Source of the DNA: Blastocatellia bacterium
GTDB taxonomy: Bacteria; Acidobacteriota; Blastocatellia; UBA7656
Assembly: GCA_963765495.1 (NCBI GenBank)
Contig: CAVXWP010000008.1
Location: 320,001 to 384,000, forward strand
Direction of reading: 5' to 3'
DNA: 64,000 bases
In this document: positions 1 through 64,000 of the stretch, in pieces
Layout: each line of letters starts with the position of its first letter
Position numbering within the stretch: position 1 is the first letter of the stretch
Notes under the pieces: generated by a model
Databases searched by the model: none
Told to the model about the DNA's origin: nothing
Seen by the model: only the letters and a program-made list of their open reading frames with translations
Program-made: the position numbers and the translations under genes

Positions 1-1050
1 TATAACCGATGCGGTCCCGGTCGAAACCCTGGCAGTAAACTGATTTGCCAGCAAAAGGTCTCCATATTTTTTCAGTTTCTCAGGGTCGTCGTGTTTTGCA
101 AGATCGCTTTCAAGACCGCGCTTCCTCGCCTCCAGTTTCTTAATTTTCTCAACCAATCCCCGCTTGAGAATACTATATTTGTCCTGAAATCTCTTAGCCC
201 GGTCCCTCGTTTGATAATAGGTCTCAGCGGCCTCGGAAAGGGAAGCGAACTCATAGGTTTTCAATCCCCTGGCCTGAATCAACTCTATATGCGAGAGCAT
301 CAGATCGGACTTTAAATTCATCAATCCCGTTCCAGCCTTCTCGATGGGTAAACGAGAATAGATCAAGGGTTTTGGCGGTCTCTCAAACAGATCGAGCAAC
401 AAAGACCTGAATGCTGCGACAGGGGCTACGGTTTGTGATCGGGCAACGAACTCCCGTTTCAGCATAGGTCCGAAAGGAGATTGCGCGGTAAAGAACTCTT
501 CCAGTATCTCTGCCTCTCCCGTTTCGGAGTTCAATCTCTCCACTCTTTCAATCCATACAACGGGATCGAAAGTCAATTCGCCCGTCTCTAATCGGTTTCC
601 GACCCGAAGCCCTCTTCGATCATTAAATGCAGCGATGATCTGGCCCTGCCGGTCTGCAAGATAGACATTCGATGTTCTGCCGGTAAGCGAGACGACGAGA
701 AGCCATCTTATCTTCTCTCCGCCCGCATCAAATCTTTCGAACTCGAACCGAACCAGCCGATCAAGCGGATCTTTTGAAACGGACAAGAGCCTTGCCCCGC
801 CTATCTCCTTTTTGAGTTGAAGTATAAATGCCGTGTTTGTCTGCCGTTTTGGCCCCGATGCATTCTCAACAGAGCGAGAAACGTAGAGCGCCGGACTCGT
901 AGGGTCGAGCGATATTTTCAAAATCCATCCATCTGGCAGGCGGAAATCGAGCAATACTACCGAGCCGACCTGTGAGATTTTTGTAAGCGCGCGGCCCGTT
1001 ACTTGAGGCTGAATTTCGCCTACCAGAGCCGATAGAAAGAAGTTCTCCAT
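1..1050 (-). CDS. rqcH: NFACT family (RqcH/Rqc2, FbpA-like) ribosome quality control protein, 5' part; runs off the window start
   Basis: Absent from the ORF track because there is no stop in the window. Manual translation from ATG at 1050 gives MENFFLSALVGEIQPQVTGRALTKISQ...KDPLDRLVRFEF...VSLTGRTSNVYL...EKLKKYGDLLLAN, matching NFACT-N and coiled-coil motifs. Confidence 0.8.
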   Translation of the reverse strand, partial: MENFFLSALVGEIQPQVTGRALTKISQVGSVVLLDFRLPDGWILKISLDPTSPALYVSRSVENASGPKRQTNTAFILQLKKEIGGARLLSVSKDPLDRLVRFEFERFDAGGEKIRWLLVVSLTGRTSNVYLADRQGQIIAAFNDRRGLRVGNRLETGELTFDPVVWIERVERLNSETGEAEILEEFFTAQSPFGPMLKREFVARSQTVAPVAAFRSLLLDLFERPPKPLIYSRLPIEKAGTGLMNLKSDLMLSHIELIQARGLKTYEFASLSEAAETYYQTRDRAKRFQDKYSILKRGLVEKIKKLEARKRGLESDLAKHDDPEKLKKYGDLLLANQFTARVSTGTASVI

Positions 1051-1096
1051 ATAAACATCTTAATGGATGGTTGATCTCGGGAAAATGGAGAAAAGT

Positions 1097-1151
1097 TTGC
1101 GGCTTTGCGGTCTGGCTAGAGCCTATTTCTAGCCAGACCGCAAAGCCGCAA
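1097..1151. repeat. Perfect 24-bp inverted repeat (REP-like palindrome or terminator)
   Basis: TTGCGGCTTTGCGGTCTGGCTAGA, 7-nt loop, TCTAGCCAGACCGCAAAGCCGCAA; intergenic. Confidence 0.85.
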
Positions 1152-1200
1152 GGTACGCAAAGTTTTCCCCGGGTATAAAGTGGTCTTGCGTTCCGGTCCG

Positions 1201-2616
1201 TCAAAAGTCGCGGGCTACCAGAGTTCCTGAAATATAGTCCTGCCAGGCTCTTCGTTTTCGGTTCCCAACCACCCATAATAATCCCACAAGTGCGGGAGCG
1301 AGGGCGATAAAGAATCCAACGGTTCGAATCAAAGCCTGCGCCGGTCTGATCGACTCGAATGAATCGGCATCCACTATGCGTGTGTTTGTCATCATCATCC
1401 CAAACGTTTTTCCCGTGAGGGATTGCGTGATTGCAAGATAAAAGAAGGATATAAGCAGAACGATAATACCGGCCGAAAGTTGTGTTTCGAGCCTGGAAAA
1501 ATTACCTTCCAGAATAACTATCAACGCCAGGAAAGGGATGCAACTGAGCGCAATTGCCAGAAAATCTATAACGAGTATGAAGAAATGAGCTATGAGAGAA
1601 GGGCATTCATTGTGAGCGAATTCGCCTGCGAGAGTCTTATTGAATTTTCTGAGTTCGGCTTCGAGATAATCCGTGGGCTCGATTTCGTCGATCGGTTCGA
1701 TGCTTCGCGGGGACAGGGTATCTTCGCACAGGTCTTCATATACCGGTTCGTTTACAAGGGGACGGGTGACTTCGACACGAATCGGCTCGTGTGCGTGAGC
1801 GGGAGCGCTGGAAAGCTCGGCCGTTGTGCGCTCAACAACTGTCGTAAGGGGCTGAGTGTTCATGCTTGCTCTAGGGGTTGTCTTAGGGCTTGCCTCGGGG
1901 CTCGTTTTCGGGCCTGCGTTAGAACTTGCCGTAGAATTTGATTGCACTCTTGTTTGCGGATTTGTTCTGGTGTCTGGCCTGATGTCATCATCAGGATCAA
2001 GCGCCCTTGCGGTAGCCTCCCTGTCGATTGCCATAGCGCCTGTGGTCGGTTGCTGAATCGGGCGAGCGGGTTCGATCTTTGGAAGAGCAGCGCGATTTGC
2101 CTGCTCACTTGCTCGGCGCGCGCGAGCGATTGCGGCCTCCCTCACCTGACTGCTTGGTCTGACCGGCATTCGAATATTTGACGACCGCGAAGTCGGTTCG
2201 GCATTTTCTAAAACCTCATCCTCAATGGGCTCGGTGATTCGAGCGGGCCCTGGCGTAGCGGCTTTTCTTTGCGCCACGGTCGTCGCTGAGCGGTGAGGAG
2301 CATGTAAATCCTCATCGTCGAAATCGGGCGCAAGTTTTGGATGATCAAGGACCGATGTTTGAGCGACCGTTTCCGAGATGACTTCGGTCCCGTTGCGCCG
2401 AGCCTGAATCTGGCGAACCTTTTCGCTGAGTTCGGCGCGCCAGGCAGGCATGGAATTTTCTTTTGGTTCCCGCTCCGTGATGGGTCGCGTTTTTCGGGGA
2501 AATTCGATTAGTCGAGATGATGATGACCGTTGGCCTCGTCGGGGCGTTAATTGTCCGCATCGAGTGCAACGTGTTATGGTGCTAGGGTAATCGTGACCAC
2601 ACCCTTGACATTTCAT
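1201..2616 (-). CDS. RDD family membrane protein with N-terminal zinc ribbon and long low-complexity linker
   Basis: CxxC..CxxC at the N-terminus; C-terminal TM helices with GKTFGM..RIV and RAWQDYISGTLV, typical of RDD. Confidence 0.8.
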   Translation of the reverse strand: MKCQGCGHDYPSTITRCTRCGQLTPRRGQRSSSSRLIEFPRKTRPITEREPKENSMPAWRAELSEKVRQIQARRNGTEVISETVAQTSVLDHPKLAPDFDDEDLHAPHRSATTVAQRKAATPGPARITEPIEDEVLENAEPTSRSSNIRMPVRPSSQVREAAIARARRASEQANRAALPKIEPARPIQQPTTGAMAIDREATARALDPDDDIRPDTRTNPQTRVQSNSTASSNAGPKTSPEASPKTTPRASMNTQPLTTVVERTTAELSSAPAHAHEPIRVEVTRPLVNEPVYEDLCEDTLSPRSIEPIDEIEPTDYLEAELRKFNKTLAGEFAHNECPSLIAHFFILVIDFLAIALSCIPFLALIVILEGNFSRLETQLSAGIIVLLISFFYLAITQSLTGKTFGMMMTNTRIVDADSFESIRPAQALIRTVGFFIALAPALVGLLWVVGNRKRRAWQDYISGTLVARDF

Positions 2617-2664
2617 GATCGGTGTACCTCAAGTGTGCGGGGGCATCCTGGTGATACGCGCCGG

Positions 2665-2694
2665 ATAGTACCAAAAAGCTAAACCTCAGGTCAA
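2665..2694 (-). promoter_or_regulatory. Putative sigma-70 promoter of the RDD gene
   Basis: TTGACC-18 nt-TACTAT on the minus strand, about 50 nt upstream of the ATG. Confidence 0.45.
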
Positions 2695-2877
2695 CCCAAA
2701 TGTTGCCTTTCTTGACTTTCCGTTGCTTGTCGTCTGAGAGGGCCAGACGGGTTTACGATAGCCTTAATCACTGCGGGAACTTTAAGGCCGCAATCAAGGT
2801 CCACGCTCTCATAGTGACGGCTAAAGTAGAATGAGTCAAGTTAAGGAGCGTTATCTTTAGAAGAAAATTTGAAAGAT

Positions 2878-2910
2878 AAGAGGCAGCGGAGGTACGCCCC
2901 GATGCCTCTT
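2878..2910 (-). terminator. Rho-independent terminator of the tol-pal operon
   Basis: AAGAGGCA...TGCCTCTT stem just after the cpoB stop, followed by a T-rich tract on the minus strand. Confidence 0.6.
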
Positions 2911-2924
2911 AAACTATTGAAAAC

Positions 2925-3713
2925 TCATTGTCCAAGCTGTTGACGGGCAAGCGCGGCTTCGTTGCTTCTCGGAAAGAGTTTTATGACGGCCTGAAATTCG
3001 GCTCGCGCCGATTCCGAATCGCCAAGCTCTTGCAGCGCCATAGCCTTCTTGAATCTCGCGCCCGGTATCTTGTCACCTTTTGGGAAGAGTGTAGAAACCT
3101 TGTCGAATTCAGCGATGGCCTGTTCATACTGATGTTTCCCGAATAAGGCTTCGCCAATCCAATACTGGGCATTATCGGCCATCTCGCTTGTGGGGTATGT
3201 CTCTACGTATTGTCGGAACTCGCTTATAGCCAGATCATAATTGCCTCGGCTGTAATCGGCATAGGCGGCAGCAAAGAGTTGATCGGGGTTGCCGGGCGTT
3301 ATCTGAGTGAAGGCAGGCAACTTTGGCATATCCTCGACCAGCTTCTTGAGTTCGGCAATCTGCTCAGAAAGCCGGTCAATCCTTTGATTGGTAGCAGAGA
3401 GTCGTTCGCCTACGCCGTTCACCTCCTTGATGGCGCTCAGAGAGCCCTCCGAGACTCTGCCCTGCGCCTGGCGTATCGCAGAAACGTTATCAATTATCTG
3501 ATTGATCAGGGCATTAATCTGACCGCTATTGCGATCAAGTGATTCCTGCATGTCCCTAAGCTGTCGCTGAAGGATGACGATTTCATTCTTCATCTCGTCG
3601 AGCGCCAGCTTTACCTGCTTGTCATCGAAGTTCCCGCCGCTTGCTTTGGGTGCGCTCATTCCGAGAGAGAACACGAAAGCGAGCGCAATCAGTATCATTA
3701 GTTTTGATCGCAT
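2925..3713 (-). CDS. cpoB: Tol-Pal system protein CpoB/YbgF
   Basis: Signal peptide, coiled coil and C-terminal TPRs (AQYWIGEA); last gene of tol-pal. Likely start MRSKL at 3713 after AGGAG (ORF extends to 3758). Confidence 0.85.
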   Translation of the reverse strand: MRSKLMILIALAFVFSLGMSAPKASGGNFDDKQVKLALDEMKNEIVILQRQLRDMQESLDRNSGQINALINQIIDNVSAIRQAQGRVSEGSLSAIKEVNGVGERLSATNQRIDRLSEQIAELKKLVEDMPKLPAFTQITPGNPDQLFAAAYADYSRGNYDLAISEFRQYVETYPTSEMADNAQYWIGEALFGKHQYEQAIAEFDKVSTLFPKGDKIPGARFKKAMALQELGDSESARAEFQAVIKLFPRSNEAALARQQLGQ

Positions 3714-3782
3714 AATCTGCTCCTGTAAATATCGGCCTGAAGCGAGCAGGATGCTCAATCGACCCTGCTCGCCAAAACCGGC

Positions 3783-4808
3783 TTACTGCCCGTTGCCCGC
3801 CTTCAACTCCATCGTCAAGGTGACGGGTTCCGGGCTGCGGGGTGTCCCGCCCGATACGTATATGAAATCATCCCGTCTGTCGTGTGCCCACGAAGGCACG
3901 ACCGAAGGCGCGCCTTCGCTTCCGCCGCTCGCCCTCTCTTCGCCGTAGCTCACCGTCTGGATACGAGATGAGTCAACGCCGAGCGATGCAAGAAACTCGC
4001 GCGCCGCCTGGGCACGCCGCTCGCCCAGACCGATATTATACTCTTCGGTTCCGCGCGGGTCGCAATTGCCTTCTATGCGAAAGGTAATTGAACGGTTGGG
4101 AACATCGGTCAGCCAGGAGGCTGCACGCCGGAGCATATCTTTTCCATCCGGTCTTATTTCGGCGCTGTCATAATCGAAATAGACAGGCAGCACGTTTTGA
4201 GAGAACAAAGCGGCAATCGTGGGGTTCGTGTTCGAAGTGGTCGTGCGCGGTCTTGAATCATCGGGCGGCTCGTTTACCGTTATGCGAGTGGATGCGGAAT
4301 CGCTTCCGCCCGGCCCCGTTGCGGTCGCGGTGTAGGTAGTCGATTGCGATGGGCTGATCACGCGCGAGCCTGATCCTTGAACTGTGCCAAGTTCGGAAAT
4401 ATTTACCTGATCGGCATTTGTCGAACTCCATCTGAGCGTGGTGCTCTGACCGCGTTCGATGCCGCTTTGGTCTGCCGAGATCGAAATTGTCGGGGCCGCG
4501 GGTTTTGGAGTGACGGCGACCACGCGGCTGTCGCGGGCCTCTTTGCTGCCTCGTTTGGCAACCGCCGTATATGTGGTCGTGTTGTCGGGCGTGTAAACCT
4601 TAGAACCGACCTTGTCCACCTTCTCACCGTTGAGGACGACTTCCTTGGCATCTTTTGAGACCCAGCTTACTCTGACATCTTCACCCTGCTGGATCCGGTT
4701 TTGTGAGACTTCAAGAGTAACCTTGGGTTTCTTACACCCGGCTACACCTACGAGCAACCCTGCAACAAAGATGATCGCAAATAATCGAGAAAACCTGGTT
4801 GCCATCAC
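3783..4808 (-). CDS. pal: Peptidoglycan-associated lipoprotein Pal (OmpA-like C-domain) with two extra Ig/PKD-like domains
   Basis: Lipobox VAGC; VYFDYDS, IEGNCDPRGTEEYNIGLGERRA and TVSYGEE motifs; position after tolB. Confidence 0.85.
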   Translation of the reverse strand: MMATRFSRLFAIIFVAGLLVGVAGCKKPKVTLEVSQNRIQQGEDVRVSWVSKDAKEVVLNGEKVDKVGSKVYTPDNTTTYTAVAKRGSKEARDSRVVAVTPKPAAPTISISADQSGIERGQSTTLRWSSTNADQVNISELGTVQGSGSRVISPSQSTTYTATATGPGGSDSASTRITVNEPPDDSRPRTTTSNTNPTIAALFSQNVLPVYFDYDSAEIRPDGKDMLRRAASWLTDVPNRSITFRIEGNCDPRGTEEYNIGLGERRAQAAREFLASLGVDSSRIQTVSYGEERASGGSEGAPSVVPSWAHDRRDDFIYVSGGTPRSPEPVTLTMELKAGNGQ

Positions 4809-4875
4809 TATTCTCCTTTCTTCCGCCCGGCCCGTGGTTGTGAGGTCGTGGCCGAGTCTTTATCTGATTGAATGA

Positions 4876-4956
4876 TGATGCGCGATGAGTGATATGTGAT
4901 TCGTGAGGCAGGTTGGGGTCCCGTATCACGAATCGCGTATCACTCATCACGTATCA
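4876..4956. repeat. 31-bp imperfect inverted repeat built from 7-nt units, between tolB and pal
   Basis: TGATGCGCGATGAGTGATATGTGATTCGTGA pairs with TCACGAATCGCGTATCACTCATCACGTATCA (1 mismatch, 3 G-T pairs). Confidence 0.75.
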
Positions 4957-4960
4957 CTTT

Positions 4961-6268
4961 TCATTTTGCCCATGTCGGCGAACGTCCGCCGCCTTTTGAA
5001 ATCTGGCGCTGGCCCGTCCCGTCAATATGCATCTGCCATATTTCCCACCTTCCCGACCGATTCGATTGAAATGCCAGGTGTCGTCCGTCGGGCGACCACG
5101 TAGGACTCTCATTTCGTCCCTGTGAGGTCACTTGGAGCAGCTGGCCCGATGCAACGTCTGCGATAAAAATCTGAAAGCTTCCCGCGCCTCCGTAGGTGAA
5201 GGCGATGTAGCGGCCGTCGGGTGACCAGGATGGTGAATCGGCGTGGCCGCCTCGCGAAATCAGGGGGCGTTGATTTGCGCCGCTCGCATCCATCACATAA
5301 ACCTGCGGCGACCCGCTTCTGTCAGAGATAAAGGCTATTTCGCGGCCCGTGCGGGGGTTCCATCTCGGAGAGATGTTGACAGCCTTTCTTGTCTGGGTCA
5401 GCCGGCGCGGGTTTGACCCGTCGAGGCCGGAAACGTATATCTCCATCGACCCGTCGTTGCTGATGCCGGAGCTGAAGGCGATCTGCCCGTTTGGAGAGAT
5501 CGAAGGCGACGATGTTGTGGAATTGTAGTGCGTGCCCCCGACAAGGCCCCCGGAAGAGTTTCTAACCACGATATTTGCCACGCCCGATTTGAAACTCACA
5601 TAAGCCAGGTATCTTCCGTCGGGCGAAAACTGCGGGAATCTGACTATCGGGCCGTCGCTTGCGAAGCCTCTATGATTGAACCCGTCATAGTCCATCATGT
5701 TTATCGAATCGCCCGCGACATAGGCGATCTTTGAAGTTGCTATGCCGTCCCTTCCTGTGAGGAGTTTGACGATCTCGTCGGCAAATTCGTGAGCCATCAT
5801 TCTTGCATCGCCCGTGTGGCGAGTGGCAATGAGTTGTTGTTTTGTCTTTACATCGAAGAGGTATGTGTCTGCGGCAAGCCCGCCCAGATTCTGAATATTG
5901 CCGAATGCGACATAATCGGCCTTTGTCGGGTCGGCGCTCCATTCTTCGAAATTTAGGCTCGCCGGGTCAGGCACAAGGGTCTTTGGGTTGAGACTCTTGC
6001 CGACTATCCCGGTCACGGCGGCGAAATCGAGATCATCCTTCAGTACCTGATTAAAGGTAGCCACAGCCGCTTCTACGCCCGCCGTTCGGGCTACGAAGTC
6101 GGCGAGGGCAAGATTTGGACCGTTGCCGGGAGTGACGATGATAGTGCCTATCTGGGAACGCAAGTCCTGGCGGTCGGAGGCAGGCTCCTGTTGCGCAAGG
6201 CTTGTGTGTGGCCAGTTAAAGACAAAAAACAGGGCAGTAGAGATCAATATAGACTTACAAATTCTCAT
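4961..6268 (-). CDS. tolB: TolB beta-propeller protein
   Basis: Signal peptide, TolB N-domain (AHEFADEIV), PD40 repeats (SPSWSPDGRYIAF); operon context. Confidence 0.9.
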   Translation of the reverse strand: MRICKSILISTALFFVFNWPHTSLAQQEPASDRQDLRSQIGTIIVTPGNGPNLALADFVARTAGVEAAVATFNQVLKDDLDFAAVTGIVGKSLNPKTLVPDPASLNFEEWSADPTKADYVAFGNIQNLGGLAADTYLFDVKTKQQLIATRHTGDARMMAHEFADEIVKLLTGRDGIATSKIAYVAGDSINMMDYDGFNHRGFASDGPIVRFPQFSPDGRYLAYVSFKSGVANIVVRNSSGGLVGGTHYNSTTSSPSISPNGQIAFSSGISNDGSMEIYVSGLDGSNPRRLTQTRKAVNISPRWNPRTGREIAFISDRSGSPQVYVMDASGANQRPLISRGGHADSPSWSPDGRYIAFTYGGAGSFQIFIADVASGQLLQVTSQGRNESPTWSPDGRHLAFQSNRSGRWEIWQMHIDGTGQRQISKGGGRSPTWAK

Positions 6269-6381
6269 AATTTAATAACCGCTTCTTCCCGTCCATATTC
6301 TGGTCAGATCGTAATACCAGAAGAGAGGACTCGGAGAGATACCTGAGTGTGTTTATAAACGGCCTGCAATCGGAGCCTGAA

Positions 6382-7245
6382 TCATTTCGGATAACGAAAC
6401 CAGACCTCAGCCACGGCTTCCTGTACGCCGGATAGAAACCCTGCCGGAAAAGGGGGCAGGGGATCAGATGCTATCACAGCCCGCTCGGCGGCGTTATTGA
6501 CAAGGGCAAGCGGGCTCCTCTGTTTGAAGTATGCAGGCGAGACCCGCCCGCCGGAAACCGAAAGAATCTTTCCATCCCTCGCGATTCGAAGCAGAATCTT
6601 AACATACTGGACCGAGTCCGAATCCGCGCCGGGCGGGTTATAGTTCCTCCCAAGTATGCTTTGAATTCTCCGTCCGTATTCTGAGCCGCCGGGCAAACCC
6701 GTGCCCGCCCCAAATCCGCCGCCTGTGCCCAGTCCTACACCGCCTGTCATTGTCGGAGTGGGGCTTCCGTAACTGCGCCCAACCTGCGCGGTCGGCGCAG
6801 CGGAACGGCCACGTTCCTCCTTGCCCGTAAATGCCTTCTCCTGTTGATTCACGACAGGGCGGTTGGTCTTTACGGCATCCTTATTTGGATCTTCCCTGTC
6901 GGTCCTTGGTAAGACCTCATCGGGGTTTTCGGTTGCGGGCCGCTCGGTTTCAAGTCTCGCATTGTTTACCGGGTTGTCCTCATCACCGACATATGAGACA
7001 GGCTGAGGTTTTGCAAACCCCAGGATGGCCGACGGGTCGGCTACCCCCACTTCTATAGAACCTCCGCCGCCTTCGCCGCCTTCGCCCGGCCCTGCGGCTA
7101 CTATTTCGGATGAGTATGTGCTTTTAGCCCACACGATCAGCAGAAGCAAAACAATCAGGTGGAGTGAAAACGACAGGGCAAGACCCAGGCGAGGCGACTT
7201 CTTCTCGCCAGCAGATTGGGCCTGAAATGTGCCCCCTTCAATCAT
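6382..7245 (-). CDS. TolA/TonB-like energy transducer
   Basis: N-terminal TM with SFSLH motif, Gly/Pro-rich linker, TonB_C-like end (IARDG...AERAV...PLPPFP); lies between tolR and tolB. Confidence 0.8.
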   Translation of the reverse strand: MIEGGTFQAQSAGEKKSPRLGLALSFSLHLIVLLLLIVWAKSTYSSEIVAAGPGEGGEGGGGSIEVGVADPSAILGFAKPQPVSYVGDEDNPVNNARLETERPATENPDEVLPRTDREDPNKDAVKTNRPVVNQQEKAFTGKEERGRSAAPTAQVGRSYGSPTPTMTGGVGLGTGGGFGAGTGLPGGSEYGRRIQSILGRNYNPPGADSDSVQYVKILLRIARDGKILSVSGGRVSPAYFKQRSPLALVNNAAERAVIASDPLPPFPAGFLSGVQEAVAEVWFRYPK

Positions 7246-7676
7246 TTCTTTTTCACCGTAGGCTCGGTGACGAGATTAACCTCGGCCCCGGCCTGCTTCG
7301 CAAGATCGAGGACATAGGCGATTATTCGATACGGGGTCTCGCCGTCGCCCCGCACATAGACCTTTCTCTCGCCCGATTGACCGAGTTTTTCAGAGATCAG
7401 CCCCGGAAGGTCGTTTATATTTACCGGAGTCGCTTCTCGTTGCGTGCTGAGATAGATGTTGCCGTCTTTGTCTATGCTTATGACAATGGCTTTTGGAGTT
7501 TGATTTTCAGTACGGGTTTCGCGTGTCTTTGGCAGGGAGACTTCGATGCCTGTCTGGAGTATCGGAGCCGTAACCATGAAGATAACCAGCAGCACAAGCA
7601 TAACGTCCACCATCGGGGTGACATTGATTTCGGAAAGCGAGGTCTGCGTTCGGCCCTGGTTATTTGTGAAAGCCAT
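7242..7676 (-). CDS. tolR: TolR/ExbD biopolymer transport protein
   Basis: EINVTPMVDVMLVLLVIFMVTAP motif. Confidence 0.9.
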   Translation of the reverse strand: MAFTNNQGRTQTSLSEINVTPMVDVMLVLLVIFMVTAPILQTGIEVSLPKTRETRTENQTPKAIVISIDKDGNIYLSTQREATPVNINDLPGLISEKLGQSGERKVYVRGDGETPYRIIAYVLDLAKQAGAEVNLVTEPTVKKK

Positions 7677-7739
7677 ATCCGATTATCTCATATCTCGAAT
7701 CTCAGTAATCAATCTGAGGATTGAGATTACGAAACCGCT

Positions 7740-8459
7740 CTAAAGGTTTGCCTTTATATAGTTGCGTTCGACAAAATTCAGCAATTCGAGTGAAAAACGG
7801 TCGAGGTCTCCGGTCATCGCCTTGATCCGGCTCAGAAAATGATTGTAAAAGATGGCCGCAGGCACAGCCGCCGCGATGCCTGCGGCGGTTGCTACGAGTG
7901 CCTCGGCAATACCGGGTGCCACTGCCTGAATAGATGAGGCCGAAGCGGTCGTCAGCCCTTCGAAGGCGATGACGATGCCGACCACGGTTCCGAAAAGACC
8001 TATAAAGGGCGAGGCGTTTGCAGTAGTCGCAAGCCAGGTCATGCTATGTTCCATCTGAGTTATTTCGGCGATAGTGGCCGATTGCAGCACACGGCTTAAC
8101 GAATCAATGCTGCGGATACCCGTCCCGCCGTCCCCCATCTGGTTTGTGATCTCGTTGTAGCCCGCCATAAAGATCCGCGCAAGAGGACTCTCCTTTATGG
8201 ATTGTGAATCCATAAACACGTCAGACAGCTTTGAGCGCGCCCGAAAACTCGAGAGAAATTCCCGCGTTGCGCGCTCTGCTTTCCTGAGCGATACCCATTT
8301 GCTGAAGATGATCGCCCACGAAATTATCGAGAACAGAAGCAACAGTAGTAGCACCCCCTTGGCGATTGGACTCGCTCTCAAGAGCAAATCAATGAGCGTG
8401 CTGCTTTGTGTTTCTGTGGTCTGAATAAATGAAAGAGCGAAAAAGAAACCTATCGTCAA
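7740..8459 (-). CDS. tolQ: TolQ/ExbB/MotA proton channel
   Basis: SPFIGLFGTV and VAPGIAEALVATAAG motifs. Confidence 0.9.
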   Translation of the reverse strand: MTIGFFFALSFIQTTETQSSTLIDLLLRASPIAKGVLLLLLLFSIISWAIIFSKWVSLRKAERATREFLSSFRARSKLSDVFMDSQSIKESPLARIFMAGYNEITNQMGDGGTGIRSIDSLSRVLQSATIAEITQMEHSMTWLATTANASPFIGLFGTVVGIVIAFEGLTTASASSIQAVAPGIAEALVATAAGIAAAVPAAIFYNHFLSRIKAMTGDLDRFSLELLNFVERNYIKANL

Positions 8460-8622
8460 TATGAGTTCTCCTTGACCATTTACACGAGATCAATTTTAGA
8501 ACGGCCCCATTTAAGGTGTCAAACAAATGGGCTTGAATCCTTTGAAGAAACGGGCTGATCTTACAGTTTTTTTCGCTTGTAGGCTTGACCGGCCAGAGGT
8601 GTTCAAACATAGTTGCAAGTCT

Positions 8623-10458
8623 GTGGAAAGGCAAAAGAGATTAAGAAGCGGGTTTTCTGCGCTTGGATTTGTGACAGCGGGTGTGTATCTCTTCCTCTAC
8701 TGCCCGATAGCGGTCCTCGTCGTTTTGTCCCTGAACAACTCTCGGTTCGGGACGATCTGGCAAGGGGTTACCTGGCGATGGTATGCGCTTGCGTGGCACG
8801 ACCGGGAATTGATAAGCGCCCTTCGCGTTAGCCTCGCCGTTGCCTTCTCGACTACCGTTATATCGACTATTTTGGGGACAGCGGCAGCGTTCGCGCTTTC
8901 ACGCTACAGGCTGAAACTCAGAGGCGCGGTTGAATCCATAGTATTTCTACCCGTGATCATTCCAGAGGTCGTCATAGGGTTTGCAACCGCAGGTTTATTC
9001 GGGTTGGCCGGAATCGCGCTGGGGCTTGGGACGATAATCGCGGCACACGTAGCCTTTTCGATCTCTTATGTTGTATTTGTCCTGCGCGCCAGGATCGCGG
9101 GTCTTGACCCGGCGCTTGAAGAGGCCGCGATGGACCTGGGAGCCACGCGAGGACAGACCTTTCTGAAGGTTACCTTGCCGATGCTGCTACCGGGGATAAT
9201 GTCTGCCGCCCTGCTTGTCTTCACCATCTCTCTGGATGATTATGTGATAACGAGTTTCGTAGCCGGACCCGGCGCAAACACCCTGCCCATCAAGATTTAT
9301 TCTATGGTAAAGACAGGTGTCACGCCTGAAATAAACGCCATCTCAACAGTGCTGCTTGCGGCAACTATTCTGCTGATCTTTGTCTCCGAGCGGCTTTCGG
9401 CAGGGCGGCTCACGCGCAGGTCGTTTGCGCTTGCCGCCGTCGCCGTGGGCTTTCTGGCGCTTTTCGCACTGGGCGGGAGAGGGCAGTCGGCAAGAGGCGG
9501 CGAGTTGAACATTTTCATCTGGTCAAACTATCTTCCCGACAGTGTGATCTCGGAATTCGAGCGTCGCTATGATGCGAGGCTTAATGTTGAGTTATACGAT
9601 TCAAATGAGGCGTTGCTTGCAAAACTCCAGTCGGGCGGAGCCGCCTACGACATCATAGTGCCGAGCGATTACATGGTGACGGTGCTAAAAGAGCAGGGGT
9701 TATTGCAGGAGCTTGATCTCGACAGCCTTACGGGCTTTTCAAATCTTGACCCTCAATTTCTCGGAAAAGACTACGACCCGCTCAATCAATACTCGATTCC
9801 TTATATGTGGGGGACGACTGGAATCGCCTACAGAAAAGACAAGATCGCAGCGCCGGTCGATAGCTGGGCTGTGATGTGGGACAATCGCTATGCGGATAAG
9901 ATAGCGATGCTTGACGACATACGCGAAACATTTGGCGCGGCGCTCAAGCGAATGGGCAAATCCCTTAACAGCACAGACCCGGAAGATATAAGAGCGGCTG
10001 CGCGATTATTGATCGAGCAAAAGCCACTTGTAAGAGCGTATGACAGCGGCGGCTTTGATCAGATGTTGTTATCTTCGGATGCGTGGATTGTTCAGGGTTA
10101 TAGCGGGCAGATAGCGAGGGCGATGATTGAAGACCCGGCAATCGAGTATGTAATTCCAAAGGAAGGTTGCACGTTTTTCATAGATAATCTATGTATCCCG
10201 CACAACGCGAAGCACGCGGAGCTTGCTCGGGAGTTTATAAATTTTGTGCTTGAAGCTCAGACGGCGGCCGACATCGCAAACGAGACCGGTTTCTCAACAG
10301 CCAACCTTGCGGCCCGCGCCTTTATACGTAGAGAGTTATTGACAAACGAGGCAGCCTACCCGCCGCGCGATGCTCTTGAGAGATGCGAGTTGATAAAGGA
10401 TGTGGGGGAGACGATCAGTCTGTACGACAGGTTATGGACGGAGATCAAATCCCGGTAG
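8623..10458 (+). CDS. Fused polyamine ABC transporter permease (PotC-like) and substrate-binding protein (PotD-like)
   Basis: LEEAAMDLGA EAA loop and SLDDYVIT in the N-half; NIFIWSNY, YDSNE, YDIIVPSDYM, PYMWGTTGI, PKEG in the C-half; one continuous frame. Likely GTG start at 8623 (ORF from 8527). Confidence 0.88.
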   Translation: MERQKRLRSGFSALGFVTAGVYLFLYCPIAVLVVLSLNNSRFGTIWQGVTWRWYALAWHDRELISALRVSLAVAFSTTVISTILGTAAAFALSRYRLKLRGAVESIVFLPVIIPEVVIGFATAGLFGLAGIALGLGTIIAAHVAFSISYVVFVLRARIAGLDPALEEAAMDLGATRGQTFLKVTLPMLLPGIMSAALLVFTISLDDYVITSFVAGPGANTLPIKIYSMVKTGVTPEINAISTVLLAATILLIFVSERLSAGRLTRRSFALAAVAVGFLALFALGGRGQSARGGELNIFIWSNYLPDSVISEFERRYDARLNVELYDSNEALLAKLQSGGAAYDIIVPSDYMVTVLKEQGLLQELDLDSLTGFSNLDPQFLGKDYDPLNQYSIPYMWGTTGIAYRKDKIAAPVDSWAVMWDNRYADKIAMLDDIRETFGAALKRMGKSLNSTDPEDIRAAARLLIEQKPLVRAYDSGGFDQMLLSSDAWIVQGYSGQIARAMIEDPAIEYVIPKEGCTFFIDNLCIPHNAKHAELAREFINFVLEAQTAADIANETGFSTANLAARAFIRRELLTNEAAYPPRDALERCELIKDVGETISLYDRLWTEIKSR

Positions 10459-10556
10459 GCGGATAAATCGGTAGGCGGATAAACAGGAAGGAGACCGAGT
10501 GGCAAAGCAAGCTGCGAAGAAAATCAGCGTGGGGGCATCCGAGATCAAGCAGTCGC

Positions 10557-11249
10557 TCAGTTTCGAATCCTAAGCATAAGCTCATCTTCCTGATCGAGTT
10601 TTCTCAGGGGGCTTGAATGTTCGCGATTTACCCGCCCCGTTCCAATTCGAGCAGGCGGCTCCGCTTTTTGAGGCGGCTCTGTTTTTTGAGGCGGCTCCGC
10701 TTTTTGAGGCGGTTCCGGCTGCGACGCCTGAGGTTGAGCTTCACCGGGTTTGGGCAGATTCACAGGTCGCGTGCTTGCAAGCTGAGGAGCAGGCTTTGAC
10801 GGGTCGCGTGCCAGACGCTGTGTTCCGTTTACGGCGGGCTGTTGCGGCGTCATCGATTGCAGAGAGGGAAGTCCGCCTGTCGAACGAGGCTGAAGCTCGG
10901 GGTCGAGGAGCTTCGGTCCCACCTTTGAGTCGATGATGCTGCCTATGCTGCGGAACAACTTTACGATTCCGGCCAGTCCTATTACCAACGAAACGGCATA
11001 GATGATCGTGTTTGTCCGTCCGAGGAAGAAGGAAAGGGCAGAGGCGGTAAGGAGGGCCGTCCCAACGGCCGCGCCCTGTATCCCGTCACTGATCTGTTTG
11101 CGAGCGCGCTTGTATTCGCGTTCGCGGAGCGGGTCTGAGACAACGACTCCCCCGCTCAGAGCTTGCGACAACACGTTGAGATTCATCCCACAGGTCTTGC
11201 AAAATTTGGCCCCTTCTATTGATTGGGTCGAGCAACTAGGGCAATACAT
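10557..11249 (-). CDS. Zinc-ribbon membrane protein with Pro-rich tail
   Basis: MYCPSC...KFCKTCG, two TM helices, EPPQKA repeats. Confidence 0.75.
   Translation of the reverse strand: MYCPSCSTQSIEGAKFCKTCGMNLNVLSQALSGGVVVSDPLREREYKRARKQISDGIQGAAVGTALLTASALSFFLGRTNTIIYAVSLVIGLAGIVKLFRSIGSIIDSKVGPKLLDPELQPRSTGGLPSLQSMTPQQPAVNGTQRLARDPSKPAPQLASTRPVNLPKPGEAQPQASQPEPPQKAEPPQKTEPPQKAEPPARIGTGRVNREHSSPLRKLDQEDELMLRIRN
10653..10715. repeat. 18-nt tandem repeat x3.5, coding EPPQK[AT]
   Basis: AGGCGGCTCCGCTTTTTG units at 10653, 10671 and 10689, partial unit at 10707. Confidence 0.85.
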
Positions 11250-11445
11250 TCATCAATCTCCAAAAACTTTTAGTATGGTCGGGAACTTGTAACCGGGTAT
11301 ACGAGCCGCCCGGTAGCTTTTCGCCGGGAAGATTGGTTCAACTGCGAGGGGGCCTCGACACTCAGTATAACACGAAAGGTTGACTCTCTCTATAGTCAAT
11401 CGCTACACTCGAATAACATCTAGCCCGGTGGGAGGTTGTGTAACA

Positions 11446-12837
11446 GTGAAGAATTTGTTGTTGCTTATGAGTGTGTTTCTGCTCCTGGTTTCTCCGCAAA
11501 AGCAGGCCGTCGCGGACCAGCAGTCTTCAACCGGCCCGAATGGATACCAGCAGACGGCGAATGTCGTATTGCCAATCGTCAAGCGGGATTCGCTTTTAAA
11601 CGGGCTTCAGCTTGTATTGCTTGAAAACGCCGGAACCGGGAGTGTCTCTGTCAGACTTCGGATAAACAGTGGTGCCATGTTTGACCTTGCGGGAAAAGGC
11701 GGGCTTGCAGACCTGACAGCGGGGATGCTCTTGAGAGGCGGGGGCGGCAACGACGCGAAGGCGATTTCGGATCTGGTTGAACAATTGGGGCTCACGGTTC
11801 ACATACTCGTAGATTGGGATTCGACCGACATCATGATAAACGGGCCGGCTGACTCGCTCGAAGCGATCTTCGAACTTCTGGGAAAGCTGGTAATAAAACC
11901 TGCCTTTGATCAAAAGGAATTTGAGGAACTGAAGTCTATGAAGGTTGCTGAGTTGAAATCGGCAGAGACCGAAGATGCGGATAGGGTCAGGAGAAAGGCT
12001 CTCGATCTGGTCTTTGGCACCCATCCGTTTGGACGACCGATGCATGGCACTACGGAGACGCTGCCAAACATAAAACAGGCAGACCTGCAATTTTTTCATA
12101 ATCGCTATTATCTGGCCAATAATTCCGAGTTGATCGTATCCGGTGACGCAACGATCGAGAAGGTGACACAGTTTGGGCGGTCCAAGCTTGGAGCATGGAA
12201 AAAAGGCGAGAAGGTGCCAGCGACCTTCCAGCCGCCGTCCAACCGTTCGCGGCGGGATTTCATAATCCTGGATCGCGCGGGTACCGCGCGAACTTACGCC
12301 GCGATAGCTCAGATCGGGTTTTCAAGGCGGGCAGACGATTACTTTGCGTCTGCGGTGATGGTAGAGATTCTGAAGGAGTTGGCCGCGAAGGCAGCCGGAT
12401 CAAACGACTCCAGGGTCACAGTCGAGTCTTATGCACGATTTTTGCCCGGTCCGATTCTGGTCGAGATCGAAGCCTCGCCCGAGGAGATGCCCGCTACGAT
12501 AGATCGTGTGCTTTCCTTGATGAAACGCATGCAGACCGTCGCGGTAAGTGTTGAAGAGATCGAGGCTGCAAAAGAGCGCGTAATCACTTCCTTCAAAGAA
12601 AAGCTTCGAACCAGTGAGGGCGCTGCCGATGTCCTGCTTGACGTAGACCTTTACGGATTGGGGCGCGATTATTTGATAAATTATATAAGCCGTGTGAGCG
12701 CCTTAACGCCGCTGGATGTACAGAAGGCAGCCAGCGCACATCTTACGCCCGAAACAGCGGGTGTAGCGGTTTCCGGGCCTGCCGGGAAGATCGAAGGCGC
12801 ATTGAAGGATAAAGGGACTGTGACGGTGATGCCCTGA
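11446..12837 (+). CDS. M16 (pitrilysin) family peptidase, non-catalytic-type subunit
   Basis: LLNGLQLV..GAMFD..GLADLT where HxxEH would be, HPFGR, FHNRYY; signal peptide. GTG start at 11446 after GGAGG (ORF from 11380). Confidence 0.82.
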   Translation: MKNLLLLMSVFLLLVSPQKQAVADQQSSTGPNGYQQTANVVLPIVKRDSLLNGLQLVLLENAGTGSVSVRLRINSGAMFDLAGKGGLADLTAGMLLRGGGGNDAKAISDLVEQLGLTVHILVDWDSTDIMINGPADSLEAIFELLGKLVIKPAFDQKEFEELKSMKVAELKSAETEDADRVRRKALDLVFGTHPFGRPMHGTTETLPNIKQADLQFFHNRYYLANNSELIVSGDATIEKVTQFGRSKLGAWKKGEKVPATFQPPSNRSRRDFIILDRAGTARTYAAIAQIGFSRRADDYFASAVMVEILKELAAKAAGSNDSRVTVESYARFLPGPILVEIEASPEEMPATIDRVLSLMKRMQTVAVSVEEIEAAKERVITSFKEKLRTSEGAADVLLDVDLYGLGRDYLINYISRVSALTPLDVQKAASAHLTPETAGVAVSGPAGKIEGALKDKGTVTVMP

Positions 12838-12869
12838 ATCGGCCCCGTCTGACGCTTGCGAAATCTCAA

Positions 12870-13595
12870 TTGATGGATAGACCTGTAGACTCAAACGACC
12901 AGACAAGCAAAGCTGAAAGAGTTCGTGCGATGTTTGCAGACATCGCCCCGCGCTATGATCTTCTCAACCACGCTCTCTCCCTGAATATTGATCGGCGATG
13001 GCGGAAGTTTGCAATAAAGAAACTGGAAGAGACTTTAAGGAAACCGGGCGCTCTGGCGCTGGATTTATGTTGTGGAACGGGTGATCTCTCGCTTGCGCTG
13101 GCGAGGCTTGCGCCGACTTTTGGCGTCGATTTTTGTCATCCTATGCTTGAGCGTGCAAAAGAAAAGGCTAAGGCTTCCGGGCTCCCGGTTTTTCTGGCCG
13201 AAGGCGATGCCTTGCGCGTACCCGTAGCAGATTCCTCTTTTGACGTGGTGACGATGGCCTTTGGTCTCCGCAATCTTGAGAACATCGAAGGAGGTTTGAG
13301 CGAAGTCTACAGATTGCTCAGACCGGGCGGGCGGAGCGCGGTGCTCGAATTTTCACATCCCCGCATCCCGATCTTTCGCGACCTGTTCAAGTTCTATTTC
13401 ACACGAATCCTTCCGAGGATTGGAAATAGACTTTCAGGTTCGGGGTTTGCGTATCAATATCTCCCCGAATCCGTTCAGTCATTTCCCGATCAGGATCGGC
13501 TTGCATCCTTGATGCGAACGGTTGGTTTTTCCAATGTCAGATATTACAATCTGTTTGGTGGGGTCGCCGCTTTGCACACGGGCAATCGGGAATAA
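12870..13595 (+). CDS. ubiE: UbiE/MenG demethylmenaquinone methyltransferase
   Basis: MFADIAPRYDLLNH, LDLCCGTGD, FGLRN, YQYLPES motifs. Confidence 0.9.
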   Translation: MMDRPVDSNDQTSKAERVRAMFADIAPRYDLLNHALSLNIDRRWRKFAIKKLEETLRKPGALALDLCCGTGDLSLALARLAPTFGVDFCHPMLERAKEKAKASGLPVFLAEGDALRVPVADSSFDVVTMAFGLRNLENIEGGLSEVYRLLRPGGRSAVLEFSHPRIPIFRDLFKFYFTRILPRIGNRLSGSGFAYQYLPESVQSFPDQDRLASLMRTVGFSNVRYYNLFGGVAALHTGNRE

Positions 13596-13638
13596 GCCGT
13601 ATCAACCCCACGACAGAGATTTTGGATAAGAAGGTGAT

Positions 13639-15075
13639 ATGAGCACAGATGCGATTGAATTCTTTTTTGAGAGATACGGATTGACGGTCGGTGATCTCGA
13701 CCAGTTGCTCGCCACGGCTCTTGCGCGGGGAGGGGATTACGCAGATTTGTATTTTGAATACAGAATATCAAACAGCGTTAACCTTGAAGAGCAGATCATA
13801 AAATCGGCAAGCAAATCAATCTCGCAGGGAGTAGGCGTGCGCGTCATCATCGGTGATAAGACAGGTTATGCCTACACGGATGAGATAGAGTTTGACTCGA
13901 TAAAACGCGCGGCAGAGACGTCCGGTCACATAGCTCGCTCAGGCCACAGCGTCGAGGCTATCGGCGTCAATGTGACCAGGCGAGGGCAGGACCTCTATTC
14001 AATCGAAAGCCCGGTCTCTTATGTTGATCTGGCGCGTAAGATAGAGCTGATAAGAGAAGCCGATTCGGGGGCCCGCAAATTTGACCGGCGGATTCAAGAG
14101 GTTCAGACATCGGTTGTAGACGAAATCAAATATGTAATGATCGCAAGTTCTGACGGGAGGCTTGTCGGAGACATTCAGCCGCTAGCCCGGTTGGGCATTT
14201 CCTGCATAGCCGATGATGACGGGAACCGTCAGGTCGGCAGGGCCGGTGGAGGGGGGCGAATCGGGATAGATTTTTTCGAGAACAGCTACACCGCCGAGCA
14301 ATTCGGAACCCAGGCCGCAACCCAGGCCATAATTCAGTTGGATGCGATTGATGCTCCAGCCGGAAAGATGGAAGTCGTGCTCGGTCCGGGCTGGCCGGGC
14401 ATTCTTTTGCACGAAGCCGTGGGCCACGGTCTGGAGGCCGATTTCAACCGCAAGGGGACCTCGGCATTTTCAGGGATGATCGGGCAGCCTGTGGCATCGC
14501 CTCTGTGTACTGTAGTCGATGACGGAACGATACCTGACCGGCGCGGTTCGCTTAACGTGGATGATGAAGGCGAGCCTACGACGCGCACCGTCTTGATCGA
14601 AAACGGCATCCTGCGCGGTTTCATGAGCGACTATCTGAATTCAGGGTTGATGAAGGCTGAGAGGACTGGAAATGGTCGCCGCCAAAGTTATAAGCACATG
14701 CCCTTGCCCCGTATGACGAATACTTTCATGCTATCGGGCGAAGATATGAGCGAAGACATAATCCGATCCGTGAAACGCGGGCTCTATGCCGTCCAGTTTG
14801 GAGGCGGGCAGGTTGACATCACGAGTGGAGAGTTTGCCTTTTCCGCTTCCGAGGCTTATCTGATTGAGGATGGAAAGATAACAGCCCCGGTCAAGGGGGC
14901 GACACTCAGAGGCAACGGGCCGGAGGCTCTCAAACATGTGACGGCTGTCGGCAACGATTTGGAGTTGGACCAGGGCGTAGGCATTTGCGGCAAGGACGGG
15001 CAAAGCGTAGCCGTAGGTGTCGGCCTCCCAACGATAAAGATCAGCGAGATGTCAGTCGGCGGAACGCAGCAATAA
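13639..15075 (+). CDS. tldD: Metalloprotease TldD
   Basis: GPGWPGILLHEAVGHGLEAD, PRMTNT, CGKDGQ motifs. Confidence 0.93.
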   Translation: MSTDAIEFFFERYGLTVGDLDQLLATALARGGDYADLYFEYRISNSVNLEEQIIKSASKSISQGVGVRVIIGDKTGYAYTDEIEFDSIKRAAETSGHIARSGHSVEAIGVNVTRRGQDLYSIESPVSYVDLARKIELIREADSGARKFDRRIQEVQTSVVDEIKYVMIASSDGRLVGDIQPLARLGISCIADDDGNRQVGRAGGGGRIGIDFFENSYTAEQFGTQAATQAIIQLDAIDAPAGKMEVVLGPGWPGILLHEAVGHGLEADFNRKGTSAFSGMIGQPVASPLCTVVDDGTIPDRRGSLNVDDEGEPTTRTVLIENGILRGFMSDYLNSGLMKAERTGNGRRQSYKHMPLPRMTNTFMLSGEDMSEDIIRSVKRGLYAVQFGGGQVDITSGEFAFSASEAYLIEDGKITAPVKGATLRGNGPEALKHVTAVGNDLELDQGVGICGKDGQSVAVGVGLPTIKISEMSVGGTQQ

Positions 15076-15178
15076 AATGCTTGTTGTCCGTGAGCCGTCT
15101 TACTTCGCCCTACAGAATGGATAAGACATCGGGCGACCGACGACGGACAACAGAAAACGGAGAAGAGAAGAGAATAAA

Positions 15179-16522
15179 TTGGAATTGACCAAAGATTTTG
15201 CTGCCGAAATAGCGAAAGATGCCGTGCGGCATGGCGCGAGCGCGGCTGAGGTGATCATCCGGCACAGGAGAGAGTTTTCTGTTGGGGTCCGAATGGGTGA
15301 GATCGAGACCCTGAAGGAATCGACCGACAAGGGGTTGGGCCTAAGGGTCTTGATAGAGGGCCGACAGGCATCGGTATCCGGCTCTGATTTCGGTCTTCAA
15401 GCCATAAGGTCTTTAACCGAAGAGGCGATAAAACTTGCCCGGGCCACCTCGCCTGATGAAACCACGGGCTTGCCCGATTCTGAAGAGTTTGCCACTTCGA
15501 TACCCGCTCTCGATCTCTATGATGAAGCGATAGAGAACCTGTCACCCGAAGCGAAGATCGAGCACGCTCTTAGAGCCGAACAGGCGGCGAAGGATTATAG
15601 TCCTCTGATTACAAATTTTGACGGGGGCGGGTTCGATACCTCAAGCGGATGGGCGGCGCTGGCAAATTCTCTGGGATTCGCGGGAGAGTACCGGGGCACA
15701 TCCTGCTCGATAGCCACGGTGCCGGTCGCGGCCGAATCCGGCAGGATGCAGCGCGATTACTGGTATGATGTGAGCCGAAAATTTGCTGATCTCGACACCC
15801 CGGAGCAGGTTGGCCGGATGGCCGCAATCAGAACTCTTCGAAAGCTCGGAGGCAAACCCGTTCCCACCCAGAGTGTGCCTGTGATCTTTGAGCCCAATGT
15901 CGCGCGCGATCTGCTGGGCGATATATTCCACGCTGTTTCAGGGGAATCGGTTTTTCGCAAAGCGAGCTTTCTGGTCGGGCAGCTAAAAGAGCGAGTGGCG
16001 AGCAGGTCCGTCACGATTATTGATGACGGACGAAGACCGTGTGCCCTCGGGTCACGACCTTTCGACGGCGAGGGCCTGCCTACGAGGCGGACGGTAGTCA
16101 TTCAGGAGGGTGTGCTTGAGAGTTATTTATTGAATACCTACACGGCGCGCAAACTCGGACTCAAGTCAACCGGCAACGCCGCGCGAGGGCTGATCGGCGC
16201 TCCGAGCGTCGAGGCGGGAAATATGTATATCGAGCCCGGCCCTCATACACCAAAAGAGATGATCGCTTCGATCTCGAAAGGTTTTTACATAACCGAATTG
16301 ATCGGGTTTGGCGTCAACATAGTAAACGGGGATTATTCGCGGTCGGCATCAGGCATCTGGATCGAGAATGGAGAACTGACCTTTCCCGTGCAGGGTGTGA
16401 CCATCGCGGGAAACCTGAAGGAGATGCTTTGCTCGATTGAGATGGTTGGCAACGATCTCGATTTTCGCGGCAATATCGTATCTCCGACATTGATGATTGG
16501 GCGAATGACCATAGGCGCATAA
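15179..16522 (+). CDS. pmbA: TldE/PmbA partner protein
   Basis: PFDGEG, STGNA, GDYSR..SGIWIENGE..TIAGN motifs; follows tldD. Confidence 0.9.
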   Translation: MELTKDFAAEIAKDAVRHGASAAEVIIRHRREFSVGVRMGEIETLKESTDKGLGLRVLIEGRQASVSGSDFGLQAIRSLTEEAIKLARATSPDETTGLPDSEEFATSIPALDLYDEAIENLSPEAKIEHALRAEQAAKDYSPLITNFDGGGFDTSSGWAALANSLGFAGEYRGTSCSIATVPVAAESGRMQRDYWYDVSRKFADLDTPEQVGRMAAIRTLRKLGGKPVPTQSVPVIFEPNVARDLLGDIFHAVSGESVFRKASFLVGQLKERVASRSVTIIDDGRRPCALGSRPFDGEGLPTRRTVVIQEGVLESYLLNTYTARKLGLKSTGNAARGLIGAPSVEAGNMYIEPGPHTPKEMIASISKGFYITELIGFGVNIVNGDYSRSASGIWIENGELTFPVQGVTIAGNLKEMLCSIEMVGNDLDFRGNIVSPTLMIGRMTIGA

Positions 16523-16548
16523 GAGGGGGAATATAAGCAGGGGAATAT

Positions 16549-17034
16549 ATGTTTGATGAATCGGACCCAAAGGAAGAGAAGGATCGGTCGCGGCCGATAA
16601 TGCTGCTCAGCGCAGTGGCGGTAGTCGTGGTGATAGGTTTGATAATCGCTGTCACCTCGCTCAAGACACAGGAGACGCCACTCGATATAGCGCGTGCGGG
16701 ATCCCAGGAATTTGACTCCTATTTAGAGAATGTGAAGGTCGGCGAATTGGATATAACGACAGGGGAGAGACTCGCAAACAGATTCGCCCGACTAAAATTT
16801 CCTGTACAGAACCTGGGGTACAAAGAACTCACGGCGCTACAGCTAAGAGTCACGGTCCTTGGGCTTGACGGCGAGACTAAGAAGGAAAAGATAGTCACGT
16901 TGGTTCCAACCCAGATTGAAATCTTGAAACCGAGGACAGCACTCCCGACGGAGGTCAATCTGGAACCAATCCCGGACCCGTCAGAGATTATGGATTTCAA
17001 GGTTGAGGTCTATGGGCTGAAGATCAACCAGTAA
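16549..17034 (+). CDS. Hypothetical membrane-anchored protein with a beta-rich (Ig-like) domain
   Basis: Single N-terminal TM, GGGGA RBS, co-oriented with pmbA. Confidence 0.65.
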   Translation: MFDESDPKEEKDRSRPIMLLSAVAVVVVIGLIIAVTSLKTQETPLDIARAGSQEFDSYLENVKVGELDITTGERLANRFARLKFPVQNLGYKELTALQLRVTVLGLDGETKKEKIVTLVPTQIEILKPRTALPTEVNLEPIPDPSEIMDFKVEVYGLKINQ

Positions 17035-17067
17035 CCAGGAAAGTTCGGTAAGTATGTAAGGGGAGAA

Positions 17068-17098
17068 GGGCAGCGCAGTTATAAAAATTGCGCTGCCC
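17068..17098. terminator. Hairpin between convergent genes (bidirectional terminator)
   Basis: GGGCAGCGCAGTT pairs with AATTGCGCTGCCC. Confidence 0.65.
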
Positions 17099-17112
17099 GT
17101 TTCTCATGCTGA

Positions 17113-17880
17113 TCATCGCTCTTGAACAGTGACACCGGGCGGTGTGGTGAAATTGAACTGGGTATCGGGCGCAACATAATTTTCCTTCACATTCGATAAG
17201 CGGAAATCCATCTTAGCCCCGTTTCGCTCAAATATGACCATCCGTCGCACCTCAAAGGTATTGGGATTCACTTCGACCAGCAGTTTGCTGAACTCTTCGG
17301 GGGCGTTCTTGGGAACCAGCCTCAACACGCGATTTCCGGCTTCGGCGGCGCGGCCGTCACTGAGCAATTCGATTCGGGTAAAATCCCGCCTCAAATTTCC
17401 ACGGCCAAGCAGAAAGAGAAAAGGGATTTGAGGGTCGGCAGATTTTTTGACGGATGTTTTGCTTGCCTGCCGCTCACCTGCTACATAGAAGTAGAGCGTC
17501 CTTCCGTCCGAGATAAAGAGCTTCTGCTCGGGGCTCTTGTATTCCCACCGGGCCTTTCCCGGTCGCTTCAACAGTAATGTGCCGCTTTCGGTGATAGAAC
17601 GCCCGTCGCTTGCCTGATACATCTGCACAAAGTTTGCGGACAACCCTCTCATACGCGAATACTTTGCCTGAAGGCCGTCAATGATAGCATTCAAATCGTT
17701 TTCAACGGCGTAGATGTTTGGCTTCGAACAACTCCTCGCATTGACGGCTGCGATAGCCAGGTGGAAAATGAGCAGGGTGCTCACAATTGCCGAGATTTTG
17801 ATCAGTCTCAAGACCCGTGAAAATGATTTTCTTCCTGTTTTTACAAAATCTTCTATCAAAACTTTTCTGTAACTGGACAC
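17113..17880 (-). CDS. lolA: Outer-membrane lipoprotein chaperone LolA
   Basis: LSANFVQ...SGTLLLKRPGKARWEY..PEQKLFISDG motif; start position uncertain. Confidence 0.88.
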   Translation of the reverse strand: MSSYRKVLIEDFVKTGRKSFSRVLRLIKISAIVSTLLIFHLAIAAVNARSCSKPNIYAVENDLNAIIDGLQAKYSRMRGLSANFVQMYQASDGRSITESGTLLLKRPGKARWEYKSPEQKLFISDGRTLYFYVAGERQASKTSVKKSADPQIPFLFLLGRGNLRRDFTRIELLSDGRAAEAGNRVLRLVPKNAPEEFSKLLVEVNPNTFEVRRMVIFERNGAKMDFRLSNVKENYVAPDTQFNFTTPPGVTVQER

Positions 17881-17883
17881 TTT

Positions 17884-18849
17884 CTAACTCCTCTGTTTGG
17901 TACCTGAAAAAATATCTTCGAGCGACGCGCGCCTCGGCATAATCGAAACAAGAGATCCCTGGCGCTCGTGAAGGACTGTGATGACCTTCTCAACCTCGGA
18001 ATCATCGTTCAACAGCACGTGCACCCCGTTCGGAGAAGCGATGACCGAACCGACTGTAGCAAGGTGCGCGAGAGCCTCGGAAAATTCCGTGGAGTCGACC
18101 CCAATCGCCGTAACTTCGAGCGCCGAACCTTCTGCGCCGGTCATTTCAAGGACAGTCCCGGAGCGAATCAGCCTCCCTCGACTCAGGATGGCAGCGCGGT
18201 CGCATAAAGCCTCCACATCAGAAAGTATATGTGATGAGAAGAAAATTGTCTTGTTGCGGTCGCGCAGAGAGAGCATCAAATCGCGAACCTCACGTCTGCC
18301 AATCGGGTCGAGCCCCGACATAGGTTCATCCATGAAGATGACTTCCGGGTCATTGACGAGGGCCTGCGCGATGCCGATTCTCTGCAACATTCCCTTTGAA
18401 TATTTACGCAACTGACGACCGGCGCGGTCTTGGTCCAAGCCTACGACATCAATCATCTCTCTGGCCCTGAGCTTTGCATCTTTTTTAGAAATGCCAAACA
18501 ATCGGGCCGTATATTCCAAAAGCTCAATGCCCGAGAGGTAATCATAGAAGTAGGGATTTTCGGGCAGATAACCTATTCTGGTTCGTATATCGAGGTCATC
18601 CATCGAATGGCCGAGGATTTGGACCTGTCCGCTTGTAGGGAAGATAAGCTTCATAAGAAGCTTTAGGGTCGTAGTCTTGCCTGCGCCGTTTGGTCCGAGG
18701 AACCCGAATATCTCTCCACGTCGGATCTGGAGCGACAGGTTATCGAGGGCGCGAACCGTCTTCTTTTTCAGAAAGCCGGTCTGATAATCTTTTGTGAGGT
18801 TTTCGATTTCGATTACAAATTCTGTTGCATCCTTTTTTGTCGTTGTCAT
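17884..18849 (-). CDS. ABC transporter ATP-binding protein
   Basis: Walker [14 protein letters not shown] signature, MDEP Walker B, SSH switch. Confidence 0.92.
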
Positions 18850-19295
18850 TTCGCCCTTCTCTCAAGACATTTTCCCGCTGCGCGCAAGAAAGCCGCGCGA
18901 ACTTCCTCGTTGGCTATCATGGCGGCCTGTTCTTGCAGCGGCAATACCTGCTCTTCGGGGGCGATAAAGGAGATCTCGGGGGACTCTGAGTGTGTGCGGT
19001 CGATCAATTCGGGGTTGATCACAAAGTCGATAGCGGTGACGACAGGTGCGCCCAGGAGCGAGTTGAGAGTAAACAGGGCATGCCTGCTGACGTTTTTTAA
19101 TTGTGTGCGCCAGGTTGAATCTAAAACGGCTATTATGAGGGTTTTGCGCTCAAGCCTGACCGGAGCCGTGACCATTCGCACCTGCCGGCCTACGACCGCC
19201 GACCACGCCACAAAAACCGCCTGTTCGCGAAGCTCATCGGTATCGCCGACCTGGCGGAGCATCTGTGGTAGAAGTCGTAGCAACGATGTCAGCAT
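18846..19295 (-). CDS. DUF721/DciA-like protein
   Basis: W..VVG..V...TAPVRL...TLII.V.DSTW..QL pattern of DUF721. Confidence 0.7.
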   Translation of the reverse strand: MLTSLLRLLPQMLRQVGDTDELREQAVFVAWSAVVGRQVRMVTAPVRLERKTLIIAVLDSTWRTQLKNVSRHALFTLNSLLGAPVVTAIDFVINPELIDRTHSESPEISFIAPEEQVLPLQEQAAMIANEEVRAAFLRAAGKCLERRAK

Positions 19296-19381
19296 CAGGC
19301 TCGATTTGTGAGGATGGAAATCAAGAAACGATTTAAGGCATCAAAGCATCTCTTTCATTCATCATCCTCACACGACATCCG

Positions 19382-20881
19382 TCAATGTTTGATCTTTTGC
19401 CAATAGCTCTCGAATTCGAAATCAGGGCTGTTGGACTGAGTGTGGCATTGAACGCAACCGGATGGAGTGGTCATCTGGCCGTAGCCTTTGCCGGGATTCT
19501 CAACGTGCTGTTTGCCGGGTCCGTGACAGGCTTCGCACTGAACATTGGCAAACTGTGGAGTGGTGACCAGGCTCTGAAATCCACCCTGATTGAAACCCAC
19601 GACATGGCATTTCACGCACTCGGTATCGAACTGCTGATTCTTCTTCTCAAGCGTGGCCATTGCGTGCGCGTGGTTTGTATTCTGCCATATCTGGTACTGC
19701 TGTGTGTGACAGCTGGCACACGCATCCGCGCCAACATAAAGAGAGTTGGTATTGAGTGGTCCCTCGACTCTTACCGGCGTTGGGGTATGAGCCTGCGCGG
19801 CCTGATTTTGCTGCTCGGTAAATTCATCGTGCGCGGCAGTTACGATTCGGACAGCATCCGGGTCATCGGGTATCACCGAATCCATAGCGTTAAAGCGATT
19901 CACCTGATTTTCTATAGCGCCATCGCTTTTGACATAGTAGAGCATCTCGCCCAGATGTTTTGTTTGACTAAAGGCAGTGGTAACGGTTGCCCGGTTGTAA
20001 TGTTCGGGCTCGTCAAGCGAGTTGATCTGTTTGCCTGCAATCACAGTATCGATCTCTGAGTTATTGATCGCAAGTTTCTGAGCCATATCCCTGGGCATGT
20101 AAGCCAGCGCGATAATGACATCAACCTTCTTCTTTAGTTCGGGGAGCACTCGACTGGCTGCTTCAAACGGGTCGGTAATCCGATAGCTTGCATTTGTGGC
20201 GCTATCTATATTGATCTCCGTAAAACCGACGATGCCAACTTTGACCTTCTGTCCGGGAGCGCCTCGCTTGAGAGTGATTTCGCGGATCACATAAGGTTGA
20301 GGTGCGCGGTGAGAGTCATCGAGCGGCTCAACATTGGCAGAAATGAGTTTCGAAATGAACGGAAACTCTTCGATCCTGTTGTCATATCCGTCCTTCTTCA
20401 GCAACTCCGTAAGATAGGGAAGATCGGAATAGCTGATATTGGCAGCGTCGACATGGAATTCGCCGTAACCCTTGACTACCCATCTATTTTTTGTCATAAC
20501 GTCAGAGGGTAACTGGCCTCCAGCAAAACGCTCGTCGGTGAACAGATTGCCTGCATCAACGGAGATAGTGGGGACTTCTCCATTTGAGACGTACTTAAAT
20601 GCGTTGATAAAGCTGGCACGCCGTGCCAGACCACCCATAGGGTGAGCCGGTCAGCCACAGGTTTCGAGGCTGCCGTGAAGGTCAGCGCCGTAAAAGACGG
20701 CAAAGGCGTAACCATCATCTACGCCCAACCGGTCTTTTATTTTCGGATCATTCGGATCAAAGCTCAGGCTTTCAACTTTATCGCTGATCTCATCGGCTCC
20801 TGACCTGGAGCAGCCATGATTTATCGCAGCCAGCGTGGAAATGAACGCCAGTATGATTAATAGTGAGATTTTTCGCCGCAA
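19382..20881 (-). CDS. Probable selenoprotein: UshA-like (metallophosphoesterase-fold) domain with CGU motif plus C-terminal tetraheme c554-like cytochrome; exported
   Basis: ORFs 20651-20980 and 19382-20638 are in the same frame, separated by TGA plus 4 codons: ...DLHGSLETCG-TGA-PAHPMGGLARR. TTG start at 20881 after GGAGG, followed by a signal peptide. Four CxxCH motifs (CASCH, CVKCH, CEACH, CVQCH). Confidence 0.8.
20613..20650 (-). promoter_or_regulatory. Candidate bacterial SECIS element
   Basis: 3' of the UGA: CACCC-UAU-GGGUG hairpin, then CUGGCAC-GGC-GUGCCAG hairpin whose G-led loop starts 29 nt after the UGA. Confidence 0.55.
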
Positions 20882-20986
20882 TGGAAACCTCCGACAATGG
20901 AAAATCGCCTTCGATTCGAAAGGTTGTATGATAGTATAACAACCTGAAGCAGAATCCGAAGGCTGACAGTTCAAAATCATATCATT

Positions 20987-21577
20987 ATGGCCGAAAAAGA
21001 GACCAAAATAATTTTAGCATCTTCATCGCCCAGGCGCGCGGACTTGCTTAGGAATATTGGAGTTGCCTTTGAAGCCGTGCCCAGCGAAATTCACGAATGG
21101 CCTCATTCTGACGAAGCGCCACCGGATTATATCATACGTCTGGCAAGGGCTAAAGTTATTGCCGTGGCCCGCGAAAGGGATTCGGGGCTTGTTATAGGTG
21201 CCGACACAATCGTTGTCCTGGACGGTAGGTTATTGGGCAAACCAGAGAGCAAGGAAGACGCGGCAAACATGTTGAGGCAGCTTGCGGGGCGGTGGCATGC
21301 AGTGATGACCGGCGTAGCCCTCTACGACGCGGCCTCACGTCGCGAAGTTGCTGATTATGACAAGACTCTTGTGCGTTTCGCCCAACTAAGTGAAAAGGAG
21401 ATCGAATGGTACGTAGAGACGGGCGAACCTATGGACAAGGCGGGGGGGTACGGGATACAGGGAGCGGGTGGGATTTTTATAGAAGAGATAGCCGGTAATT
21501 ATTATAATGTCGTAGGTTTACCTATACCGCTCGTCTACCGCCTTGCCAAACGCCTTGGCTATTCTTTTATCCCCTAG
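20987..21577 (+). CDS. maf: Maf nucleoside triphosphate pyrophosphatase
   Basis: IILASSSPRR, IGADTIV, DKAGGYGIQG, NVVGLP motifs. Confidence 0.93.
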   Translation: MAEKETKIILASSSPRRADLLRNIGVAFEAVPSEIHEWPHSDEAPPDYIIRLARAKVIAVARERDSGLVIGADTIVVLDGRLLGKPESKEDAANMLRQLAGRWHAVMTGVALYDAASRREVADYDKTLVRFAQLSEKEIEWYVETGEPMDKAGGYGIQGAGGIFIEEIAGNYYNVVGLPIPLVYRLAKRLGYSFIP

Positions 21578-21643
21578 CTCTTTGCCTCAATAAATTTACC
21601 TGGTCTCATCTCAATACAATAATAGTGAGGATGTCTCTTACTT

Positions 21644-21654
21644 GAGTCTGATAA
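21644..21654 (+). repeat. Copy of dif arm (GAGTCTGATAA)
   Basis: 10/11 match to the dif arm at 33415-33425; intergenic. Confidence 0.6.
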
Positions 21655-21776
21655 CATCCTGCAAGTCGATATATGAAGTTGTAAACGGAGGAATAAAAGA
21701 GACAGGTGGATAATGATATCGAGGGTTGGAGGCGGGCCCGACGGTTTTGGAAAAGTGACAGGGAGGTTTGGTTTAG

Positions 21777-22499
21777 ATGAGCAGGGTCGAAGGAAAGACA
21801 GCGATAGTGACAGGGGGGACTCGCGGAATCGGTTTCCAGATAGCACTCGAATTGTTGAAGCGAAAAGCGAATGTCTTAATCTGTGCTCGGAGCGCAGAGG
21901 AGGTTGAGCGGACCGTTTCAAGTTATGTCTCTGAATATGGGAACACGCTAAGGGGGATAGCCTGTGATGTCCGGGACCATCGTCAGGTTCAGGCATTGGT
22001 TGCAGAGTCTGAACATGCTTTTGGGGGTTTAGATATACTTGTAAACAATGCAGGTGTGGGATCGCACAACCAGGTAGAAGAGATGTCGCCCGATGAGTGG
22101 CGAGCGACAATCGAAACAAACCTCGGTGGAGTTTTTTACTCTTGCAAAGAGGCGATACCGCGGATGAAGAAGAGAGGCGGGGGCTACATAATCAATATTG
22201 GCAGTCTTGCCGGAAAGAATGCCTTTGCCGGGGGCTCGGCTTATTGCGCTTCCAAGTTTGGGCTTATTGGGTTCTCAGAGGCTCTGATGCAAGAGGTAAG
22301 GTATGACCACATCCGGGTCAGTTACGTCATGCCCGGGTCTGTGAATACAACCTTTGGCCGTAGTGGTCTACAGGATTCTTCCACTACATGGAAACTCCTG
22401 CCCGAAGATGTCGCCCTGGTAGTCATGAACCTGCTTGAGATGGACCCTCGCGCCATGCCGAGCCGGGTGGAACTGCGTCCATCAGAGCCTAAGAAATAG
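21777..22499 (+). CDS. SDR family oxidoreductase
   Basis: TGGTRGIG, NNAG, YCASK motifs. Confidence 0.92.
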   Translation: MSRVEGKTAIVTGGTRGIGFQIALELLKRKANVLICARSAEEVERTVSSYVSEYGNTLRGIACDVRDHRQVQALVAESEHAFGGLDILVNNAGVGSHNQVEEMSPDEWRATIETNLGGVFYSCKEAIPRMKKRGGGYIINIGSLAGKNAFAGGSAYCASKFGLIGFSEALMQEVRYDHIRVSYVMPGSVNTTFGRSGLQDSSTTWKLLPEDVALVVMNLLEMDPRAMPSRVELRPSEPKK

Positions 22500-22529
22500 C
22501 CTGTGTCTGGTGCGGCCTTACAGGGTCAA

Positions 22530-22558
22530 TTGACATGGGAAATGGCTGGCTGTAGAAT
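22530..22558 (+). promoter_or_regulatory. Sigma-70 promoter of ccsB-ccsA
   Basis: TTGACA-17 nt-TAGAAT, near consensus. Confidence 0.7.
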
Positions 22559-22585
22559 CGCTGTGTCAAGAATGTTCATCATAAA

Positions 22586-24184
22586 GTGGTGGTTTTATCA
22601 TCCTTCTCAACAGGTGCAATTATGGCAACGTCGGAAACAAATGTAAGAAATGATCCTGAATCAAATACGGCTGCTGAAGTAGTAGTCAAGCCAAGTCCCA
22701 GAAAAGAAGTATCCATAGTCGATAAAATATTAGCTCTGCTCAGTTCAGTGCGTTTTGGGGTGACTATGCTCGTCATCCTTTTGATTTGTTGTATGATCGG
22801 AATGCTTATTCAGCAGGTAAACGTAGAGGGATTTCAGGAGTACTTTCAGCGGCTTACACCCGCCCAAAGGTTGATCTACTCAAAGCTGGGATTCTTTGAT
22901 ATTTATCGGTCATGGTATTTTAGCCTTTTGCTTGCCGTAACAGGGTTGAATATTATCCTCGCATCTATAGATCGTTTTCCCACAGCCTGGCTCTATATCT
23001 CAAAGCCAAAGGTAAAGGCATCGCCAAATTTTATCCGCGCTCAGATGTTTAATAGCGAGATAAAAGAGAACATTCCTCCTCAGAAAGTGGCTGAAAGTGT
23101 CCGCGCCGGATGGCGCAGGCTCGGATTTCGAGGTAAGGCAACCGAGGATGGAAAAAGAATCACAGTATTTGCTCAGAAAAACACCTGGAATCGCCTCGGC
23201 GCATATGCAGTCCATGTTGCGCTGCTCACCATCTTCACGGGCGGCTTTTTGACAAACAGATATGGCGTAGGGGGGATGATGGAGATTCGCCCCGGGATGA
23301 CGACGAATGCCTTTAATACCATTGAAGAATCACTCGATGGGCCGAAAGTGGATAGAGCATTCACTCCGTTTCAAGTCGAGTGCGTAGATTTGCAGCAGAA
23401 ACTGATCAGACCCGAGGGCGGGCTCGATGCCCAAAACACGATTGATTGGATCAGCACCGTCAAGATAAAGGATGGCTCGAAAGAGGTCCCGGCAGTTGTG
23501 AAGTTGAATTATCCATTCGATTATCGCGGATACAGGCTTTTTCAATCACAGTTTACGCCGGTCGGGAATGCGCGGAAGATTGTTTTGAGTTTTGAACCCG
23601 CATCAGGCGGGAGCCCACTGCCCGAGGTTACGATCCCGCGAAACGGGTCGGAAGATGTTCCGGGCATTGGGAAAGTGAGTTATGTAGACTTCTTCCCGGA
23701 TTTCAAGATTACGGAATCGGGACCGACGACACAATCCGGGGAATACAACAGCCCTGCCGCGAGGTTGGAAATTACATCACTTGATGGTAAAAAACAGACG
23801 GCCTTTGCCTTCAGCCCAAAGATTGCGGACGAATATTTATCGGCGGCTGAAAAGGCCGACAAGACCGGGGGCGAGAACCCTCTGCTGGTAAATGGATACA
23901 AAGTTATATTAAAAGACTTTGAGAAGGTGGCGCTCGGCCATACGCTTGCAGTTCAGTATGACCCTGGCCGAATACCTGTCTATACGGGATTCACGCTTCT
24001 CATCCTTGCCTTATGTGGGGTTTTCTTTTTCTCTCATCAGAGAGCGTGGGCTGTTATTGAGCCCGATCCTGATGGGGGATCGACAGTGTACTTCGGGGGT
24101 AATACGAATCGAAACAGGCCTGCCTTCGAAGCTCGCTTCAATTCACTGGTTCAATCTGTTTCAGAAGGAAGGAGCCAAAGATGA
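22586..24184 (+). CDS. resB: Cytochrome c biogenesis protein ResB/CcsB (system II)
   Basis: LSSVRFG..LL...IGMLIQQ, DIYRSWYF, HVALL, LNYPFDYRGYRLFQS, YDPG motifs; start may be ATG 22622. Confidence 0.88.
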   Translation: MVVLSSFSTGAIMATSETNVRNDPESNTAAEVVVKPSPRKEVSIVDKILALLSSVRFGVTMLVILLICCMIGMLIQQVNVEGFQEYFQRLTPAQRLIYSKLGFFDIYRSWYFSLLLAVTGLNIILASIDRFPTAWLYISKPKVKASPNFIRAQMFNSEIKENIPPQKVAESVRAGWRRLGFRGKATEDGKRITVFAQKNTWNRLGAYAVHVALLTIFTGGFLTNRYGVGGMMEIRPGMTTNAFNTIEESLDGPKVDRAFTPFQVECVDLQQKLIRPEGGLDAQNTIDWISTVKIKDGSKEVPAVVKLNYPFDYRGYRLFQSQFTPVGNARKIVLSFEPASGGSPLPEVTIPRNGSEDVPGIGKVSYVDFFPDFKITESGPTTQSGEYNSPAARLEITSLDGKKQTAFAFSPKIADEYLSAAEKADKTGGENPLLVNGYKVILKDFEKVALGHTLAVQYDPGRIPVYTGFTLLILALCGVFFFSHQRAWAVIEPDPDGGSTVYFGGNTNRNRPAFEARFNSLVQSVSEGRSQR

Positions 24185-25737
24185 GTAGAGCAATAGACCG
24201 AAATGATGCAATGATGCCTGAACTGGAACTGACCTTGCCCGAGAAGGTGATTGGCATGTGGCCGGTTGTCATGCCTATATTGCTAGCGGTAGTGCTGATC
24301 CTGGCAAGGATTTACATAGGGCCAAAGGGCTTTTTATATGAGGGCGCGCTCACGATGCTTGCGCTCGTATCCTATATCAGCGCCGGAGTCCTGCTCTTAA
24401 CAAACCTCTTTGTAAAAGAGAATGTGCTTTACAGGCTGGGATTGCTGACCGTATCGATGGGGTATTGTTTTAACCTGTCCGGGTGGATGATGCGATGGAT
24501 AGAGGCCGGGGATGCCGAAGGGTGGAAAGAAGGAATCAACGGTGTCTGGCGCTATTTCCCGCTCGATAATCTTTATCCGCTAACGCTCGGATTTTGCGCG
24601 GGCGCAGCCTTGACGACGCTTGTGATTATTAGAAAACCTCGATATCAGTTTCTCGGGGCGCTCTCGATGCCGATAGTGACCGTGATTCTTACGCTTGCTA
24701 CTTTTTTGGGCAATGACATAAGAACGCTTCCTCCAATTCTAAACAGCTATTGGCGACCAATCCATGTGTCGATTGCGACAATCGCATATGGTGTTTGTCT
24801 GGTGAGTTTTGGTCTTGCCTTCGCTTATCTTCTAAAAGACGGGGTCAGAACAGAGGCGATTGCCATTGCGGTGGGGTTGTTTGGGCTGCTTGTGTATTCA
24901 ACGGTTGGGAGATTTGGCATCCCCTTTCATGGTGAGTATGGCGTTTCACTCTTTATGGATAAGATGAGTTTGCCTGTACGGGCAACTCTGCCTGGAGTCG
25001 GTCCCTTAATGGCCGTTGCTCTGATTCTGATATTGAGTGCTGTAATACTGTTTGCGATTGATTTCTGGAAGGGTGATGAGAAAGCGAAAAAATGGGGCTG
25101 GAATCTCTTCAGATCGGCAGTGGTCGTTCAGGCTATAGTGCTGGTCGCGCTGTTTTACCAGGTGAGCAATCTGAGCAATCCAAGTTCTCGTGTTCCGCAA
25201 AGCGCGTTGCCGCAATTCGGCGGATGGCTTTCAAAGCAGATGCAGACGAACGTGCCGCCTGATCGTCAGGCGGAATTGGCACAGAGTTGGATAAACCAGA
25301 ATTCAACATCTCTTATCGTCAACAAGGAGTCTAACCCCGTCGAATTTGGAGCACTCATCGGTTTATTTGTTGCGTTGCTGATTGTGTCATTGTTTGCCTG
25401 GAAGCGGAAAGAGGTGGTCAACTCCCTCCCTCCATTACAGAAGATTGACGGGTTGCTCTACAGAACTGTGGGGGTTGCTTTCCCCTTATTATCTCTTCTT
25501 TTGATTACGGGGGCCGTGTGGGCAAATGAGTCCTGGGGACGTTACTGGGGATGGGATTCAAAAGAGGTAGGGGCTCTCGTAGCATGGATGGCCTATGCAG
25601 GCTTCCTTCACACGAGGATTGCTCACGGCTGGCGAGGCAGACGCAGTGCCTACTTTGCCCTTCTCGGTTTTGCACTGGTGATCTTTACCTGGCTTGGGGT
25701 GAGCTACCTATTGCCGGGATTACATTCCTATGCCTAG
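24181..25737 (+). CDS. ccsA: Cytochrome c biogenesis protein CcsA/ResC (system II) with a large internal insertion
   Basis: WWD domain TGAVWANESWGRYWGWDSKE, YWRPIHV, C-terminal GLHSYA. Confidence 0.92.
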   Translation: MSRAIDRNDAMMPELELTLPEKVIGMWPVVMPILLAVVLILARIYIGPKGFLYEGALTMLALVSYISAGVLLLTNLFVKENVLYRLGLLTVSMGYCFNLSGWMMRWIEAGDAEGWKEGINGVWRYFPLDNLYPLTLGFCAGAALTTLVIIRKPRYQFLGALSMPIVTVILTLATFLGNDIRTLPPILNSYWRPIHVSIATIAYGVCLVSFGLAFAYLLKDGVRTEAIAIAVGLFGLLVYSTVGRFGIPFHGEYGVSLFMDKMSLPVRATLPGVGPLMAVALILILSAVILFAIDFWKGDEKAKKWGWNLFRSAVVVQAIVLVALFYQVSNLSNPSSRVPQSALPQFGGWLSKQMQTNVPPDRQAELAQSWINQNSTSLIVNKESNPVEFGALIGLFVALLIVSLFAWKRKEVVNSLPPLQKIDGLLYRTVGVAFPLLSLLLITGAVWANESWGRYWGWDSKEVGALVAWMAYAGFLHTRIAHGWRGRRSAYFALLGFALVIFTWLGVSYLLPGLHSYA

Positions 25738-25749
25738 AGTAAGCTGACG

Positions 25750-25776
25750 ACAAAGGCGGGTTATGCCCGCCTTTGT
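25750..25776 (+). terminator. Terminator after ccsA
   Basis: ACAAAGGCGGG-TTATG-CCCGCCTTTGT, perfect 11-bp stem. Confidence 0.75.
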
Positions 25777-25800
25777 AATTTCCTTGAGAGATTTAGATCA

Positions 25801-25811
25801 GAGTCTGATAA
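25801..25811 (+). repeat. Copy of dif arm (GAGTCTGATAA)
   Basis: Intergenic; followed by CG as in most other copies. Confidence 0.6.
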
Positions 25812-25863
25812 CGTAATTACTGGAAATAGTGTCTTAATTTCTTTGTATGAGGGAGGGGGGGCC

Positions 25864-26550
25864 ATGTCAGGTCAGGGAAGGATGATCAGTTTTAATGTAG
25901 GCGAGCGGACGGCTGAAGGGTATTTGATTGAACCAGGCGAAGGCAGGGGATTGCCGGGTTTAATCGTCATTCAGGAATGGTGGGGTCTTACTGATCATAT
26001 AAAAGATATAGCCGGGCGGTTTGCTGATGAAGGATATGTCGTTTTGGCACCCGATTTATATGATGGAAAGGTGACAAAAGATGCCGAAGAGGCCGGGCTA
26101 TTCATGCAACGGCTCAGCCCGGAGAAGGCCATTGAGACATTGAATGGTGCTGTTACATATCTAAAGAGTCAGGATAGTGTTGATCCGGCGAAGATAGGAG
26201 TTACAGGATTTTGTATGGGTGGGACATATGCCCTGCTTCTTGCCTGTAAGAACTCAGATATAAAGGCTACGGCTCCTTTTTATGGAGATGTGCCCTCGGA
26301 TGAAGTCCTTTCACAACTTTCCGCGCCGGTACTCTTTCAAGGAGCAGAAAATGATGCCTGGATTACACCTGAAAAGATGAGTAAATTAGAGCATGCCCTT
26401 AAAAAGTACGGGAAGGATGGAGATGTGAAAATCTATCCCGGTGTAGGGCACGCATTCTTTAATGACACGCGACCGGATGCTTACGATAAGGGGGCAGCAC
26501 AGGAAGCGTGGAAGAGTGTGTTGAGCTTTTTTGAAGAGAATCTGAAGTAG
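25864..26550 (+). CDS. Dienelactone hydrolase family protein
   Basis: IQEWWGL, GFCMGG nucleophile, GHAFFND; ATG 25864 likely (ORF from 25843). Confidence 0.92.
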   Translation: MSGQGRMISFNVGERTAEGYLIEPGEGRGLPGLIVIQEWWGLTDHIKDIAGRFADEGYVVLAPDLYDGKVTKDAEEAGLFMQRLSPEKAIETLNGAVTYLKSQDSVDPAKIGVTGFCMGGTYALLLACKNSDIKATAPFYGDVPSDEVLSQLSAPVLFQGAENDAWITPEKMSKLEHALKKYGKDGDVKIYPGVGHAFFNDTRPDAYDKGAAQEAWKSVLSFFEENLK

Positions 26551-26612
26551 GTCAAAATAACCGCTGATGCAGTTTGCCTTACATTTTTAACCAGTGTCAA
26601 TTCGGTAGCCTT

Positions 26613-27389
26613 TCAAAGTATCTGTACATCTGCTGAATTTAGAGCTGACCTCAGAACGATGTAAATATCTTTACCAACGCTGGAAAAGTCTGTAGGTGTG
26701 GTCCAGGCTGAGATGTCGAGAGTAGCAGCATCCCCCTCTATTGCAGCTACTCTTATTTCATGTGGTGGGGCTTTGAGAACCCTATCATCCTCAGAGAGGA
26801 CCTTGTCTATTGATTGAAGCGCGTCTTCAACCTTCTCTTGATTCACTTTAAGCTTGAGGTCGAGCCTGCGGCTTTGGCTGAGTGAGTAATTGATTATTTT
26901 TGCTCCCCACACTTTTGAATTTGGCATTATAACTCTAACGCCGTCACTTGTGATCATTTGCATATTGACGATTGTCAATTCATAGACAGTGCCTCGGCTT
27001 CCCTCTACTTCTATGGTCTGTCCGGCTCTGAAGGGCCGGTAAATGAGAAGGAGCAAGCCTGACGCAAAGTTCGATAGGGTATCCTTAAAGGCAAAGCCGA
27101 CAATGATTCCTGTAACGCCGAATCCTGCGATAAATGTTCTTACATCCCACCCTATCTTGCTTAATGCAGTAACAGTAGAGACTAATATAATTGATAGGGA
27201 AATAGCGCGAAGGAAGAAGTTTTTTAAGAGATTGTCATTTCCTATTCGGCCTCGGTCAAGGATAGGACGAAGCCATCGCTTTACCAGCCTTGCGGCAATT
27301 ATTCCGATTGCCATTATCAAAATCGCGTAGAATATATTGGGGGCGATTGAGATGAGACTGCTTCGCCAGTTCTCAAATGCTTGTTGCAT
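26613..27389 (-). CDS. mscS: Small-conductance mechanosensitive channel (MscS family)
   Basis: GFAFKDTLSNFASG..RPFRAG, IMPNS motifs; start MQQAF after GGAGG (ORF to 27437). Confidence 0.88.
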   Translation of the reverse strand: MQQAFENWRSSLISIAPNIFYAILIMAIGIIAARLVKRWLRPILDRGRIGNDNLLKNFFLRAISLSIILVSTVTALSKIGWDVRTFIAGFGVTGIIVGFAFKDTLSNFASGLLLLIYRPFRAGQTIEVEGSRGTVYELTIVNMQMITSDGVRVIMPNSKVWGAKIINYSLSQSRRLDLKLKVNQEKVEDALQSIDKVLSEDDRVLKAPPHEIRVAAIEGDAATLDISAWTTPTDFSSVGKDIYIVLRSALNSADVQIL

Positions 27390-27568
27390 GCTCTTTCCTC
27401 CAGCAAATAGGTCACATGTGGCCGATAAAAATTTCAACCTATCCAGGCGAAACGAAATACAATCAAGATATTATAATACTGTTGCGTCATTACAAAGGTA
27501 TTGAGCCACAAGGATTTAGTTGATACCATGAGATTACTTTAAACCAAAACAAGCGGGGGAAACAAAGA

Positions 27569-28855
27569 ATGGGAAGATTAGGTGTTTGTTGTCTGATAGT
27601 TCTCACAAGCACAAGCTTTATCAGTTCAAATGCTGGAAGAGTTGCAAAGTTTGATAGCTTATCGGCGGACCGGCTGCTCGAACACATAGGGGAAGCAAGG
27701 AAAAGGCTTGAAAGTGAGCAGGTTGAAATCTTATCCGATGTTGTTGGAAGCAGAAGAGTGCGGATAGGAAGGCGAAAATATAGAACAGAGCCTGTAATTG
27801 GGGTAGTAGGTCGTGAAATGGCTCTTGCCATTTTGGATGTCGATGGGAATATCCAGATTGCAAGAGGTATCAAGCGGGACAAAGGGCTTGATGTATTGAC
27901 TCCCGGGTTTATTTTGTCTGTCAGGCGCGATAATGGAATCAATTCCGACATTTCATGTGTAATGCCGTCTGGTGGTAAAGTTCTTGCGGTCAAATATCCG
28001 ATCGACAACAAGGGGAATCGCTTTGGAGCACGTGGGGAAGTTATACAGGCAATATATACTCCCTACTCGGCAGAGATAAAATCTGAGGATCTGATTGAGC
28101 GCGGGATCAAAGTACAAAATGACTTTATTGAGAAGGCATATATAGCTCTGGAAAAGCGCGGAGTGATGTCGCTTGCATACACCGGGAAGAAGGTAATTGA
28201 TGTGGTGCGGCGTGACGTTCTGACCGTCTTATTGATGAATGAGCACATCGATCCTTCACTCTTTAAGTCATCCGGTTTAACGAGACCTCTTGTTGAGCAA
28301 GTTCTGACGACAATCGCTACTAATAGGGAAAGAGCATATGCTTACTCCATTAGTTCTGCTGGCGCTCGGGGATTGATTCAAATGATACCCTCTACCTATT
28401 ACCTGATTGCACGGAAATATCCACTGGCAAGACTCAATCCCAACTTTATTGATGGAATGATAGATCCGGTGAATGCAGTAATGGCTCAGGTACTGCTTTG
28501 TGATTCGGACTGGCAGGCGATAAGATCGAGAGAGGATGTAGGACCGGAGAGGATCGGTCCTTATCTGGCTGCTGCCTATAATGGTGGAGTGGGGCGTGTT
28601 CTGTCGGTTTTTGCACACGATGAGACCGATTGGATGGAGAGTCCCGAGCCTGGTCGCAAGCCTACAATGACTGTGACGAAGAGAGTTCCGGTCAGAGTAA
28701 GGACACGACGGGGGAGAAAGACGAAATACGTTTTGAAGAGCTATACGCAACCAATCTTTCGTTCGGAGACCAGCAAGTATGTGAGACAGTACCACTGGAT
28801 AAACGACTATTTTGTGGGACGGAATACAGAAGGATTTAAAGAGCTGGAAGAGTAA
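27569..28855 (+). CDS. Secreted lytic transglycosylase/lysozyme-like protein
   Basis: SSAGARGLIQMIPST, LAAAYNGG and ETSKYV are SLT-type motifs. Confidence 0.7.
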   Translation: MGRLGVCCLIVLTSTSFISSNAGRVAKFDSLSADRLLEHIGEARKRLESEQVEILSDVVGSRRVRIGRRKYRTEPVIGVVGREMALAILDVDGNIQIARGIKRDKGLDVLTPGFILSVRRDNGINSDISCVMPSGGKVLAVKYPIDNKGNRFGARGEVIQAIYTPYSAEIKSEDLIERGIKVQNDFIEKAYIALEKRGVMSLAYTGKKVIDVVRRDVLTVLLMNEHIDPSLFKSSGLTRPLVEQVLTTIATNRERAYAYSISSAGARGLIQMIPSTYYLIARKYPLARLNPNFIDGMIDPVNAVMAQVLLCDSDWQAIRSREDVGPERIGPYLAAAYNGGVGRVLSVFAHDETDWMESPEPGRKPTMTVTKRVPVRVRTRRGRKTKYVLKSYTQPIFRSETSKYVRQYHWINDYFVGRNTEGFKELEE

Positions 28856-28941
28856 ATCTGGTTGCTAAATCGAGTTGCCTGAGCCTAAAACGCCTATCAT
28901 TGTTAGTTATTTTGAGATTCGTTTCTGAGGCTTCTCGGGAT

Positions 28942-29023
28942 AAAAATAAAGAAGGGTCAAAGTGATCAGCACAGCCCCCGTTGCCCTGATCATTTTGACC
29001 CTTCCGTTCTTTTTGAAGCTCGC
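28942..29023 (-). ncRNA. Putative sigma-54-dependent small RNA (~80 nt)
   Basis: Begins about 12 nt downstream of a -24/-12 box; 19-bp stem (arms 28951-28969 and 28986-29004, one non-canonical pair) with loop GGCAACGGGGGCUGUG, then UUUAUUUUU. Confidence 0.6.
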
Positions 29024-29033
29024 CATAATGGAC

Positions 29034-29049
29034 TGCAATCTGGATGCCA
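29034..29049 (-). promoter_or_regulatory. Sigma-54 (-24/-12) promoter
   Basis: TGGCATCCAGATTGCA; GG-N10-GC spacing is exact. Confidence 0.7.
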
Positions 29050-29087
29050 TGTTATTGTGAAAGAAACGTGTGTTGTAAGTCGTGTTA

Positions 29088-29100
29088 AATCAATAGGTTA
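29088..29100 (+). promoter_or_regulatory. IHF binding site
   Basis: AATCAATAGGTTA matches WATCAANNNNTTR; lies between the sigma-54 box and the candidate activator sites. Confidence 0.65.
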
Positions 29101-29132
29101 TTGAGGGCTTTGGAAGGGGTAGGATTTCGAAG

Positions 29133-29173
29133 CTTACAAATTTTGGTAAGTTGTAGATACGAAATTTTGTTAC
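29133..29173. promoter_or_regulatory. Candidate tandem enhancer (bEBP) binding sites
   Basis: CTTAC-AAATTTTG-GTAAG and GATAC-GAAATTTT-GTTAC, 23 bp apart, about -110 to -150 from the predicted +1. Confidence 0.45.
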
Positions 29174-29334
29174 CTGTCATATGTGCTGAATCTGGTGGCC
29201 TAAAGTAAAATTGTGATTGTGACAATATAGATCGATCTGTGATCGCTTAGAGGCTTTGACTGAAAAAGAATTCGCGAGATATTATGAATCTGGGTTCTCT
29301 TGGGTTTCTGGACTAGCAGTAAAGAGGAAGCGAT

Positions 29335-30330
29335 ATGCGAATATTGATAACAGGTGGCGCGGGATTTCTTGGCTCACATCTTGTTGACAGGTTGATGGAT
29401 AATGATCATGAAGTAATCGTTTTTGATAATCTCGTGACTGGGCGTGCAGCAAATATTGAGCATCATTTGGGAAAAGCCCACTTCCGCTTTGTTAAGCAAG
29501 ATGTCACAGAATACTTGTATGTAAAAGGCTCATTAGATGCTGTGGTCCATTTTGCTTCTCCAGCCAGTCCCATAGACTATTTACAATTGCCGATACAGAC
29601 TTTGAAAGTAGGCAGTTTGGGAACGCATAAGGCACTTGGTTTGGCGAAGGAGAAAAATGCTCGTTTTCTTCTTGCCTCGACTTCTGAAGTTTACGGCGAT
29701 CCTGATGTGCACCCTCAGAAGGAAACTTATTGGGGAAATGTCAACCCGGTTGGTCCCCGGGGCGTTTATGATGAAGCCAAGAGATTTGCAGAGGCAATGG
29801 TTATGGCCTATCATCGAGTTCATGGGTTGGATACGCGTATAGTGAGGATATTCAACACTTATGGGAGTAGGATGCGGCCAAATGATGGAAGAGTGGTGTC
29901 GAATTTTATTGTGCAGGCCATAAATGGTGAGCCTCTTACCATTTATGGTAGTGGGAAGCAGACCCGGTCATTTTGTTATGTCAGTGATTTGATCGATGGA
30001 ATAATAAAGTTATTGATGTATTCTGAAGAAGGGAAATATCAAGAGGATGTAGGGAATATTCACCTGCCTGTGAATATAGGCAATCCTCAGGAGTTCAGTG
30101 TGCTTGAATTAGCAGAGAAGGTTATAGCCCTTTCGGGGACAGGGAGTAGAATTGAATTCCATCCGCTTCCAATCGATGACCCGCAGGTCAGGCAGCCAAA
30201 TATTGAAAGGGCTCAAAATCTTTTGGAATGGGAACCTACTGTCTCTCTTGACCAGGGGCTTGAGAAAACTTTTTCTTATTTCAGGAGTTTAAGAGCTTTT
30301 CAACTCGAGTCTGATAACGATACGGAATAA
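29335..30330 (+). CDS. UDP-glucuronate decarboxylase (UDP-xylose synthase) family
   Basis: [43 protein letters not shown] motifs. Confidence 0.92.
30307..30317 (+). repeat. Copy of dif arm (GAGTCTGATAA)
   Basis: Within the last codons of the decarboxylase gene. Confidence 0.55.
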
Positions 30331-30332
30331 TT

Positions 30333-31391
30333 ATGAGAATTAAAGTCTACCCAAACATAAGTAAGTGGAAGAAGTGTCTGTTTTTCATTTTGCTAAGTCT
30401 TATAATTTTGTATCCTCGAGTTGAGTCGTTTGGTCAGGAAGTGGACCAGAGACGTGGAAGAGATAAATCGGGGCGAGATGAGAAGGCAATTAAACTGAAT
30501 GCAACGCTCGTGCAGGTTCCTGTCATAGTCAGTGATTTGGGGGGTAGGTACACTACGGATTTGAAGAAGGAGGACTTTGAATTATTTGAGGATGGTGTTG
30601 AGCAAGATATTGAATTGTTTGGGTCGGTGGAAGAGCCTTTTAGTGTTGCTTTGTTGTTGGATAGTAGTGGGTCTACGGCTGAACAGTTGGCATTGATTAA
30701 AAAGGCGGCATTGGTCTTTATTGGGAATTTGAGGGCTCAGGATAAGGTTATGGTGTTTTCTTTTAATGATAGTGTTCAACAGATGTGTCCTCTTACTGGT
30801 GATAGGAATATTTTAAGGAATGCGATCGAGACAATAGAAAGCGGAGAATATACACAAGTTTATGAGGCAGTTTATACTGCGGTTTGGGAAAGGTTGAGGG
30901 GAGTTAGTGGTAGGAAGGCTGTCATAATGTTTTCCGATGGGATTGATACAGCGAGCAGTGAAATTGATGCTGAAGATACACTGGATGCGGTAGTAGAGAC
31001 AGAGGATATTATTATTTATCCAATTAGGTATAACACAAAGGCGGATGTAATTGAGAAGCTCGTTCGTAGGAGGGAAGGAGATTTGAAAGTTAGTCATTCC
31101 GCTGAAGCAAGTAAGTCTTGGGAAGAGACAATTAAGAGTTTAGATGACACTTATCGAGTGGCAGATGATTATCTGTCGCAGCTTGCTGAGTTGTCGGGGG
31201 GAGTTTTGGAGCGTGCGGACAGATTAGAAGATTTGGAGCAGGCATTTACAAGAATTGCTGAAGAGCTACGTCATCAGTATTTACTAGGGTACTATCCTAA
31301 GGATAGTGAAAGCAGGGGAATGGATCGAAGGATCAAGGTTAGAGTAAGACGTCCGAATTTAAGGGTAAGAGCCAGACCAGGGTATAAATAG
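30333..31391 (+). CDS. VWA domain protein (acidobacterial VWFA-related type)
   Basis: LVQVPVIVSD..GRY..DL..EDF..FEDG, MIDAS DSSGS, ELRHQYLLGYYP, VRARPGY motifs. Confidence 0.9.
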   Translation: MRIKVYPNISKWKKCLFFILLSLIILYPRVESFGQEVDQRRGRDKSGRDEKAIKLNATLVQVPVIVSDLGGRYTTDLKKEDFELFEDGVEQDIELFGSVEEPFSVALLLDSSGSTAEQLALIKKAALVFIGNLRAQDKVMVFSFNDSVQQMCPLTGDRNILRNAIETIESGEYTQVYEAVYTAVWERLRGVSGRKAVIMFSDGIDTASSEIDAEDTLDAVVETEDIIIYPIRYNTKADVIEKLVRRREGDLKVSHSAEASKSWEETIKSLDDTYRVADDYLSQLAELSGGVLERADRLEDLEQAFTRIAEELRHQYLLGYYPKDSESRGMDRRIKVRVRRPNLRVRARPGYK

Positions 31392-31402
31392 AATAAATAC
31401 GC

Positions 31403-31413
31403 GCGTCTGATAA
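31403..31413 (+). repeat. Copy of dif arm (GCGTCTGATAA, then CGAAC)
   Basis: 11/11 match to the dif arm plus a partial match to the dif core TGAAC; intergenic; inverted relative to the arm in dif. Confidence 0.65.
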
Positions 31414-31434
31414 CGAACCCCCCTTGTTTTAATA

Positions 31435-32169
31435 GTGAAATGGAGTGGATTAGTGAAGAGGGATATATTGGATTTTCTTGAGAGGGTGTATGAGAAAGGT
31501 GGGTCGTTGGCTATTTTAACTTTTCTTAATAAGGAGAATTCTGTTCGTAAGGGAGTAAGTGTGTTAGATGGTCGTCTTGAGGGGGGGTATGGTGATATTG
31601 ATGTATATGAATTTGACTCTGGATGGTTGGGTGGGGACGATATTGGTGGGAGTGATGTGGTGGGTTTGGCTCAAGAGCAAGAAGTGATTATTGAGGTAAT
31701 GAGGCCGGAGCGTAGACTAATAGTATTTGGTGCAGGACATGTGGGGAAAGCTGTTGCAGAGCTTGGTCTTTTTGCTGGCTTTAAAGTGTTGGTAGTTGAT
31801 GATCGTGGGGACTTTCTGGAAATAGTTCGTAATGTCGATTCTGAGATTAGTGTATTGTGTGTTGACTATAATGAAAGTATTCAGGACATTGGAATTGATG
31901 AGTCTTGTAGTGTTGTTATTGTAACTAGAGGGCATCAATTTGATGAAATCTGTTTGAGTGAGGTCTTGAATTCTACTGCATCATATATAGGAATGATTGG
32001 TAGTAGGAGGCGTGTAAAGGCTGTTTTTCAGAGGCTTACTGATAGGGGGTGTTCAGAAAGGGAATTGGTTAGAGTTCATGCTCCTATTGGTCTCGATATT
32101 GGTGCTAGCTCTCCAGAGGAGATAGCTGTGGCAATTTTGGCTGAAGTCATACAGACTCTTAATAGATAG
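31435..32169 (+). CDS. XdhC family protein (C-terminal Rossmann domain, short N-terminus)
   Basis: LIVFGAGHVG, VTRGH, YIGMIGSRRR, HAPIGLDIGASSPEEIAVAI motifs. Confidence 0.88.
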   Translation: MKWSGLVKRDILDFLERVYEKGGSLAILTFLNKENSVRKGVSVLDGRLEGGYGDIDVYEFDSGWLGGDDIGGSDVVGLAQEQEVIIEVMRPERRLIVFGAGHVGKAVAELGLFAGFKVLVVDDRGDFLEIVRNVDSEISVLCVDYNESIQDIGIDESCSVVIVTRGHQFDEICLSEVLNSTASYIGMIGSRRRVKAVFQRLTDRGCSERELVRVHAPIGLDIGASSPEEIAVAILAEVIQTLNR

Positions 32170-32192
32170 GGTCAAAAGTTAGGAAGGATCTG

Positions 32193-33371
32193 ATGGGTTC
32201 AATGTTTTTAGGGGGACTTGATATCCTCGATTTGGATGGTGAATTAACTGATGAGGAAAGGTTGGTTAGGGAGACCGTCAGGCAATTTGTAACGGCTGAG
32301 GTTCATCCTGTTATTGCTGAGTGCTATGAGGAAGGCTATTTTCCTATGGATATGGTGGGAAAGCTTGCGGATCTTGGAGTCTTTGGAGCGAATTTACCAG
32401 AGGAATATGGTTGTGCAGGTATGAATAATGTTTCGTATGGTTTGGTAATGCAGGAGCTAGAGGCTGGAGACTCGGGGCTTAGGAGTTTTGCTTCGGTTCA
32501 AGGTGCGTTATGTATGTATCCTATTTATGAATTTGGGAGTGAGGATCAAAAGCAAGGATATTTGCCAAAGATGGCAAAAGGTGAAGTGATTGGTTGTTTT
32601 GGTTTGACGGAGCCTAATCATGGATCAGATCCTGGCGGCATGTTGACCAGGGCTAAAAAGGTTAATGATGGTTGGGTACTTAATGGTTCTAAGGCATGGA
32701 TAACTAATGGGAGTATTGCAGATATTGCAGTTGTTTGGGCGAAGACTGAAGATGGAATTATAAAGGGATTTTTAGTAGAAAAAGGAAGGAAAGGGTTTAA
32801 GGCTCGTGAAACAAAGCATAAGATGAGTCTAAGAGCATCTATTACTTCGGAATTATCTTTTGAAGATTGTTGGATTCCTGAAGAGAATATACTTCCGGGA
32901 AGTAATGGACTTAAAAGTCCCCTGATGTGTCTGACTCAGGCTCGATATGGCATAGCATGGGGAGTAATTGGTGCGGCTTTGTCTTGTTTGACTACTGCGA
33001 TTGAGTATTCGAAAGAGAGAGTGCAGTTTGGTAAGCCAATCGGAAGCTTTCAGCTGACCCAGAAAAAATTGGTGGAAATGATGACTGAGATTGTAAAGGC
33101 ACAGTTGTTGAGTCTTCGGCTGGGTAGATTGAAGGATGTTGGTAAGTTGAAACCTATCCAGGTTTCATTGGCAAAGATGAATAATGTTGCTATGGCTCTT
33201 GAATGTGCGCGGATTGCGAGAGGTATACTGGGAGCGAATGGGATTATAGGCGAGTATCCTATAATGCGGCACATGTGTAATCTGGAGTCTGTCTATACTT
33301 ATGAGGGAACAAATGAAGTTCATTTGTTAGCCCTGGGTAAGTACCTTACAGGTCTTGATGCGTTTGGATGA
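32193..33371 (+). CDS. Acyl-CoA dehydrogenase (glutaryl-CoA dehydrogenase-like)
   Basis: DSGLRSFASVQ, GCFGLTEPNHGSDPG, WITNG, LESVYTYEGT motifs. Confidence 0.9.
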   Translation: MGSMFLGGLDILDLDGELTDEERLVRETVRQFVTAEVHPVIAECYEEGYFPMDMVGKLADLGVFGANLPEEYGCAGMNNVSYGLVMQELEAGDSGLRSFASVQGALCMYPIYEFGSEDQKQGYLPKMAKGEVIGCFGLTEPNHGSDPGGMLTRAKKVNDGWVLNGSKAWITNGSIADIAVVWAKTEDGIIKGFLVEKGRKGFKARETKHKMSLRASITSELSFEDCWIPEENILPGSNGLKSPLMCLTQARYGIAWGVIGAALSCLTTAIEYSKERVQFGKPIGSFQLTQKKLVEMMTEIVKAQLLSLRLGRLKDVGKLKPIQVSLAKMNNVAMALECARIARGILGANGIIGEYPIMRHMCNLESVYTYEGTNEVHLLALGKYLTGLDAFG

Positions 33372-33397
33372 CTCTACTATGTGTAATTGCTTATTGA

Positions 33398-33425
33398 TAT
33401 ATACATAACGTTCATTATCAGACGC
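33398..33425 (-). other. dif-like chromosome dimer resolution site (XerC/XerD)
   Basis: GCGTCTGATAA-TGAACG-TTATGTATATA has the 11-6-11 layout with ATAA/TTAT inner ends and a TTATGT XerD-type arm (E. coli: GGTGCGCATAA-TGTATA-TTATGTTAAAT); intergenic, at the G/C skew flip. Confidence 0.85.
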
Positions 33426-33446
33426 AAGCTGTGTTCTCTGTATATG

Positions 33447-34151
33447 TCATGACATGAAGTGCAACCAGTCGGATAATCGAGCTATTCTCATGCAATGGTT
33501 ATCTCGCTTCTCCTCCCCCATTGTACTTACAGCCTTAGGGCCATAGTCGTGACCCGGATATAGTCTTATGTTATCTGGCAATTTCGCCAGCACCTGCGTC
33601 AGGGTCTCATACATCTTTACCGCGTCACCACCTGGGAGATCAACCCTTCCACATCCTCCTACAAATAATGTATCCCCAGAAATCAGACCGGAGTCTATCA
33701 AAAAACACTGACTGCCCGGTGTATGTCCGGGTGTATGAAGCAGAGTTATCTTTATCTCCCCTATTTCAATAATCGCTCCCCCTTTATGCCTGATAATATC
33801 TGTGGAACTCAGACCAGCCACCTTAATTACTCCCTCCGCCTCATGAATGTTTACATGGATTGGAACCTGAATGACCGATAGCAGATCTGCCAATCCGGCA
33901 ATCTCTCGCCCAAAAATTTCACCCCCAATATGATCAGGGTGATAATGTGTTACCAGGACCCCAACTATCATAAGGTCCTGTTCTTCTATATATCGTAATA
34001 TTCCCGGGATATCCCAGGCCGGATCTACTAATACACATTCTCTCTTCTTGTCATCCCCGATTATATAAACAAAATTGGCCATCTGTGTTGCGAAATGATC
34101 ATCCATCCCAAAATCCCGCCCACTCTTAAGTTGTTTCAAATATAATCCCAT
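33447..34151 (-). CDS. Metallo-beta-lactamase-fold hydrolase (glyoxalase II-like)
   Basis: THYHPDH, TPGHTPG, SGDTLF, PGHDY motifs. Confidence 0.92.
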   Translation of the reverse strand: MGLYLKQLKSGRDFGMDDHFATQMANFVYIIGDDKKRECVLVDPAWDIPGILRYIEEQDLMIVGVLVTHYHPDHIGGEIFGREIAGLADLLSVIQVPIHVNIHEAEGVIKVAGLSSTDIIRHKGGAIIEIGEIKITLLHTPGHTPGSQCFLIDSGLISGDTLFVGGCGRVDLPGGDAVKMYETLTQVLAKLPDNIRLYPGHDYGPKAVSTMGEEKRDNHCMRIARLSDWLHFMS

Positions 34152-34236
34152 ATATCTTTATCCTCCTGAAATACTTTTATTTACCTGGGTTTACCCTGAC
34201 TTGAAAAAAATCTTATTCTGCGCTAGAAATCAATTT

Positions 34237-34611
34237 ATGATTAACTTTCAACGACCTTCGATTCGACTCAAGGTTTCAGCGCTTTTGCTCCTTTCATTAT
34301 GTATTCTTGGTTTGAATGTCTCATGTAAAACAAATAACGCAAAGGCTTCTGAGGCTATCGAGAACTATATGAGAAACCATGGAGCATCAAAGATCCAGTC
34401 TGATTTCCTTTACACAACCAATGATTTCCCAGGTAAGGCATATGCCGGCGTAACTGTTACTTATAATTTTGCTGATTCGAAAGGCTCGCCCCAGCAAGAA
34501 TTTTTGGGATTTATTCTCTCCACTAATACGAGCGAATGGAAAGTAGAAAGCTCAACTGGCTATACTACAGATGAAAAGAGAGCCCACGCGATTTTAGCTG
34601 GGAAGAAATAG
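34237..34611 (+). CDS. Hypothetical lipoprotein
   Basis: Hydrophobic signal ending LNVSC; ATG 34237 likely (ORF from 34201). Confidence 0.6.
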   Translation: MINFQRPSIRLKVSALLLLSLCILGLNVSCKTNNAKASEAIENYMRNHGASKIQSDFLYTTNDFPGKAYAGVTVTYNFADSKGSPQQEFLGFILSTNTSEWKVESSTGYTTDEKRAHAILAGKK

Positions 34612-34626
34612 ACCGGCTCTCTTCCC

Positions 34627-34974
34627 CTAACTCTTTTTAAATCTGGATGTAGTTTTGCCAAATTGCTCTTTGTACCACGTAAGTTCGTCTTGAAATCCTG
34701 CCTGTCCTTGCTTAAAACGTCTGACTCCCGTACCAGCACCATAATATCCTGCATGAGGAAGTGGCCCGTATAATTCCTCTTCGGTGTCTGAAGACTCTGC
34801 AATATCCTTTTTGTATGCTCTTTCGTACCCACCGCCAATACCAAACCCTTGTGTGCGCATCTCCAAGCGCCTTGATGGATGCTCCATTTTTAAATAGCCG
34901 ATCCCTGAATTGCGAGTTCGGGGTTCAGAGCTTATCTCAGCAGGTATTTCATTATCTCTATCTTTCTTATCCAT
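34627..34974 (-). CDS. Hypothetical hydrophilic protein
   Basis: 115-aa ORF filling the gap downstream of the response regulator, with a purine-rich upstream region. Confidence 0.55.
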   Translation of the reverse strand: MDKKDRDNEIPAEISSEPRTRNSGIGYLKMEHPSRRLEMRTQGFGIGGGYERAYKKDIAESSDTEEELYGPLPHAGYYGAGTGVRRFKQGQAGFQDELTWYKEQFGKTTSRFKKS

Positions 34975-35024
34975 ACTCTGATCCTATCCTCTTCTATTTT
35001 ATTTATAACTAAAATTTCTATCAT

Positions 35025-36452
35025 TTAGGTTGTAGACGCTCTGGAACTATAGCTCATATATTCATCATCATCCCCATTATCGCCAGTATTTTGCCCTGCT
35101 GTTCCATACCCATACTGGCGCAAGCGCCTATAGAGGGTTCGCCTGTCAATCCCGAGAATCTGGGCGGTCTTTATTTGATGCCCGTCCATTTTTTCCAGAA
35201 CCCTTACAATATATCGACGCTCGACCTCAGCAAGGGACGCATTATCCAGGATCGCTTCCTCAAGTATATCCCTCTCTGGCGAAGTTATACTTACTGGCAA
35301 ATCGTCTGATGTAAGTAGCTCATCACTGCCCATCGTCAAGGCATGCTCCACCGCATTCTCTAGCTCCCTAACATTTCCAGGCCAGGTATGAGTCATCAGG
35401 ACACGCATCGCCTCACTGGAGAAGCGTCTTGGAGGCTCGTTATGTTGCTTTGCAAACTTTTGCAAAAAATGATGAACCAGCAACGGTATATCTTCACGTC
35501 TGTCCTTAAGGTCGGGAAGCCTTACAGGTACAACATTCAGCCGATAAAAGAGATCCTGACGAAATTCTCCACGCTTTACAGCTTCCTCTAAATCCATGTT
35601 GCTTGCCGACACAAGACGAATATCTATCTGGAGGTTCTCTCTTCCCCCAACCCTTCTGACAACACGTTCTTGTAATACTCTTAAGAGCTTAACCTGCAGG
35701 CTTTGGGAAAGTGTGTTTATCTCATCAAGAAATACAGTTCCTCCCTGGGCCTCCTCAATCAGACCACGCCTGGTTTCGTGCGCTCCTGTAAAGGCTCCTT
35801 TCTGATGCCCAAAAAGTTCAGATTCCAGCAGGGTCTCTGGAATTGCAGAACAATTTATGGGTACAAAAGGGGCATCCCTTCGATCTGAATTATAATGAAT
35901 CGCCCTGGCTACAAGTTCCTTCCCTGTTCCAGTGGAGCCAATGATCAATGCCGATGCGTCACGTCTGGCTGCTATTCGTTTTATAACCTCGAAGAGGTGC
36001 TGCATGGGCTTGCTACGCCCAACTATGTTCGAAAAATTATATCGATCCCTAACTTCTGCCCTTAACTCTTTGACTTCTCTACGCAGACTCCGCCGCTCAA
36101 GCGCCTTCTCTACAGTTATTGCAAGCTCATCCAATTGGAAGGGCTTCCCTATATAGTCCTCAGCCCCTAATTTCATAGCCTCAACGGCAGATGATATAGA
36201 ACTAAAGGCAGTCATAATAATGACAAGAACATCAGGCCAGTCCAATCTAATGCGCGCAAGGAGTTCCAAGCCACTTATCCCTGGAAGTTTTATATCTGTA
36301 ACGACCAGTGCATAGTCCTGTTCTTCGAGGCGAAGAATTGCCTCTTCTCCATTTTGAACCGCATTGACTTTAAATCCTCTTTCCGAGAAAAATAGTACAA
36401 GAAGCTCACGCATCGGAGCTTCATCCTCGATAATCAATATTCTTTGATTCAT
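35025..36452 (-). CDS. NtrC-family sigma-54 response regulator
   Basis: Receiver domain (IEDE, TDIKLP, KPF), GSTGTGKE, GAFTGA, WPGNVREL, Fis-type HTH. Confidence 0.95.
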   Translation of the reverse strand: MNQRILIIEDEAPMRELLVLFFSERGFKVNAVQNGEEAILRLEEQDYALVVTDIKLPGISGLELLARIRLDWPDVLVIIMTAFSSISSAVEAMKLGAEDYIGKPFQLDELAITVEKALERRSLRREVKELRAEVRDRYNFSNIVGRSKPMQHLFEVIKRIAARRDASALIIGSTGTGKELVARAIHYNSDRRDAPFVPINCSAIPETLLESELFGHQKGAFTGAHETRRGLIEEAQGGTVFLDEINTLSQSLQVKLLRVLQERVVRRVGGRENLQIDIRLVSASNMDLEEAVKRGEFRQDLFYRLNVVPVRLPDLKDRREDIPLLVHHFLQKFAKQHNEPPRRFSSEAMRVLMTHTWPGNVRELENAVEHALTMGSDELLTSDDLPVSITSPERDILEEAILDNASLAEVERRYIVRVLEKMDGHQIKTAQILGIDRRTLYRRLRQYGYGTAGQNTGDNGDDDEYMSYSSRASTT

Positions 36453-36469
36453 TGATCCCCTCTGAAATA

Positions 36470-37540
36470 TTAGCTGTTGTTCTGCTTAGGAAATTTCAAA
36501 TGGAGCGCAGTTCCCTCTCCATCCAATTCTCTTTGCCCCACTTTGACATTATATTCTGCCAGGCTGTTACACGCGACTGCCAATAGCCGAGAACTTTCTA
36601 TCTCCCCCCCAGTCTTATCCCTTAAATCAAATTCTATATCAATATAGCTTTCGTTATCAGACGCAGGTTTAACGCTGACTACAACACTACTTTCAGGGCA
36701 AAGGGTCTCGCAGATACTTATCAGGATTTTGAAAAACGCTTGCCTCAGCCCAAAGACATCCCCCTTAATCAATGGAAGTTGAGTATTACAGTTGAGACTC
36801 GTGTTTATTGATTTCTTTCGAAGATAATGCCCTGCCAGGTCGAGAGATTCACGGAGCACCGTCTCTATACTTATTGCTATGGACTGCCTGCTTTGGGGAT
36901 TCGTTACATTCAGCAATTGCTTTATAAATTCCGAGACTCGTCTTGTCTGCTGGAGAATTGTCGAAAGTTCTTTATATCCTTTACCTTCTGAATCCGTTCG
37001 CATCAACAGATATTCAGCATATCCGGAGATGATATTAAGAGGAGTTCCCACATCATGCACAAGGCTTGCAATCATCTGTCCCAAGATCACAATCTGGTCC
37101 TCTTTTTGGTCTAAAGTCGAATTCACATTTTGCTCCGTTACATCAGACACTATCCTTATATAACCTCGATTCGTACCGTCTATAGCAGTCAGGGGCTTCA
37201 TCAAAACTCGTAGCCGCTTTCCGCGAACTTGAATAATAAAATCCCTGATTTCATCATCTGATAAAAACGCCGTATCATTTCGAGAGGTCACATCTGCTAC
37301 AGGTAATACATCATCGTAATTTAACCCGAGAAGATCCTCTGCAGCAACTCCATAAAATTCGGCGACTTTCTCATTTGCAAATATAACCTTCCCCTCCTGC
37401 GAGTGGATTGTCACCCCTTCATCTATTAAATCCAAAACCACTTTCCAAGCTTCAATTAAGTAATCGTAGGGGTTATCGCCTGATATTAAAGGCAGGTCTT
37501 TGCTAATGGCATTACGATCAGGTTTACTCATCTCACCCAT
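36470..37540 (-). CDS. PAS-HisKA sensor with a degenerate ATPase domain
   Basis: PAS domain; H-box SLVHDVGTPLN; C-terminal region is short with no clear N or G boxes. Confidence 0.8.
   Translation of the reverse strand: MGEMSKPDRNAISKDLPLISGDNPYDYLIEAWKVVLDLIDEGVTIHSQEGKVIFANEKVAEFYGVAAEDLLGLNYDDVLPVADVTSRNDTAFLSDDEIRDFIIQVRGKRLRVLMKPLTAIDGTNRGYIRIVSDVTEQNVNSTLDQKEDQIVILGQMIASLVHDVGTPLNIISGYAEYLLMRTDSEGKGYKELSTILQQTRRVSEFIKQLLNVTNPQSRQSIAISIETVLRESLDLAGHYLRKKSINTSLNCNTQLPLIKGDVFGLRQAFFKILISICETLCPESSVVVSVKPASDNESYIDIEFDLRDKTGGEIESSRLLAVACNSLAEYNVKVGQRELDGEGTALHLKFPKQNNS
36654..36664 (-). repeat. Copy of dif arm (GCGTCTGATAA)
   Basis: 11/11 match on the minus strand, inside the degenerate kinase tail. 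Confidence 0.55.
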
Positions 37541-37586
37541 AAAAGCTTACAGAGCATAAATGACGAAGATATATTCCACAGCAATA

Positions 37587-37615
37587 AAGGGGCAACCCTT
37601 TCATGGTTGCCCCTT
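37587..37615 (-). terminator. Rho-independent terminator
   Basis: AAGGGGCAACC pairs with GGTTGCCCCTT; A/T flanks on both sides. Confidence 0.7.
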
Positions 37616-37680
37616 AAAAAAGCATGTATTCCTCTACACGGACACCTGCCCCGAAATCCGGTCAGTCATACCTACATTAT

Positions 37681-39336
37681 CTATTTTATGTTACAGGGCT
37701 TGCTGATGGCCCCAATTCCGCCTCGAATCAAGGCATTGTATGGAGCAAGAAGCACACCGCTGGCTGAACTCTGAGCACTATCACCCTTAACCTTACCTAA
37801 AACTACCGACCCCGGTGACGTAACTGTCGAGTTCTCTTCATCCCAACCCAATGAATTAATCGTTATCACATTGAGACGAACTGGATTAAATTCTATCCTG
37901 TTCACGCGTGGGCCCAGGTCACCAATCATTACTAAATCAGCCTGCTCGTTACCACCAGCTATGCTGATCATAAAGAGTTTGCCTGTGTAGGTCGCAATAT
38001 ATCCCGTAGATACTCCATCAGTGACGAAATTCGAGAGTCCGTACTCTTCTTCAAGCCCCCCGGAATAAACATTTGATGATATCAGTTTCCCTTTTCTGTT
38101 CAGCCTGGCCATCACAAGTGAGGGAGGCTCGGTGGCTCTAGTGATGTTTAATGGCCGAACAATTCGTCGCAGTGCTCCCGGACGATCATTGAGTGGACGA
38201 ACGATCTCAGTGCGGTACCCTCGTTTGACCGCTGTGACCATTCGCCGGGCTGAATCATACCCAATAATTCGAGGGCTGGAGTTTTCAGGGTCCGTCACTG
38301 CCAGGTCCGGGAAGGTCTGGATTACCTTTACCGTCCCAGACAAAGATTCCCCTCTAAGATCGACCTGACATATCGAACCATCATTTGCAAGAAGGTATGC
38401 AAAATCCGCCACCCCAGTCTCAGAGTCCGAACTGACAGCCAGATTGCTGCCCGGCGCCATCGAGAGCCCCTTAGGAAAACCATCTGAATTTACTTCTTTG
38501 AGTGAAGTAATAGTGGCATTGGCTTCGAATCTATAAAACTTGATCTCTGAGGAATATTGAAATACCCCGTTCCCTAAATCCTCTTTGCTCGTTATTGAAA
38601 CAGAGAGCGTATCACTTGGTACATCAACATCAAAGAATGAAATCCTTGTTCCTAATTCATATTTTGTTTGGTCCACGAACGGATATTCGTGCAGAAACCC
38701 GGTTACCACGTTAAAGGAAAAGAGTGATGCCGAGTTAGAAAAGAGGAGATAATCACCCTTCCTGGCCATTACAAACTCATTCGGCGCATCAGAACTAGAC
38801 GGCGTTCCTCTGCCTGGAATGCGAATTATTGAAACAACAGACCCAAATATCGGTTTCCCATTATCATCGAGATTCAATTGCATCTGGGCGATAACATCAT
38901 TCGCACGCAATGAGCCATCCCATTCCTCCGAATATTGTATCCCCCTAACGTAGAGATTCCCAATTGCGGGATCATAGATAACTTTTGACGGAAAATAACA
39001 ATTGCCAAGGTCAGCCCTGAGAACCTCACTATCTGGCTTCTTTGTATCAATCAATTGCACATAATGATTGTCATATTCGCTTAAAGGGGCATCTTCGGAA
39101 GGCGACTTGGAAGGAGCGAAGGGCGTGACGATAACATATCTGTCAAAGACGACCAGTGCATTATTTGCTTCACCATCCGCCCCTGGCATTTCAATTCTCT
39201 CAACCTTTACAGAGGTCTCAGCAAAAAGCGTATATGAAGCCACTCCACAAAATGCAATGATCAAAACGACCACTGAGACTATGCGGAAGGAACTGTTTGA
39301 AGTAAAGTTCTTGACTCGTGTCATTTTATCCCTCAA
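37681..39336 (-). CDS. Hypothetical exported, beta-rich (propeller-like) protein
   Basis: 551-aa ORF with N-terminal TM/signal; has its own promoter and terminator. Confidence 0.7.
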   Translation of the reverse strand: MRDKMTRVKNFTSNSSFRIVSVVVLIIAFCGVASYTLFAETSVKVERIEMPGADGEANNALVVFDRYVIVTPFAPSKSPSEDAPLSEYDNHYVQLIDTKKPDSEVLRADLGNCYFPSKVIYDPAIGNLYVRGIQYSEEWDGSLRANDVIAQMQLNLDDNGKPIFGSVVSIIRIPGRGTPSSSDAPNEFVMARKGDYLLFSNSASLFSFNVVTGFLHEYPFVDQTKYELGTRISFFDVDVPSDTLSVSITSKEDLGNGVFQYSSEIKFYRFEANATITSLKEVNSDGFPKGLSMAPGSNLAVSSDSETGVADFAYLLANDGSICQVDLRGESLSGTVKVIQTFPDLAVTDPENSSPRIIGYDSARRMVTAVKRGYRTEIVRPLNDRPGALRRIVRPLNITRATEPPSLVMARLNRKGKLISSNVYSGGLEEEYGLSNFVTDGVSTGYIATYTGKLFMISIAGGNEQADLVMIGDLGPRVNRIEFNPVRLNVITINSLGWDEENSTVTSPGSVVLGKVKGDSAQSSASGVLLAPYNALIRGGIGAISKPCNIK

Positions 39337-39454
39337 TTTACTCTATCTCGGGGTTATCCCCTAAAGGTCTCTCGCTTAATCAATTCAACCTTCTCTCCAT
39401 TGTTTCAACCGAATATAACTCTCATCAGGGCTATTTTGAAAGATTTAGAACGCC

Positions 39455-39484
39455 ATCTTATGGCCTAATACCACTCGATGTCAA
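39455..39484 (-). promoter_or_regulatory. Putative sigma-70 promoter
   Basis: TTGACA-18 nt-TAAGAT on the minus strand. Confidence 0.55.
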
Positions 39485-39523
39485 GCCTTATCGTGATCCG
39501 GCAAACCACAGAATACAAGAAAT

Positions 39524-42500
39524 TTACGTTCTATTTTCTCTCTCAATCCCGAGTGTGTTCAACTTTAACCTGAGACCCCGCCGAGAGAGCCCCAGATCTT
39601 GCGCCGTTCTAGACAGGTTGTTCTTATTTCGATCCAATGACTCTTCTATTAAACGGCGTTCTAATGCTGCGGTTGCGTCCTTCAATTTCACACGCGACCC
39701 CGGTTGTTGATGATTCCTTCTCTTGCTCCCATTGAAGCTTGTATGTCCCCCCTCATCACCATTCGTACCATAACTCCTATCATACGTATAAGACATTCGC
39801 CCCCCATTACTGTGCTTGTGAGGGTAGGCCACCTCAGGGGATAAATCAGGCGCACCGATCCGCGCCCCTTCCGATGCGTATGCAACAACGCGCTCAATTT
39901 CATTTCTCAATTGTCTGACATTACCGGGCCAATCATATTGCATAAGCAAGTCAATTGACTCCTGAGTCAATACGATTCCCTGCTTGCCTGAACGAGACGA
40001 AAAGTGCTCAAGAAAGTGGCTTGCCAGTACAGGTAATTCTTCTATTCGTTCCCTTAATGGCGGAACATGTATACGAATGATATTTAATCTGTGGAAAAGA
40101 TCTTCCCTGAAACGACCATCCTCAACGGCGCGCTCAAGGTTTGTATTTGTTGCAGCCAACACTCTCACATCTACTTTGAGCGGTCTCGTCTCTCCAAGTG
40201 GCTGTATTTCCGATTCTTGCAGAAACCTCATCAGTTTTGGCTGCACTTCAAGCGATAGATCGCCTATCTCATCCAGGAAAAGAGTGCCGCCTGCCGCTGC
40301 CTTAATTATTCCGGGATAATTTGATGTTGCACCCGTAAAGGCTCCTCGCCTGTGTCCAAACAACTGGCTGTCTATAATCTCCTTTGGTGTCGCCGTACAA
40401 TTGAACGGGAGAAAAATAGCCCTCGCCCTTGCTGATTCGGCGTGAATGGCCCTTGCAACTAGCTCTTTGCCAGTCCCGGATTCACCGGTTATAAGCACGG
40501 TAACATTACTTGTTCGAATCTTTTGTATCTTATCTATAACGGCAGACATAGAGACGCTCGATACTAAAAAGCCGGGGAGTATTGTCTGGATTCGATGCCC
40601 CTCGGGTGGATGAGAGGGGCTGCTTACCACTTCACGCAAAGAACAGGTTTCAAGCCCTAGTTCCACCTGTTTTAAAAGTGGTCGAAACCGACTAAAGTCC
40701 AGCCGGTCAAAAGGATGGACAAATAAAACTATATCGGCTCCCTGGTCTTCCCCTATCTTGACAGCATATCCCTGATCGATCTGTCTTCCTGTCTCTATAT
40801 GGTCCAGGTCAAGCCTTTCACTATATGCCTCTGCCTCTTGATGTTCCATCCCTTGCACAGCCAATAGATCTGAACGCGAATCATCATAAACTTTAAAAGC
40901 AAGTACAAACCGAACAGGGAAATTCTCATGGACGACAGCCGCCATCTCCTGGACTAACAACTCTCTTGATGCGGATGCCTCAATAAGCCGCTGCATCAAA
41001 AGAATATCATTGGCCGGAGAGAGGACGACCTCCCTTGAATTCCCCTTCTCATCGAATTCAAATACATCAAGACTCTTTGTCACGCATTCGGAATAATATA
41101 CGCTTCCTGTCCTGTCAAATATCCGCTTCGCGCTCTCAAAATATTCTCTGGACTCTTTCTCTTCGCCTGTCTTCCCAAGAAGAAGTCCCATTTCATAGCG
41201 ACTTTTTGCTTCTTCAAACGGGATTTCGAGTGTTGTAAATATCGATATACTCTGTGCGATTAGTTGCTTCCCTTCCGCAAATCGATTGTTGACCGAATGT
41301 ATCTTCCCGGCCAGCCTTTGAACCAACCCCGTAATGTAGAGTGATTTCTCCTCTTTCAGCCTTCCCTGCGCAAGCTCCAGATACTCCTGCGCTTGTTCGA
41401 AGCCGTGTTGATGGAAATGGCATTCGGCAAGGTAGGCGTGTGATAACGTCACACCATATAGATCGCCAACCGAGGTCGAGAGCCGTAATGCTTCACGCAG
41501 ATACTTCAACCCTTTATCAATCTGTCCGGTCAGGCTGTAAACAATCGCAAGAGTCCTCAGCGCATCGCTCTCAAGCCACTTATCGCTGTAATCGTCTAAT
41601 AGAGTGAGACATTTGCCTAACTCTGTTTCCGCTTTTGCAAAATCTCCCTTATCGCAAAATATTTGTCCAAGTGTGATTCTCGCCGTGACTTCTACTCGGG
41701 GATCTTGCAACTCCTCGCTTATCTCAAGCGAACGGGTCAGATATCCCATCGCCTCATCAAAATAACCGGAACACCGAACATTATCGGCAAGATTGTTATA
41801 GGCAAAAGCGAGATAGTCTCGCCTCCCCCCTTTGCTTAGATACTCAACGCCTCTGCTGAGGTAAACTTTAGATTCTTTTCGCTCAAGCGGATATTGATAT
41901 GCCCCCGTTCCAAGGTTTGACAAGATCATTCCAATCAGGTTGACGTTTGATGTCTTTTCGGCATAATTGAGCGCTTTCAGATAGTTTTCCTTTGCGCTTG
42001 AAAATGCACCTTCATTAAAGTCAACCACTCCCAGCCTTACGTATATCCTCGCTAATAGCTCATGGTTGATTGTCATCTTCTGTACAGCTACCGCAGCACG
42101 CAGATGATCCCTGGCGATCTTATATTCATTTATCTCAATGTATGTACGCCCTAGCGCATATTGCGATTCACTGACACCAACCTCATCCTGTAACTGATGA
42201 AAAAGTACCTTCGAGTCGTTAAAAGAGGCTATGGCTTCGGGGTGATTTCTAAGCTCGCTTTGTACCCAGCCCAGCCGCAGACGCAGACGCGCTCGCATCA
42301 CGGTCGAGAGGGAGGATATCATCTCAGGATTTTCATATTTTTTTAAAATTCGGTAGGCTTCTTCAAACTTACTTAGCTCTTCAAGCGAGCGGCTCAACAG
42401 AGACCTCGTTATGGCCTCCTGCTCTATTGTCCCTGCATCCTCGGTAAGTACGGCATAAAAATGCTCGACCGCTTCTTCATAGTTCGCCCCGGAAAAGGCC

Positions 42501-43033
42501 CTCTTCCCTATCTCAAAGTGCTCCGTTGTCGGCTCCGAAGGATCTCTTCTATTTGTAGCAGGGGTATGCTCTTGCGCGTTTCTGAACCCATTCGAGCCGG
42601 TTCGTTTGAGTATCTGTCGTACAGTTACGTGGCTAATGCTCTCGACAACACCCCTTTCGACCGCAGCAGTGGCAAGCTTTTGCGGCGTCCATTTATCAAA
42701 AGGATAACCGATACTGACCGGAGAGGTTTTGTATAATTCCAGTATCCGCTCCACTTCATCCTGGCTGAATTTTGGGCGCGGCCCACCTTGCGGCCCTCGC
42801 TTTTTCACCGCGATTCCAGCCAGCCCATCTTCGTTATATTTGCGGATCCACTTCTTGATGTTTGAAGAATGAAACCCAAGTATCTGACTTATCTCGGTCG
42901 CCGTCTTCCCATCAGATGAATGAAGTATTACATCTGCGCGCCAGGCCTCCTCCTTGTTTGAAGATCTAGAGCAACGTTGGAGCGACTCCTTCTCTGTGGT
43001 TGTCAACGGCCGGACGTATAAGGGTTGGAACAT
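39524..43033 (-). CDS. Sigma-54 enhancer-binding protein: IS630-like HTH, TPR array, AAA+ and Fis HTH
   Basis: GESGTGKE, GAFTGA, FLDEIG, WPGNVRQL; TPR-like helices over about aa 170-650; N-terminal ~145 aa transposase-like HTH. Confidence 0.9.
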   Translation of the reverse strand: MFQPLYVRPLTTTEKESLQRCSRSSNKEEAWRADVILHSSDGKTATEISQILGFHSSNIKKWIRKYNEDGLAGIAVKKRGPQGGPRPKFSQDEVERILELYKTSPVSIGYPFDKWTPQKLATAAVERGVVESISHVTVRQILKRTGSNGFRNAQEHTPATNRRDPSEPTTEHFEIGKRAFSGANYEEAVEHFYAVLTEDAGTIEQEAITRSLLSRSLEELSKFEEAYRILKKYENPEMISSLSTVMRARLRLRLGWVQSELRNHPEAIASFNDSKVLFHQLQDEVGVSESQYALGRTYIEINEYKIARDHLRAAVAVQKMTINHELLARIYVRLGVVDFNEGAFSSAKENYLKALNYAEKTSNVNLIGMILSNLGTGAYQYPLERKESKVYLSRGVEYLSKGGRRDYLAFAYNNLADNVRCSGYFDEAMGYLTRSLEISEELQDPRVEVTARITLGQIFCDKGDFAKAETELGKCLTLLDDYSDKWLESDALRTLAIVYSLTGQIDKGLKYLREALRLSTSVGDLYGVTLSHAYLAECHFHQHGFEQAQEYLELAQGRLKEEKSLYITGLVQRLAGKIHSVNNRFAEGKQLIAQSISIFTTLEIPFEEAKSRYEMGLLLGKTGEEKESREYFESAKRIFDRTGSVYYSECVTKSLDVFEFDEKGNSREVVLSPANDILLMQRLIEASASRELLVQEMAAVVHENFPVRFVLAFKVYDDSRSDLLAVQGMEHQEAEAYSERLDLDHIETGRQIDQGYAVKIGEDQGADIVLFVHPFDRLDFSRFRPLLKQVELGLETCSLREVVSSPSHPPEGHRIQTILPGFLVSSVSMSAVIDKIQKIRTSNVTVLITGESGTGKELVARAIHAESARARAIFLPFNCTATPKEIIDSQLFGHRRGAFTGATSNYPGIIKAAAGGTLFLDEIGDLSLEVQPKLMRFLQESEIQPLGETRPLKVDVRVLAATNTNLERAVEDGRFREDLFHRLNIIRIHVPPLRERIEELPVLASHFLEHFSSRSGKQGIVLTQESIDLLMQYDWPGNVRQLRNEIERVVAYASEGARIGAPDLSPEVAYPHKHSNGGRMSYTYDRSYGTNGDEGGHTSFNGSKRRNHQQPGSRVKLKDATAALERRLIEESLDRNKNNLSRTAQDLGLSRRGLRLKLNTLGIERENRT

Positions 43034-43379
43034 AAATTACGCCTCTATCTCGATTCCCCCGCTACAAGCTATCTACAAGCTATGTTACATCCTATCGAAT
43101 ACTCCTTAATTTTGGATTCATTAGGTGCTTCCGGCTTCCTCGTGCTTACCAACATCGGTCTACCCCGGCAATATTTCCACCCGATTACCCATTCTATTCC
43201 ATAGAGGGACCGAAAATAACAAAATTCCTCCCACCAGTCAATAACTTTCTTCCCATATATTTCAACTCATCTGTATACAGAAGTGCCGCAGTTGAAATTA
43301 TACGTTGCTTGTTAACCCGTTAACTTGGTAAAATGTCGCACTCAGACGAACCAGTCCTAAAGTGAGGGGGAAAATAAAT

Positions 43380-46256
43380 ATGAATTCAATCAAGGTAACT
43401 AGCCCGATGAGAAATCCTCTCACGGGCCTTCTAGTTATCTCGCTCATCATCGGGATGGCTATGATAACCGGGGTGTTCAGGGTAAATGCACAACCCCAGA
43501 ATCTTGTCACCGCAAATGTCCAAACAGTTGCCAGCGTCACCGTTATCGGCGCAAGCACAAATGACCACCTTACCAGCAATAGTTCTGCGGCCCTGGGGCT
43601 TTCATCTGTGGACCGCGCACGTGCAATTACTACGGGCGACTTTAATGCAGATGGTTTCCAGGACATCGCAATAGGCGCACCAGATACTACATTTGTTGCA
43701 AATGCCCAGACCCGCACCAATGCCGGGTCGGTTTACATAGTATTTGGCAGGGAAAATTTCCCTCTGCCTACCACAATCGACACAAACGCGGCTGCGATCA
43801 CAAATCGTGCTGACATTATTATCAGGGGAACCGCTTCTGCCGTTGGAAAACCGGTCAATTTGGGTTTTGCGGTCGCCTCCGGTGACGTAAACGGGGACGG
43901 CGTCGAAGACCTCTTGATGGGTGCTCCCGGAGCCGACCTGATCGTCGGTGATGATGATACGCGTCAGGATTCGGGTGCCGTCTATGTTCTTTTCGGGACA
44001 AATACATTGGTAACCGGCCAGATCATTGATCTTGACATTGCAAATACCGCGGATGCCCTTATACGTGGCGTCTCGGCCGGTGATAAATTTGGTACATCCA
44101 TTGCCGTTGGCAACGTGGGTGGACCCTCGGGCGTTCCCCAGGCTCAAGCCGATGTCGAGGATATCCTTATCGGCGCTCCCGGGACGCAAGGCCCCGCCCC
44201 TGCCGCTACTCCTCGTGCAGATGGAGGTGCCGCATATCTCGTTTATGGAGGAGCAGTTCTGAACCGCGTTGGCGCAGCCACAACGGTTCTTGACCTCGGC
44301 GATCCGGGCCCGCTTAACTTTGACATTATTTTCGGAAACACAGGCGACCATCTCGGTAACTCGGTCGCGATTGGTGATCTAAATGCAGGAGGGGCCGGAG
44401 ATTTGATAGTCGGCGCACCTCTTGCCAACCGCCCTGCCGGTATTGCTAACACTCCGCCGGGGCTTGCCGATACGGGCGCTGTCTACGGAGTATTCGGTGG
44501 AACAAATCTGAATCCTGATACCGGCACAGTGAAGGCCTTTGATGTCGCATCCGCTGTCGCAACTAGCCGTCAAAATATATCTATATACGGCGAGGGTGCT
44601 AATGATCTCTTTGGCGCATCCGTTGCCCTGGGGGATGTTACAGGCGATGGAACAGTAGACCTGGCCGCAGGCGCACCCGGCGCGGGTGGACCATCAAACG
44701 GTCGTGCCAACGGCGGAGAGGCATATCTATTTGTCGGCGGCGCGAACTTTAATCCACCTTTCGGTGGATCAGAAACAAGAAAGGATATTGCGCTTGATGG
44801 AGAAAACCTGACCGTTTTTGGAGCCGCTGCCGGTGACCGCCTCGGAGCCACAGTGGCCATCGGACAGATAAACTCCGCCGGAAACACCGATACAATCCCC
44901 GATCTATTGCTTGGAGCGCCTGGCGCATCGAGTGGTAACGGCAGTGTCTCTGTCCTCTATGGCGGATCTGCAAATATCCTTCTCGTGGCCACGCGAGACC
45001 TTAGCATCGATCAAGACGATCTGCGCTTTCTTGGCGAGACAGGCAGTCAACTCGGCTGGGCTATAGCAGCGGACGATGTCGACGGGAACACCGGCGGAGA
45101 TTTGATCGTTGGCGCACCGCTCGCCGACGCCGTCATCTCCCAGGCAGTTACCCGCACAGATGCCGGGAAAGCCTACGTACTTCTCGCCGACCCGACCGAT
45201 GTTCCTCCAGTCAACCAGAACCCGATCGTAGAGGTAACGTCCCCTAACGGCGGCGAGACCGTAAACGGCGGAAGCACTTTCCCGATCACCTGGACTGCTT
45301 CCGATCCCGATGGGAATGCGACGCTTCAACGTTTTGAAATAAAACTTTCAACTGATGGAGGCGCTACCTTTAATGTCACGATCGCAACCAATGTATCCCC
45401 GGCTGGCGGCAGCCCCTTTACCTTTAATTGGGATGTGCCCACGGGGCTCAATACCAATTCCGCTCGAATTCAGGTTACCGCCTTTGATAACGCAGGCGGT
45501 TCGACTTCTGATTCGAGCGACGAGAATTTTACGATTACCGACGCGGGCGTAGTCGTAACCCTCATCTTTCCGAATGGTGGAGAGACATTCAATTTCGGAC
45601 AACAGATAGAGATTTCCTGGACCGTCCCCGATTCCTTCGAGGACCAGATCGCCGGGTTCGATCTCTTCTTCACACCTGATGACGGAGCCACTTTTACTGC
45701 CATAACGCCGCTCAACCCGCTGGAACCGGCTCTGGCCCCCGGCGTTCGGACTTTCCCCTGGACGGTTCCCTCTATATGCACGACTCGCGCAAGAGTGCTT
45801 GTCGTCGCAACGAGTGTAACCAACGCCCTGTCATCCGATTCAAGCAACTCGACATTCACGATCTCCGAACCAGGACCGACTATTGATGCGAGTCGCCTTG
45901 ACCTGAACGGTGGACGGACTAAGCTTATTCTGAAAACTGCGCAACCGGCGCAGGGCTCGGAAGTCAAATTCGTGCAGAATACTACGGTAGAAATATCGGC
46001 AACCGAAGCAGGTACTACCTTCTTTGCATTCTCGAATGTCAAAGTAAAGGGATCGGGCGTAAAACTCAAAGCCAAGGGGCTGATCAATGGTCAAACCCTC
46101 GGCGCTTTCTTCCCTGACGGAGCTACACGGTTCCTCCGCGTAACGAATCCCGTGTGCGGAGTTACCTTGCTCAAGGTCATGCGAGTGGGCGGCCAGCTTG
46201 TTGTAGTGCCTTCCACCGCTGTTCAACTCCAGAAGAATCATCAGGTGTGGCAGTAA
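43380..46256 (+). CDS. Secreted FG-GAP (integrin-alpha-like propeller) repeat protein with Ig-like domains
   Basis: Signal peptide; about seven GDxNxDG..D...GAP repeats; two PNGGE domains. ATG 43380 likely (ORF from 43362). Confidence 0.88.
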   Translation: MNSIKVTSPMRNPLTGLLVISLIIGMAMITGVFRVNAQPQNLVTANVQTVASVTVIGASTNDHLTSNSSAALGLSSVDRARAITTGDFNADGFQDIAIGAPDTTFVANAQTRTNAGSVYIVFGRENFPLPTTIDTNAAAITNRADIIIRGTASAVGKPVNLGFAVASGDVNGDGVEDLLMGAPGADLIVGDDDTRQDSGAVYVLFGTNTLVTGQIIDLDIANTADALIRGVSAGDKFGTSIAVGNVGGPSGVPQAQADVEDILIGAPGTQGPAPAATPRADGGAAYLVYGGAVLNRVGAATTVLDLGDPGPLNFDIIFGNTGDHLGNSVAIGDLNAGGAGDLIVGAPLANRPAGIANTPPGLADTGAVYGVFGGTNLNPDTGTVKAFDVASAVATSRQNISIYGEGANDLFGASVALGDVTGDGTVDLAAGAPGAGGPSNGRANGGEAYLFVGGANFNPPFGGSETRKDIALDGENLTVFGAAAGDRLGATVAIGQINSAGNTDTIPDLLLGAPGASSGNGSVSVLYGGSANILLVATRDLSIDQDDLRFLGETGSQLGWAIAADDVDGNTGGDLIVGAPLADAVISQAVTRTDAGKAYVLLADPTDVPPVNQNPIVEVTSPNGGETVNGGSTFPITWTASDPDGNATLQRFEIKLSTDGGATFNVTIATNVSPAGGSPFTFNWDVPTGLNTNSARIQVTAFDNAGGSTSDSSDENFTITDAGVVVTLIFPNGGETFNFGQQIEISWTVPDSFEDQIAGFDLFFTPDDGATFTAITPLNPLEPALAPGVRTFPWTVPSICTTRARVLVVATSVTNALSSDSSNSTFTISEPGPTIDASRLDLNGGRTKLILKTAQPAQGSEVKFVQNTTVEISATEAGTTFFAFSNVKVKGSGVKLKAKGLINGQTLGAFFPDGATRFLRVTNPVCGVTLLKVMRVGGQLVVVPSTAVQLQKNHQVWQ

Positions 46257-46286
46257 AAGCTCGACTGTGATCCTCTTCTATAGAGA

Positions 46287-46321
46287 GAAAAGGGCTGGTC
46301 ATTGATTGACCAGCCCTTTTC
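46287..46321. terminator. Bidirectional terminator
   Basis: GAAAAGGGCTGGTCA-TTGAT-TGACCAGCCCTTTTC, perfect 15-bp stem between convergent genes. Confidence 0.8.
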
Positions 46322-46357
46322 ATTAGGTTGCCTTTGATACCTTTAACTGCCTCCTGC

Positions 46358-47335
46358 TCAACGCCTCTCATAGTACTGCATCACAAGACCATTGCGACCA
46401 ATCGCATAACCGCGATTCTTATAAAATGAGACCGAAAATAAATCTTCGTCCGTTCCGCTCGCCTGCTCAACCCAGTGCCGCCCCCCATCGTATGTCCTGA
46501 TGATCCGCCCACGATAGCCGACCACCCATCCCGTATTCTTATTGATAAAACTGATTCCAAACAGCGGCTCCTTTACTGACAATGAAACCCTTGACCAGGT
46601 CGCCCCTCCATTCTCGCTCAAAAGCAACGCCCCGTTATCACCCGTTATCAGTCCCACTTTGTCGCTGACAAAATATACGCGGTTTAAATCATCGCTTGTC
46701 CCCGATTGCTGGGGATACCAGCTTCGCCCGCCGTCGCGTGTGTGCAGGATGACTCCGCCCGTTCCGACAACCCAGCCACGCTCGTCTCTTATGCTCAGGT
46801 GAAAAAGCTGCTCGGTTGTCCCGCTTCGCTGCTCCCGCCAGGAAAACCCTCCGTTGTCTGACGTCAATATCAGCCCTCGGTCCCCCACGATTACCCCATC
46901 CTTTTCGGATGTGAATTGCACCGAATAGAGGTCTGGCCTCTTTGCACGGTCTTCCGGGTCCCCGCTTCCCTGGCTGTATGATGTATACAGACTCTTGAGA
47001 AAACTGCGGCCCCCATCCGTGCTGATCAAGATTGTTCCGTTATCCCCCACAATCCATACTCGATTATTCAGCCCGAAAACATCGTTTAAGCCCTCATTGA
47101 CCCCTACATCGACATCCTGAAAGGTGCGCCCATCGTCATATGACCTGATGATGAGCCCCTCAGCTCCCGCTACCCAGATTTGATCTCCATTATAGAAAAC
47201 CGCGTTGACGGTAGCAGGGTTTCCTTTTCGTTTTATTATTTGAGCCTGTGTCCAACCCTGCTGCGCAAGGGCCGTAGCGGTAAAAAAGGCTGTTACAATG
47301 ACTATCGTTATCACGTGATTTCGTCTAATGGTCAT
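46358..47335 (-). CDS. YCF48/BNR-repeat beta-propeller protein
   Basis: Repeated GWVVG..G.I..T.DGG..W; signal peptide. Confidence 0.88.
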   Translation of the reverse strand: MTIRRNHVITIVIVTAFFTATALAQQGWTQAQIIKRKGNPATVNAVFYNGDQIWVAGAEGLIIRSYDDGRTFQDVDVGVNEGLNDVFGLNNRVWIVGDNGTILISTDGGRSFLKSLYTSYSQGSGDPEDRAKRPDLYSVQFTSEKDGVIVGDRGLILTSDNGGFSWREQRSGTTEQLFHLSIRDERGWVVGTGGVILHTRDGGRSWYPQQSGTSDDLNRVYFVSDKVGLITGDNGALLLSENGGATWSRVSLSVKEPLFGISFINKNTGWVVGYRGRIIRTYDGGRHWVEQASGTDEDLFSVSFYKNRGYAIGRNGLVMQYYERR

Positions 47336-48917
47336 TCGATCCTCCGGAAGGGTTTCTTTGGCTCTCGGCCCTCAGCATGTACCGCTGTATCTTCCCTGTG
47401 GATGTGCGAGGCAACTCCTTTAAGAATTCGATTTGAGAAGGCACCTTGTAATGCGGAAGCCGAGAACTTAAGAATTCAAGCAATATCGACTCTAGCGCCT
47501 CGCGCGCTCCATCCTGTCGGATGACCACAAAAGCCTTTGCCGTTGCCAGCCCGCTATCTCCTATCGAGGCAATAACCGCTGCTTCAACCACGCTTTCGTG
47601 CCGCAGAAGCTCGGTTTCAACCTCAACCGGGGACACCCATAACCCGTTCACCTTAAAACAATCATCAGACCGCCCAACATGAAAATAGAACCCATCCTCA
47701 TCCCTTCGATACACATCTCCCGTCCTCACCCATCCCTCCTGAATCGTCTCGGCTGTCAGTTCCGGCTGATTCCAGTACCCTGTCGTACCGCTTGCCCCCC
47801 TAACCCACAGATGACCCGATTCCCCCGGGTTACATTCCCTTCCCACATCGTCGAGCAGGTGCGCTTCGTATGAAGGCACAAGTTGCCCGCTTGAACCCGC
47901 GCGCGCGCTCCCCTCTCGATTCGATATGAAGATGTGGAGCATTTCGGTTGACCCTATGCCATCGAGTATCTTTGACCCGTATAATCGTTCCCAATCCGTA
48001 AATATGCTCTCGGGAAGCGCCTCCCCTGCGGAGATGCATAACCGCAGGGATGACAGGTCCAATTGCCCCCCCTCATTCTCGTATTCGAGAAGAGAGCGAT
48101 ATATCGCAGGGACGCCAAAAAACACGTCGGGTCTTCTCTGCTGAAATAAGGAAGAGAGTCTTTGAGGCGAAGGGCGTTCCCTGTCCAAAATCACCGTCGC
48201 CCCTGCCGCAAGTGGAAAAGAGAGGCTGTTGCCTAAACCGTATGCGAAGAATAGCCGGGAAGCCGAATAACATATGTCTTCCGGCGTCAAATTGAGTATG
48301 TTCTCCGAATAACTTTTCACTGTGCAGGGGATGGCTCCCTGTCTATGGATTACCCCCTTTGGCTTCCCCGTGCTGCCCGATGTGTAAAGCAGGAATGCCG
48401 GAGACTCACGAGTCGTGGCGATGCCAGCCATTTCCCCTGCGGGAATTTCTTCCGATTGTGACCCGCTCCACCTGTTCGCTTCTACCGATAAAATCTGACA
48501 TCGCCCCTCGGGTTCAACTCCGCACTGGTCTATCTTCAGCCGCAGTTCATCCTCGGTAATCACTATTCTCGACGCCGAATCACGGAGTATAAACGCTAAA
48601 TCATCGGCAGGTATAAAGGTATTTACCGGGACGCAGATCGCACCGATTGAGACGACGGCCAGAAACCCTGCAATCCAGTCCGGCGAGTCATAAAGCAGGA
48701 GCGCAACCCTGTCGCCTTGCTTTGCCCCACAATCAAGAATTCTCCGTTTCCAGTGATCTACCTCATTTCGAAGCTCGCTGTATCTTATGGACCTGTCACG
48801 ATATTCAATCGCGACCCGATCACCTATTTCGCGCAGTCGATCTTCGCCCAGAAAATAGTCGCAAAGATTAAAGTATGGCGGGGATTTTGTCATCAGGGCG
48901 CGATTATATGTCATCAC
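47325..48917 (-). CDS. Benzoate-CoA ligase family AMP-dependent ligase
   Basis: YTSGSTGKPKG, FFAYGLGN, SAGEALP, DGIGSTEMLHIF motifs. Confidence 0.88.
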   Translation of the reverse strand: MMTYNRALMTKSPPYFNLCDYFLGEDRLREIGDRVAIEYRDRSIRYSELRNEVDHWKRRILDCGAKQGDRVALLLYDSPDWIAGFLAVVSIGAICVPVNTFIPADDLAFILRDSASRIVITEDELRLKIDQCGVEPEGRCQILSVEANRWSGSQSEEIPAGEMAGIATTRESPAFLLYTSGSTGKPKGVIHRQGAIPCTVKSYSENILNLTPEDICYSASRLFFAYGLGNSLSFPLAAGATVILDRERPSPQRLSSLFQQRRPDVFFGVPAIYRSLLEYENEGGQLDLSSLRLCISAGEALPESIFTDWERLYGSKILDGIGSTEMLHIFISNREGSARAGSSGQLVPSYEAHLLDDVGRECNPGESGHLWVRGASGTTGYWNQPELTAETIQEGWVRTGDVYRRDEDGFYFHVGRSDDCFKVNGLWVSPVEVETELLRHESVVEAAVIASIGDSGLATAKAFVVIRQDGAREALESILLEFLSSRLPHYKVPSQIEFLKELPRTSTGKIQRYMLRAESQRNPSGGSNDH

Positions 48918-48956
48918 GCCCTTTCAATTAAAGTCATCTCGATGTGAGTTCTCAGT

Positions 48957-50750
48957 CTAAAAGACTAATGCTGTTTGCTTGAGCTTCAGCTTCTTCAAGA
49001 TGTAGTTGTCTTCATCAAAACCGAAGCTGACGGGCCGTTTATTAGAAGGCACCGCAAATCTCTGCTTGCGGGAATCATTAAATACAGTGACGGTCTCGCT
49101 CGTTCCATCAACAAAATGGACTGTCACTTTAATCGGCATGACATAAACATGCGCGAGGTCGCCTGAACGGTTGGGAATCTCCTGCTTTTGCTTCTGCTTT
49201 ACCGTAAATGCAACAGAAAATGTGCCTTTCTCGACACCATCTTCTATGGTGTAAGTAACTTTATAGACTGGCCGCCCCGGAGCATAAATCCACTCGTTAA
49301 AGAACCACTCAAGGCTTGAGCCATAATGGTCTTCGCATACCTTCCGAAAATCATCAGTCGAGGCATTTGAGTAGGCATACCGCCCGGCGTAATCCTTGTA
49401 CGCTGCAAAGAACGCATCGTCGCCCATTATCCCTCTGAGCATATGCAGAACCCATCCGCCCTTTGTATAAATGGCGCCTCTGTCGTCATACGGGTCCGCC
49501 AGGTCTTCGGCATAAACCGTGCCGCCCATCCGCCCGTCAACTTCGCCGTCATCATAGCTCTGGGACATCACTATTCCCGGGTCCAGATGGAGATACCGTT
49601 CATAAAAGAGGACTTCGGAATATGTAGCAAACCCTTCATTGAGCCATATATCGTGCCAGGACTTCATCGTCACCAGATCGCCCCACCAGTGGTGCGCCAG
49701 TTCGTGTGCTATAACTCCCTGCCCGGTATTTGTCTCCGAACCCACTATATTTGAGCCGAGACTAGTGATGGTCTGGTGCTCCATGGCTCCGCTCCAGGGA
49801 AATTCTGCCATCCCGTATTTTTCATCTAAAAACGGGTATTCGCCATAAAGCGGCGCAAATATTTCGATTGCCCTTCGAGTGACCGAAAATTTCTGCTCGG
49901 CGAGCGTCAAATGCTCGGGGTAGACAAAATACTCGATTGGCATCTGTCTGGAACCATCAAGCGATGTGTAGGTGTCGGCAAACCGCTCATAATTTGTGAC
50001 CGCGACCGAAATCAGATAAGGCGCTATGGGATAATCTTCTCGCCAGTGAAAGGCAGTCGTCCCGTCCTCGCCGGTCTCGACACTTTCGAGCACTCCATTT
50101 GATGCAACAGAAAACTTCTTTGGCACGGATGCCTCGATAGTGGCGGTCGCCTTATCATTCACATCATCAATACAGGGCCACCAGCTAGGTGCAGCGTAAG
50201 GTTCGCTCAAACTCGCCATCACCGGAACGTCTGACGCTCCGTGCTGCGCTACGAGCATTCCACTGCCAAGACTTCCAATTGTAGTGGCCGTCCCGTGATA
50301 GTCGATCACTATTGCGAACTCCGATTCGGCGGTCAACCCACCCGGGATTGCGATTACAACTTGATTCCTCTTGCGCTTAAACTCAAGCGAGGTAATGCCG
50401 TCTCTTACCCCCTCTATCACAAGATTTTCGAACGCATCCACGGTTATGAGAGATGTATCGGCAAGCGCTTTCCCGGTGATCGTCACGCTCCCGGCTATGG
50501 TCCCCTCAGATGGATTCAATCGGATTTGCAGCAGGTAATGAGTTACATCGATCGGTTGACCTGGTGTTGCGATAGAGAGCGCCTTTATCAGTTGTTGTTC
50601 GCCTATCCGGTGATCCATTTTCTCAACAAGATCGTGCTCGGTCTTGATCCTGTTGTACAGTTCGCCTTCGGTTTGCGCGCCCGAGTTTGTGGAAGGAAAT
50701 TGACAGAGAATCATCAGAGCGACTATCAGGAGAACGGTTGCTCTAAACAT
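48957..50750 (-). CDS. M1 family aminopeptidase (secreted)
   Basis: GAMEH, HELAH..W, WLNEGFA, YTKG motifs; start MFRATV likely (ORF to 50795). Confidence 0.9.
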   Translation of the reverse strand: MFRATVLLIVALMILCQFPSTNSGAQTEGELYNRIKTEHDLVEKMDHRIGEQQLIKALSIATPGQPIDVTHYLLQIRLNPSEGTIAGSVTITGKALADTSLITVDAFENLVIEGVRDGITSLEFKRKRNQVVIAIPGGLTAESEFAIVIDYHGTATTIGSLGSGMLVAQHGASDVPVMASLSEPYAAPSWWPCIDDVNDKATATIEASVPKKFSVASNGVLESVETGEDGTTAFHWREDYPIAPYLISVAVTNYERFADTYTSLDGSRQMPIEYFVYPEHLTLAEQKFSVTRRAIEIFAPLYGEYPFLDEKYGMAEFPWSGAMEHQTITSLGSNIVGSETNTGQGVIAHELAHHWWGDLVTMKSWHDIWLNEGFATYSEVLFYERYLHLDPGIVMSQSYDDGEVDGRMGGTVYAEDLADPYDDRGAIYTKGGWVLHMLRGIMGDDAFFAAYKDYAGRYAYSNASTDDFRKVCEDHYGSSLEWFFNEWIYAPGRPVYKVTYTIEDGVEKGTFSVAFTVKQKQKQEIPNRSGDLAHVYVMPIKVTVHFVDGTSETVTVFNDSRKQRFAVPSNKRPVSFGFDEDNYILKKLKLKQTALVF

Positions 50751-50832
50751 AACTACTCCTGGGGATGAACTACACGGGATGCGGTAGTATAACACATCGA
50801 TGGTCTTAGCGCTTAAAACCTGACAGGGGTAA

Positions 50833-51909
50833 TTATTTTACTTCCCTTATAAATGCTTTATAGGATGACTCGATGATCTGTGAGTCAACATCTCCTGAAA
50901 GAATTAACACGCGGTACTTAAAGGTCGCGGATTGCCCCGGTTCGAGGGTCAGTTTTAATTCCTCTTTTCCGTTGCTAAAAACCTTCTGCCCAAGCGGATT
51001 GGCCGCAAATAATCCATACCCCCGAGCGTGCCAATAGGTAGGGAAGCCGGGATTTGTCGGATGATCTAAAATGGCCAGCGCAACATTCTTCTCTCCTATC
51101 ATTCCTGAAAGCATCACCCAGCGGCCCCGTGTCCCCCAGACATCATCGCCTCTCTTCCCTTCGCTGCTCAGATACTTTCCTGTCACCCCTCGATTGTCGA
51201 GTCGGGGAACGCTTGTAGCCTTTCCCGTGGCGTCTGTAAATACCTCAGCCGTATCGGAAGGCTGTTCGAGTTGCCTCGCCACCCGAATCCCCAGCACGCC
51301 CTCCTTGTTATCATTGAAGACTACCCGGCGATCCGTGGCCGTAAGCGTCGTTATGCGGTCAATCGAGCGCAGATGTGGTCCGGCGTGAAAAACAAAAATG
51401 GTCTCCTCTCGCAAAAGGGCTCTGCCATCCGGTCCATCCCAATCCATCTCGACCTCAAGACGGGCGCTCTCCTTGCCTCCTTCCGCCCTCCTGATTTTCT
51501 TCTGTCTTATTACGCCGTAATGACCACGGTCCTCTGGTTTTATCGCATCGGAGTTGTTCCAGAAGTCTATTCCATTAACATCACCGTAATTGAGCCATAA
51601 TCCTACCTGATGAGGATGATCAACCCTTTCCCCCGCTCTCGGCTCAAGAGGAAACCCACGGGTCACTATCGTCCCTTCGGATGTTCTGAGCGGATACAAC
51701 ACCGGCTTCTTTATTGTGTCGGGCCAGATGTATGAGGTAAACGGCTTACCATCAACCGTGACGTCCACGCGATGCTCGTTCTCAAGCACGACTACGTGCA
51801 GGCCGGTCTCATATCCGATGGACCGAATGGAAAAACTCGGAAACAAGAGCAAGGCAAGCGCCGCCACGAAAAAGAAAAAACCTCTGCCGGTTGAAAAACG
51901 CGCCTTCAT
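50833..51909 (-). CDS. Exported DUF6807-type ('PmoA-like') beta-sandwich protein
   Basis: KPVLYPL..G..VTRG.P, DHPHQVGLW, DHPTNP.FPTYWHARGYGL motifs; sugar-cluster context. Confidence 0.75.
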   Translation of the reverse strand: MKARFSTGRGFFFFVAALALLLFPSFSIRSIGYETGLHVVVLENEHRVDVTVDGKPFTSYIWPDTIKKPVLYPLRTSEGTIVTRGFPLEPRAGERVDHPHQVGLWLNYGDVNGIDFWNNSDAIKPEDRGHYGVIRQKKIRRAEGGKESARLEVEMDWDGPDGRALLREETIFVFHAGPHLRSIDRITTLTATDRRVVFNDNKEGVLGIRVARQLEQPSDTAEVFTDATGKATSVPRLDNRGVTGKYLSSEGKRGDDVWGTRGRWVMLSGMIGEKNVALAILDHPTNPGFPTYWHARGYGLFAANPLGQKVFSNGKEELKLTLEPGQSATFKYRVLILSGDVDSQIIESSYKAFIREVK

Positions 51910-51931
51910 CCCTCTTACCTCTTCCCGCTTT

Positions 51932-51966
51932 GCCTCTTGCCCCTCGCCTTTTGCCCTTCGCCCTTA
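51932..51966. repeat. Heptamer tandem repeat (GCCYYTY x5)
   Basis: GCCTCTT GCCCCTC GCCTTTT GCCCTTC GCCCTTA. Confidence 0.65.
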
Positions 51967-53340
51967 TCCCAGCACTACATCCTGTCTTGCCTCATCGAAT
52001 GTGACTCGCTTGCCGGAATGCAGGGCGGCAATCGTCATACAGAGCGCCACCGAATGATTGTATGCCGCGTGGATATCTGCGTTTGGGGTCTTTCTTGATC
52101 GAACGCATTCCATCCAATTCCGCATATGAGCGCCCGTCGAAGGATCGAGCCCCGTATTCGCCCCGGTCGCGGGATTGGCTTCCCCATCCGCCTCATCAAC
52201 AAGCGACATCTTTTCGATCTGAAAAGGTTCCATCCCCATCGGTTTGGCATACTCTTCGGGCAGCCCTCCATCCGGCCCTACCTGATTGGTATCGAGATTC
52301 AGGCTCCCGCCGTTTGAATAATAAATCTCCTTTACGCCACCCGCGCTGTTTGTCTGCCTCGATGAGTAGACGACCTGAAATCCCTTGCCCCCTTTCGCGG
52401 CATCGCCGTAATCAAAGACCGCTGTCATCGTATCAAAGTTTTTCCGCCCGTCCCGCCATAAGTAATTCCCCCCGTTTGCGACTACCGATGTCGGGTGGTT
52501 GTAGCCGGTAAACCAGTGAACCGTATCAATCTGGTGAACCATCCACTGGTCGGGTATCCCCGATGAATACGGCCAGAAGAGGCGAAATTCCAGATGTTTC
52601 CTTGCGTCGAACGGCTCGAAGGGCCTGTTGATAAGGAACCGTTTCCAGTCGGTATCCTCTTCACGCAGCAACGGCACAAGATCCGGTCGCCGCCATCTCC
52701 CCGGTTGATTCACATTCCACGTCATCTCTGCCATGACTATGTCGCCGAATTTGCCTGATCTTAAAAACTCGTTTGCGCGGATGTAGTTCTGTGTGGACCG
52801 TCGCTGTGTGCCTACCTGCACGATATGTTTTGAGCCGGTCACAAGCTTTAGCGCCGCGCGCGCATCAGACATCGTATTGGCAAAGGGCTTTTCTACATAA
52901 ACATCCTTTCCGGCGCGGACCGCTTCTATGCAATGGAAGGCGTGTTGAAAATCGGCCGTGGCGATAATAACGGCATCTATGTTCTTCATCGAATATAGCT
53001 CGTCCGTATTTCGCGCCTCGACCACATTCCCTTCCGGTAACGGAAATTTGAATCTCCTGGCCTGATGATTGACAAACGACACACCTTCAACCCGCCGCTT
53101 GTTCCAGATATCGCAAACGGCAACAGGCTCAAAATTCAATTCACCGGCCAGACTCATAAAGGCCGGGATCAGCGCATCGCGAGCGCGGTCACCCGGCCCG
53201 ACAATCGCGACTCTCACCCTGTCATTTGCGCCAAGTATCCTTGAATAACTGATAGCGCTTGAACCGAGCGTGAGACCCGCCGCACCTGCCATTGTCGCCT
53301 TGATGAAATCTCGTCTTGGATTATTTTTTCTCGACATCAT
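51964..53340 (-). CDS. Tat-exported Gfo/Idh/MocA oxidoreductase
   Basis: PRRDFIK Tat motif, GANDRV, YVEKP, QVGTQRRS; start MMSRK after GGGAGG (ORF to 53400). Confidence 0.9.
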   Translation of the reverse strand: MMSRKNNPRRDFIKATMAGAAGLTLGSSAISYSRILGANDRVRVAIVGPGDRARDALIPAFMSLAGELNFEPVAVCDIWNKRRVEGVSFVNHQARRFKFPLPEGNVVEARNTDELYSMKNIDAVIIATADFQHAFHCIEAVRAGKDVYVEKPFANTMSDARAALKLVTGSKHIVQVGTQRRSTQNYIRANEFLRSGKFGDIVMAEMTWNVNQPGRWRRPDLVPLLREEDTDWKRFLINRPFEPFDARKHLEFRLFWPYSSGIPDQWMVHQIDTVHWFTGYNHPTSVVANGGNYLWRDGRKNFDTMTAVFDYGDAAKGGKGFQVVYSSRQTNSAGGVKEIYYSNGGSLNLDTNQVGPDGGLPEEYAKPMGMEPFQIEKMSLVDEADGEANPATGANTGLDPSTGAHMRNWMECVRSRKTPNADIHAAYNHSVALCMTIAALHSGKRVTFDEARQDVVLG

Positions 53341-53377
53341 CTCCCTCCCTATCAGACCGCTTATGAAAAGGTGGTCT

Positions 53378-54250
53378 CTAAAGTACACCCGCGCGTGCAA
53401 GCAGCAGTTTCATCCCCGCCATGCTTTGACGCGAAGATTCCTCCGGCGTACCCGCGCCGCGCCAGTGCGTCTCAAGGCTCACGACTCCTCGATAGCCGTC
53501 TTTCTTCAAGGCTCGAAACTGGCCTGTGTAATCTATGATTCCCCGCCCCATCGCCATCCATTCTGTCCCTCCGCCCTCGTGACGAATCAAATCTTTGCAA
53601 TGCATATAACCGATTCGATCCTTTGGCAGCAACGAATATCCATCGGGGAACGGAGTCTCGCCGCGCGCAGCCGCATTGCCGGGATCCCAGTTCAATTTCA
53701 ACCCTCTCGATTTTACCGCGGCAAGTGTGCGCGCCGCTTCCGCGCCCGTCGCAGTGTTGCAGGCGTGTTCGTTTTCGAGCAATAAAACGAGTCCCCGCTT
53801 TTGCGCCTTCTCCGCCGCCTCGAAAAGCTTTTGATCCATCGCCGAGCGATACGGCTTTTGATCCTCCAAACGCCAGAAATCGAATACGCGAATCTTGTCT
53901 GTGTTGAAGGCCCGCGCAAGCTCGAATCCCCGCTCAAGAAGCTCGTCCTGTTGCTCGAATGTGTAGCCTGCGCCAAATTGATCGCGTTTCGGGCTGAATC
54001 TGGAGGGAGGAGCGCCCGGCCATTCCACCTTGAATATCGGCGATGCAATCGACGACACCCGCAGGCGAAAACGCTCCAACAATCCCCGGGCTTCGCCGAT
54101 CTCTTTCGCGTCAAGAGCCATTATGTTCTTGCCCCAGAGTTCCCTCACCTCTACAAAACCGAGCTGAAACTCCTTCGCTGCCACCTCGAGCGCGTGCCCG
54201 AAATCATTGGTTATCTCATCGGTTATTACTGAAATCTTGAATGTAGACAT
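53378..54250 (-). CDS. Sugar phosphate isomerase/epimerase (xylose-isomerase-like TIM barrel)
   Basis: ITDEI, LENE, WDPGN, HCKD, SLETH motifs. Confidence 0.88.
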   Translation of the reverse strand: MSTFKISVITDEITNDFGHALEVAAKEFQLGFVEVRELWGKNIMALDAKEIGEARGLLERFRLRVSSIASPIFKVEWPGAPPSRFSPKRDQFGAGYTFEQQDELLERGFELARAFNTDKIRVFDFWRLEDQKPYRSAMDQKLFEAAEKAQKRGLVLLLENEHACNTATGAEAARTLAAVKSRGLKLNWDPGNAAARGETPFPDGYSLLPKDRIGYMHCKDLIRHEGGGTEWMAMGRGIIDYTGQFRALKKDGYRGVVSLETHWRGAGTPEESSRQSMAGMKLLLARAGVL

Positions 54251-54281
54251 AACTCTTTGAACCGTCCCTGCGGGACCTGTC

Positions 54282-55271
54282 TTAAATCTTTGTCTTCAGA
54301 ATTTCTTCCAGATACATCTTGCTGATCTCGGCCGACTCTTTTGGAGTCCTCGCCTTATCGGGCACCCCGTCAAGTTCGACTATGGCCCAGCCTCTGAAAC
54401 CGATCTCCTCAAGAGCCTTCATTACCCCGGGCAGGTCGATCTTTCCTCGCCCCAGTTCGACAAAGCGATACCTGCGCCTGTCGTTCTCGCGCCCTTCAAG
54501 CGATTCCACATCTTTCAAATGCAAAAAGAGCAGACGGTCTCGATATTTCTTTATAGCATCGACCGGATTGCCCCCGCCTTGAAAGTAATGCGCGATGTCG
54601 AGTTCGAACTTGAGGTATCGCGGGTCGGTCGCTTCGAGGATTCGATCCACTTCCTCAGGCGCTTCGCCGAGACTGCCCATATGATTGTGATAACCTACAC
54701 GCACACCCAGATCTACTGCGCGCTTGCTGACCTCGTTTAACATATGACCGAGACGTTTAAAGTCTTCCGCCGAAGGGGGGCGGTCCTTCGGGCGTGCCGA
54801 ATCGATCAATTGAAGATAATGCCCGCCGACATCCCGCACAAACTGCGCGTGCTTTGTGTGAAGGTTGATCGTCTCGCCCTCAGACCCCGAGGCAATACCT
54901 ACATTGCCGCTCGATAATGCCACCATTTCAAGATGATTTCGCCGAAGGATTTCGCGCAACTCCTTTGGGCGGTCTCCAAAACGCTCAAGCACATTGGCCC
55001 GCAATTGAATCCCGTGGTAGCCGACCGAAGAGATGTCCTTTATTGCCTGAAGATCGTCTCCGCCCCAGGTGATTGCCGCGCATCCAAATTCTATCTTTGA
55101 TGGTGCCGGAGTGATAGGGGTGTCGAAAACGCTCAGATCCATCCTGGGATAAAGCGGCGGTTCGAAAAGCCGCCCCAGACTTATCGAGGGGAGCGAAAGC
55201 GTAGCGGCCGTAACGCCCAGACTTGAGATAAATCTGCGACGAGAAATCTGTGATCTCATCCCTTGCTCCAT
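54282..55271 (-). CDS. Tat-exported IolE-like TIM-barrel isomerase/dehydratase
   Basis: SRRRFI Tat motif, ITWG, YHNH, DIAH, HLKD, GWAIVE motifs. Confidence 0.85.
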   Translation of the reverse strand: MEQGMRSQISRRRFISSLGVTAATLSLPSISLGRLFEPPLYPRMDLSVFDTPITPAPSKIEFGCAAITWGGDDLQAIKDISSVGYHGIQLRANVLERFGDRPKELREILRRNHLEMVALSSGNVGIASGSEGETINLHTKHAQFVRDVGGHYLQLIDSARPKDRPPSAEDFKRLGHMLNEVSKRAVDLGVRVGYHNHMGSLGEAPEEVDRILEATDPRYLKFELDIAHYFQGGGNPVDAIKKYRDRLLFLHLKDVESLEGRENDRRRYRFVELGRGKIDLPGVMKALEEIGFRGWAIVELDGVPDKARTPKESAEISKMYLEEILKTKI

Positions 55272-55519
55272 TTACTTATCGTGGATTGTCAGCAAGAAAA
55301 TACCGCAGTTATCCCCTCTTGGCAAATCGGAAAGATACCAGGGACATATTATTCCCTGTATATTTCAGGCGTTCTCATCAGGCGCAGGTGTTTTCTACGA
55401 TCACGTGATGGTTTGATCAGGGTAGAACGGGTGATGCCGTTTGTCGAATCCATCCCGGTGTTGTACCCTATGATTCCGGTTTACATCCAAACCCATTCAA
55501 TTCTGCTTGTAGGTGCAAT

Positions 55520-56959
55520 ATGGCTATGTCAAAGGCCCATGCAAAAATCAGCCTGTTGGAAGACCGCTATTTCGGACCCGATCCACGGCAAAAAGAGGTC
55601 GCAAAACATCTCTACTCCCTTGTGGCAAATGCCCCGTTGATCTGTCCTCACGGTCACGTTGATGCGCGGATGTTTGCCGACCCGGATTACAGTTTCGGCT
55701 CGCCTGCCGACCTCTTTCTCATACCCGATCACTATATTTTCAGGATGCTATACTCGCAGGGCATTTCACTCGAACGGTTGGGAATCGCGCGTCTCGACGG
55801 CGAGCCGGTAGAGACAGACCATCGTCAAATCTGGCAGCTCTTCGCAGAAAATTTTTATCTCTTTCGCGGCACGCCGACCGGACTCTGGTTCACACACGAA
55901 CTTTTTGACCTCTTCGGCGTCGAAGACAAATTGACCGACGCGACCGCGCAGGAAATTTACGACCGGATTTCAACCTGTCTGAGCCGCCCTGAATTTCGGC
56001 CTCGGAGCCTCTTTGAAAAATTCAACATCGAGGTCCTGGCCACAACCGATTCCGCAAACGATCCGCTCGACCACCATCGCGCAATCCGCGAGTCGGGTTG
56101 GACGGGTAGAGTGGTTCCCACATTCCGACCCGACGGAGTGATAAATATCGACCGCCCGGATTGGAGAAAAAACATAGACGAGTTAGGCCGCGTTTGCGGC
56201 TTTGAAGTGACGGATTATCACGGTTTGATCGCGGCGCTCGAAAACCGCCGCGCTTATTTCAAGGACCTTGGCGCAACTGCCACGGATCACGCGGTCCTGA
56301 CGCCTTATACCGAAAAACTATCCGATATGGAAGCGGAGGCCATTTTTAATCGAGCGATTCGCGGGGAGTCTGACGCAGACGACTCGATGAGATTTACCGG
56401 GCACATGATGATCGAATGCGCTCGGATGAGCACCGAGGACGGGCTTGTAATGCAACTTCATCCCGGATCATTTCGAGATCATAACAGACTTGTGCGCGAG
56501 AGATTCGGGACGGACAAAGGCGCTGACATCCCCGTACCGATTGAATATACGCGCAACCTTTTGCCCCTTCTCGAAAGGTTTGGAAACGACTCGCGGCTGA
56601 CCCTGATTCTGTTCACTCTTGATGAAGCCACCTACTCGCGCGAGCTTGCCCCTCTGGCAGGCCATTACCCGGCCGTCAGGCTCGGCCCGCCCTGGTGGTT
56701 CAACGACAGCTTGAACGGTATGCTGCGCTATCGCGATCTGGTGACAGAAACTGCGGGGATTTATAACACGGTAGGATTCAACGATGACACCCGGGCCTTC
56801 CCTTCTATCCCCGCAAGACACGACCTTGCCCGCAGGGTGGATTCAAACTGGCTTGCCGGTCTCGTACTTCGCGGGGTTGTTGACCTCACGGACGCGGAGG
56901 AGATGATTCACGACCTCTCATACGGGCTGGCGAGAAAGGCTTATAAATTTGATCTTTGA
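55520..56959 (+). CDS. uxaC: Uronate (glucuronate) isomerase
   Basis: CPHGHVD, PDHY, LVMQLHPG, LGPPWWF, FNDDTRAF motifs. Confidence 0.93.
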   Translation: MAMSKAHAKISLLEDRYFGPDPRQKEVAKHLYSLVANAPLICPHGHVDARMFADPDYSFGSPADLFLIPDHYIFRMLYSQGISLERLGIARLDGEPVETDHRQIWQLFAENFYLFRGTPTGLWFTHELFDLFGVEDKLTDATAQEIYDRISTCLSRPEFRPRSLFEKFNIEVLATTDSANDPLDHHRAIRESGWTGRVVPTFRPDGVINIDRPDWRKNIDELGRVCGFEVTDYHGLIAALENRRAYFKDLGATATDHAVLTPYTEKLSDMEAEAIFNRAIRGESDADDSMRFTGHMMIECARMSTEDGLVMQLHPGSFRDHNRLVRERFGTDKGADIPVPIEYTRNLLPLLERFGNDSRLTLILFTLDEATYSRELAPLAGHYPAVRLGPPWWFNDSLNGMLRYRDLVTETAGIYNTVGFNDDTRAFPSIPARHDLARRVDSNWLAGLVLRGVVDLTDAEEMIHDLSYGLARKAYKFDL

Positions 56960-58548
56960 GCGGTGAACTCGATCTGATTATGGAAAACTCGATATTATCA
57001 ACTCTTATTGATGTAGACCCGACATCGCTTGTGGGCAACGATGAAAATACGGGCCTCGCAAATCAATTGAGCCACAGCACGGGCTCAGAAGTCTATCCAC
57101 GCTCGATCCTTGCAACACAGGATTCGCTCTTCTTTCTATGTAGAAAAGAGCGCCGGAAGTTCCTCGGCATACTGACTCGTGCCCCTGAAACAGACCATAG
57201 ATTCAGCGGCAACCTGAGCGTCGCAAGAATTGGACGCGATCAACTCACACTGAAACTCTGCGATAAAGATGTTGAGAATGCGCGCCTGCTCCGAGAGCTT
57301 TTTCCATTCTTAAGACCTCAGACGCTTGGCCTTCGCAAGTCTGCCGGGTGCGGCGACAGGTTGGGTCTTGCCACGCCCGGGCATATCAAGGCGATCAGGC
57401 AATCAAGCATGGCTCCAATACTGGCGCAGCAATCCGTACGTGAGAACTCTCGCACAAATCGCACCCCCATTGAGGTTCTCGACGATGCAATGTGGGGAGT
57501 CTTTCAGGAAGGCTGGCAGTCGGGTTATGGGGCCGATGCGGATCACCTAAAATCAACCGCCGACATTGATGACTTCGTCTCGGCCGGGTATACATTCTAT
57601 ACGATAGACCCCGGTGACCACGTAGACAACGAAGCGCAATCGGCAAACAGCGAAACCCTGAGACAGAAATCGGAAACGATTCCCTGGGCCGGGTTGGAAA
57701 CCAGCCCACAAACACTTATCTCACAATTGGCCTCAAGACCGATTGATCTCGGCAATTTCACGCTCTCGATAAGCGAGATTGATTTGATGCGCGCGGCGGC
57801 AAAATACGGTCGCGCCGTCCTTCATACGGTTACGATGTATCGCCACCTTAAAGAGCACCTCTCCGACAATGAGTTTGAGCTTGAGATGAGCGTCGATGAA
57901 ACGGATTCGGTCACGACTCTTGCCGAACACATCTATATTGCTCACGAGATGAAACGTCTGGGGGTAAAGTGGGCGAGCCTGGCCCCGAGGTACGCGGGAA
58001 CATTTGAAAAGGGAGTCGATTACATAGGCGACCCTGCGGACTTCGAAAGATGCTTTGTCGAACATCTGGCGGTTGCGAATACTTTTGGCCCTTATAAATT
58101 GAGCCTCCATTCAGGCTCCGACAAATTCAGCATCTATCCGATTGCATCGAAAATAGCAGGCAATCTCGTCCATCTGAAGACGGCCGGAACAAGTTATCTG
58201 GAAGCTCTACGCGCAATCTCTATCCTTCGCCCTTCTCTTTTCCGCGACATCGCCCGATTTGCTTTCCGTCGTTTCCCTTCCGACCGCGCGAGCTATCATG
58301 TTTCGGCAGACATCTCAAAGATCCCCGACCTCAGAACCCTCGGGGATGAGCAGCTACCTTCGCTCCTTGAAGATTTTGACTGCCGCGAAGCGTTGCACGT
58401 AACCTATGGATCAATCCTGAATAACGATGACTTGCGGGGGCCGATATTTGAGACCCTTGAAGACAACGAAGACACCCATTACCAGATACTGGAAACGCAT
58501 TTTGCAAGGCACTTCGCGCCGTTCGCCGATTCAGAGGCGGGCTCGTGA
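56956..58548 (+). CDS. uxaE: Tagaturonate/fructuronate epimerase
   Basis: GDRLGLATPGH, AQQSVRE..RT, GADADHLK, KLSLHSGSDK, HLKTAGTSYLEA motifs. Confidence 0.9.
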   Translation: MSGELDLIMENSILSTLIDVDPTSLVGNDENTGLANQLSHSTGSEVYPRSILATQDSLFFLCRKERRKFLGILTRAPETDHRFSGNLSVARIGRDQLTLKLCDKDVENARLLRELFPFLRPQTLGLRKSAGCGDRLGLATPGHIKAIRQSSMAPILAQQSVRENSRTNRTPIEVLDDAMWGVFQEGWQSGYGADADHLKSTADIDDFVSAGYTFYTIDPGDHVDNEAQSANSETLRQKSETIPWAGLETSPQTLISQLASRPIDLGNFTLSISEIDLMRAAAKYGRAVLHTVTMYRHLKEHLSDNEFELEMSVDETDSVTTLAEHIYIAHEMKRLGVKWASLAPRYAGTFEKGVDYIGDPADFERCFVEHLAVANTFGPYKLSLHSGSDKFSIYPIASKIAGNLVHLKTAGTSYLEALRAISILRPSLFRDIARFAFRRFPSDRASYHVSADISKIPDLRTLGDEQLPSLLEDFDCREALHVTYGSILNNDDLRGPIFETLEDNEDTHYQILETHFARHFAPFADSEAGS

Positions 58549-58570
58549 GTGAGAAGGCTGGAAATCTATT

Positions 58571-59401
58571 ATGACTCTCTCTGAATTGACAAAGATGTAC
58601 GATTTCACGGGCAGGTCTGTAATCATCACCGGGGGAACCGGCGTGCTTTGCAGCGCGATGGCGGCGGCACTCACAGGGTGCGGAGCGGGTGTGGCGATCC
58701 TTTCGCGCAATAAGAAAAAGGGGGATACGCTCGCGGCATCCGTCCCCGGCCCGGGCCGCGCGATCTCTCTGCGGGCGGATGTTTTAAATCGCGATGAATT
58801 GAGGAGAGCCGCAAACCGCGTCCAGAAGGAATTCGGGCACATTGATTGTCTGATAAACGGCGCGGGCGGAAATCACCCGAGCGCCTCAACTGGCCCCGAC
58901 TCATCCTTTTTCGACCTGCCCGAAGAGGCTCTAAAAGCCGTATTTGACTTGAATCTTCTCGGGTCGATCCTGCCTGCTCAGGTCTTTGGCAGAGAGATGG
59001 CCCGACGGGGCGAAGGCGTAATCCTGAATATCTCTTCGATGAGCGCGATTCGCCCGCTCACACGGGTTATGGCTTATTCGGCGGCCAAGTCTGCGATTTC
59101 GAGTTTCACTCAATGGCTGGCCGTCCATCTTGCAAGCGAGTATTCGCCACGTCTTCGCGTAAACGCTCTTGCTCCCGGGTTTTTCCTTACGGAACAGAAT
59201 CGCTTCCTGCTTTTAGATAAACAGACCGGCGAATTGAGCAAGCGCGGCCACGCTATAATCGACCATACGCCGATGGGCCGTTTCGGCGCGCCGGAAGATT
59301 TGCTTGGCGCAATGCTCTGGTTACTTTCGCCCGCTTCGGCTTTTGTTACGGGTATTGTAGTTCCGGTTGACGGTGGCTTTTCAGCTTTTGGCGGTGTCTG
59401 A
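58571..59401 (+). CDS. SDR, D-mannonate/fructuronate reductase-like
   Basis: TGGTGVL, INGAGGNHP, PLTRV.AYSAAK, APGFFLTEQNR motifs; hexuronate operon context. Confidence 0.85.
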   Translation: MTLSELTKMYDFTGRSVIITGGTGVLCSAMAAALTGCGAGVAILSRNKKKGDTLAASVPGPGRAISLRADVLNRDELRRAANRVQKEFGHIDCLINGAGGNHPSASTGPDSSFFDLPEEALKAVFDLNLLGSILPAQVFGREMARRGEGVILNISSMSAIRPLTRVMAYSAAKSAISSFTQWLAVHLASEYSPRLRVNALAPGFFLTEQNRFLLLDKQTGELSKRGHAIIDHTPMGRFGAPEDLLGAMLWLLSPASAFVTGIVVPVDGGFSAFGGV

Positions 59402-59418
59402 TTTCGGCGGAGAGACAG

Positions 59419-60702
59419 ATGATTGTCGGCGCGGGTTACATAGACAGATTATTGGCGAATGAAGAGATTCGGGATTTGATGTCTGCGGCCCTGTCTTCGA
59501 TACGCCTCACCGGACGCCGGGTCCTGATCATCATCCCCGACGGCACGCGGACGGCTCCCCTCCCTGTGATGTTTCGCCTCTTTTGCGAATTCCTGACCCC
59601 AAAAGTTGCGGCCCTCGATTTTCTTATCGCGCTCGGCACGCATCGCCTTATGAGCGAGGACGCCATAAACAGGCTTGTGGGCGTGACCGATGAAGAGCGG
59701 CGTACGCGATTCAATGGAGTAAATATATTCAATCACCGCTGGGATTTGCCGGAGACTTTTACGACCCTTGGCACAATATCGGCAGATGAAATCGAAGAGA
59801 TTTCCGGGGGATTATTGAACTCTGCCATAGAGGTTCGCCTCAACAGGATTGTCTTTGACTATGATCTGATCATTATCTGCGGGCCCACTTTCCCACACGA
59901 AGTCGTAGGCTTTTCCGGCGGCAACAAATACTTTTTCCCCGGCATAGGCGGAAAAAAAGTCATCAATTTCTCGCACTGGCTTGGCGCGCTCATCACCAGT
60001 TATTCAGTCATCGGCCAAAAATATACACCTGTTCGCCGCGTCATTGATCGGGCTGCCTCCTTCATAGATCGGGAAAAGCTCTGCTTCAGCCTCGTAGTAA
60101 AAGGAGGCGGGCTTGCCGGGTTGTACATAGGCTCGCCCGAAGAAGCCTACGACAACGCCGCCGACCTCTCAGCGCAAATACATATCAATTGGGTCGATAG
60201 ACCTTTTGACCGCGCGCTCGCTCAGATGCCCGAGATGTATGATGACATCTGGACGGCGGCAAAAGGAATGTACAAACTCGAACCTGTCATAAGTGATGGA
60301 GGGGACATAATTATTTACGCCCCGCACATCACCGAAGTCAGCTATTCGCACGGCAAGCAGATCGAGGAGATCGGGTATCACGTGCGGGATTATTTCCTAA
60401 AACAGTGGGATAAATTTAAGGATTATCCCGGTGGAGTGCTGGCTCACAGCACTCACCTCAAAGGTCTTGGGAATTACGACCTGCCTCTTTCGCTTGAGGC
60501 TCCGCGCATAAATGTTCACCTCGCGACAGGCATCTCGGAGGAGCGGTGCAAACGCCTCAATATCGGTTATCTCGCTCCTGAAAGTATCAACCCGGATGAT
60601 TGGAAGAACCGTGAAGAAGAAGGCATCCTGCTTGTGCCACGCGCGGGTGAGATGTTATACCGGGTCAGGCCAAACGCCCAGAAAAGAGCCGAGTGTTTTT
60701 GA
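59419..60702 (+). CDS. Lactate racemase (LarA)-domain protein, probable aldonate 2-epimerase
   Basis: IIPDGTR, IALGTH, PHEVVGFSGGNK..FPGI motifs; operon context. Confidence 0.8.
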   Translation: MIVGAGYIDRLLANEEIRDLMSAALSSIRLTGRRVLIIIPDGTRTAPLPVMFRLFCEFLTPKVAALDFLIALGTHRLMSEDAINRLVGVTDEERRTRFNGVNIFNHRWDLPETFTTLGTISADEIEEISGGLLNSAIEVRLNRIVFDYDLIIICGPTFPHEVVGFSGGNKYFFPGIGGKKVINFSHWLGALITSYSVIGQKYTPVRRVIDRAASFIDREKLCFSLVVKGGGLAGLYIGSPEEAYDNAADLSAQIHINWVDRPFDRALAQMPEMYDDIWTAAKGMYKLEPVISDGGDIIIYAPHITEVSYSHGKQIEEIGYHVRDYFLKQWDKFKDYPGGVLAHSTHLKGLGNYDLPLSLEAPRINVHLATGISEERCKRLNIGYLAPESINPDDWKNREEEGILLVPRAGEMLYRVRPNAQKRAECF

Positions 60703-60764
60703 CAGGATTAACAAGATTTCTGAGAGATGGTTGGAAAAACTCTCCAAATCTTGTTAATCCCGTC
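60701..60764. repeat. Intergenic inverted repeat (GACAGGATTAACA family), copy 1
   Basis: GACAGGATTAACAAGATTT pairs with AAATCTTGTTAATCCCGTC (1 mismatch). Confidence 0.8.
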
Positions 60765-60812
60765 TGATTCTTTCTCCCTCTTTACAAACCGGAATTACCT
60801 TTAGAGGAGACT

Positions 60813-62117
60813 ATGAACCAACCAACTGCCGCCGCTCAAGTTGAAACAGAGGAAGACTCGCGGCTCAAGATACGACATCTCAGGTGGTATATATGTGGCC
60901 TCCTGTTTTTTGCTACCACCATCAACTACATCGACCGACAGGTACTTGGAATTCTTGCGCCCGACTTGCAGCGAGAGATCGGATGGTCGGAACTTGATTA
61001 CGGTCGAATCATCATCGCTTTCCAGCTTGCCTACGCCGTAATGATGCTGGTTTCAGGCCGGATCATTGATAAAATCGGCACACGCCTGGGGTTTGCGCTT
61101 GCAATAATCTGGTGGTCGCTATCGGCGATGGGCCACGCCCTTGCGCGAAATGCTTTGACATTCGGCATAGCGCGATTTCTTCTCGGCGTGGGCGAAGCAT
61201 CAAATTTCCCGGCCTCGATAAAGACGGTGGCCGAATGGTTTCCAAAAAGCGAGCGGGCGCTAGCTACGGGGATTTTCAACGCGGGCAGCAATGTAGGCGC
61301 GGTTGCCGCGCCCGTTATGGTCCCTCTCATCGCAGCCGTCTGGAACTGGCAGGGTGCCTTTATCATCACGGGCGCGCTCGGTTTCCTCTGGTTGATTCCC
61401 TGGCTTGCCCTCTACCACAACCCCGAACATCACCCGCGCCTCACAAACAAAGAACGAGAAATAATCAATGACGGGGCCGAAGAAGATTCCACTGAGCGGG
61501 TGCCCTGGCTCCGGCTGCTTGGATACAGGCAACTCTGGGCCTTTGCCGTAGGCAAGCTTATGGCCGATCCGATCTGGTGGTTTTACCTCTTCTGGCTCCC
61601 AAAATTTCTGGCACAGGAACACGGGCTTCGCGGTACCGCAATCATTCCCTACCTCACAACGGTCTACATTATCGCCGATGTAGGGTCCGTCGGCGGAGGC
61701 TACATCTCTTCTGCGTTGATAAAGCGCGGCTGGACCATAAACAGATCGCGCAAGACCGCTCTCGGGTTATTCGCGTCGGTGATGCCCTTTGTCATCATCG
61801 CAAGCCAGACCCGAAGCGCGTGGCTTGCCGTAGCCCTGATAGGGATGGCGGCGGCGGCCCATCAGGGATGGTCGGCAAACATCTACACCCTCGCATCAGA
61901 CATGTTTCCTCGCCGGGCCGTTGCCTCAGTCATCGGCATAGGCGGATGCGCCGGAGGGCTGGGCGGCATCGTGGTTTCAGAATTTGCCGGGCGGGTCTTG
62001 CAGGCCGACCCGAGTTTTTATCTCCCTATGTTTGTGGCAGCGGGCCTGACCTATATCGCCGCGTTGATAATCATCCATCTTCTCGCACCCGGCCTCAAGC
62101 CGGTTGAACTGGGATAA
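60813..62117 (+). CDS. exuT: MFS hexuronate transporter
   Basis: [53 protein letters not shown] motifs. Confidence 0.9.
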
Positions 62118-62134
62118 TCAGTAAAGGAACGAAC

Positions 62135-63817
62135 ATGCGTAAACAGGTTTATGATGCAGTAATAGTCGGCTCGGGCGCTTCGGGCGGCATAGCCGCGCAC
62201 GTACTCGTAAATAAGGGGCTAAATGTATTGCTTCTCGAGATCGGACCAAAATGGGAGGCGGCAAAGGATTTTGTTACTTCGCACAAATGGCCCTACGAGA
62301 TGCCTTTCAGAGGCAGGGGCAAACCGGGGCAGTATGACGGCCTTTGGAAGATCGATGCCTATACCGAACACCTCTATGTAAATCCCCGGATAGACCGTTA
62401 TGCAACAGCCCCCGGAACCGATTTTCATTGGACGCGAATCCACGCGGTAGGAGGGCGCACTATCACCTGGGGTCGTGTGAGCCTGCGAATGTCTGAATCT
62501 GATTTCAAACCAAAGGCCTTGCAGGACGGGTACGGCGACGACTGGCCTATAAGCTATGACGACCTTGCGCCCTACTATGATCGGGCGGAAAGACTCATGG
62601 GGGTTTACGGCACGCGTGAAGGTCTGGCAAATCTGCCCGACGGGATTTATATGCCGCCCCCGCGTATGAGGTGCGGCGAGCAACTCCTAAAGACGGGATG
62701 CAAAAAGATCACCATACCGGCAATCCCCATTCGGGCCGCTGTGCTGACGCGTAATCACGAGGGCCGCCCGGCGTGTCATTATTGCGGCGAATGCGGGCGC
62801 GGTTGCGATACGGCTTCCAGGTATTCGACCCTCGAAGCCATCATCCCCGCGCTCCTTAAACGACCTAATTTCACCCTGCGAACACACGCTGCCGCTTCCC
62901 GTGTCCTCCTCAACCCTCACACAAAACGGGCGAGCGGAGTCGCCTATATCGACACGCAAAACGGACAGGAGTATGAGGTTTTTGGCAAGACCGTAGTTCT
63001 GGGCGCGGGCGCGATGGAATCAACGAGAATTCTCTTGAACTCCAAAACACGTGACTTCCCCGACGGGCTCGCCAACTCATCCGGCGTACTCGGCCATTAC
63101 CTGATGGACAACATAAAATCCGGCTTTCTCGCCGGATTCCTGCCGCCACTTAAAGGCTGGCCCATCACAAATGAAGATGGAGCGGGAGGGGGCCATATCT
63201 ACATTCCGCGCCACGTGAATCTCAAGGGCGGGCGCAAAGCCGAAGTGCTCCGAGGCTGGCATTTTCAGCCTTCGAGCGGGTCGCCAATGTTCCCCTGGTT
63301 TTCATATCGCATCGGAGGGTTCGGCTCTGAATTTAAGAAAGAGGTAAAGGCGCATCATCCCTCAATAATAACGATGGCGGGGTTTGGCGAGTCTCTCCCC
63401 GATTTCAGCAACTTCTGCGAAATTGACCCGGATGGATTGAAGGATCGTTACGGCATCCCACAGCTTCGTTTTAACTGCAAGTGGGGTGACAACGACCTGA
63501 AGATGGCCGATCTGATGTACGACAGCGCGGAGGAAATTTTGCGGGCCGCCGGCGCAGAGATTATGCCTTTTCAAAAAAGGCAGCCCGCTCCACACGGCGA
63601 CTCTACACACGAAGTCGGGACGGCGAGGATGGGAAAAGACCCCAAGACATCGGTTCTCAATCCGTTTTGCGCTTCACACGATGTCGAAAATCTATTTGTG
63701 GTAGACGGCAGCAGCTTTGTCTCGCTATCGGAAAAGAATGTGACATTGACGATCACGGCGCTCGCCTGGCGAGCCTGTGATTATCTTGCCGAAGAGATGC
63801 GTAAAGGCGATTTATAA
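62135..63817 (+). CDS. GMC family oxidoreductase (glucoside 3-dehydrogenase-like large subunit)
   Basis: [27 protein letters not shown] Fe-S motif, HEVGTARMG. Confidence 0.9.
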
Positions 63818-63835
63818 TTTAGCGCTCGTTTTTTT

Positions 63836-63908
63836 GACGGGATTTACAGGATTTCAGAGGATTTAATCAGAGTCTGGTTTATTATTTTATAATCCTGTTA
63901 ATCCTGTC
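63836..63908. repeat. Intergenic inverted repeat (GACAGGATTAACA family), copy 2
   Basis: GACGGGATTTACAGGATT pairs with AATCCTGTTAATCCTGTC. Confidence 0.8.
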
Positions 63909-64000
63909 GGATCTTCTACGGGATTCCATCAGCATATCGAGTTTCAATCTCTTCGCCTTTATCTCCATTTCAAGCTGCTCTTTCTGTTCGTCGTTTGAAA
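63882..64000 (-). CDS. Possible 3' end of a gene entering from the right edge
   Basis: Open frame ...SNDEQKEQLEMEIKAKRLKLDMLMESRRRSDRINRIIK*, coiled-coil-like; too short to assign. Confidence 0.3.
   Translation of the reverse strand, partial: SNDEQKEQLEMEIKAKRLKLDMLMESRRRSDRINRIIK

Follow-up and report, generated by a model that had tools for sequence, protein, structure and literature searches.

Results

Two adjacent reading frames form one gene with an internal TGA

Do two adjacent open reading frames (ORFs) on the minus strand encode two proteins, a decayed gene, or a single selenoprotein whose internal TGA is translated? This question is raised by a locus in the window, that is, the whole 64-kb (64,000-nucleotide) stretch of DNA analysed here. 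The upstream ORF (20651..20980, 109 aa) ends in LETCG at a TGA (20653..20651), and the downstream ORF (19382..20638, 418 aa) starts with MGGLARR and lies in frame with the upstream 109 codons. The initial annotation had proposed that this single in-frame TGA joins a signal-peptide fragment to a heme-binding fragment in a protein of 499 aa, and the ORFs, the frame and the context LETCG*PAHPMGGLARR all matched this proposal. When the TGA at 20651..20653 is read as selenocysteine (Sec, U) and the TTG at 20879–20881 as the start, the gene (19382..20881, minus strand) consists of 499 codons plus a terminal TGA stop (19382–19384), all in one frame whose only internal stop codon is this TGA, and U occupies position 77. 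A Shine-Dalgarno-like GGAGG (20888..20892, minus strand), read directly from the sequence, precedes the TTG by 6 nt, and homologues carry M/L-RRK-ISL at the equivalent start position in the alignment. The first residue of the resulting Cys-Gly-Sec motif, Cys75, is encoded by TGT (20657..20659).

One AF2 model of the read-through protein reached a pLDDT of 89.5 and a pTM of 0.84, and it placed a strand at residues 60–65, upstream of the TGA, with high confidence (pLDDT 95 for the block 61–70). The gene callers' reading, a small exported 109-aa peptide followed by a 418-aa cytochrome starting at Met82, can draw on an ATG 12 nt past the TGA and on public records that call ~420-aa forms 'multiheme c-type cytochrome', but it is extremely improbable, since the 418-aa product alone would carry four CXXCH motifs and no signal peptide, the metallophosphatase fold spans the TGA with its first strand and motif I upstream, the Cys-form homologues are single ORFs, and the family model NF041198 covers both sides. 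Overall, the best explanation, which we consider likely to be correct, is that 19382–20881 is one gene, neither two ORFs nor a pseudogene.

TGA also acts as an ordinary stop in the window, where 19 of 50 ORFs, the present gene among them, end with it; global reassignment of TGA was therefore rejected. In a scan of the window for other selenoprotein genes, 14 candidate ORF pairs joined by one TGA were obtained, and all except the present gene were set aside by eye as overlapping other ORFs.

The internal TGA is conserved among related loci

From a contig search for homologues 80 loci were kept, the best of which is 64% identical to the window protein, and 74 of these cover the TGA column. The closest 20 loci (58–64% identical, mostly titled Blastocatellia) all have TGA at this codon, within the common context SLETCG*P[SA]HP[ML]GGLARR, and both flanks of the TGA are conserved and in frame among them. 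Over the 74 covering loci, the column holds TGA in 36, TGC or TGT in 37 and CGT in one (L065). Every one of the TGA-bearing loci stems from a metagenome-assembled genome (MAG). Moreover, the Cys at this position, which the initial annotation had named as a check, was present in all 13 uninterrupted homologues aligned. The conservation of the TGA across relatives therefore argues against a defect.

The homologue search also showed how such genes appear in databases. About 106 of the 120 best matches are ~420-aa proteins that start just past the TGA codon, as would be expected if gene prediction terminates at a TGA common to these loci. Those that bear names are called 'multiheme c-type cytochrome', 'cytochrome c554', '2',3'-cyclic-nucleotide 2'-phosphodiesterase' or hypothetical.

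These results bear on whether the locus is a pseudogene or an assembly error. On that view, what was once a Cys codon would now read TGA through nonsense mutation or a base-calling error, and translation would not give the full-length product. TGA is one base away from TGC and TGT, the codons found in half of the covering loci, Sec machinery was not seen within the 64-kb window, and some homologues are damaged (with interruptions in L052 and L055 and a CGT codon in L065 at this position). However, the closest 20 loci with TGA come from different assemblies, the conserved in-frame flanks are accompanied by a hairpin with compensatory synonymous changes (see below), and most best matches begin just after the codon as though called from a shared TGA. 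We consider a pseudogene or assembly error highly improbable.

In a phylogenetic tree, the window protein fell in a clade with 99% support that unites 21 Sec rows with 12 Cys rows, the latter forming a single nested clade. Over the whole tree, six changes between Sec and Cys are needed, three of which are forced by well-supported branches alone. The acidobacterial lineage proposed for this DNA was borne out by the mostly Blastocatellia-titled relatives and by an acidobact_VWFA domain at 30333–31391. The family had also been described as mainly deltaproteobacterial; the present sample does not bear this out, as record titles or NCBI ranks assign 29 of the 36 TGA-bearing loci (from the 80 retained) to Acidobacteriota, Blastocatellia or Terriglobia types, in a sample biased by the acidobacterial query.

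Two hairpins follow the UGA

As the initial annotation had noted, hairpins follow the UGA directly, and two were found. The first (+9..+23; 20631..20645, minus strand) has 6 bp and a UAU loop and is conserved mainly in the Blastocatellia clade; 82.4% of its cells are paired across 35 distinct TGA-bearing sequences. The second, a SECIS-type hairpin (+25..+41; 20613..20629, minus strand), has 7 bp and an apical GGC loop, with the stem beginning 21 nt and the loop 28 nt after the UGA, and the region +21..+46 has a folding energy of −11.5 kcal/mol. In this helix 87.3% of cells are paired, and the pair 30–36 occurs as AU, UA, GC, CG and UG. Taken together, 85.1% of cells pair in the two helices, compared with 32–40% when the partners are slid, and 25 cells are changed on both sides, a number matched by none of 500 shuffles. 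Some of the hairpin sequence is fixed by the need to encode the conserved GGLARR.

The second helix also distinguishes Sec forms from non-Sec forms (37 Cys and 1 Arg). All seven pairs are formed in 23 of 36 Sec forms and in 1 of 38 non-Sec forms, and the paired cells number 221 of 252 and 139 of 266, respectively. The local hairpin energy differs in the same direction (−8.8 vs. −7.0 kcal/mol, p = 0.03), a modest gap between sequences that are not independent. Folding of the 101 nt surrounding the UGA was no more stable than that of shuffled versions (z = 0.19, with 111 of 200 shuffles equally or more stable), and support for the hairpin therefore rests on position and covariation and not on energy.

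PMC13188914 (Fig. 2 legend) defines a bacterial SECIS by a loop of 3–9 nt, a stem of 4–16 bp, a G in the first two loop positions, a distance of 16–37 nt from UGA to loop and a minimum free energy of −7.5 kcal/mol or lower. The +25..+41 hairpin falls within all of these ranges (3-nt loop beginning with G, 7 bp, 28 nt, −11.5 kcal/mol) and shows compensatory changes, which answers the question of a bacterial SECIS raised at the outset. An Rfam scan of 19000–21300 (E ≤ 1) gave no matches. Neither selA, selB, selD nor tRNA-Sec was found in the 64-kb window, a tRNA gene scan of which returned no genes, and the scan of 34 related loci revealed a single tRNA-Phe and no tRNA-Sec.

Decoding of UGA-77 as selenocysteine is most likely, and would be carried out by SelB and tRNA-Sec under direction of the +25..+41 hairpin. 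Alternatively, a suppressor tRNA could insert Cys or another residue, either as a SelB-dependent tRNA-Cys mimic or as an acidobacterial allo-tRNA. Cys serves at position 77 in half of the family, and PMC5389517 describes tRNA-Sec-like tRNA-Cys species in deltaproteobacteria as possible opal suppressors and allo-tRNAs in Acidobacteria as possible nonsense suppressors. However, the same paper places selC* tRNA-Cys genes in Firmicutes, Thermodesulfobacteria, Nitrospirae and Proteobacteria, and not in Acidobacteria, no such tRNA occurs in the window, the hairpin fits the SECIS model used by SelB, and the family is itself listed as a selenoprotein family. Suppression by such a tRNA is thus very unlikely.

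The protein belongs to a catalogued UshA-like family

The 499-residue protein matched the NCBIfam equivalog model NF041198, 'UshA-like (seleno)protein' (UshA_like_PCGU), over its full length with an E value of 7e-81, and the alignment reached the end of the profile (519/519). Its score of 272.3 bits is 2.7 bits short of the curated cut-off of 275, which only 2 of the 11 members scored pass (L075, 368.4; L074, 287.1). Just below the cut-off lie the clade sibling L015 (273.6) and the Cys relatives L021 (265.7) and P0005 (261.7). The expected CxU/CxC motif before GG[LV]ARR is present as C75-G-U77. PMC9312934 and PMC13188914 list this type of protein under 'UshA-like protein, CxU', and PMC2398784 has it under 'COG0737, UshA-like, CxU'. 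Together with the NF041198 match, these entries uphold the earlier assignment to a recognised UshA-like CxU selenoprotein family whose function is not known, and our literature search found no experimental study of any NF041198 or UshA-like CxU member.

The window protein shares with the NF041198 family a Sec or Cys at the equivalent column before GG[LV]ARR and a UGA followed by a hairpin at equal distance. It differs in having T-C-G-U-P-A-H-P where the model motif is P-C-G-U, and its clade differs in keeping a D-x-H sequence and in a signal peptide that ends in a lipobox-like Gly-Cys. Membership in NCBIfam NF049981 (UshA-like selenoprotein family 2, CxxU), which shares the UshA-type fold and a Sec near the N-terminus, was rejected: the score was 29.4 bits against 140, the match was limited to residues 62–154, the motif is CxU and not CxxU, and that model has 262 positions and no heme domain.

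The tetraheme part had been described as a special fusion, a view that did not stand. Residues 328–491 aligned to positions 352–519 of the 519-position profile, so the two-domain architecture of the family is present, and four CXXCH motifs occur in 70 of 73 reconstructed members. Because the NF041198 model covers the heme domain, fusion to a heme domain is the usual arrangement in this family. It is very likely that the protein is a genuine Sec-type member of this UshA-like/tetraheme family. The gene is most likely a real, mis-callable selenoprotein gene, and it adds a member to a catalogued family and not a new kind.

A phosphatase fold without its metal site

The N-terminal part (19802..20719, minus strand; residues about 55–360) has the metallophosphatase fold of 5'-nucleotidases, UshA and SoxB, and its metal site is degenerate. 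Profile comparison with PDB entries gave E values of ~1e-34 for 5'-nucleotidases, the group of UshA and CD73, and 1e-22 for SoxB, and a Foldseek search for structures of this fold gave E ~3e-18 and TM scores of 0.43–0.48. The Pfam model Metallophos found no match in the window protein. The eroded metallophosphoesterase motifs described earlier were confirmed, in that DLH(G) and DAGN are present and SYS stands in place of GNH. Only two of the seven metal-ligand residues are kept (D67 and H69), with N112, Y151, S152, Y261 and K284 in place of the others. Compared with 5'-nucleotidase/UshA, GD has become GN, GNH has become SYS, the motif IV His is Tyr (Y261) and the motif V His is Lys, so that the dinuclear-metal motifs of calcineurin-like metallophosphoesterases (DxH, GD, GNH and the motif IV/V His) are lacking. 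Furthermore, the C-terminal nucleotide-binding domain of these enzymes is replaced by the tetraheme domain. The degeneration is family-wide, as no member keeps more than four of the seven canonical ligand residues. Because most dinuclear-metal ligands are lost, the N-terminal domain is not expected, from its sequence, to act as a phosphoesterase.

The Cys75-Gly-Sec/Cys77 motif sits immediately behind the first strand, in the loop that is the motif I site of the true enzymes. It is nearly invariant: C75 occurs in 72 of 72 family members, G76 in 69 and C/U77 in 71.

A cytochrome c554-like tetraheme domain

The C-terminal domain (19385..19744, minus strand) carries four CXXCH motifs, namely CASCH 388–392 (19706–19720), CVKCH 422–426 (19604–19618), CEACH 449–453 (19523–19537) and CVQCH 476–480 (19442–19456). 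It scored 62.1 bits against PF13435 (gathering cut-off 20.8), in agreement with a cytochrome c554-like tetraheme domain. In addition, the C-terminal 120 residues matched cytochrome c554 (PDB 1bvb) with E values of 7e-11 for the single sequence and 3e-23 for the profile. Cytochrome c554 is a free electron carrier, whereas in the window protein the corresponding domain is joined to a phosphatase fold that is dead. Against NF043010 (cytochrome c-550 CycA, model name Cyt554_Nsmonas), the window protein scored 49.9, with a cut-off of 400.

The heme Cys and His residues are invariant (in at least 71 of 72 members), and three further His residues are conserved, H404 (72/72), H459 (72/72) and H499 (68/72). 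Three such His residues for four hemes leave one heme without a conserved His partner. Cytochrome c554, too, has a five-coordinate heme.

Predicted export and gene neighbourhood

The N-terminus has the features of a signal peptide (20810..20881, minus strand), with RRK, a hydrophobic stretch and the end LAAINHG-C24, and this would export the product. C24 is at least 90% conserved in alignment A1; over the family, it is found in 22 of 72 members, and other clades lack the Cys. The Gly-Cys is conserved in the window's clade, with positions −3 and −2 atypical for a lipobox. This conserved pair suggests a lipoprotein in the window's clade, where the product is probably anchored to lipid at Cys24.

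The ccsB/ccsA genes had been placed about 2 kb away, and genes for ResB-like (22586–24184) and CcsB (24181–25737) proteins of system II cytochrome c maturation (TIGR03144, PF05140) were indeed found on the plus strand (22586..25737), 1.7 kb from the gene start. Most clade-A loci, as well as the Nitrospirota loci L066 and L070, likewise have them close to the gene. ResB/CcsB is likely the heme-attachment machinery for the tetraheme protein. The other conserved neighbours in the window's clade are Maf, DciA, an ABC ATPase, LolA and an SDR. Since the clade neighbours are housekeeping genes and ResB/CcsB, the neighbourhood points only to heme attachment.

A possible heme-coupled thiol/selenol mechanism

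We tentatively suggest a heme-coupled thiol/selenol redox mechanism, with role, direction and substrate proposed from the domains and motifs above. In this mechanism, the ResB/CcsB system would attach the four c-type hemes, and the cytochrome c554-like domain would form a four-heme wire. The Cys/Sec pair would cycle between a selenenylsulfide and the reduced selenol/thiol, exchanging electrons with the heme chain, which in turn would connect to periplasmic or membrane redox carriers. The best lead for a substrate would be a periplasmic thiol/disulfide partner. In 9 of 10 closely related Cys-form loci, whose titles name Deltaproteobacteria, Nitrospirae/Nitrospiraceae or Thermodesulfobacteriota, the gene immediately downstream encodes a DsbA-like CxxC protein that carries a signal peptide, and no DsbA-like neighbour was found in the window's own clade. 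A complex prediction between the UshA-like N-domain (26–270) and the DsbA-like protein of locus L062 (alignments A4 and A5) scored 0.15 against a mark of 0.32, a result that weighs neither for nor against the pairing.

In a more specific and doubtful form of the proposal, the family would consist of thiol/selenol oxidoreductases in which a dead phosphatase scaffold is wired to hemes. Their Cys-Gly-Sec/Cys loop would serve as a shuttle disulfide (selenenylsulfide), receiving electrons from thiol proteins of the periplasm, the adjacent DsbA-like protein being one example, and passing them via the four hemes to the respiratory chain. If this were true, the oxidoreductase would be the functional equivalent, on a cytochrome basis, of DsbB or of the CGC-shuttle sulfhydryl oxidases, which the Cys-Gly-Sec/Cys loop may resemble.

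Alternatively, the protein may contain Sec while the Cys/Sec pair serves as a metal or heme ligand, either in a new metal site with D67, H69 and D109 or in a His/Sec-ligated heme. D67-x-H69 and D109 are kept beside the motif in the window's clade, and structural relatives of the N-domain include the sulfur enzyme SoxB. His/Cys-ligated hemes occur in sulfur-oxidising cytochromes, and the three invariant extra His residues for four hemes would also fit such a ligand. However, D67 is kept in only 37 and H69 in only 32 of 72 family members, whereas Cys-Gly-Cys/Sec is universal, and the five-coordinate heme of cytochrome c554 itself gives the unpaired heme a precedent. A ligand role is unlikely on this evidence; in a bolder variant of the thiol/selenol mechanism, Sec77 may ligate the heme that has no conserved distal His.

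Three features brought together in this family are unusual, namely selenocysteine, four hemes and a phosphatase fold without its metal site. As these three features occur in a large family of unassigned function (644 clusters at 50% identity, E ≤ 1e-30), the family is a reasonable target for new periplasmic redox activity. The gene and its relatives are mis-called in databases, and the window's clade lies 1–3 bits under the NF041198 cut-off. Lowering the cut-off slightly, or building a subfamily model, would capture this Sec-bearing clade, represented here by 20 related loci.

Gene structure and conservation of the in-frame TGA

On the minus strand, a 109-codon open reading frame (ORF; 20651..20980) ended in ...LETCG at a TGA (20653..20651), and the same frame resumed as a 418-codon ORF (19382..20638) whose first residues are MGGLARR. 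With the TGA read as a residue, translation from a TTG at 20881, which lies 6 nt after a Shine–Dalgarno-like GGAGG on the minus strand, gave a single gene product of 499 residues, the TGA being codon 77; the frame reading thus confirmed the initial annotation, in which a single in-frame TGA joined two ORF fragments. Residues 1–24 consist of a basic start and a hydrophobic stretch followed by ...NHG-Cys24, and the downstream part contains four CXXCH motifs (residues 388–392, 422–426, 449–453, and 476–480). Because the 418-aa ORF carries the CXXCH motifs and starts past the N-terminal signal, it would by itself make a c-type cytochrome that lacks an export signal, as had also been claimed. TGA is an ordinary stop elsewhere in the window, ending 19 of its 50 ORFs, the subject gene counted.

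A search of 5.8 billion proteins (E ≤ 1e-5; 8000 candidates scored) returned 469 matches. Among the best 120, query coverage was 100% for 12, 93% for one, 79% for one, and 84% for approximately 106, the latter being proteins of ~420 aa whose first residue lies just past the TGA column, some of them carrying the source name 'multiheme c-type cytochrome [Blastocatellia bacterium]'. Homologues with Cys at the TGA column, which the initial annotation had proposed to look for, were found: all 13 uninterrupted homologues (the 12 of full coverage and the 93% partial) had Cys there, in the context N-C-G-C-P. In addition, 248 relatives were detected in a scan of 185,579 species genomes. The best 80 loci (L numbers below) were retained and their DNA was read; six of these end before the Sec/Cys column. 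In the 74 covering loci the codon was TGA in 36 (Sec forms), TGC or TGT in 37 (Cys forms), and CGT in one (L065), with the codon of L063 assigned by eye. Among the best 80 of 248 relatives, TGA was present in all 20 loci nearest to the window (58–64% identity; L001–L006, L008–L020, and L030), in the common context SLETCG*P[SA]HP[ML]GGLARR (asterisk, TGA).

An 84-row maximum-likelihood tree (inferred by quick search, support by SH-aLRT only) placed the window in a clade with 99% support that comprised 21 Sec and 12 Cys rows, the Cys rows nesting as a single 100%-supported clade, and the sister group of the window's clade was an all-Cys clade of 20 rows. The whole tree required six Sec/Cys changes, and well-supported branches alone forced three. 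Judged from the aligned codons, this TGA is conserved and alternates with codons for Cys, a pattern that is the hallmark of selenocysteine and speaks against both an assembly error and a nonsense mutation private to this genome.

A covarying hairpin downstream of the UGA

Folding of the 101-nt stretch around the UGA was no better than that of shuffles (z = 0.19), and no Rfam family matched the UGA region. Despite this null result for the global fold, the hairpins annotated directly after the UGA were recovered and are specific, with hairpin 1 at +9..+23 and hairpin 2 at +25..+41 (20613–20629). The bacterial SECIS model, as summarised in PMC13188914 (legend to Fig. 2), specifies a loop of 3–9 nt, a stem of 4–16 bp, G in the first two loop positions, 16–37 nt from UGA to loop, and an energy of −7.5 kcal/mol or lower. 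In the SECIS search that had been proposed, hairpin 2 agreed with all four constraints of this model, showing an apical loop of 3 nt (GGC) with G in the first two loop positions, a stem of 7 bp, a UGA-to-loop spacing of 28 nt, and an energy of −11.5 kcal/mol.

Moreover, the hairpin structure covaries in Sec forms. When the 36 TGA-bearing sequences (35 of them distinct) were aligned without gaps, 85.1% of cells were paired, vs. 32–40% with the 3' partners slid by 1–3 columns, and both sides changed in 25 cells, a number matched by 0 of 500 shuffles. Pair 30–36 occurred as AU (15), UA (7), GC (5), CG (2), and UG (1); the AU-to-GC switch within the window's clade (L004, L006, L011, L013, and L030) results from a pair of synonymous substitutions (GCA to GCG; CGT to CGC). 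As a control, the seven pairs of hairpin 2 were compared between forms: Sec forms had 221 of 252 cells paired vs. 139 of 266 for non-Sec forms (n = 38; 37 Cys and 1 Arg), and the complete stem occurred in 23/36 vs. 1/38, counts that come from mutually related sequences in which the GGLARR codons fix part of the stem. The difference in local energy between Sec and non-Sec forms was small (p = 0.03, for sequences related to one another).

Decoding of the UGA as Cys by a suppressor tRNA, a possibility discussed in PMC5389517, was considered as a less likely alternative to Sec. None of the 50 window ORFs bore the name selA, selB, or selD, the window contained no tRNA genes, and no tRNA-Sec was detected in the 34 related loci scanned.

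Family assignment and domain architecture

The GOS study (PMC2398784) counts 'COG0737, UshA-like, CxU' among previously characterised selenoprotein families and remarks that few of these, this one included, lack a thiol-oxidoreductase fold. Tables in two reviews (PMC9312934 and PMC13188914) list 'UshA-like protein, CxU', with NF041198 added in the later one, and PMC1794560 credits Acidobacteria with three selenoprotein families already in 2006. A functional study of UshA-like selenoproteins was not found in the literature on these proteins and on acidobacterial selenoproteomes, supplements aside. As the family is already catalogued, the subject gene is a correctly recognised, mis-callable member of it.

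The 499-aa product matched NCBIfam NF041198, 'UshA-like (seleno)protein' (UshA_like_PCGU), with an E value of 7e-81, which upheld the annotated membership in the UshA-like CxU family, although the score of 272.3 bits was below the cut-off of 275. Two of the 11 members scored exceeded the cut-off (L075, 368.4; L074, 287.1), and just under it were the window's clade (L015, 273.6) and Cys relatives (the protein homologue P0005, 261.7; L021, 265.7). The subject gene sits in a Blastocatellia subclade just under the threshold, and these scores may be why public annotation leaves the clade and the Cys relatives truncated. Since the profile was matched through its last position, 519, the tetraheme part belongs to the family model. 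Of the annotated fusion of a UshA-like domain to a tetraheme cytochrome, both domains and the four CXXCH motifs stood, but the heme part is already included in the family.

Pfam identified only a cytochrome c554 domain (PF13435, 62.1 bits) in the 499-aa product, with no metallophosphatase match. A profile of 60 diverse members matched the 5'-nucleotidase N-terminal domain (E ~1e-34), UshA and SoxB (1e-22), and cytochrome c554 1bvb (3e-23). Furthermore, the AlphaFold2 model of the read-through protein was confident (pLDDT 89.5, pTM 0.84), and Foldseek aligned it to 5'-nucleotidases over ~340–360 columns (E ~3e-18, TM 0.43–0.48), so the predicted structure is consistent with two domains. Reconstruction from the loci yielded 73 family genes, 70 of them with four CXXCH motifs; the L012 copy has three, and those of L052 and L055 are interrupted and retain no CXXCH in the read-through frame.

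Invariant residues and loss of the metal site

Alignments to solved enzymes placed motif I of the window protein at D67-x-H69, with N112 in place of the GD Asp, Y151/S152 in place of the Asn-His of GNH, and Y261 and K284 where motifs IV and V, respectively, have His. The partial erosion of the metallophosphoesterase motifs described initially was therefore borne out, two of seven metal-ligand residues being left, and none of the 72 members aligned has more than four. Retention was 37/72 for D67, 32/72 for H69, 7/72 for the GD Asp (Asn instead in 42/72), 2/72 for the GNH Asn, 6/72 for the motif-IV His, and 7/72 for the motif-V His; the GNH His was in none of the residues listed for the 72 members. 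G70, C75, G83, and G84 were invariant (72/72), C/U77 was present in 71/72, and G76 in 69/72. As read from its sequence, the N-terminal domain is probably a phosphatase fold that has lost its activity and in which a new motif is invariant.

The CXXCH residues were found in at least 71/72 members, H404 and H459 in 72/72, and H499 in 68/72. Seven invariant His for four hemes indicated that one heme has no conserved distal His, and cytochrome c554 likewise has one heme without a distal His partner. When the family profile was aligned to 5'-nucleotidase chains, the Sec/Cys column fell on a Cys in the post-motif-I loop of vertebrate-type 5'-nucleotidases (...GKC-T/S-GEDCYGG...), a loop that presumably carries a disulfide in CD73. 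Cysteine may already have been present in this loop when the metal site was still intact.

Genomic context and proposed function

The product would be exported via its N-terminal signal and, in the window's clade, is probably lipid-anchored at Cys24, a residue conserved within this clade and in only 22/72 members overall. Its hemes would be attached by the system II cytochrome c maturation proteins ResB and CcsB, which are encoded at 22586–25737, 1.7 kb from the subject gene and near the ~2 kb annotated for ccsB/ccsA. In most Blastocatellia (clade A) loci these genes keep this position, at a distance of two genes from the UshA-like gene; they are also nearby in two Nitrospirota loci (L066 and L070), with an ArsR regulator and a P-type ATPase in between.

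A DsbA-like protein is encoded directly downstream of the Cys-form homologue in nine of 10 closely related loci outside the window's clade (L056, L059, L060, L062, L065, L066, L070, L071, and L072; e.g., L062:3540–4169), the 10 being titled Deltaproteobacteria, Nitrospirae/Nitrospiraceae, or Thermodesulfobacteriota; in the window's own clade, no DsbA-like neighbour is encoded. These proteins have ~210 aa, a signal peptide, and a CxxC of CGHC, CGSC, CSHC, CGGC, or CHTC. They fit a role in periplasmic thiol-disulfide exchange and are the sole contextual hint to a substrate. We speculate that the Cys75-Gly-Sec77 pair would be the active centre, alternating between selenenylsulfide and reduced forms and swapping electrons with the heme chain; such coupling of redox cycling to the hemes is a tentative proposal.

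Additional observations

At the Sec/Cys column, L065 (461–1615) has CGT (Arg), the sole exception among the 74 covering loci; sequencing errors or gene decay could account for this and for the oddities of L052, L055, and L012. The records of L011, L029, L032, L038, and L042 are titled 'uncultured Clostridia', 'Heliobacteriaceae', or 'Heliomicrobium'. L029 was not among the tree rows; the gene tree groups the other four within Blastocatellia clades, and they have part of the neighbouring loci's gene order in common, so these taxon labels look wrong.

Elsewhere in the window, a 1169-aa sigma-54 activator (39524–43033, minus strand) has AAA+ and DNA-binding parts from approximately residue 820, and no NCBIfam model matched its first ~800 residues. 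One 643-aa ORF (8527–10458, plus strand) combines a PotC-type ABC permease (48–291) with a PotD-type polyamine-binding protein (320–641). A complete Tol-Pal cluster (2925–8459, minus strand) encodes YbgF/CpoB, Pal, TolB, a TonB_2-domain protein (TolA-like), TolR, and TolQ. A hexuronate/hexonate utilisation cluster (54282–63817) encodes an IolE-like dehydratase, glucuronate isomerase, tagaturonate epimerase UxaE, D-mannonate oxidoreductase, a LarA-like nickel-dependent hexonate epimerase, an MFS transporter, and a GMC oxidoreductase.

Follow-up and report, generated by a model that had tools for sequence, protein, structure and literature searches.

Oriented half-sites of dif converge on the replication terminus in Blastocatellia

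Introduction

The closest described systems are the XerD-binding sites (XDS) of Bacillus subtilis, where Smc-ScpAB is unloaded at the terminus, as Karaboja et al. reportedly found in 2021; in Staphylococcus aureus SMC is likewise unloaded by XerD at terminus sites. To our knowledge, SMC exclusion has been described for XerD/XDS and MatP/matS alone, fork traps occur solely in the Tus and RTP lineages, and terminus marking or protection outside Firmicutes and Enterobacteria is little understood. We know of no polarity among the properties of SMC unloading sites.

Excerpts of three papers bear out the Bacillus background on which the first-pass annotation of this DNA had drawn: Smc-ScpAB is unloaded by XerD at XDS in the terminus (PMC11840125, PMC10945525, PMC11894783), these being dif-like sites whose array blocks SMC translocation (PMC11840125), and one trapping event may require several of them (PMC10945525).

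Results

Copies in the window and the genome

The window is a stretch of 64,000 nucleotides from contig C8, which makes up 13% of the genome of a Blastocatellia bacterium. The 11-mer GMGTCTGATAA has six exact matches in it (the four isolated plus-strand half-sites of Table 1, together with 33415 and 36654 on the minus strand, the former being an arm of dif), while shuffles of the window give an expectation of 0.07, close to the roughly 0.06 chance copies first claimed, and none of 100 shuffles reaches six. With one mismatch allowed, the sole additional match in the window is at 41436 on the plus strand. Exact scanning reproduces the description in the first-pass annotation of five isolated copies that all point toward dif and are all followed by C (by CG in four cases), three being intergenic and two in C-terminal coding sequence. 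The intergenic copies lie in the Maf-SDR, CcsA-DLH and VWA-XdhC spacers; of the coding copies, 30307 lies within the final eight codons of a UDP-glucuronate-decarboxylase-like gene (..LESDNDTE*) and 36654 in a histidine-kinase gene, within its C-terminal third (..PASDNES..). The isolated copies have the 13-bp motif GMGTCTGATAACG in common and lack the second arm.

Table 1. Half-sites, dif and octamers bounding the polarity switch, in window coordinates
Feature	Sequence	Positions	Strand	Remarks
Weak relaxed copy	CGGTCTGATAA(t)	18777..18787	+	toward dif; antisense to a 322-aa ORF; chance match possible
Half-site	GAGTCTGATAAC(a)	21644..21655	+	isolated, Maf-SDR spacer, toward dif; same spacer has a site in G015
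Half-site	GAGTCTGATAACG	25801..25813	+	isolated, CcsA-DLH spacer, toward dif
Last plus-strand octamer before dif	GAAGGGAA	30028..30035	+	polarity-switch context
Half-site	GAGTCTGATAACG	30307..30319	+	UDP-glucuronate decarboxylase-like gene, codons E-S-D-N, 15 nt before next ATG
Half-site	GCGTCTGATAACG	31403..31415	+	isolated, VWA-XdhC spacer; syntenic in 10 genomes
dif	GCGTCTGATAA (33425-33415), tgaacg (33414-33409), TTATGTATATA (33408-33398)	33398..33425	-
Half-site	GCGTCTGATAACG	36652..36664	-	within histidine-kinase gene (A-S-D-N), toward dif
First minus-strand octamer after dif	GAAGGGAA	41268..41275	-	polarity-switch context

Genome-wide, the 11-mer has eight copies in 7.30 Mb, every one on C8 between 341,644 and 392,571, and neither an even nor an unoriented spread is seen: four plus-strand copies lie left of dif, followed by its own arm and by three minus-strand copies to the right. 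Two of the latter (C8:390365 and C8:392571) lie 6.4 and 8.6 kb past the right end of the window, so that the array, originally put at 15 kb, spans 51 kb, while its confinement to the terminus stands. The strict polarity proposed for this genome also holds: all seven exact copies of the 12-mer GMGTCTGATAAC are inside the 51-kb zone and point toward dif, and all ten copies of the 10-mer GTCTGATAAC are on C8 with the same orientation. Against a Markov expectation of 12.6-14.3 genome-wide, ten 10-mers represent no enrichment in total; it is their placement and orientation that are extreme. Depletion elsewhere is only suggestive, three copies or fewer being found for 30 of 100 same-composition permutations of the 10-mer.

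The dif site

The dif site is a 28-bp element with an 11-bp arm ending in ATAA, a 6-bp centre and an 11-bp arm starting with TTATG, and it sits where the polarity of the replichores converges, in a genome encoding XerD (364 bits on TIGR02225), XerC (349 bits on TIGR02224), Smc and ScpA. Local GC skew changes sign near window position 34000 and is weak across the remainder of C8. Over a scanned 120 kb of C8 surrounding dif, only the dif copy of the arm is followed by 6 nt and TTATG, and position counts of the isolated copies show no second arm; the repeated unit is the non-TTATG arm, as had been proposed. We take this to be the XerC-type arm from its position opposite TTATG and from the dif sites of model organisms, and the assignment of arms to XerC or XerD is likewise assumed from homology.

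The array in relatives

The site set is class-wide in Blastocatellia, with the 13-bp consensus G-M-G-T-C-T-G-A-T-A-A-C-G in two opposed series converging on dif, and its sites are concentrated at distances of up to about 50 kb from dif and are few or missing beyond. Relatives belonging to this class have such a convergent array on the two sides of dif, while none was found around dif in five genomes of other classes, a distribution in keeping with the expectation that related genomes would carry it. Across 22 contigs or loci, picked for holding copies of the motif, orientation toward dif is found for 79 of the 83 relaxed sites and for 48 of the 49 strict 12-mers. These counts are not independent, since the genomes are related and synteny links several of the sites at family level. 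The layout is convergent in 18 of the 18 contigs with both orientations; sites pointing away number four of 83, plus one at G134:C1:396840. Position 12 is C in 69 of 86 sites and position 13 is G in 62 of 86, the downstream arm is absent, and the distance to dif runs from 64 bp to 46 kb (median 6.4 kb). All four genome-wide 10-mers of G015 lie at most 40.5 kb from dif (three plus, then one minus), and all six of G006 within 15 kb (three plus, then three minus). Both genomes have sites equivalent to 30307 after the UDP-glucuronate decarboxylase-like gene, and these two and G007 have sites that follow CcsA and/or precede DLH. Not every sampled relative carries the array: L066 has dif and no core site in the roughly 10 kb to each side of it, and L065 has no core site in the 21 kb examined.

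Selection on the DNA sequence

Selection acts on the motif as DNA. Alignment of the VWA-XdhC spacer from 10 genomes leaves only GTCTGATAA invariant, with the next C at 90% or more and the flanks randomised. Antisense placement within an ORF applies to 14 of 74 sites, seven of them in ORFs of at least 300 aa and yet directed toward dif; two intergenic sites have opposite-strand neighbours only, and many sites are internal to genes. Genus g28 writes the motif into lptFG, which adjoins dif, by codon choice and in-frame insertions: RLIT is encoded as CGT CTG ATA ACx in three of three genomes, versus CGG CTC ATC ACG in G167, and further copies are carried by an inserted SDN tripeptide or by an insert of about 95 aa with three copies of ASDN. 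The array is also a clean case of a chromosome-level DNA signal in protein-coding sequence.

Discussion

A possible barrier to Smc-ScpAB

The best explanation, held tentatively, is that Xer-monomer sites act as origin-facing roadblocks or unloaders for Smc-ScpAB, resembling XDS but using the opposite arm of dif. Each half-site would bind one monomer of the recombinase that occupies the non-TTATG arm; the extra C12-G13 might stabilise lone binding, or keep the site from exchanging strands with dif, since the central region of dif mostly starts with T (position 12 in 20 of 24 dif sites among the relatives), or both. The outer face of the bound monomers would be turned to the origin on both arms, making the array a direction-dependent roadblock or unloading zone for machines tracking along DNA from origin to terminus. 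The likeliest of these would be Smc-ScpAB, excluded from the dif zone as it is by XerD-XDS in B. subtilis.

Like XDS, the half-sites are multiple, extra dif-like single sites that lack the partner arm and cluster at the terminus, in a host encoding XerC, XerD and Smc-ScpAB. In contrast to XDS, whose likeness is to the TTATG half bound by XerD, every copy here matches the other arm, in a 13-bp motif with a C-G extension absent from dif; the copies are strictly inward-polar, belong to another phylum and occur partly in coding sequence. If the reading as an SMC barrier is right, the convergent orientation rule would recall that of CTCF sites at cohesin loop boundaries in eukaryotes, and the array might alternatively be viewed as a bacterial counterpart of CTCF sites, blocking SMC loop extrusion according to orientation; the proteins are unrelated and the likeness is pure analogy. 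Parts of PMC2800217 describe a single XerD or Cre monomer bound to a half-site as an orientation-dependent roadblock that stops FtsK about 5-fold better from its outer face, which supports a Smc-ScpAB barrier because the array turns that face toward the origin, and also describe E. coli XerC alone as binding poorly to its own arm, which counts against it. No canonical parS was found at up to one mismatch, which also argues against an SMC role, as do the few sites pointing away from dif, the lack of core sites near dif in L066 and in L065, and polarity not being a known property of SMC unloading sites. The conserved C12-G13, which dif lacks, might just as well point to another protein reading the sites.

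Other explanations

The preference for the outer face could also be read as an aid to FtsK and dimer resolution, in which Xer monomers on half-sites would slow or stop FtsK near dif or concentrate recombinase there, defining a "dif activity zone" and improving synapsis or decatenation. This is unlikely, even though the outer face, from which a lone XerD or Cre monomer preferentially stops FtsK in the portion of PMC2800217 cited above, is turned here toward KOPS-guided FtsK, the genome (G000) encodes an FtsK with a gamma domain, and the half-sites share their polarity with the KOPS-like octamer GAAGGGAA. Halting FtsK short of dif seems counter-productive, a recombinase reservoir has no need of orientation, and the motif is far too rare for guidance. 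Similarly doubtful would be a replication fork trap, which would make the array the third to have evolved independently in bacteria, with Xer or another monomeric reader on polar dif-arm copies as Ter-like barriers; forks would enter the dif zone and be arrested on exit, and C12-G13, at the dif-proximal end that an exiting fork unwinds first, would act at the face met by forks leaving the terminus. As in Tus-Ter and RTP-Ter, asymmetric sites form two opposed clusters flanking the terminus with multiple back-ups, and the near-absence of copies elsewhere and the few wrongly oriented ones fit sites that are harmful if misplaced, but the depletion is, as noted, suggestive only. PF05472 and PF02334 have no match in this genome, while controls matched in E. 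coli and B. subtilis; with no Tus or RTP homologue the terminator role is vacant, which counts for a trap, but the sites differ from known Ter sites in equalling a dif arm and in lying much closer to dif. No tyrosine recombinase is known to arrest forks, and in the only directional data, those on FtsK in excerpts of PMC2800217, blocking comes from the origin-facing outer face, whereas a trap would need the opposite one. Passages of PMC10331603 cut both ways: known fork traps have two origins by convergence, and most bacteria apparently have none.

The C12-G13 extension, 2 bp beyond the arm and unlike dif there, would suit a different monomeric DNA-binding protein that reads GTCTGATAACG for some other terminus organisation, such as Topo IV targeting or divisome anchoring, its identity with the dif arm coming from arm duplication or shared occupancy. 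The motif is also constant where the arm varies (the dif arm of G007, G002 and G009 has C at position 6, while strict half-sites there retain T), and the TTATG arm has lost its conserved outer half in Blastocatellia, whereas other classes retain TTATGTTAACT or TTATGTTAAGT, which hints at a changed Xer/dif system. The probability given to such a reader is nevertheless low: no candidate was found, a stand-alone FtsK-gamma-like protein is missing from genus g28 despite its strong arrays, and identity with the dif arm at 11 of 11 positions most simply means the same reader. MatP was searched for in this genome and is absent; MatP-matS of the E. coli Ter macrodomain, which excludes MukBEF, is similar in having terminus-restricted sites whose density rises toward dif (in the passages of PMC10945525 concerned), but matS is palindromic and unoriented while the present motif is asymmetric. 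Non-functional relics of Xer-dependent mobile elements (IMEX) at dif, spread by inversions, are very improbable. Elements that integrate at dif do leave directly repeated hybrid sites with one arm, a pair of full dif-like sites separated by 15 kb is present in G026:C1, and gene blocks on opposite sides of dif in G000 versus G015 and G006 record symmetric inversions, which keep inward polarity; but IMEX remnants or pdif-type modules do not account for sites in mirror orientation on both sides that lack a second arm and have housekeeping genes between them, for a motif exactly conserved amid randomised spacers and written into coding sequence, or for a C12-G13 unlike the central regions of dif. 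A promoter, operator or RNA element read on the sense strand, with a polarity that only mirrors transcription toward dif, is scarcely credible: all window copies are on the sense strand of the flanking genes, several directly upstream of a start codon, but the antisense sites that still point toward dif disfavour it, as do the two intergenic sites with opposite-strand neighbours only, the many sites inside genes, and the restriction of the motif to the dif zone and its identity with the dif arm.

Significance

The array looks like direction-sensitive terminus marking of an apparently new kind. Its sites are defined by sequence, strictly oriented and selectable, and belong to a phylum that has received little study. 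The 13-bp site, being movable and invertible, is a directly testable handle on the direction sensitivity of terminus barriers, on the ability of a recombinase monomer to act as a polar roadblock in vivo, and on the choice of dif arm and recombinase that was made when the system arose.

A separate KOPS-like octamer

KOPS/SRS and the skewed "architecture-imparting" octamers, which orient FtsK/SpoIIIE, resemble the half-sites in reading 5'-3' on the leading strand toward dif, in flipping at dif and in rising in density toward it. KOPS/SRS motifs are skewed, about 8 bp long and frequent on both replichores, whereas the half-site motif is AT-rich, 12-13 bp long and very rare, its 10-mer having 10 copies in 7.3 Mb. 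The genome-wide KOPS-like skew belongs instead to the separate G-rich octamer GAAGGGAA, which fits the KOPS role and so makes translocase guidance of that type by the half-sites unlikely. On C8 the octamer occurs 59 times on the leading strand and eight on the lagging, and its polarity flips between C8:350,028 and 361,268, that is, at dif.

A convergent array of half-sites in the source genome

The window contains six exact copies of the 11-mer GMGTCTGATAA, one as an arm of the dif-like site and five as lone half-sites, at the positions given in the first-pass annotation, and the lone copies all face dif ('+' on its left, '-' on its right), as had been claimed. Only 0.07 copies are expected in the window, and six were reached in none of 100 dinucleotide-preserving shuffles. 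The low chance rate proposed earlier therefore stands, but the proposed extent of 15 kb does not: the array spans 341,644 to 392,571 on contig C8, of which the window is 320001-384000, with two '-' copies slightly past the window end. All eight copies in the whole assembly (7.30 Mb, 17 contigs) fall within these limits, as four '+', dif, and three '-', so the genome-wide distribution is neither even nor unoriented. The continuation of lone copies with C (7/7) or CG (6/7) holds when the two copies beyond the window are included. At one mismatch the window gains a single copy (41436), which is probably a chance occurrence or a decayed site. The arm that is repeated lies opposite TTATG and, from dif sites of E. 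coli and B. subtilis, is presumably the XerC-type arm.

Longer and shorter words have also been counted in this genome. The 12-mer GMGTCTGATAAC has seven exact copies, every one in the dif zone and directed at dif; its 26 one-mismatch variants, of which dif itself is one, are dispersed across the genome. The 10-mer GTCTGATAAC occurs ten times, always on C8 (13% of the genome) and always toward dif, with four '+' copies on the left and six '-' copies on the right, reaching 329 kb. Because 12.6-14.3 copies are expected genome-wide under Markov models, and 100 same-composition permutations gave a mean of 8.7, this word is not over-abundant but is confined and oriented.

Coordinates of dif-like sites, half-sites, arrays and associated genes
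Feature	Location	Position	Strand	Remarks
Exact 11-mer copies	Window	21644, 25801, 30307, 31403	+	
Exact 11-mer copies	Window	33415, 36654	-	33415 is one arm of dif
dif-like site, 28 bp	Window	33398-33425	-	GCGTCTGATAA tgaacg TTATGTATATA
One-mismatch copy	Window	41436-41448	+	GCGTGTGATAACG; directed away from dif; inside a short inverted repeat (GTGTGA....TCACAC)
Genes left of dif	Source genome			Maf, SDR, ResB/CcsA, dienelactone hydrolase, MscS (opposite strand), SLT-domain protein, UDP-glucuronate-decarboxylase-like, VWA, XdhC, acyl-CoA dehydrogenase
Genes right of dif	Source genome			MBL hydrolase, sigma-54 response regulator, histidine kinase
11-mer array	G015:C2 (7.9-Mb contig)		+ + - -	
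11-mer array	G006:C28		+ + + - -	
11-mer array	G010:C11		+ + - -	
11-mer array	G026:C1		+ + + -	
Site directed away from dif	G000 (source genome)	378846	+	
Site directed away from dif	G007:C3	16766	-	
Site directed away from dif	G020:C4	81115	+	
Site directed away from dif	L089	11242	+	
Facing arm pair	G024:C172	6651-6682		
Facing arm pair	G024:C269	5680/5719		
Facing arm pair	G030:C26	9823/9927		
Facing arm pair	G017:C1003	7494/7617		
Two full dif-like sites	G026:C1	308986, 324168		Direct orientation, 15 kb apart
Stand-alone 165-aa protein	G000:C9	162861-163355	-	Same as L064:2358-2855
Fused lptF/lptG adjoining or near dif	G039, G119, G096, G131, G134, G146, G167, G026			Loci L063, L061, L054, L058, L024, L027, L029, L015

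The terminus and its genes

GC skew changes sign near window position 34000, but across most of C8 it is weak; the terminus is accordingly placed from dif and from the polarity of the octamer GAAGGGAA. An unbiased screen for words with strand skew about dif yielded this word, so its 59 leading versus 8 lagging strand copies on C8 are circular for that contig; the word is also strongly skewed on other contigs (for example 28:6 on C7, 2:15 on C4, 8:28 on C9). Its cumulative skew is maximal at C8 350,028, the next 17 copies from 361,268 on are all '-', and polarity flips between window positions 30028 (+) and 41268 (-). GAAGGGAA is a KOPS/SRS-like octamer and a candidate KOPS/SRS of the lineage, and its polarity supports dif as the convergence point of replichore polarity. 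The dif zone (window 26000-44000) has a GC content of 0.42-0.46 versus 0.52-0.55 in the flanks, and its local GC skew is very strong (up to 0.42) while that of the contig remainder is weak.

The genome encodes XerD (C8, 120 kb from dif, 364 bits against TIGR02225), XerC (C16, 349 bits against TIGR02224), Smc, ScpA, and FtsK with a gamma domain. Tus, RTP, and MatP were not found in it, and canonical parS gave just three dispersed matches, at two mismatches. The neighbourhood of dif consists of ordinary housekeeping genes transcribed toward dif, with no mobile-looking genes around dif in this genome.

Arrays in related genomes

Arrays recur near dif in relatives. In 31 genomes drawn from the family, order, and class of the window, the 11-mer is grouped on single contigs, and wherever a contig has both orientations all '+' copies precede all '-' copies (18/18), a criterion of convergence that is independent of contig orientation. 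All four 10-mer copies in the 8.6 Mb of G015 lie within 40.5 kb of dif (+ + + | -; reversed control word, seven copies), and all six in G006 lie inside 15 kb (+ + + | - - -; control, six). Four of the ten copies in G134 fall in 1.4 kb adjoining dif, one lies 45 kb off on the other side and is directed away, and four on another 2-Mb contig are all '+'. The dif contig holds five of seven copies in G146 (all '+') and three of four in G167, and four of seven in G099 share one contig.

When relaxed sites are considered (NNGTCYGATAA, excluding those followed by 6 nt and TTAYR), 79 of 83 point toward dif, as do 48 of 49 strict 12-mers, on 22 contigs or loci that have an identifiable dif, were picked for carrying motif copies, and come from related genomes. 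Half-sites there lie at a median of 6.4 kb from dif (range 64 bp to 45.7 kb). Three more sites are on G099:C10, where the sequence examined is without dif. In the family of the window, several sites are syntenic: those in front of XdhC and DLH, behind CcsA, and between Maf and SDR. Relative to the array, dif is found both ways round; the mirror symmetry of the array therefore concerns the position of dif and not dif's own asymmetry. Gene blocks have switched sides between the window (20987-37540) and loci L003-L006: Maf-SDR-ResB-CcsA is left of dif in the source genome and right in G015 and G006, and HK-RR-MBL is right of dif in the former and left in the latter. Inversions symmetric about dif could account for this gene order and would keep the inward polarity of genes and sites.

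Distribution across the phylum and beyond

Forty acidobacterial loci (L065-L104) were anchored on acyl-CoA dehydrogenase, most of them without dif beside this gene; the nearest are Blastocatellia by record annotation. New data came only from L066, L069, L077, L080, and L089, and L067 and L075, which have the same pattern as tabulated contigs, were omitted to avoid double counting. The order + + dif - (-) is seen in L077, L080, and L089, and dif with one '-' site in L069; L066 has dif, but the roughly 10 kb on each side of it contain no core site, and L065 has no core site in the 21 kb examined. About 760 kb from other phyla (L105-L144) gave only six core matches. Across 151 sampled genomes of the phylum, the exact 12-mer forms multi-copy clusters only in the class of the window, and other classes have 0-2 copies, near the level of the control word. 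The 151-genome, generic-dif, and FtsK-gamma tallies include the unpublished G076, and the generic-dif tally also G170 and G052; no specific claim depends on these. A generic dif pattern, ATAANNNNNNTTATGT, was too unspecific for phylum-wide use, having only 10 fixed bases; it was usable only in high-GC genomes with one match.

The surroundings of dif were compared in five genomes of other classes (±40 kb for G063, G096, and G131; part of this span for G119 and G039). The dif site is GRGTCYGATAA, 6 nt, and TTATGTTAA(C/G)T in four of these and ACTTTCGATAA, 6 nt, and TTATGTAACCT in G063, and neither arm has an extra copy of its inner 8-mer or 9-mer in any of the five. Because arrays are seen only in the class of the window and the arm is present elsewhere, the array is a class-level innovation on a dif arm common to most sampled classes.

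Anatomy of the half-site and selection on DNA

The 13-bp consensus of the half-site is GMGTCTGATAACG, with counts among 86 half-sites of G(71) M G T C T(78) G A T A A C(69) G(62); T is frequent at position -1, and no second arm follows. Full dif-like sites have T at position 12 (20/24), and the dif arm of G007, G002, and G009 has C at position 6, where the strict half-sites of these genomes retain T. As both positions differ from dif, the half-site is a distinct 13-bp element rather than a degenerate dif. Covariation between dif arm and half-site was uninformative, the arm being almost invariant across the phylum. The conserved dif arm in this class is GMGTCYGATAA, and the outer half of the TTATG arm is no longer conserved (TTATGTATATA, TTACGATACTC, TTATGCATTCT, and others); TTATGTTAACT or TTATGTTAAGT is retained in four of five other-class genomes. 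In dif sites the conservation of the arms is usually the reverse of that seen in this class.

Comparison of spacers and codons indicates that selection acts on the motif at the DNA level. The syntenic VWA-XdhC spacer of 10 genomes has GTCTGATAA as its sole invariant block, with the following C in at least 90% and the flanks randomised. In genus g28 (G099, G134, G146), a fused LptF/LptG permease gene (PF03739) beside dif has three or four motif copies. Its RLIT codons are CGT CTG ATA ACx in all three genomes (the same RLIT is CGG CTC ATC ACG in G167), a second position (S/G-LIT) has the motif in two of three, and the remaining copies lie in an inserted SDN tripeptide (G099, G146) or an insert of about 95 aa with three ASDN (G134). 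Homologues elsewhere, including that on C7 of the source genome, have neither insert nor motif. Both coding copies in the window read (E/A)-S-D-N, one in a C-terminal tail and one in a C-terminal region. The fused gene adjoins or is near dif in several classes, and in the source genome it has moved to C7.

Of 74 tabulated sites, 36 are sense in an ORF, 14 are antisense, and 24 have no covering ORF of at least 100 aa; this calling (longest ORF of at least 100 aa) is crude, and some antisense ORFs are spurious, such as 341574-342119. Antisense sites in ORFs of at least 300 aa face dif in seven cases and away in one, and two intergenic sites have opposite-strand neighbours only. Site polarity therefore tracks dif and not transcription.

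Possible functions of the array

The only frame in which mirror polarity about dif is explained is a process running from origin to terminus on both arms, for which Smc-ScpAB translocation, FtsK translocation, and replication forks are candidates. B. subtilis XerD unloads Smc-ScpAB at dif-like sites (XDS) in the terminus region (PMC11840125, PMC10945525, PMC11894783), an artificial XDS array blocks SMC (PMC11840125), and one trapping event may need several sites (PMC10945525). In a further study, single monomers, XerD bound to a dif half-site or Cre bound to half of a loxP, formed roadblocks that depend on orientation, the outer face stopping FtsK about 5-fold better than the inner for XerD and about 3-fold for Cre; XerC alone did not block FtsK, which its authors explained by weak binding (PMC2800217). 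Every half-site of the array has its outer end (5'-GMG) on the origin side and its inner end (ATAA-CG) on the dif side, so the blocking face of each bound monomer would meet machines that come from the origin. The reading we tentatively favour, at somewhat less than even odds, is that Xer monomers act as roadblocks or unloaders for Smc-ScpAB: a lone monomer would occupy each half-site and would stop or unload condensin coming from the origin, leaving the dif zone free of it, and C12-G13 would make a lone monomer bind more tightly and/or keep the site from exchanging strands with dif.

Use of the half-sites as an aid to FtsK or dimer resolution seems unlikely, and much the same holds for a reader that is a different protein. 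A replication fork trap, marginally less likely still, would suit the Ter-like anatomy and the near absence of misplaced copies, but the inner face would need to block. That the half-sites are relics of IMEX is very improbable given the housekeeping surroundings with nothing mobile-looking, a 13-bp motif distinct from dif, and the selection on motif DNA in spacers, codons, and inserts. A sense-strand signal is the least credible, because antisense sites still face dif, which rules out transcription as the source of polarity.

No description of such an array was found in literature on dif/Xer half-sites, XDS and SMC, Blastocatellia Xer, or fork-trap distribution, and the available part of a 2011 dif survey that included three Acidobacteria reports single sites only (PMC3025954). 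Unlike XDS, the array copies the other dif arm, has an extended motif of 13 bp and strictly convergent polarity, occurs in a different phylum, and has copies embedded in coding sequence. Should the array turn out to trap forks or to be a direction-dependent barrier to SMC, it would be categorically new.

Additional features

A stand-alone 165-aa protein of the source genome has a C-terminal FtsK-gamma domain (PF09397, 42 bits), and a homologue in G009 lies some 40 kb away from dif on the same contig. It could be an Xer-activating or DNA-reading factor; as reader of the half-sites it was rejected, since a search with it as query gave only the G009 homologue and a 211-aa frame in G157, and none was found in g28 despite its strong arrays. 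Two genomes of genus g20 have two separate convergent clusters on different contigs (G020, C4 and C15; G023, C1 and C25). The extra clusters yielded no second canonical dif; an additional replicon having a terminus of its own, a split in the assembly, or mixed strains could explain them. Arms also face each other at short range in four pairs, one of them a near-palindrome of two arms 10 bp apart that lacks a canonical TTATG arm in its spacer. The two full dif-like sites of G026 may mark an IMEX-like element integrated at dif.
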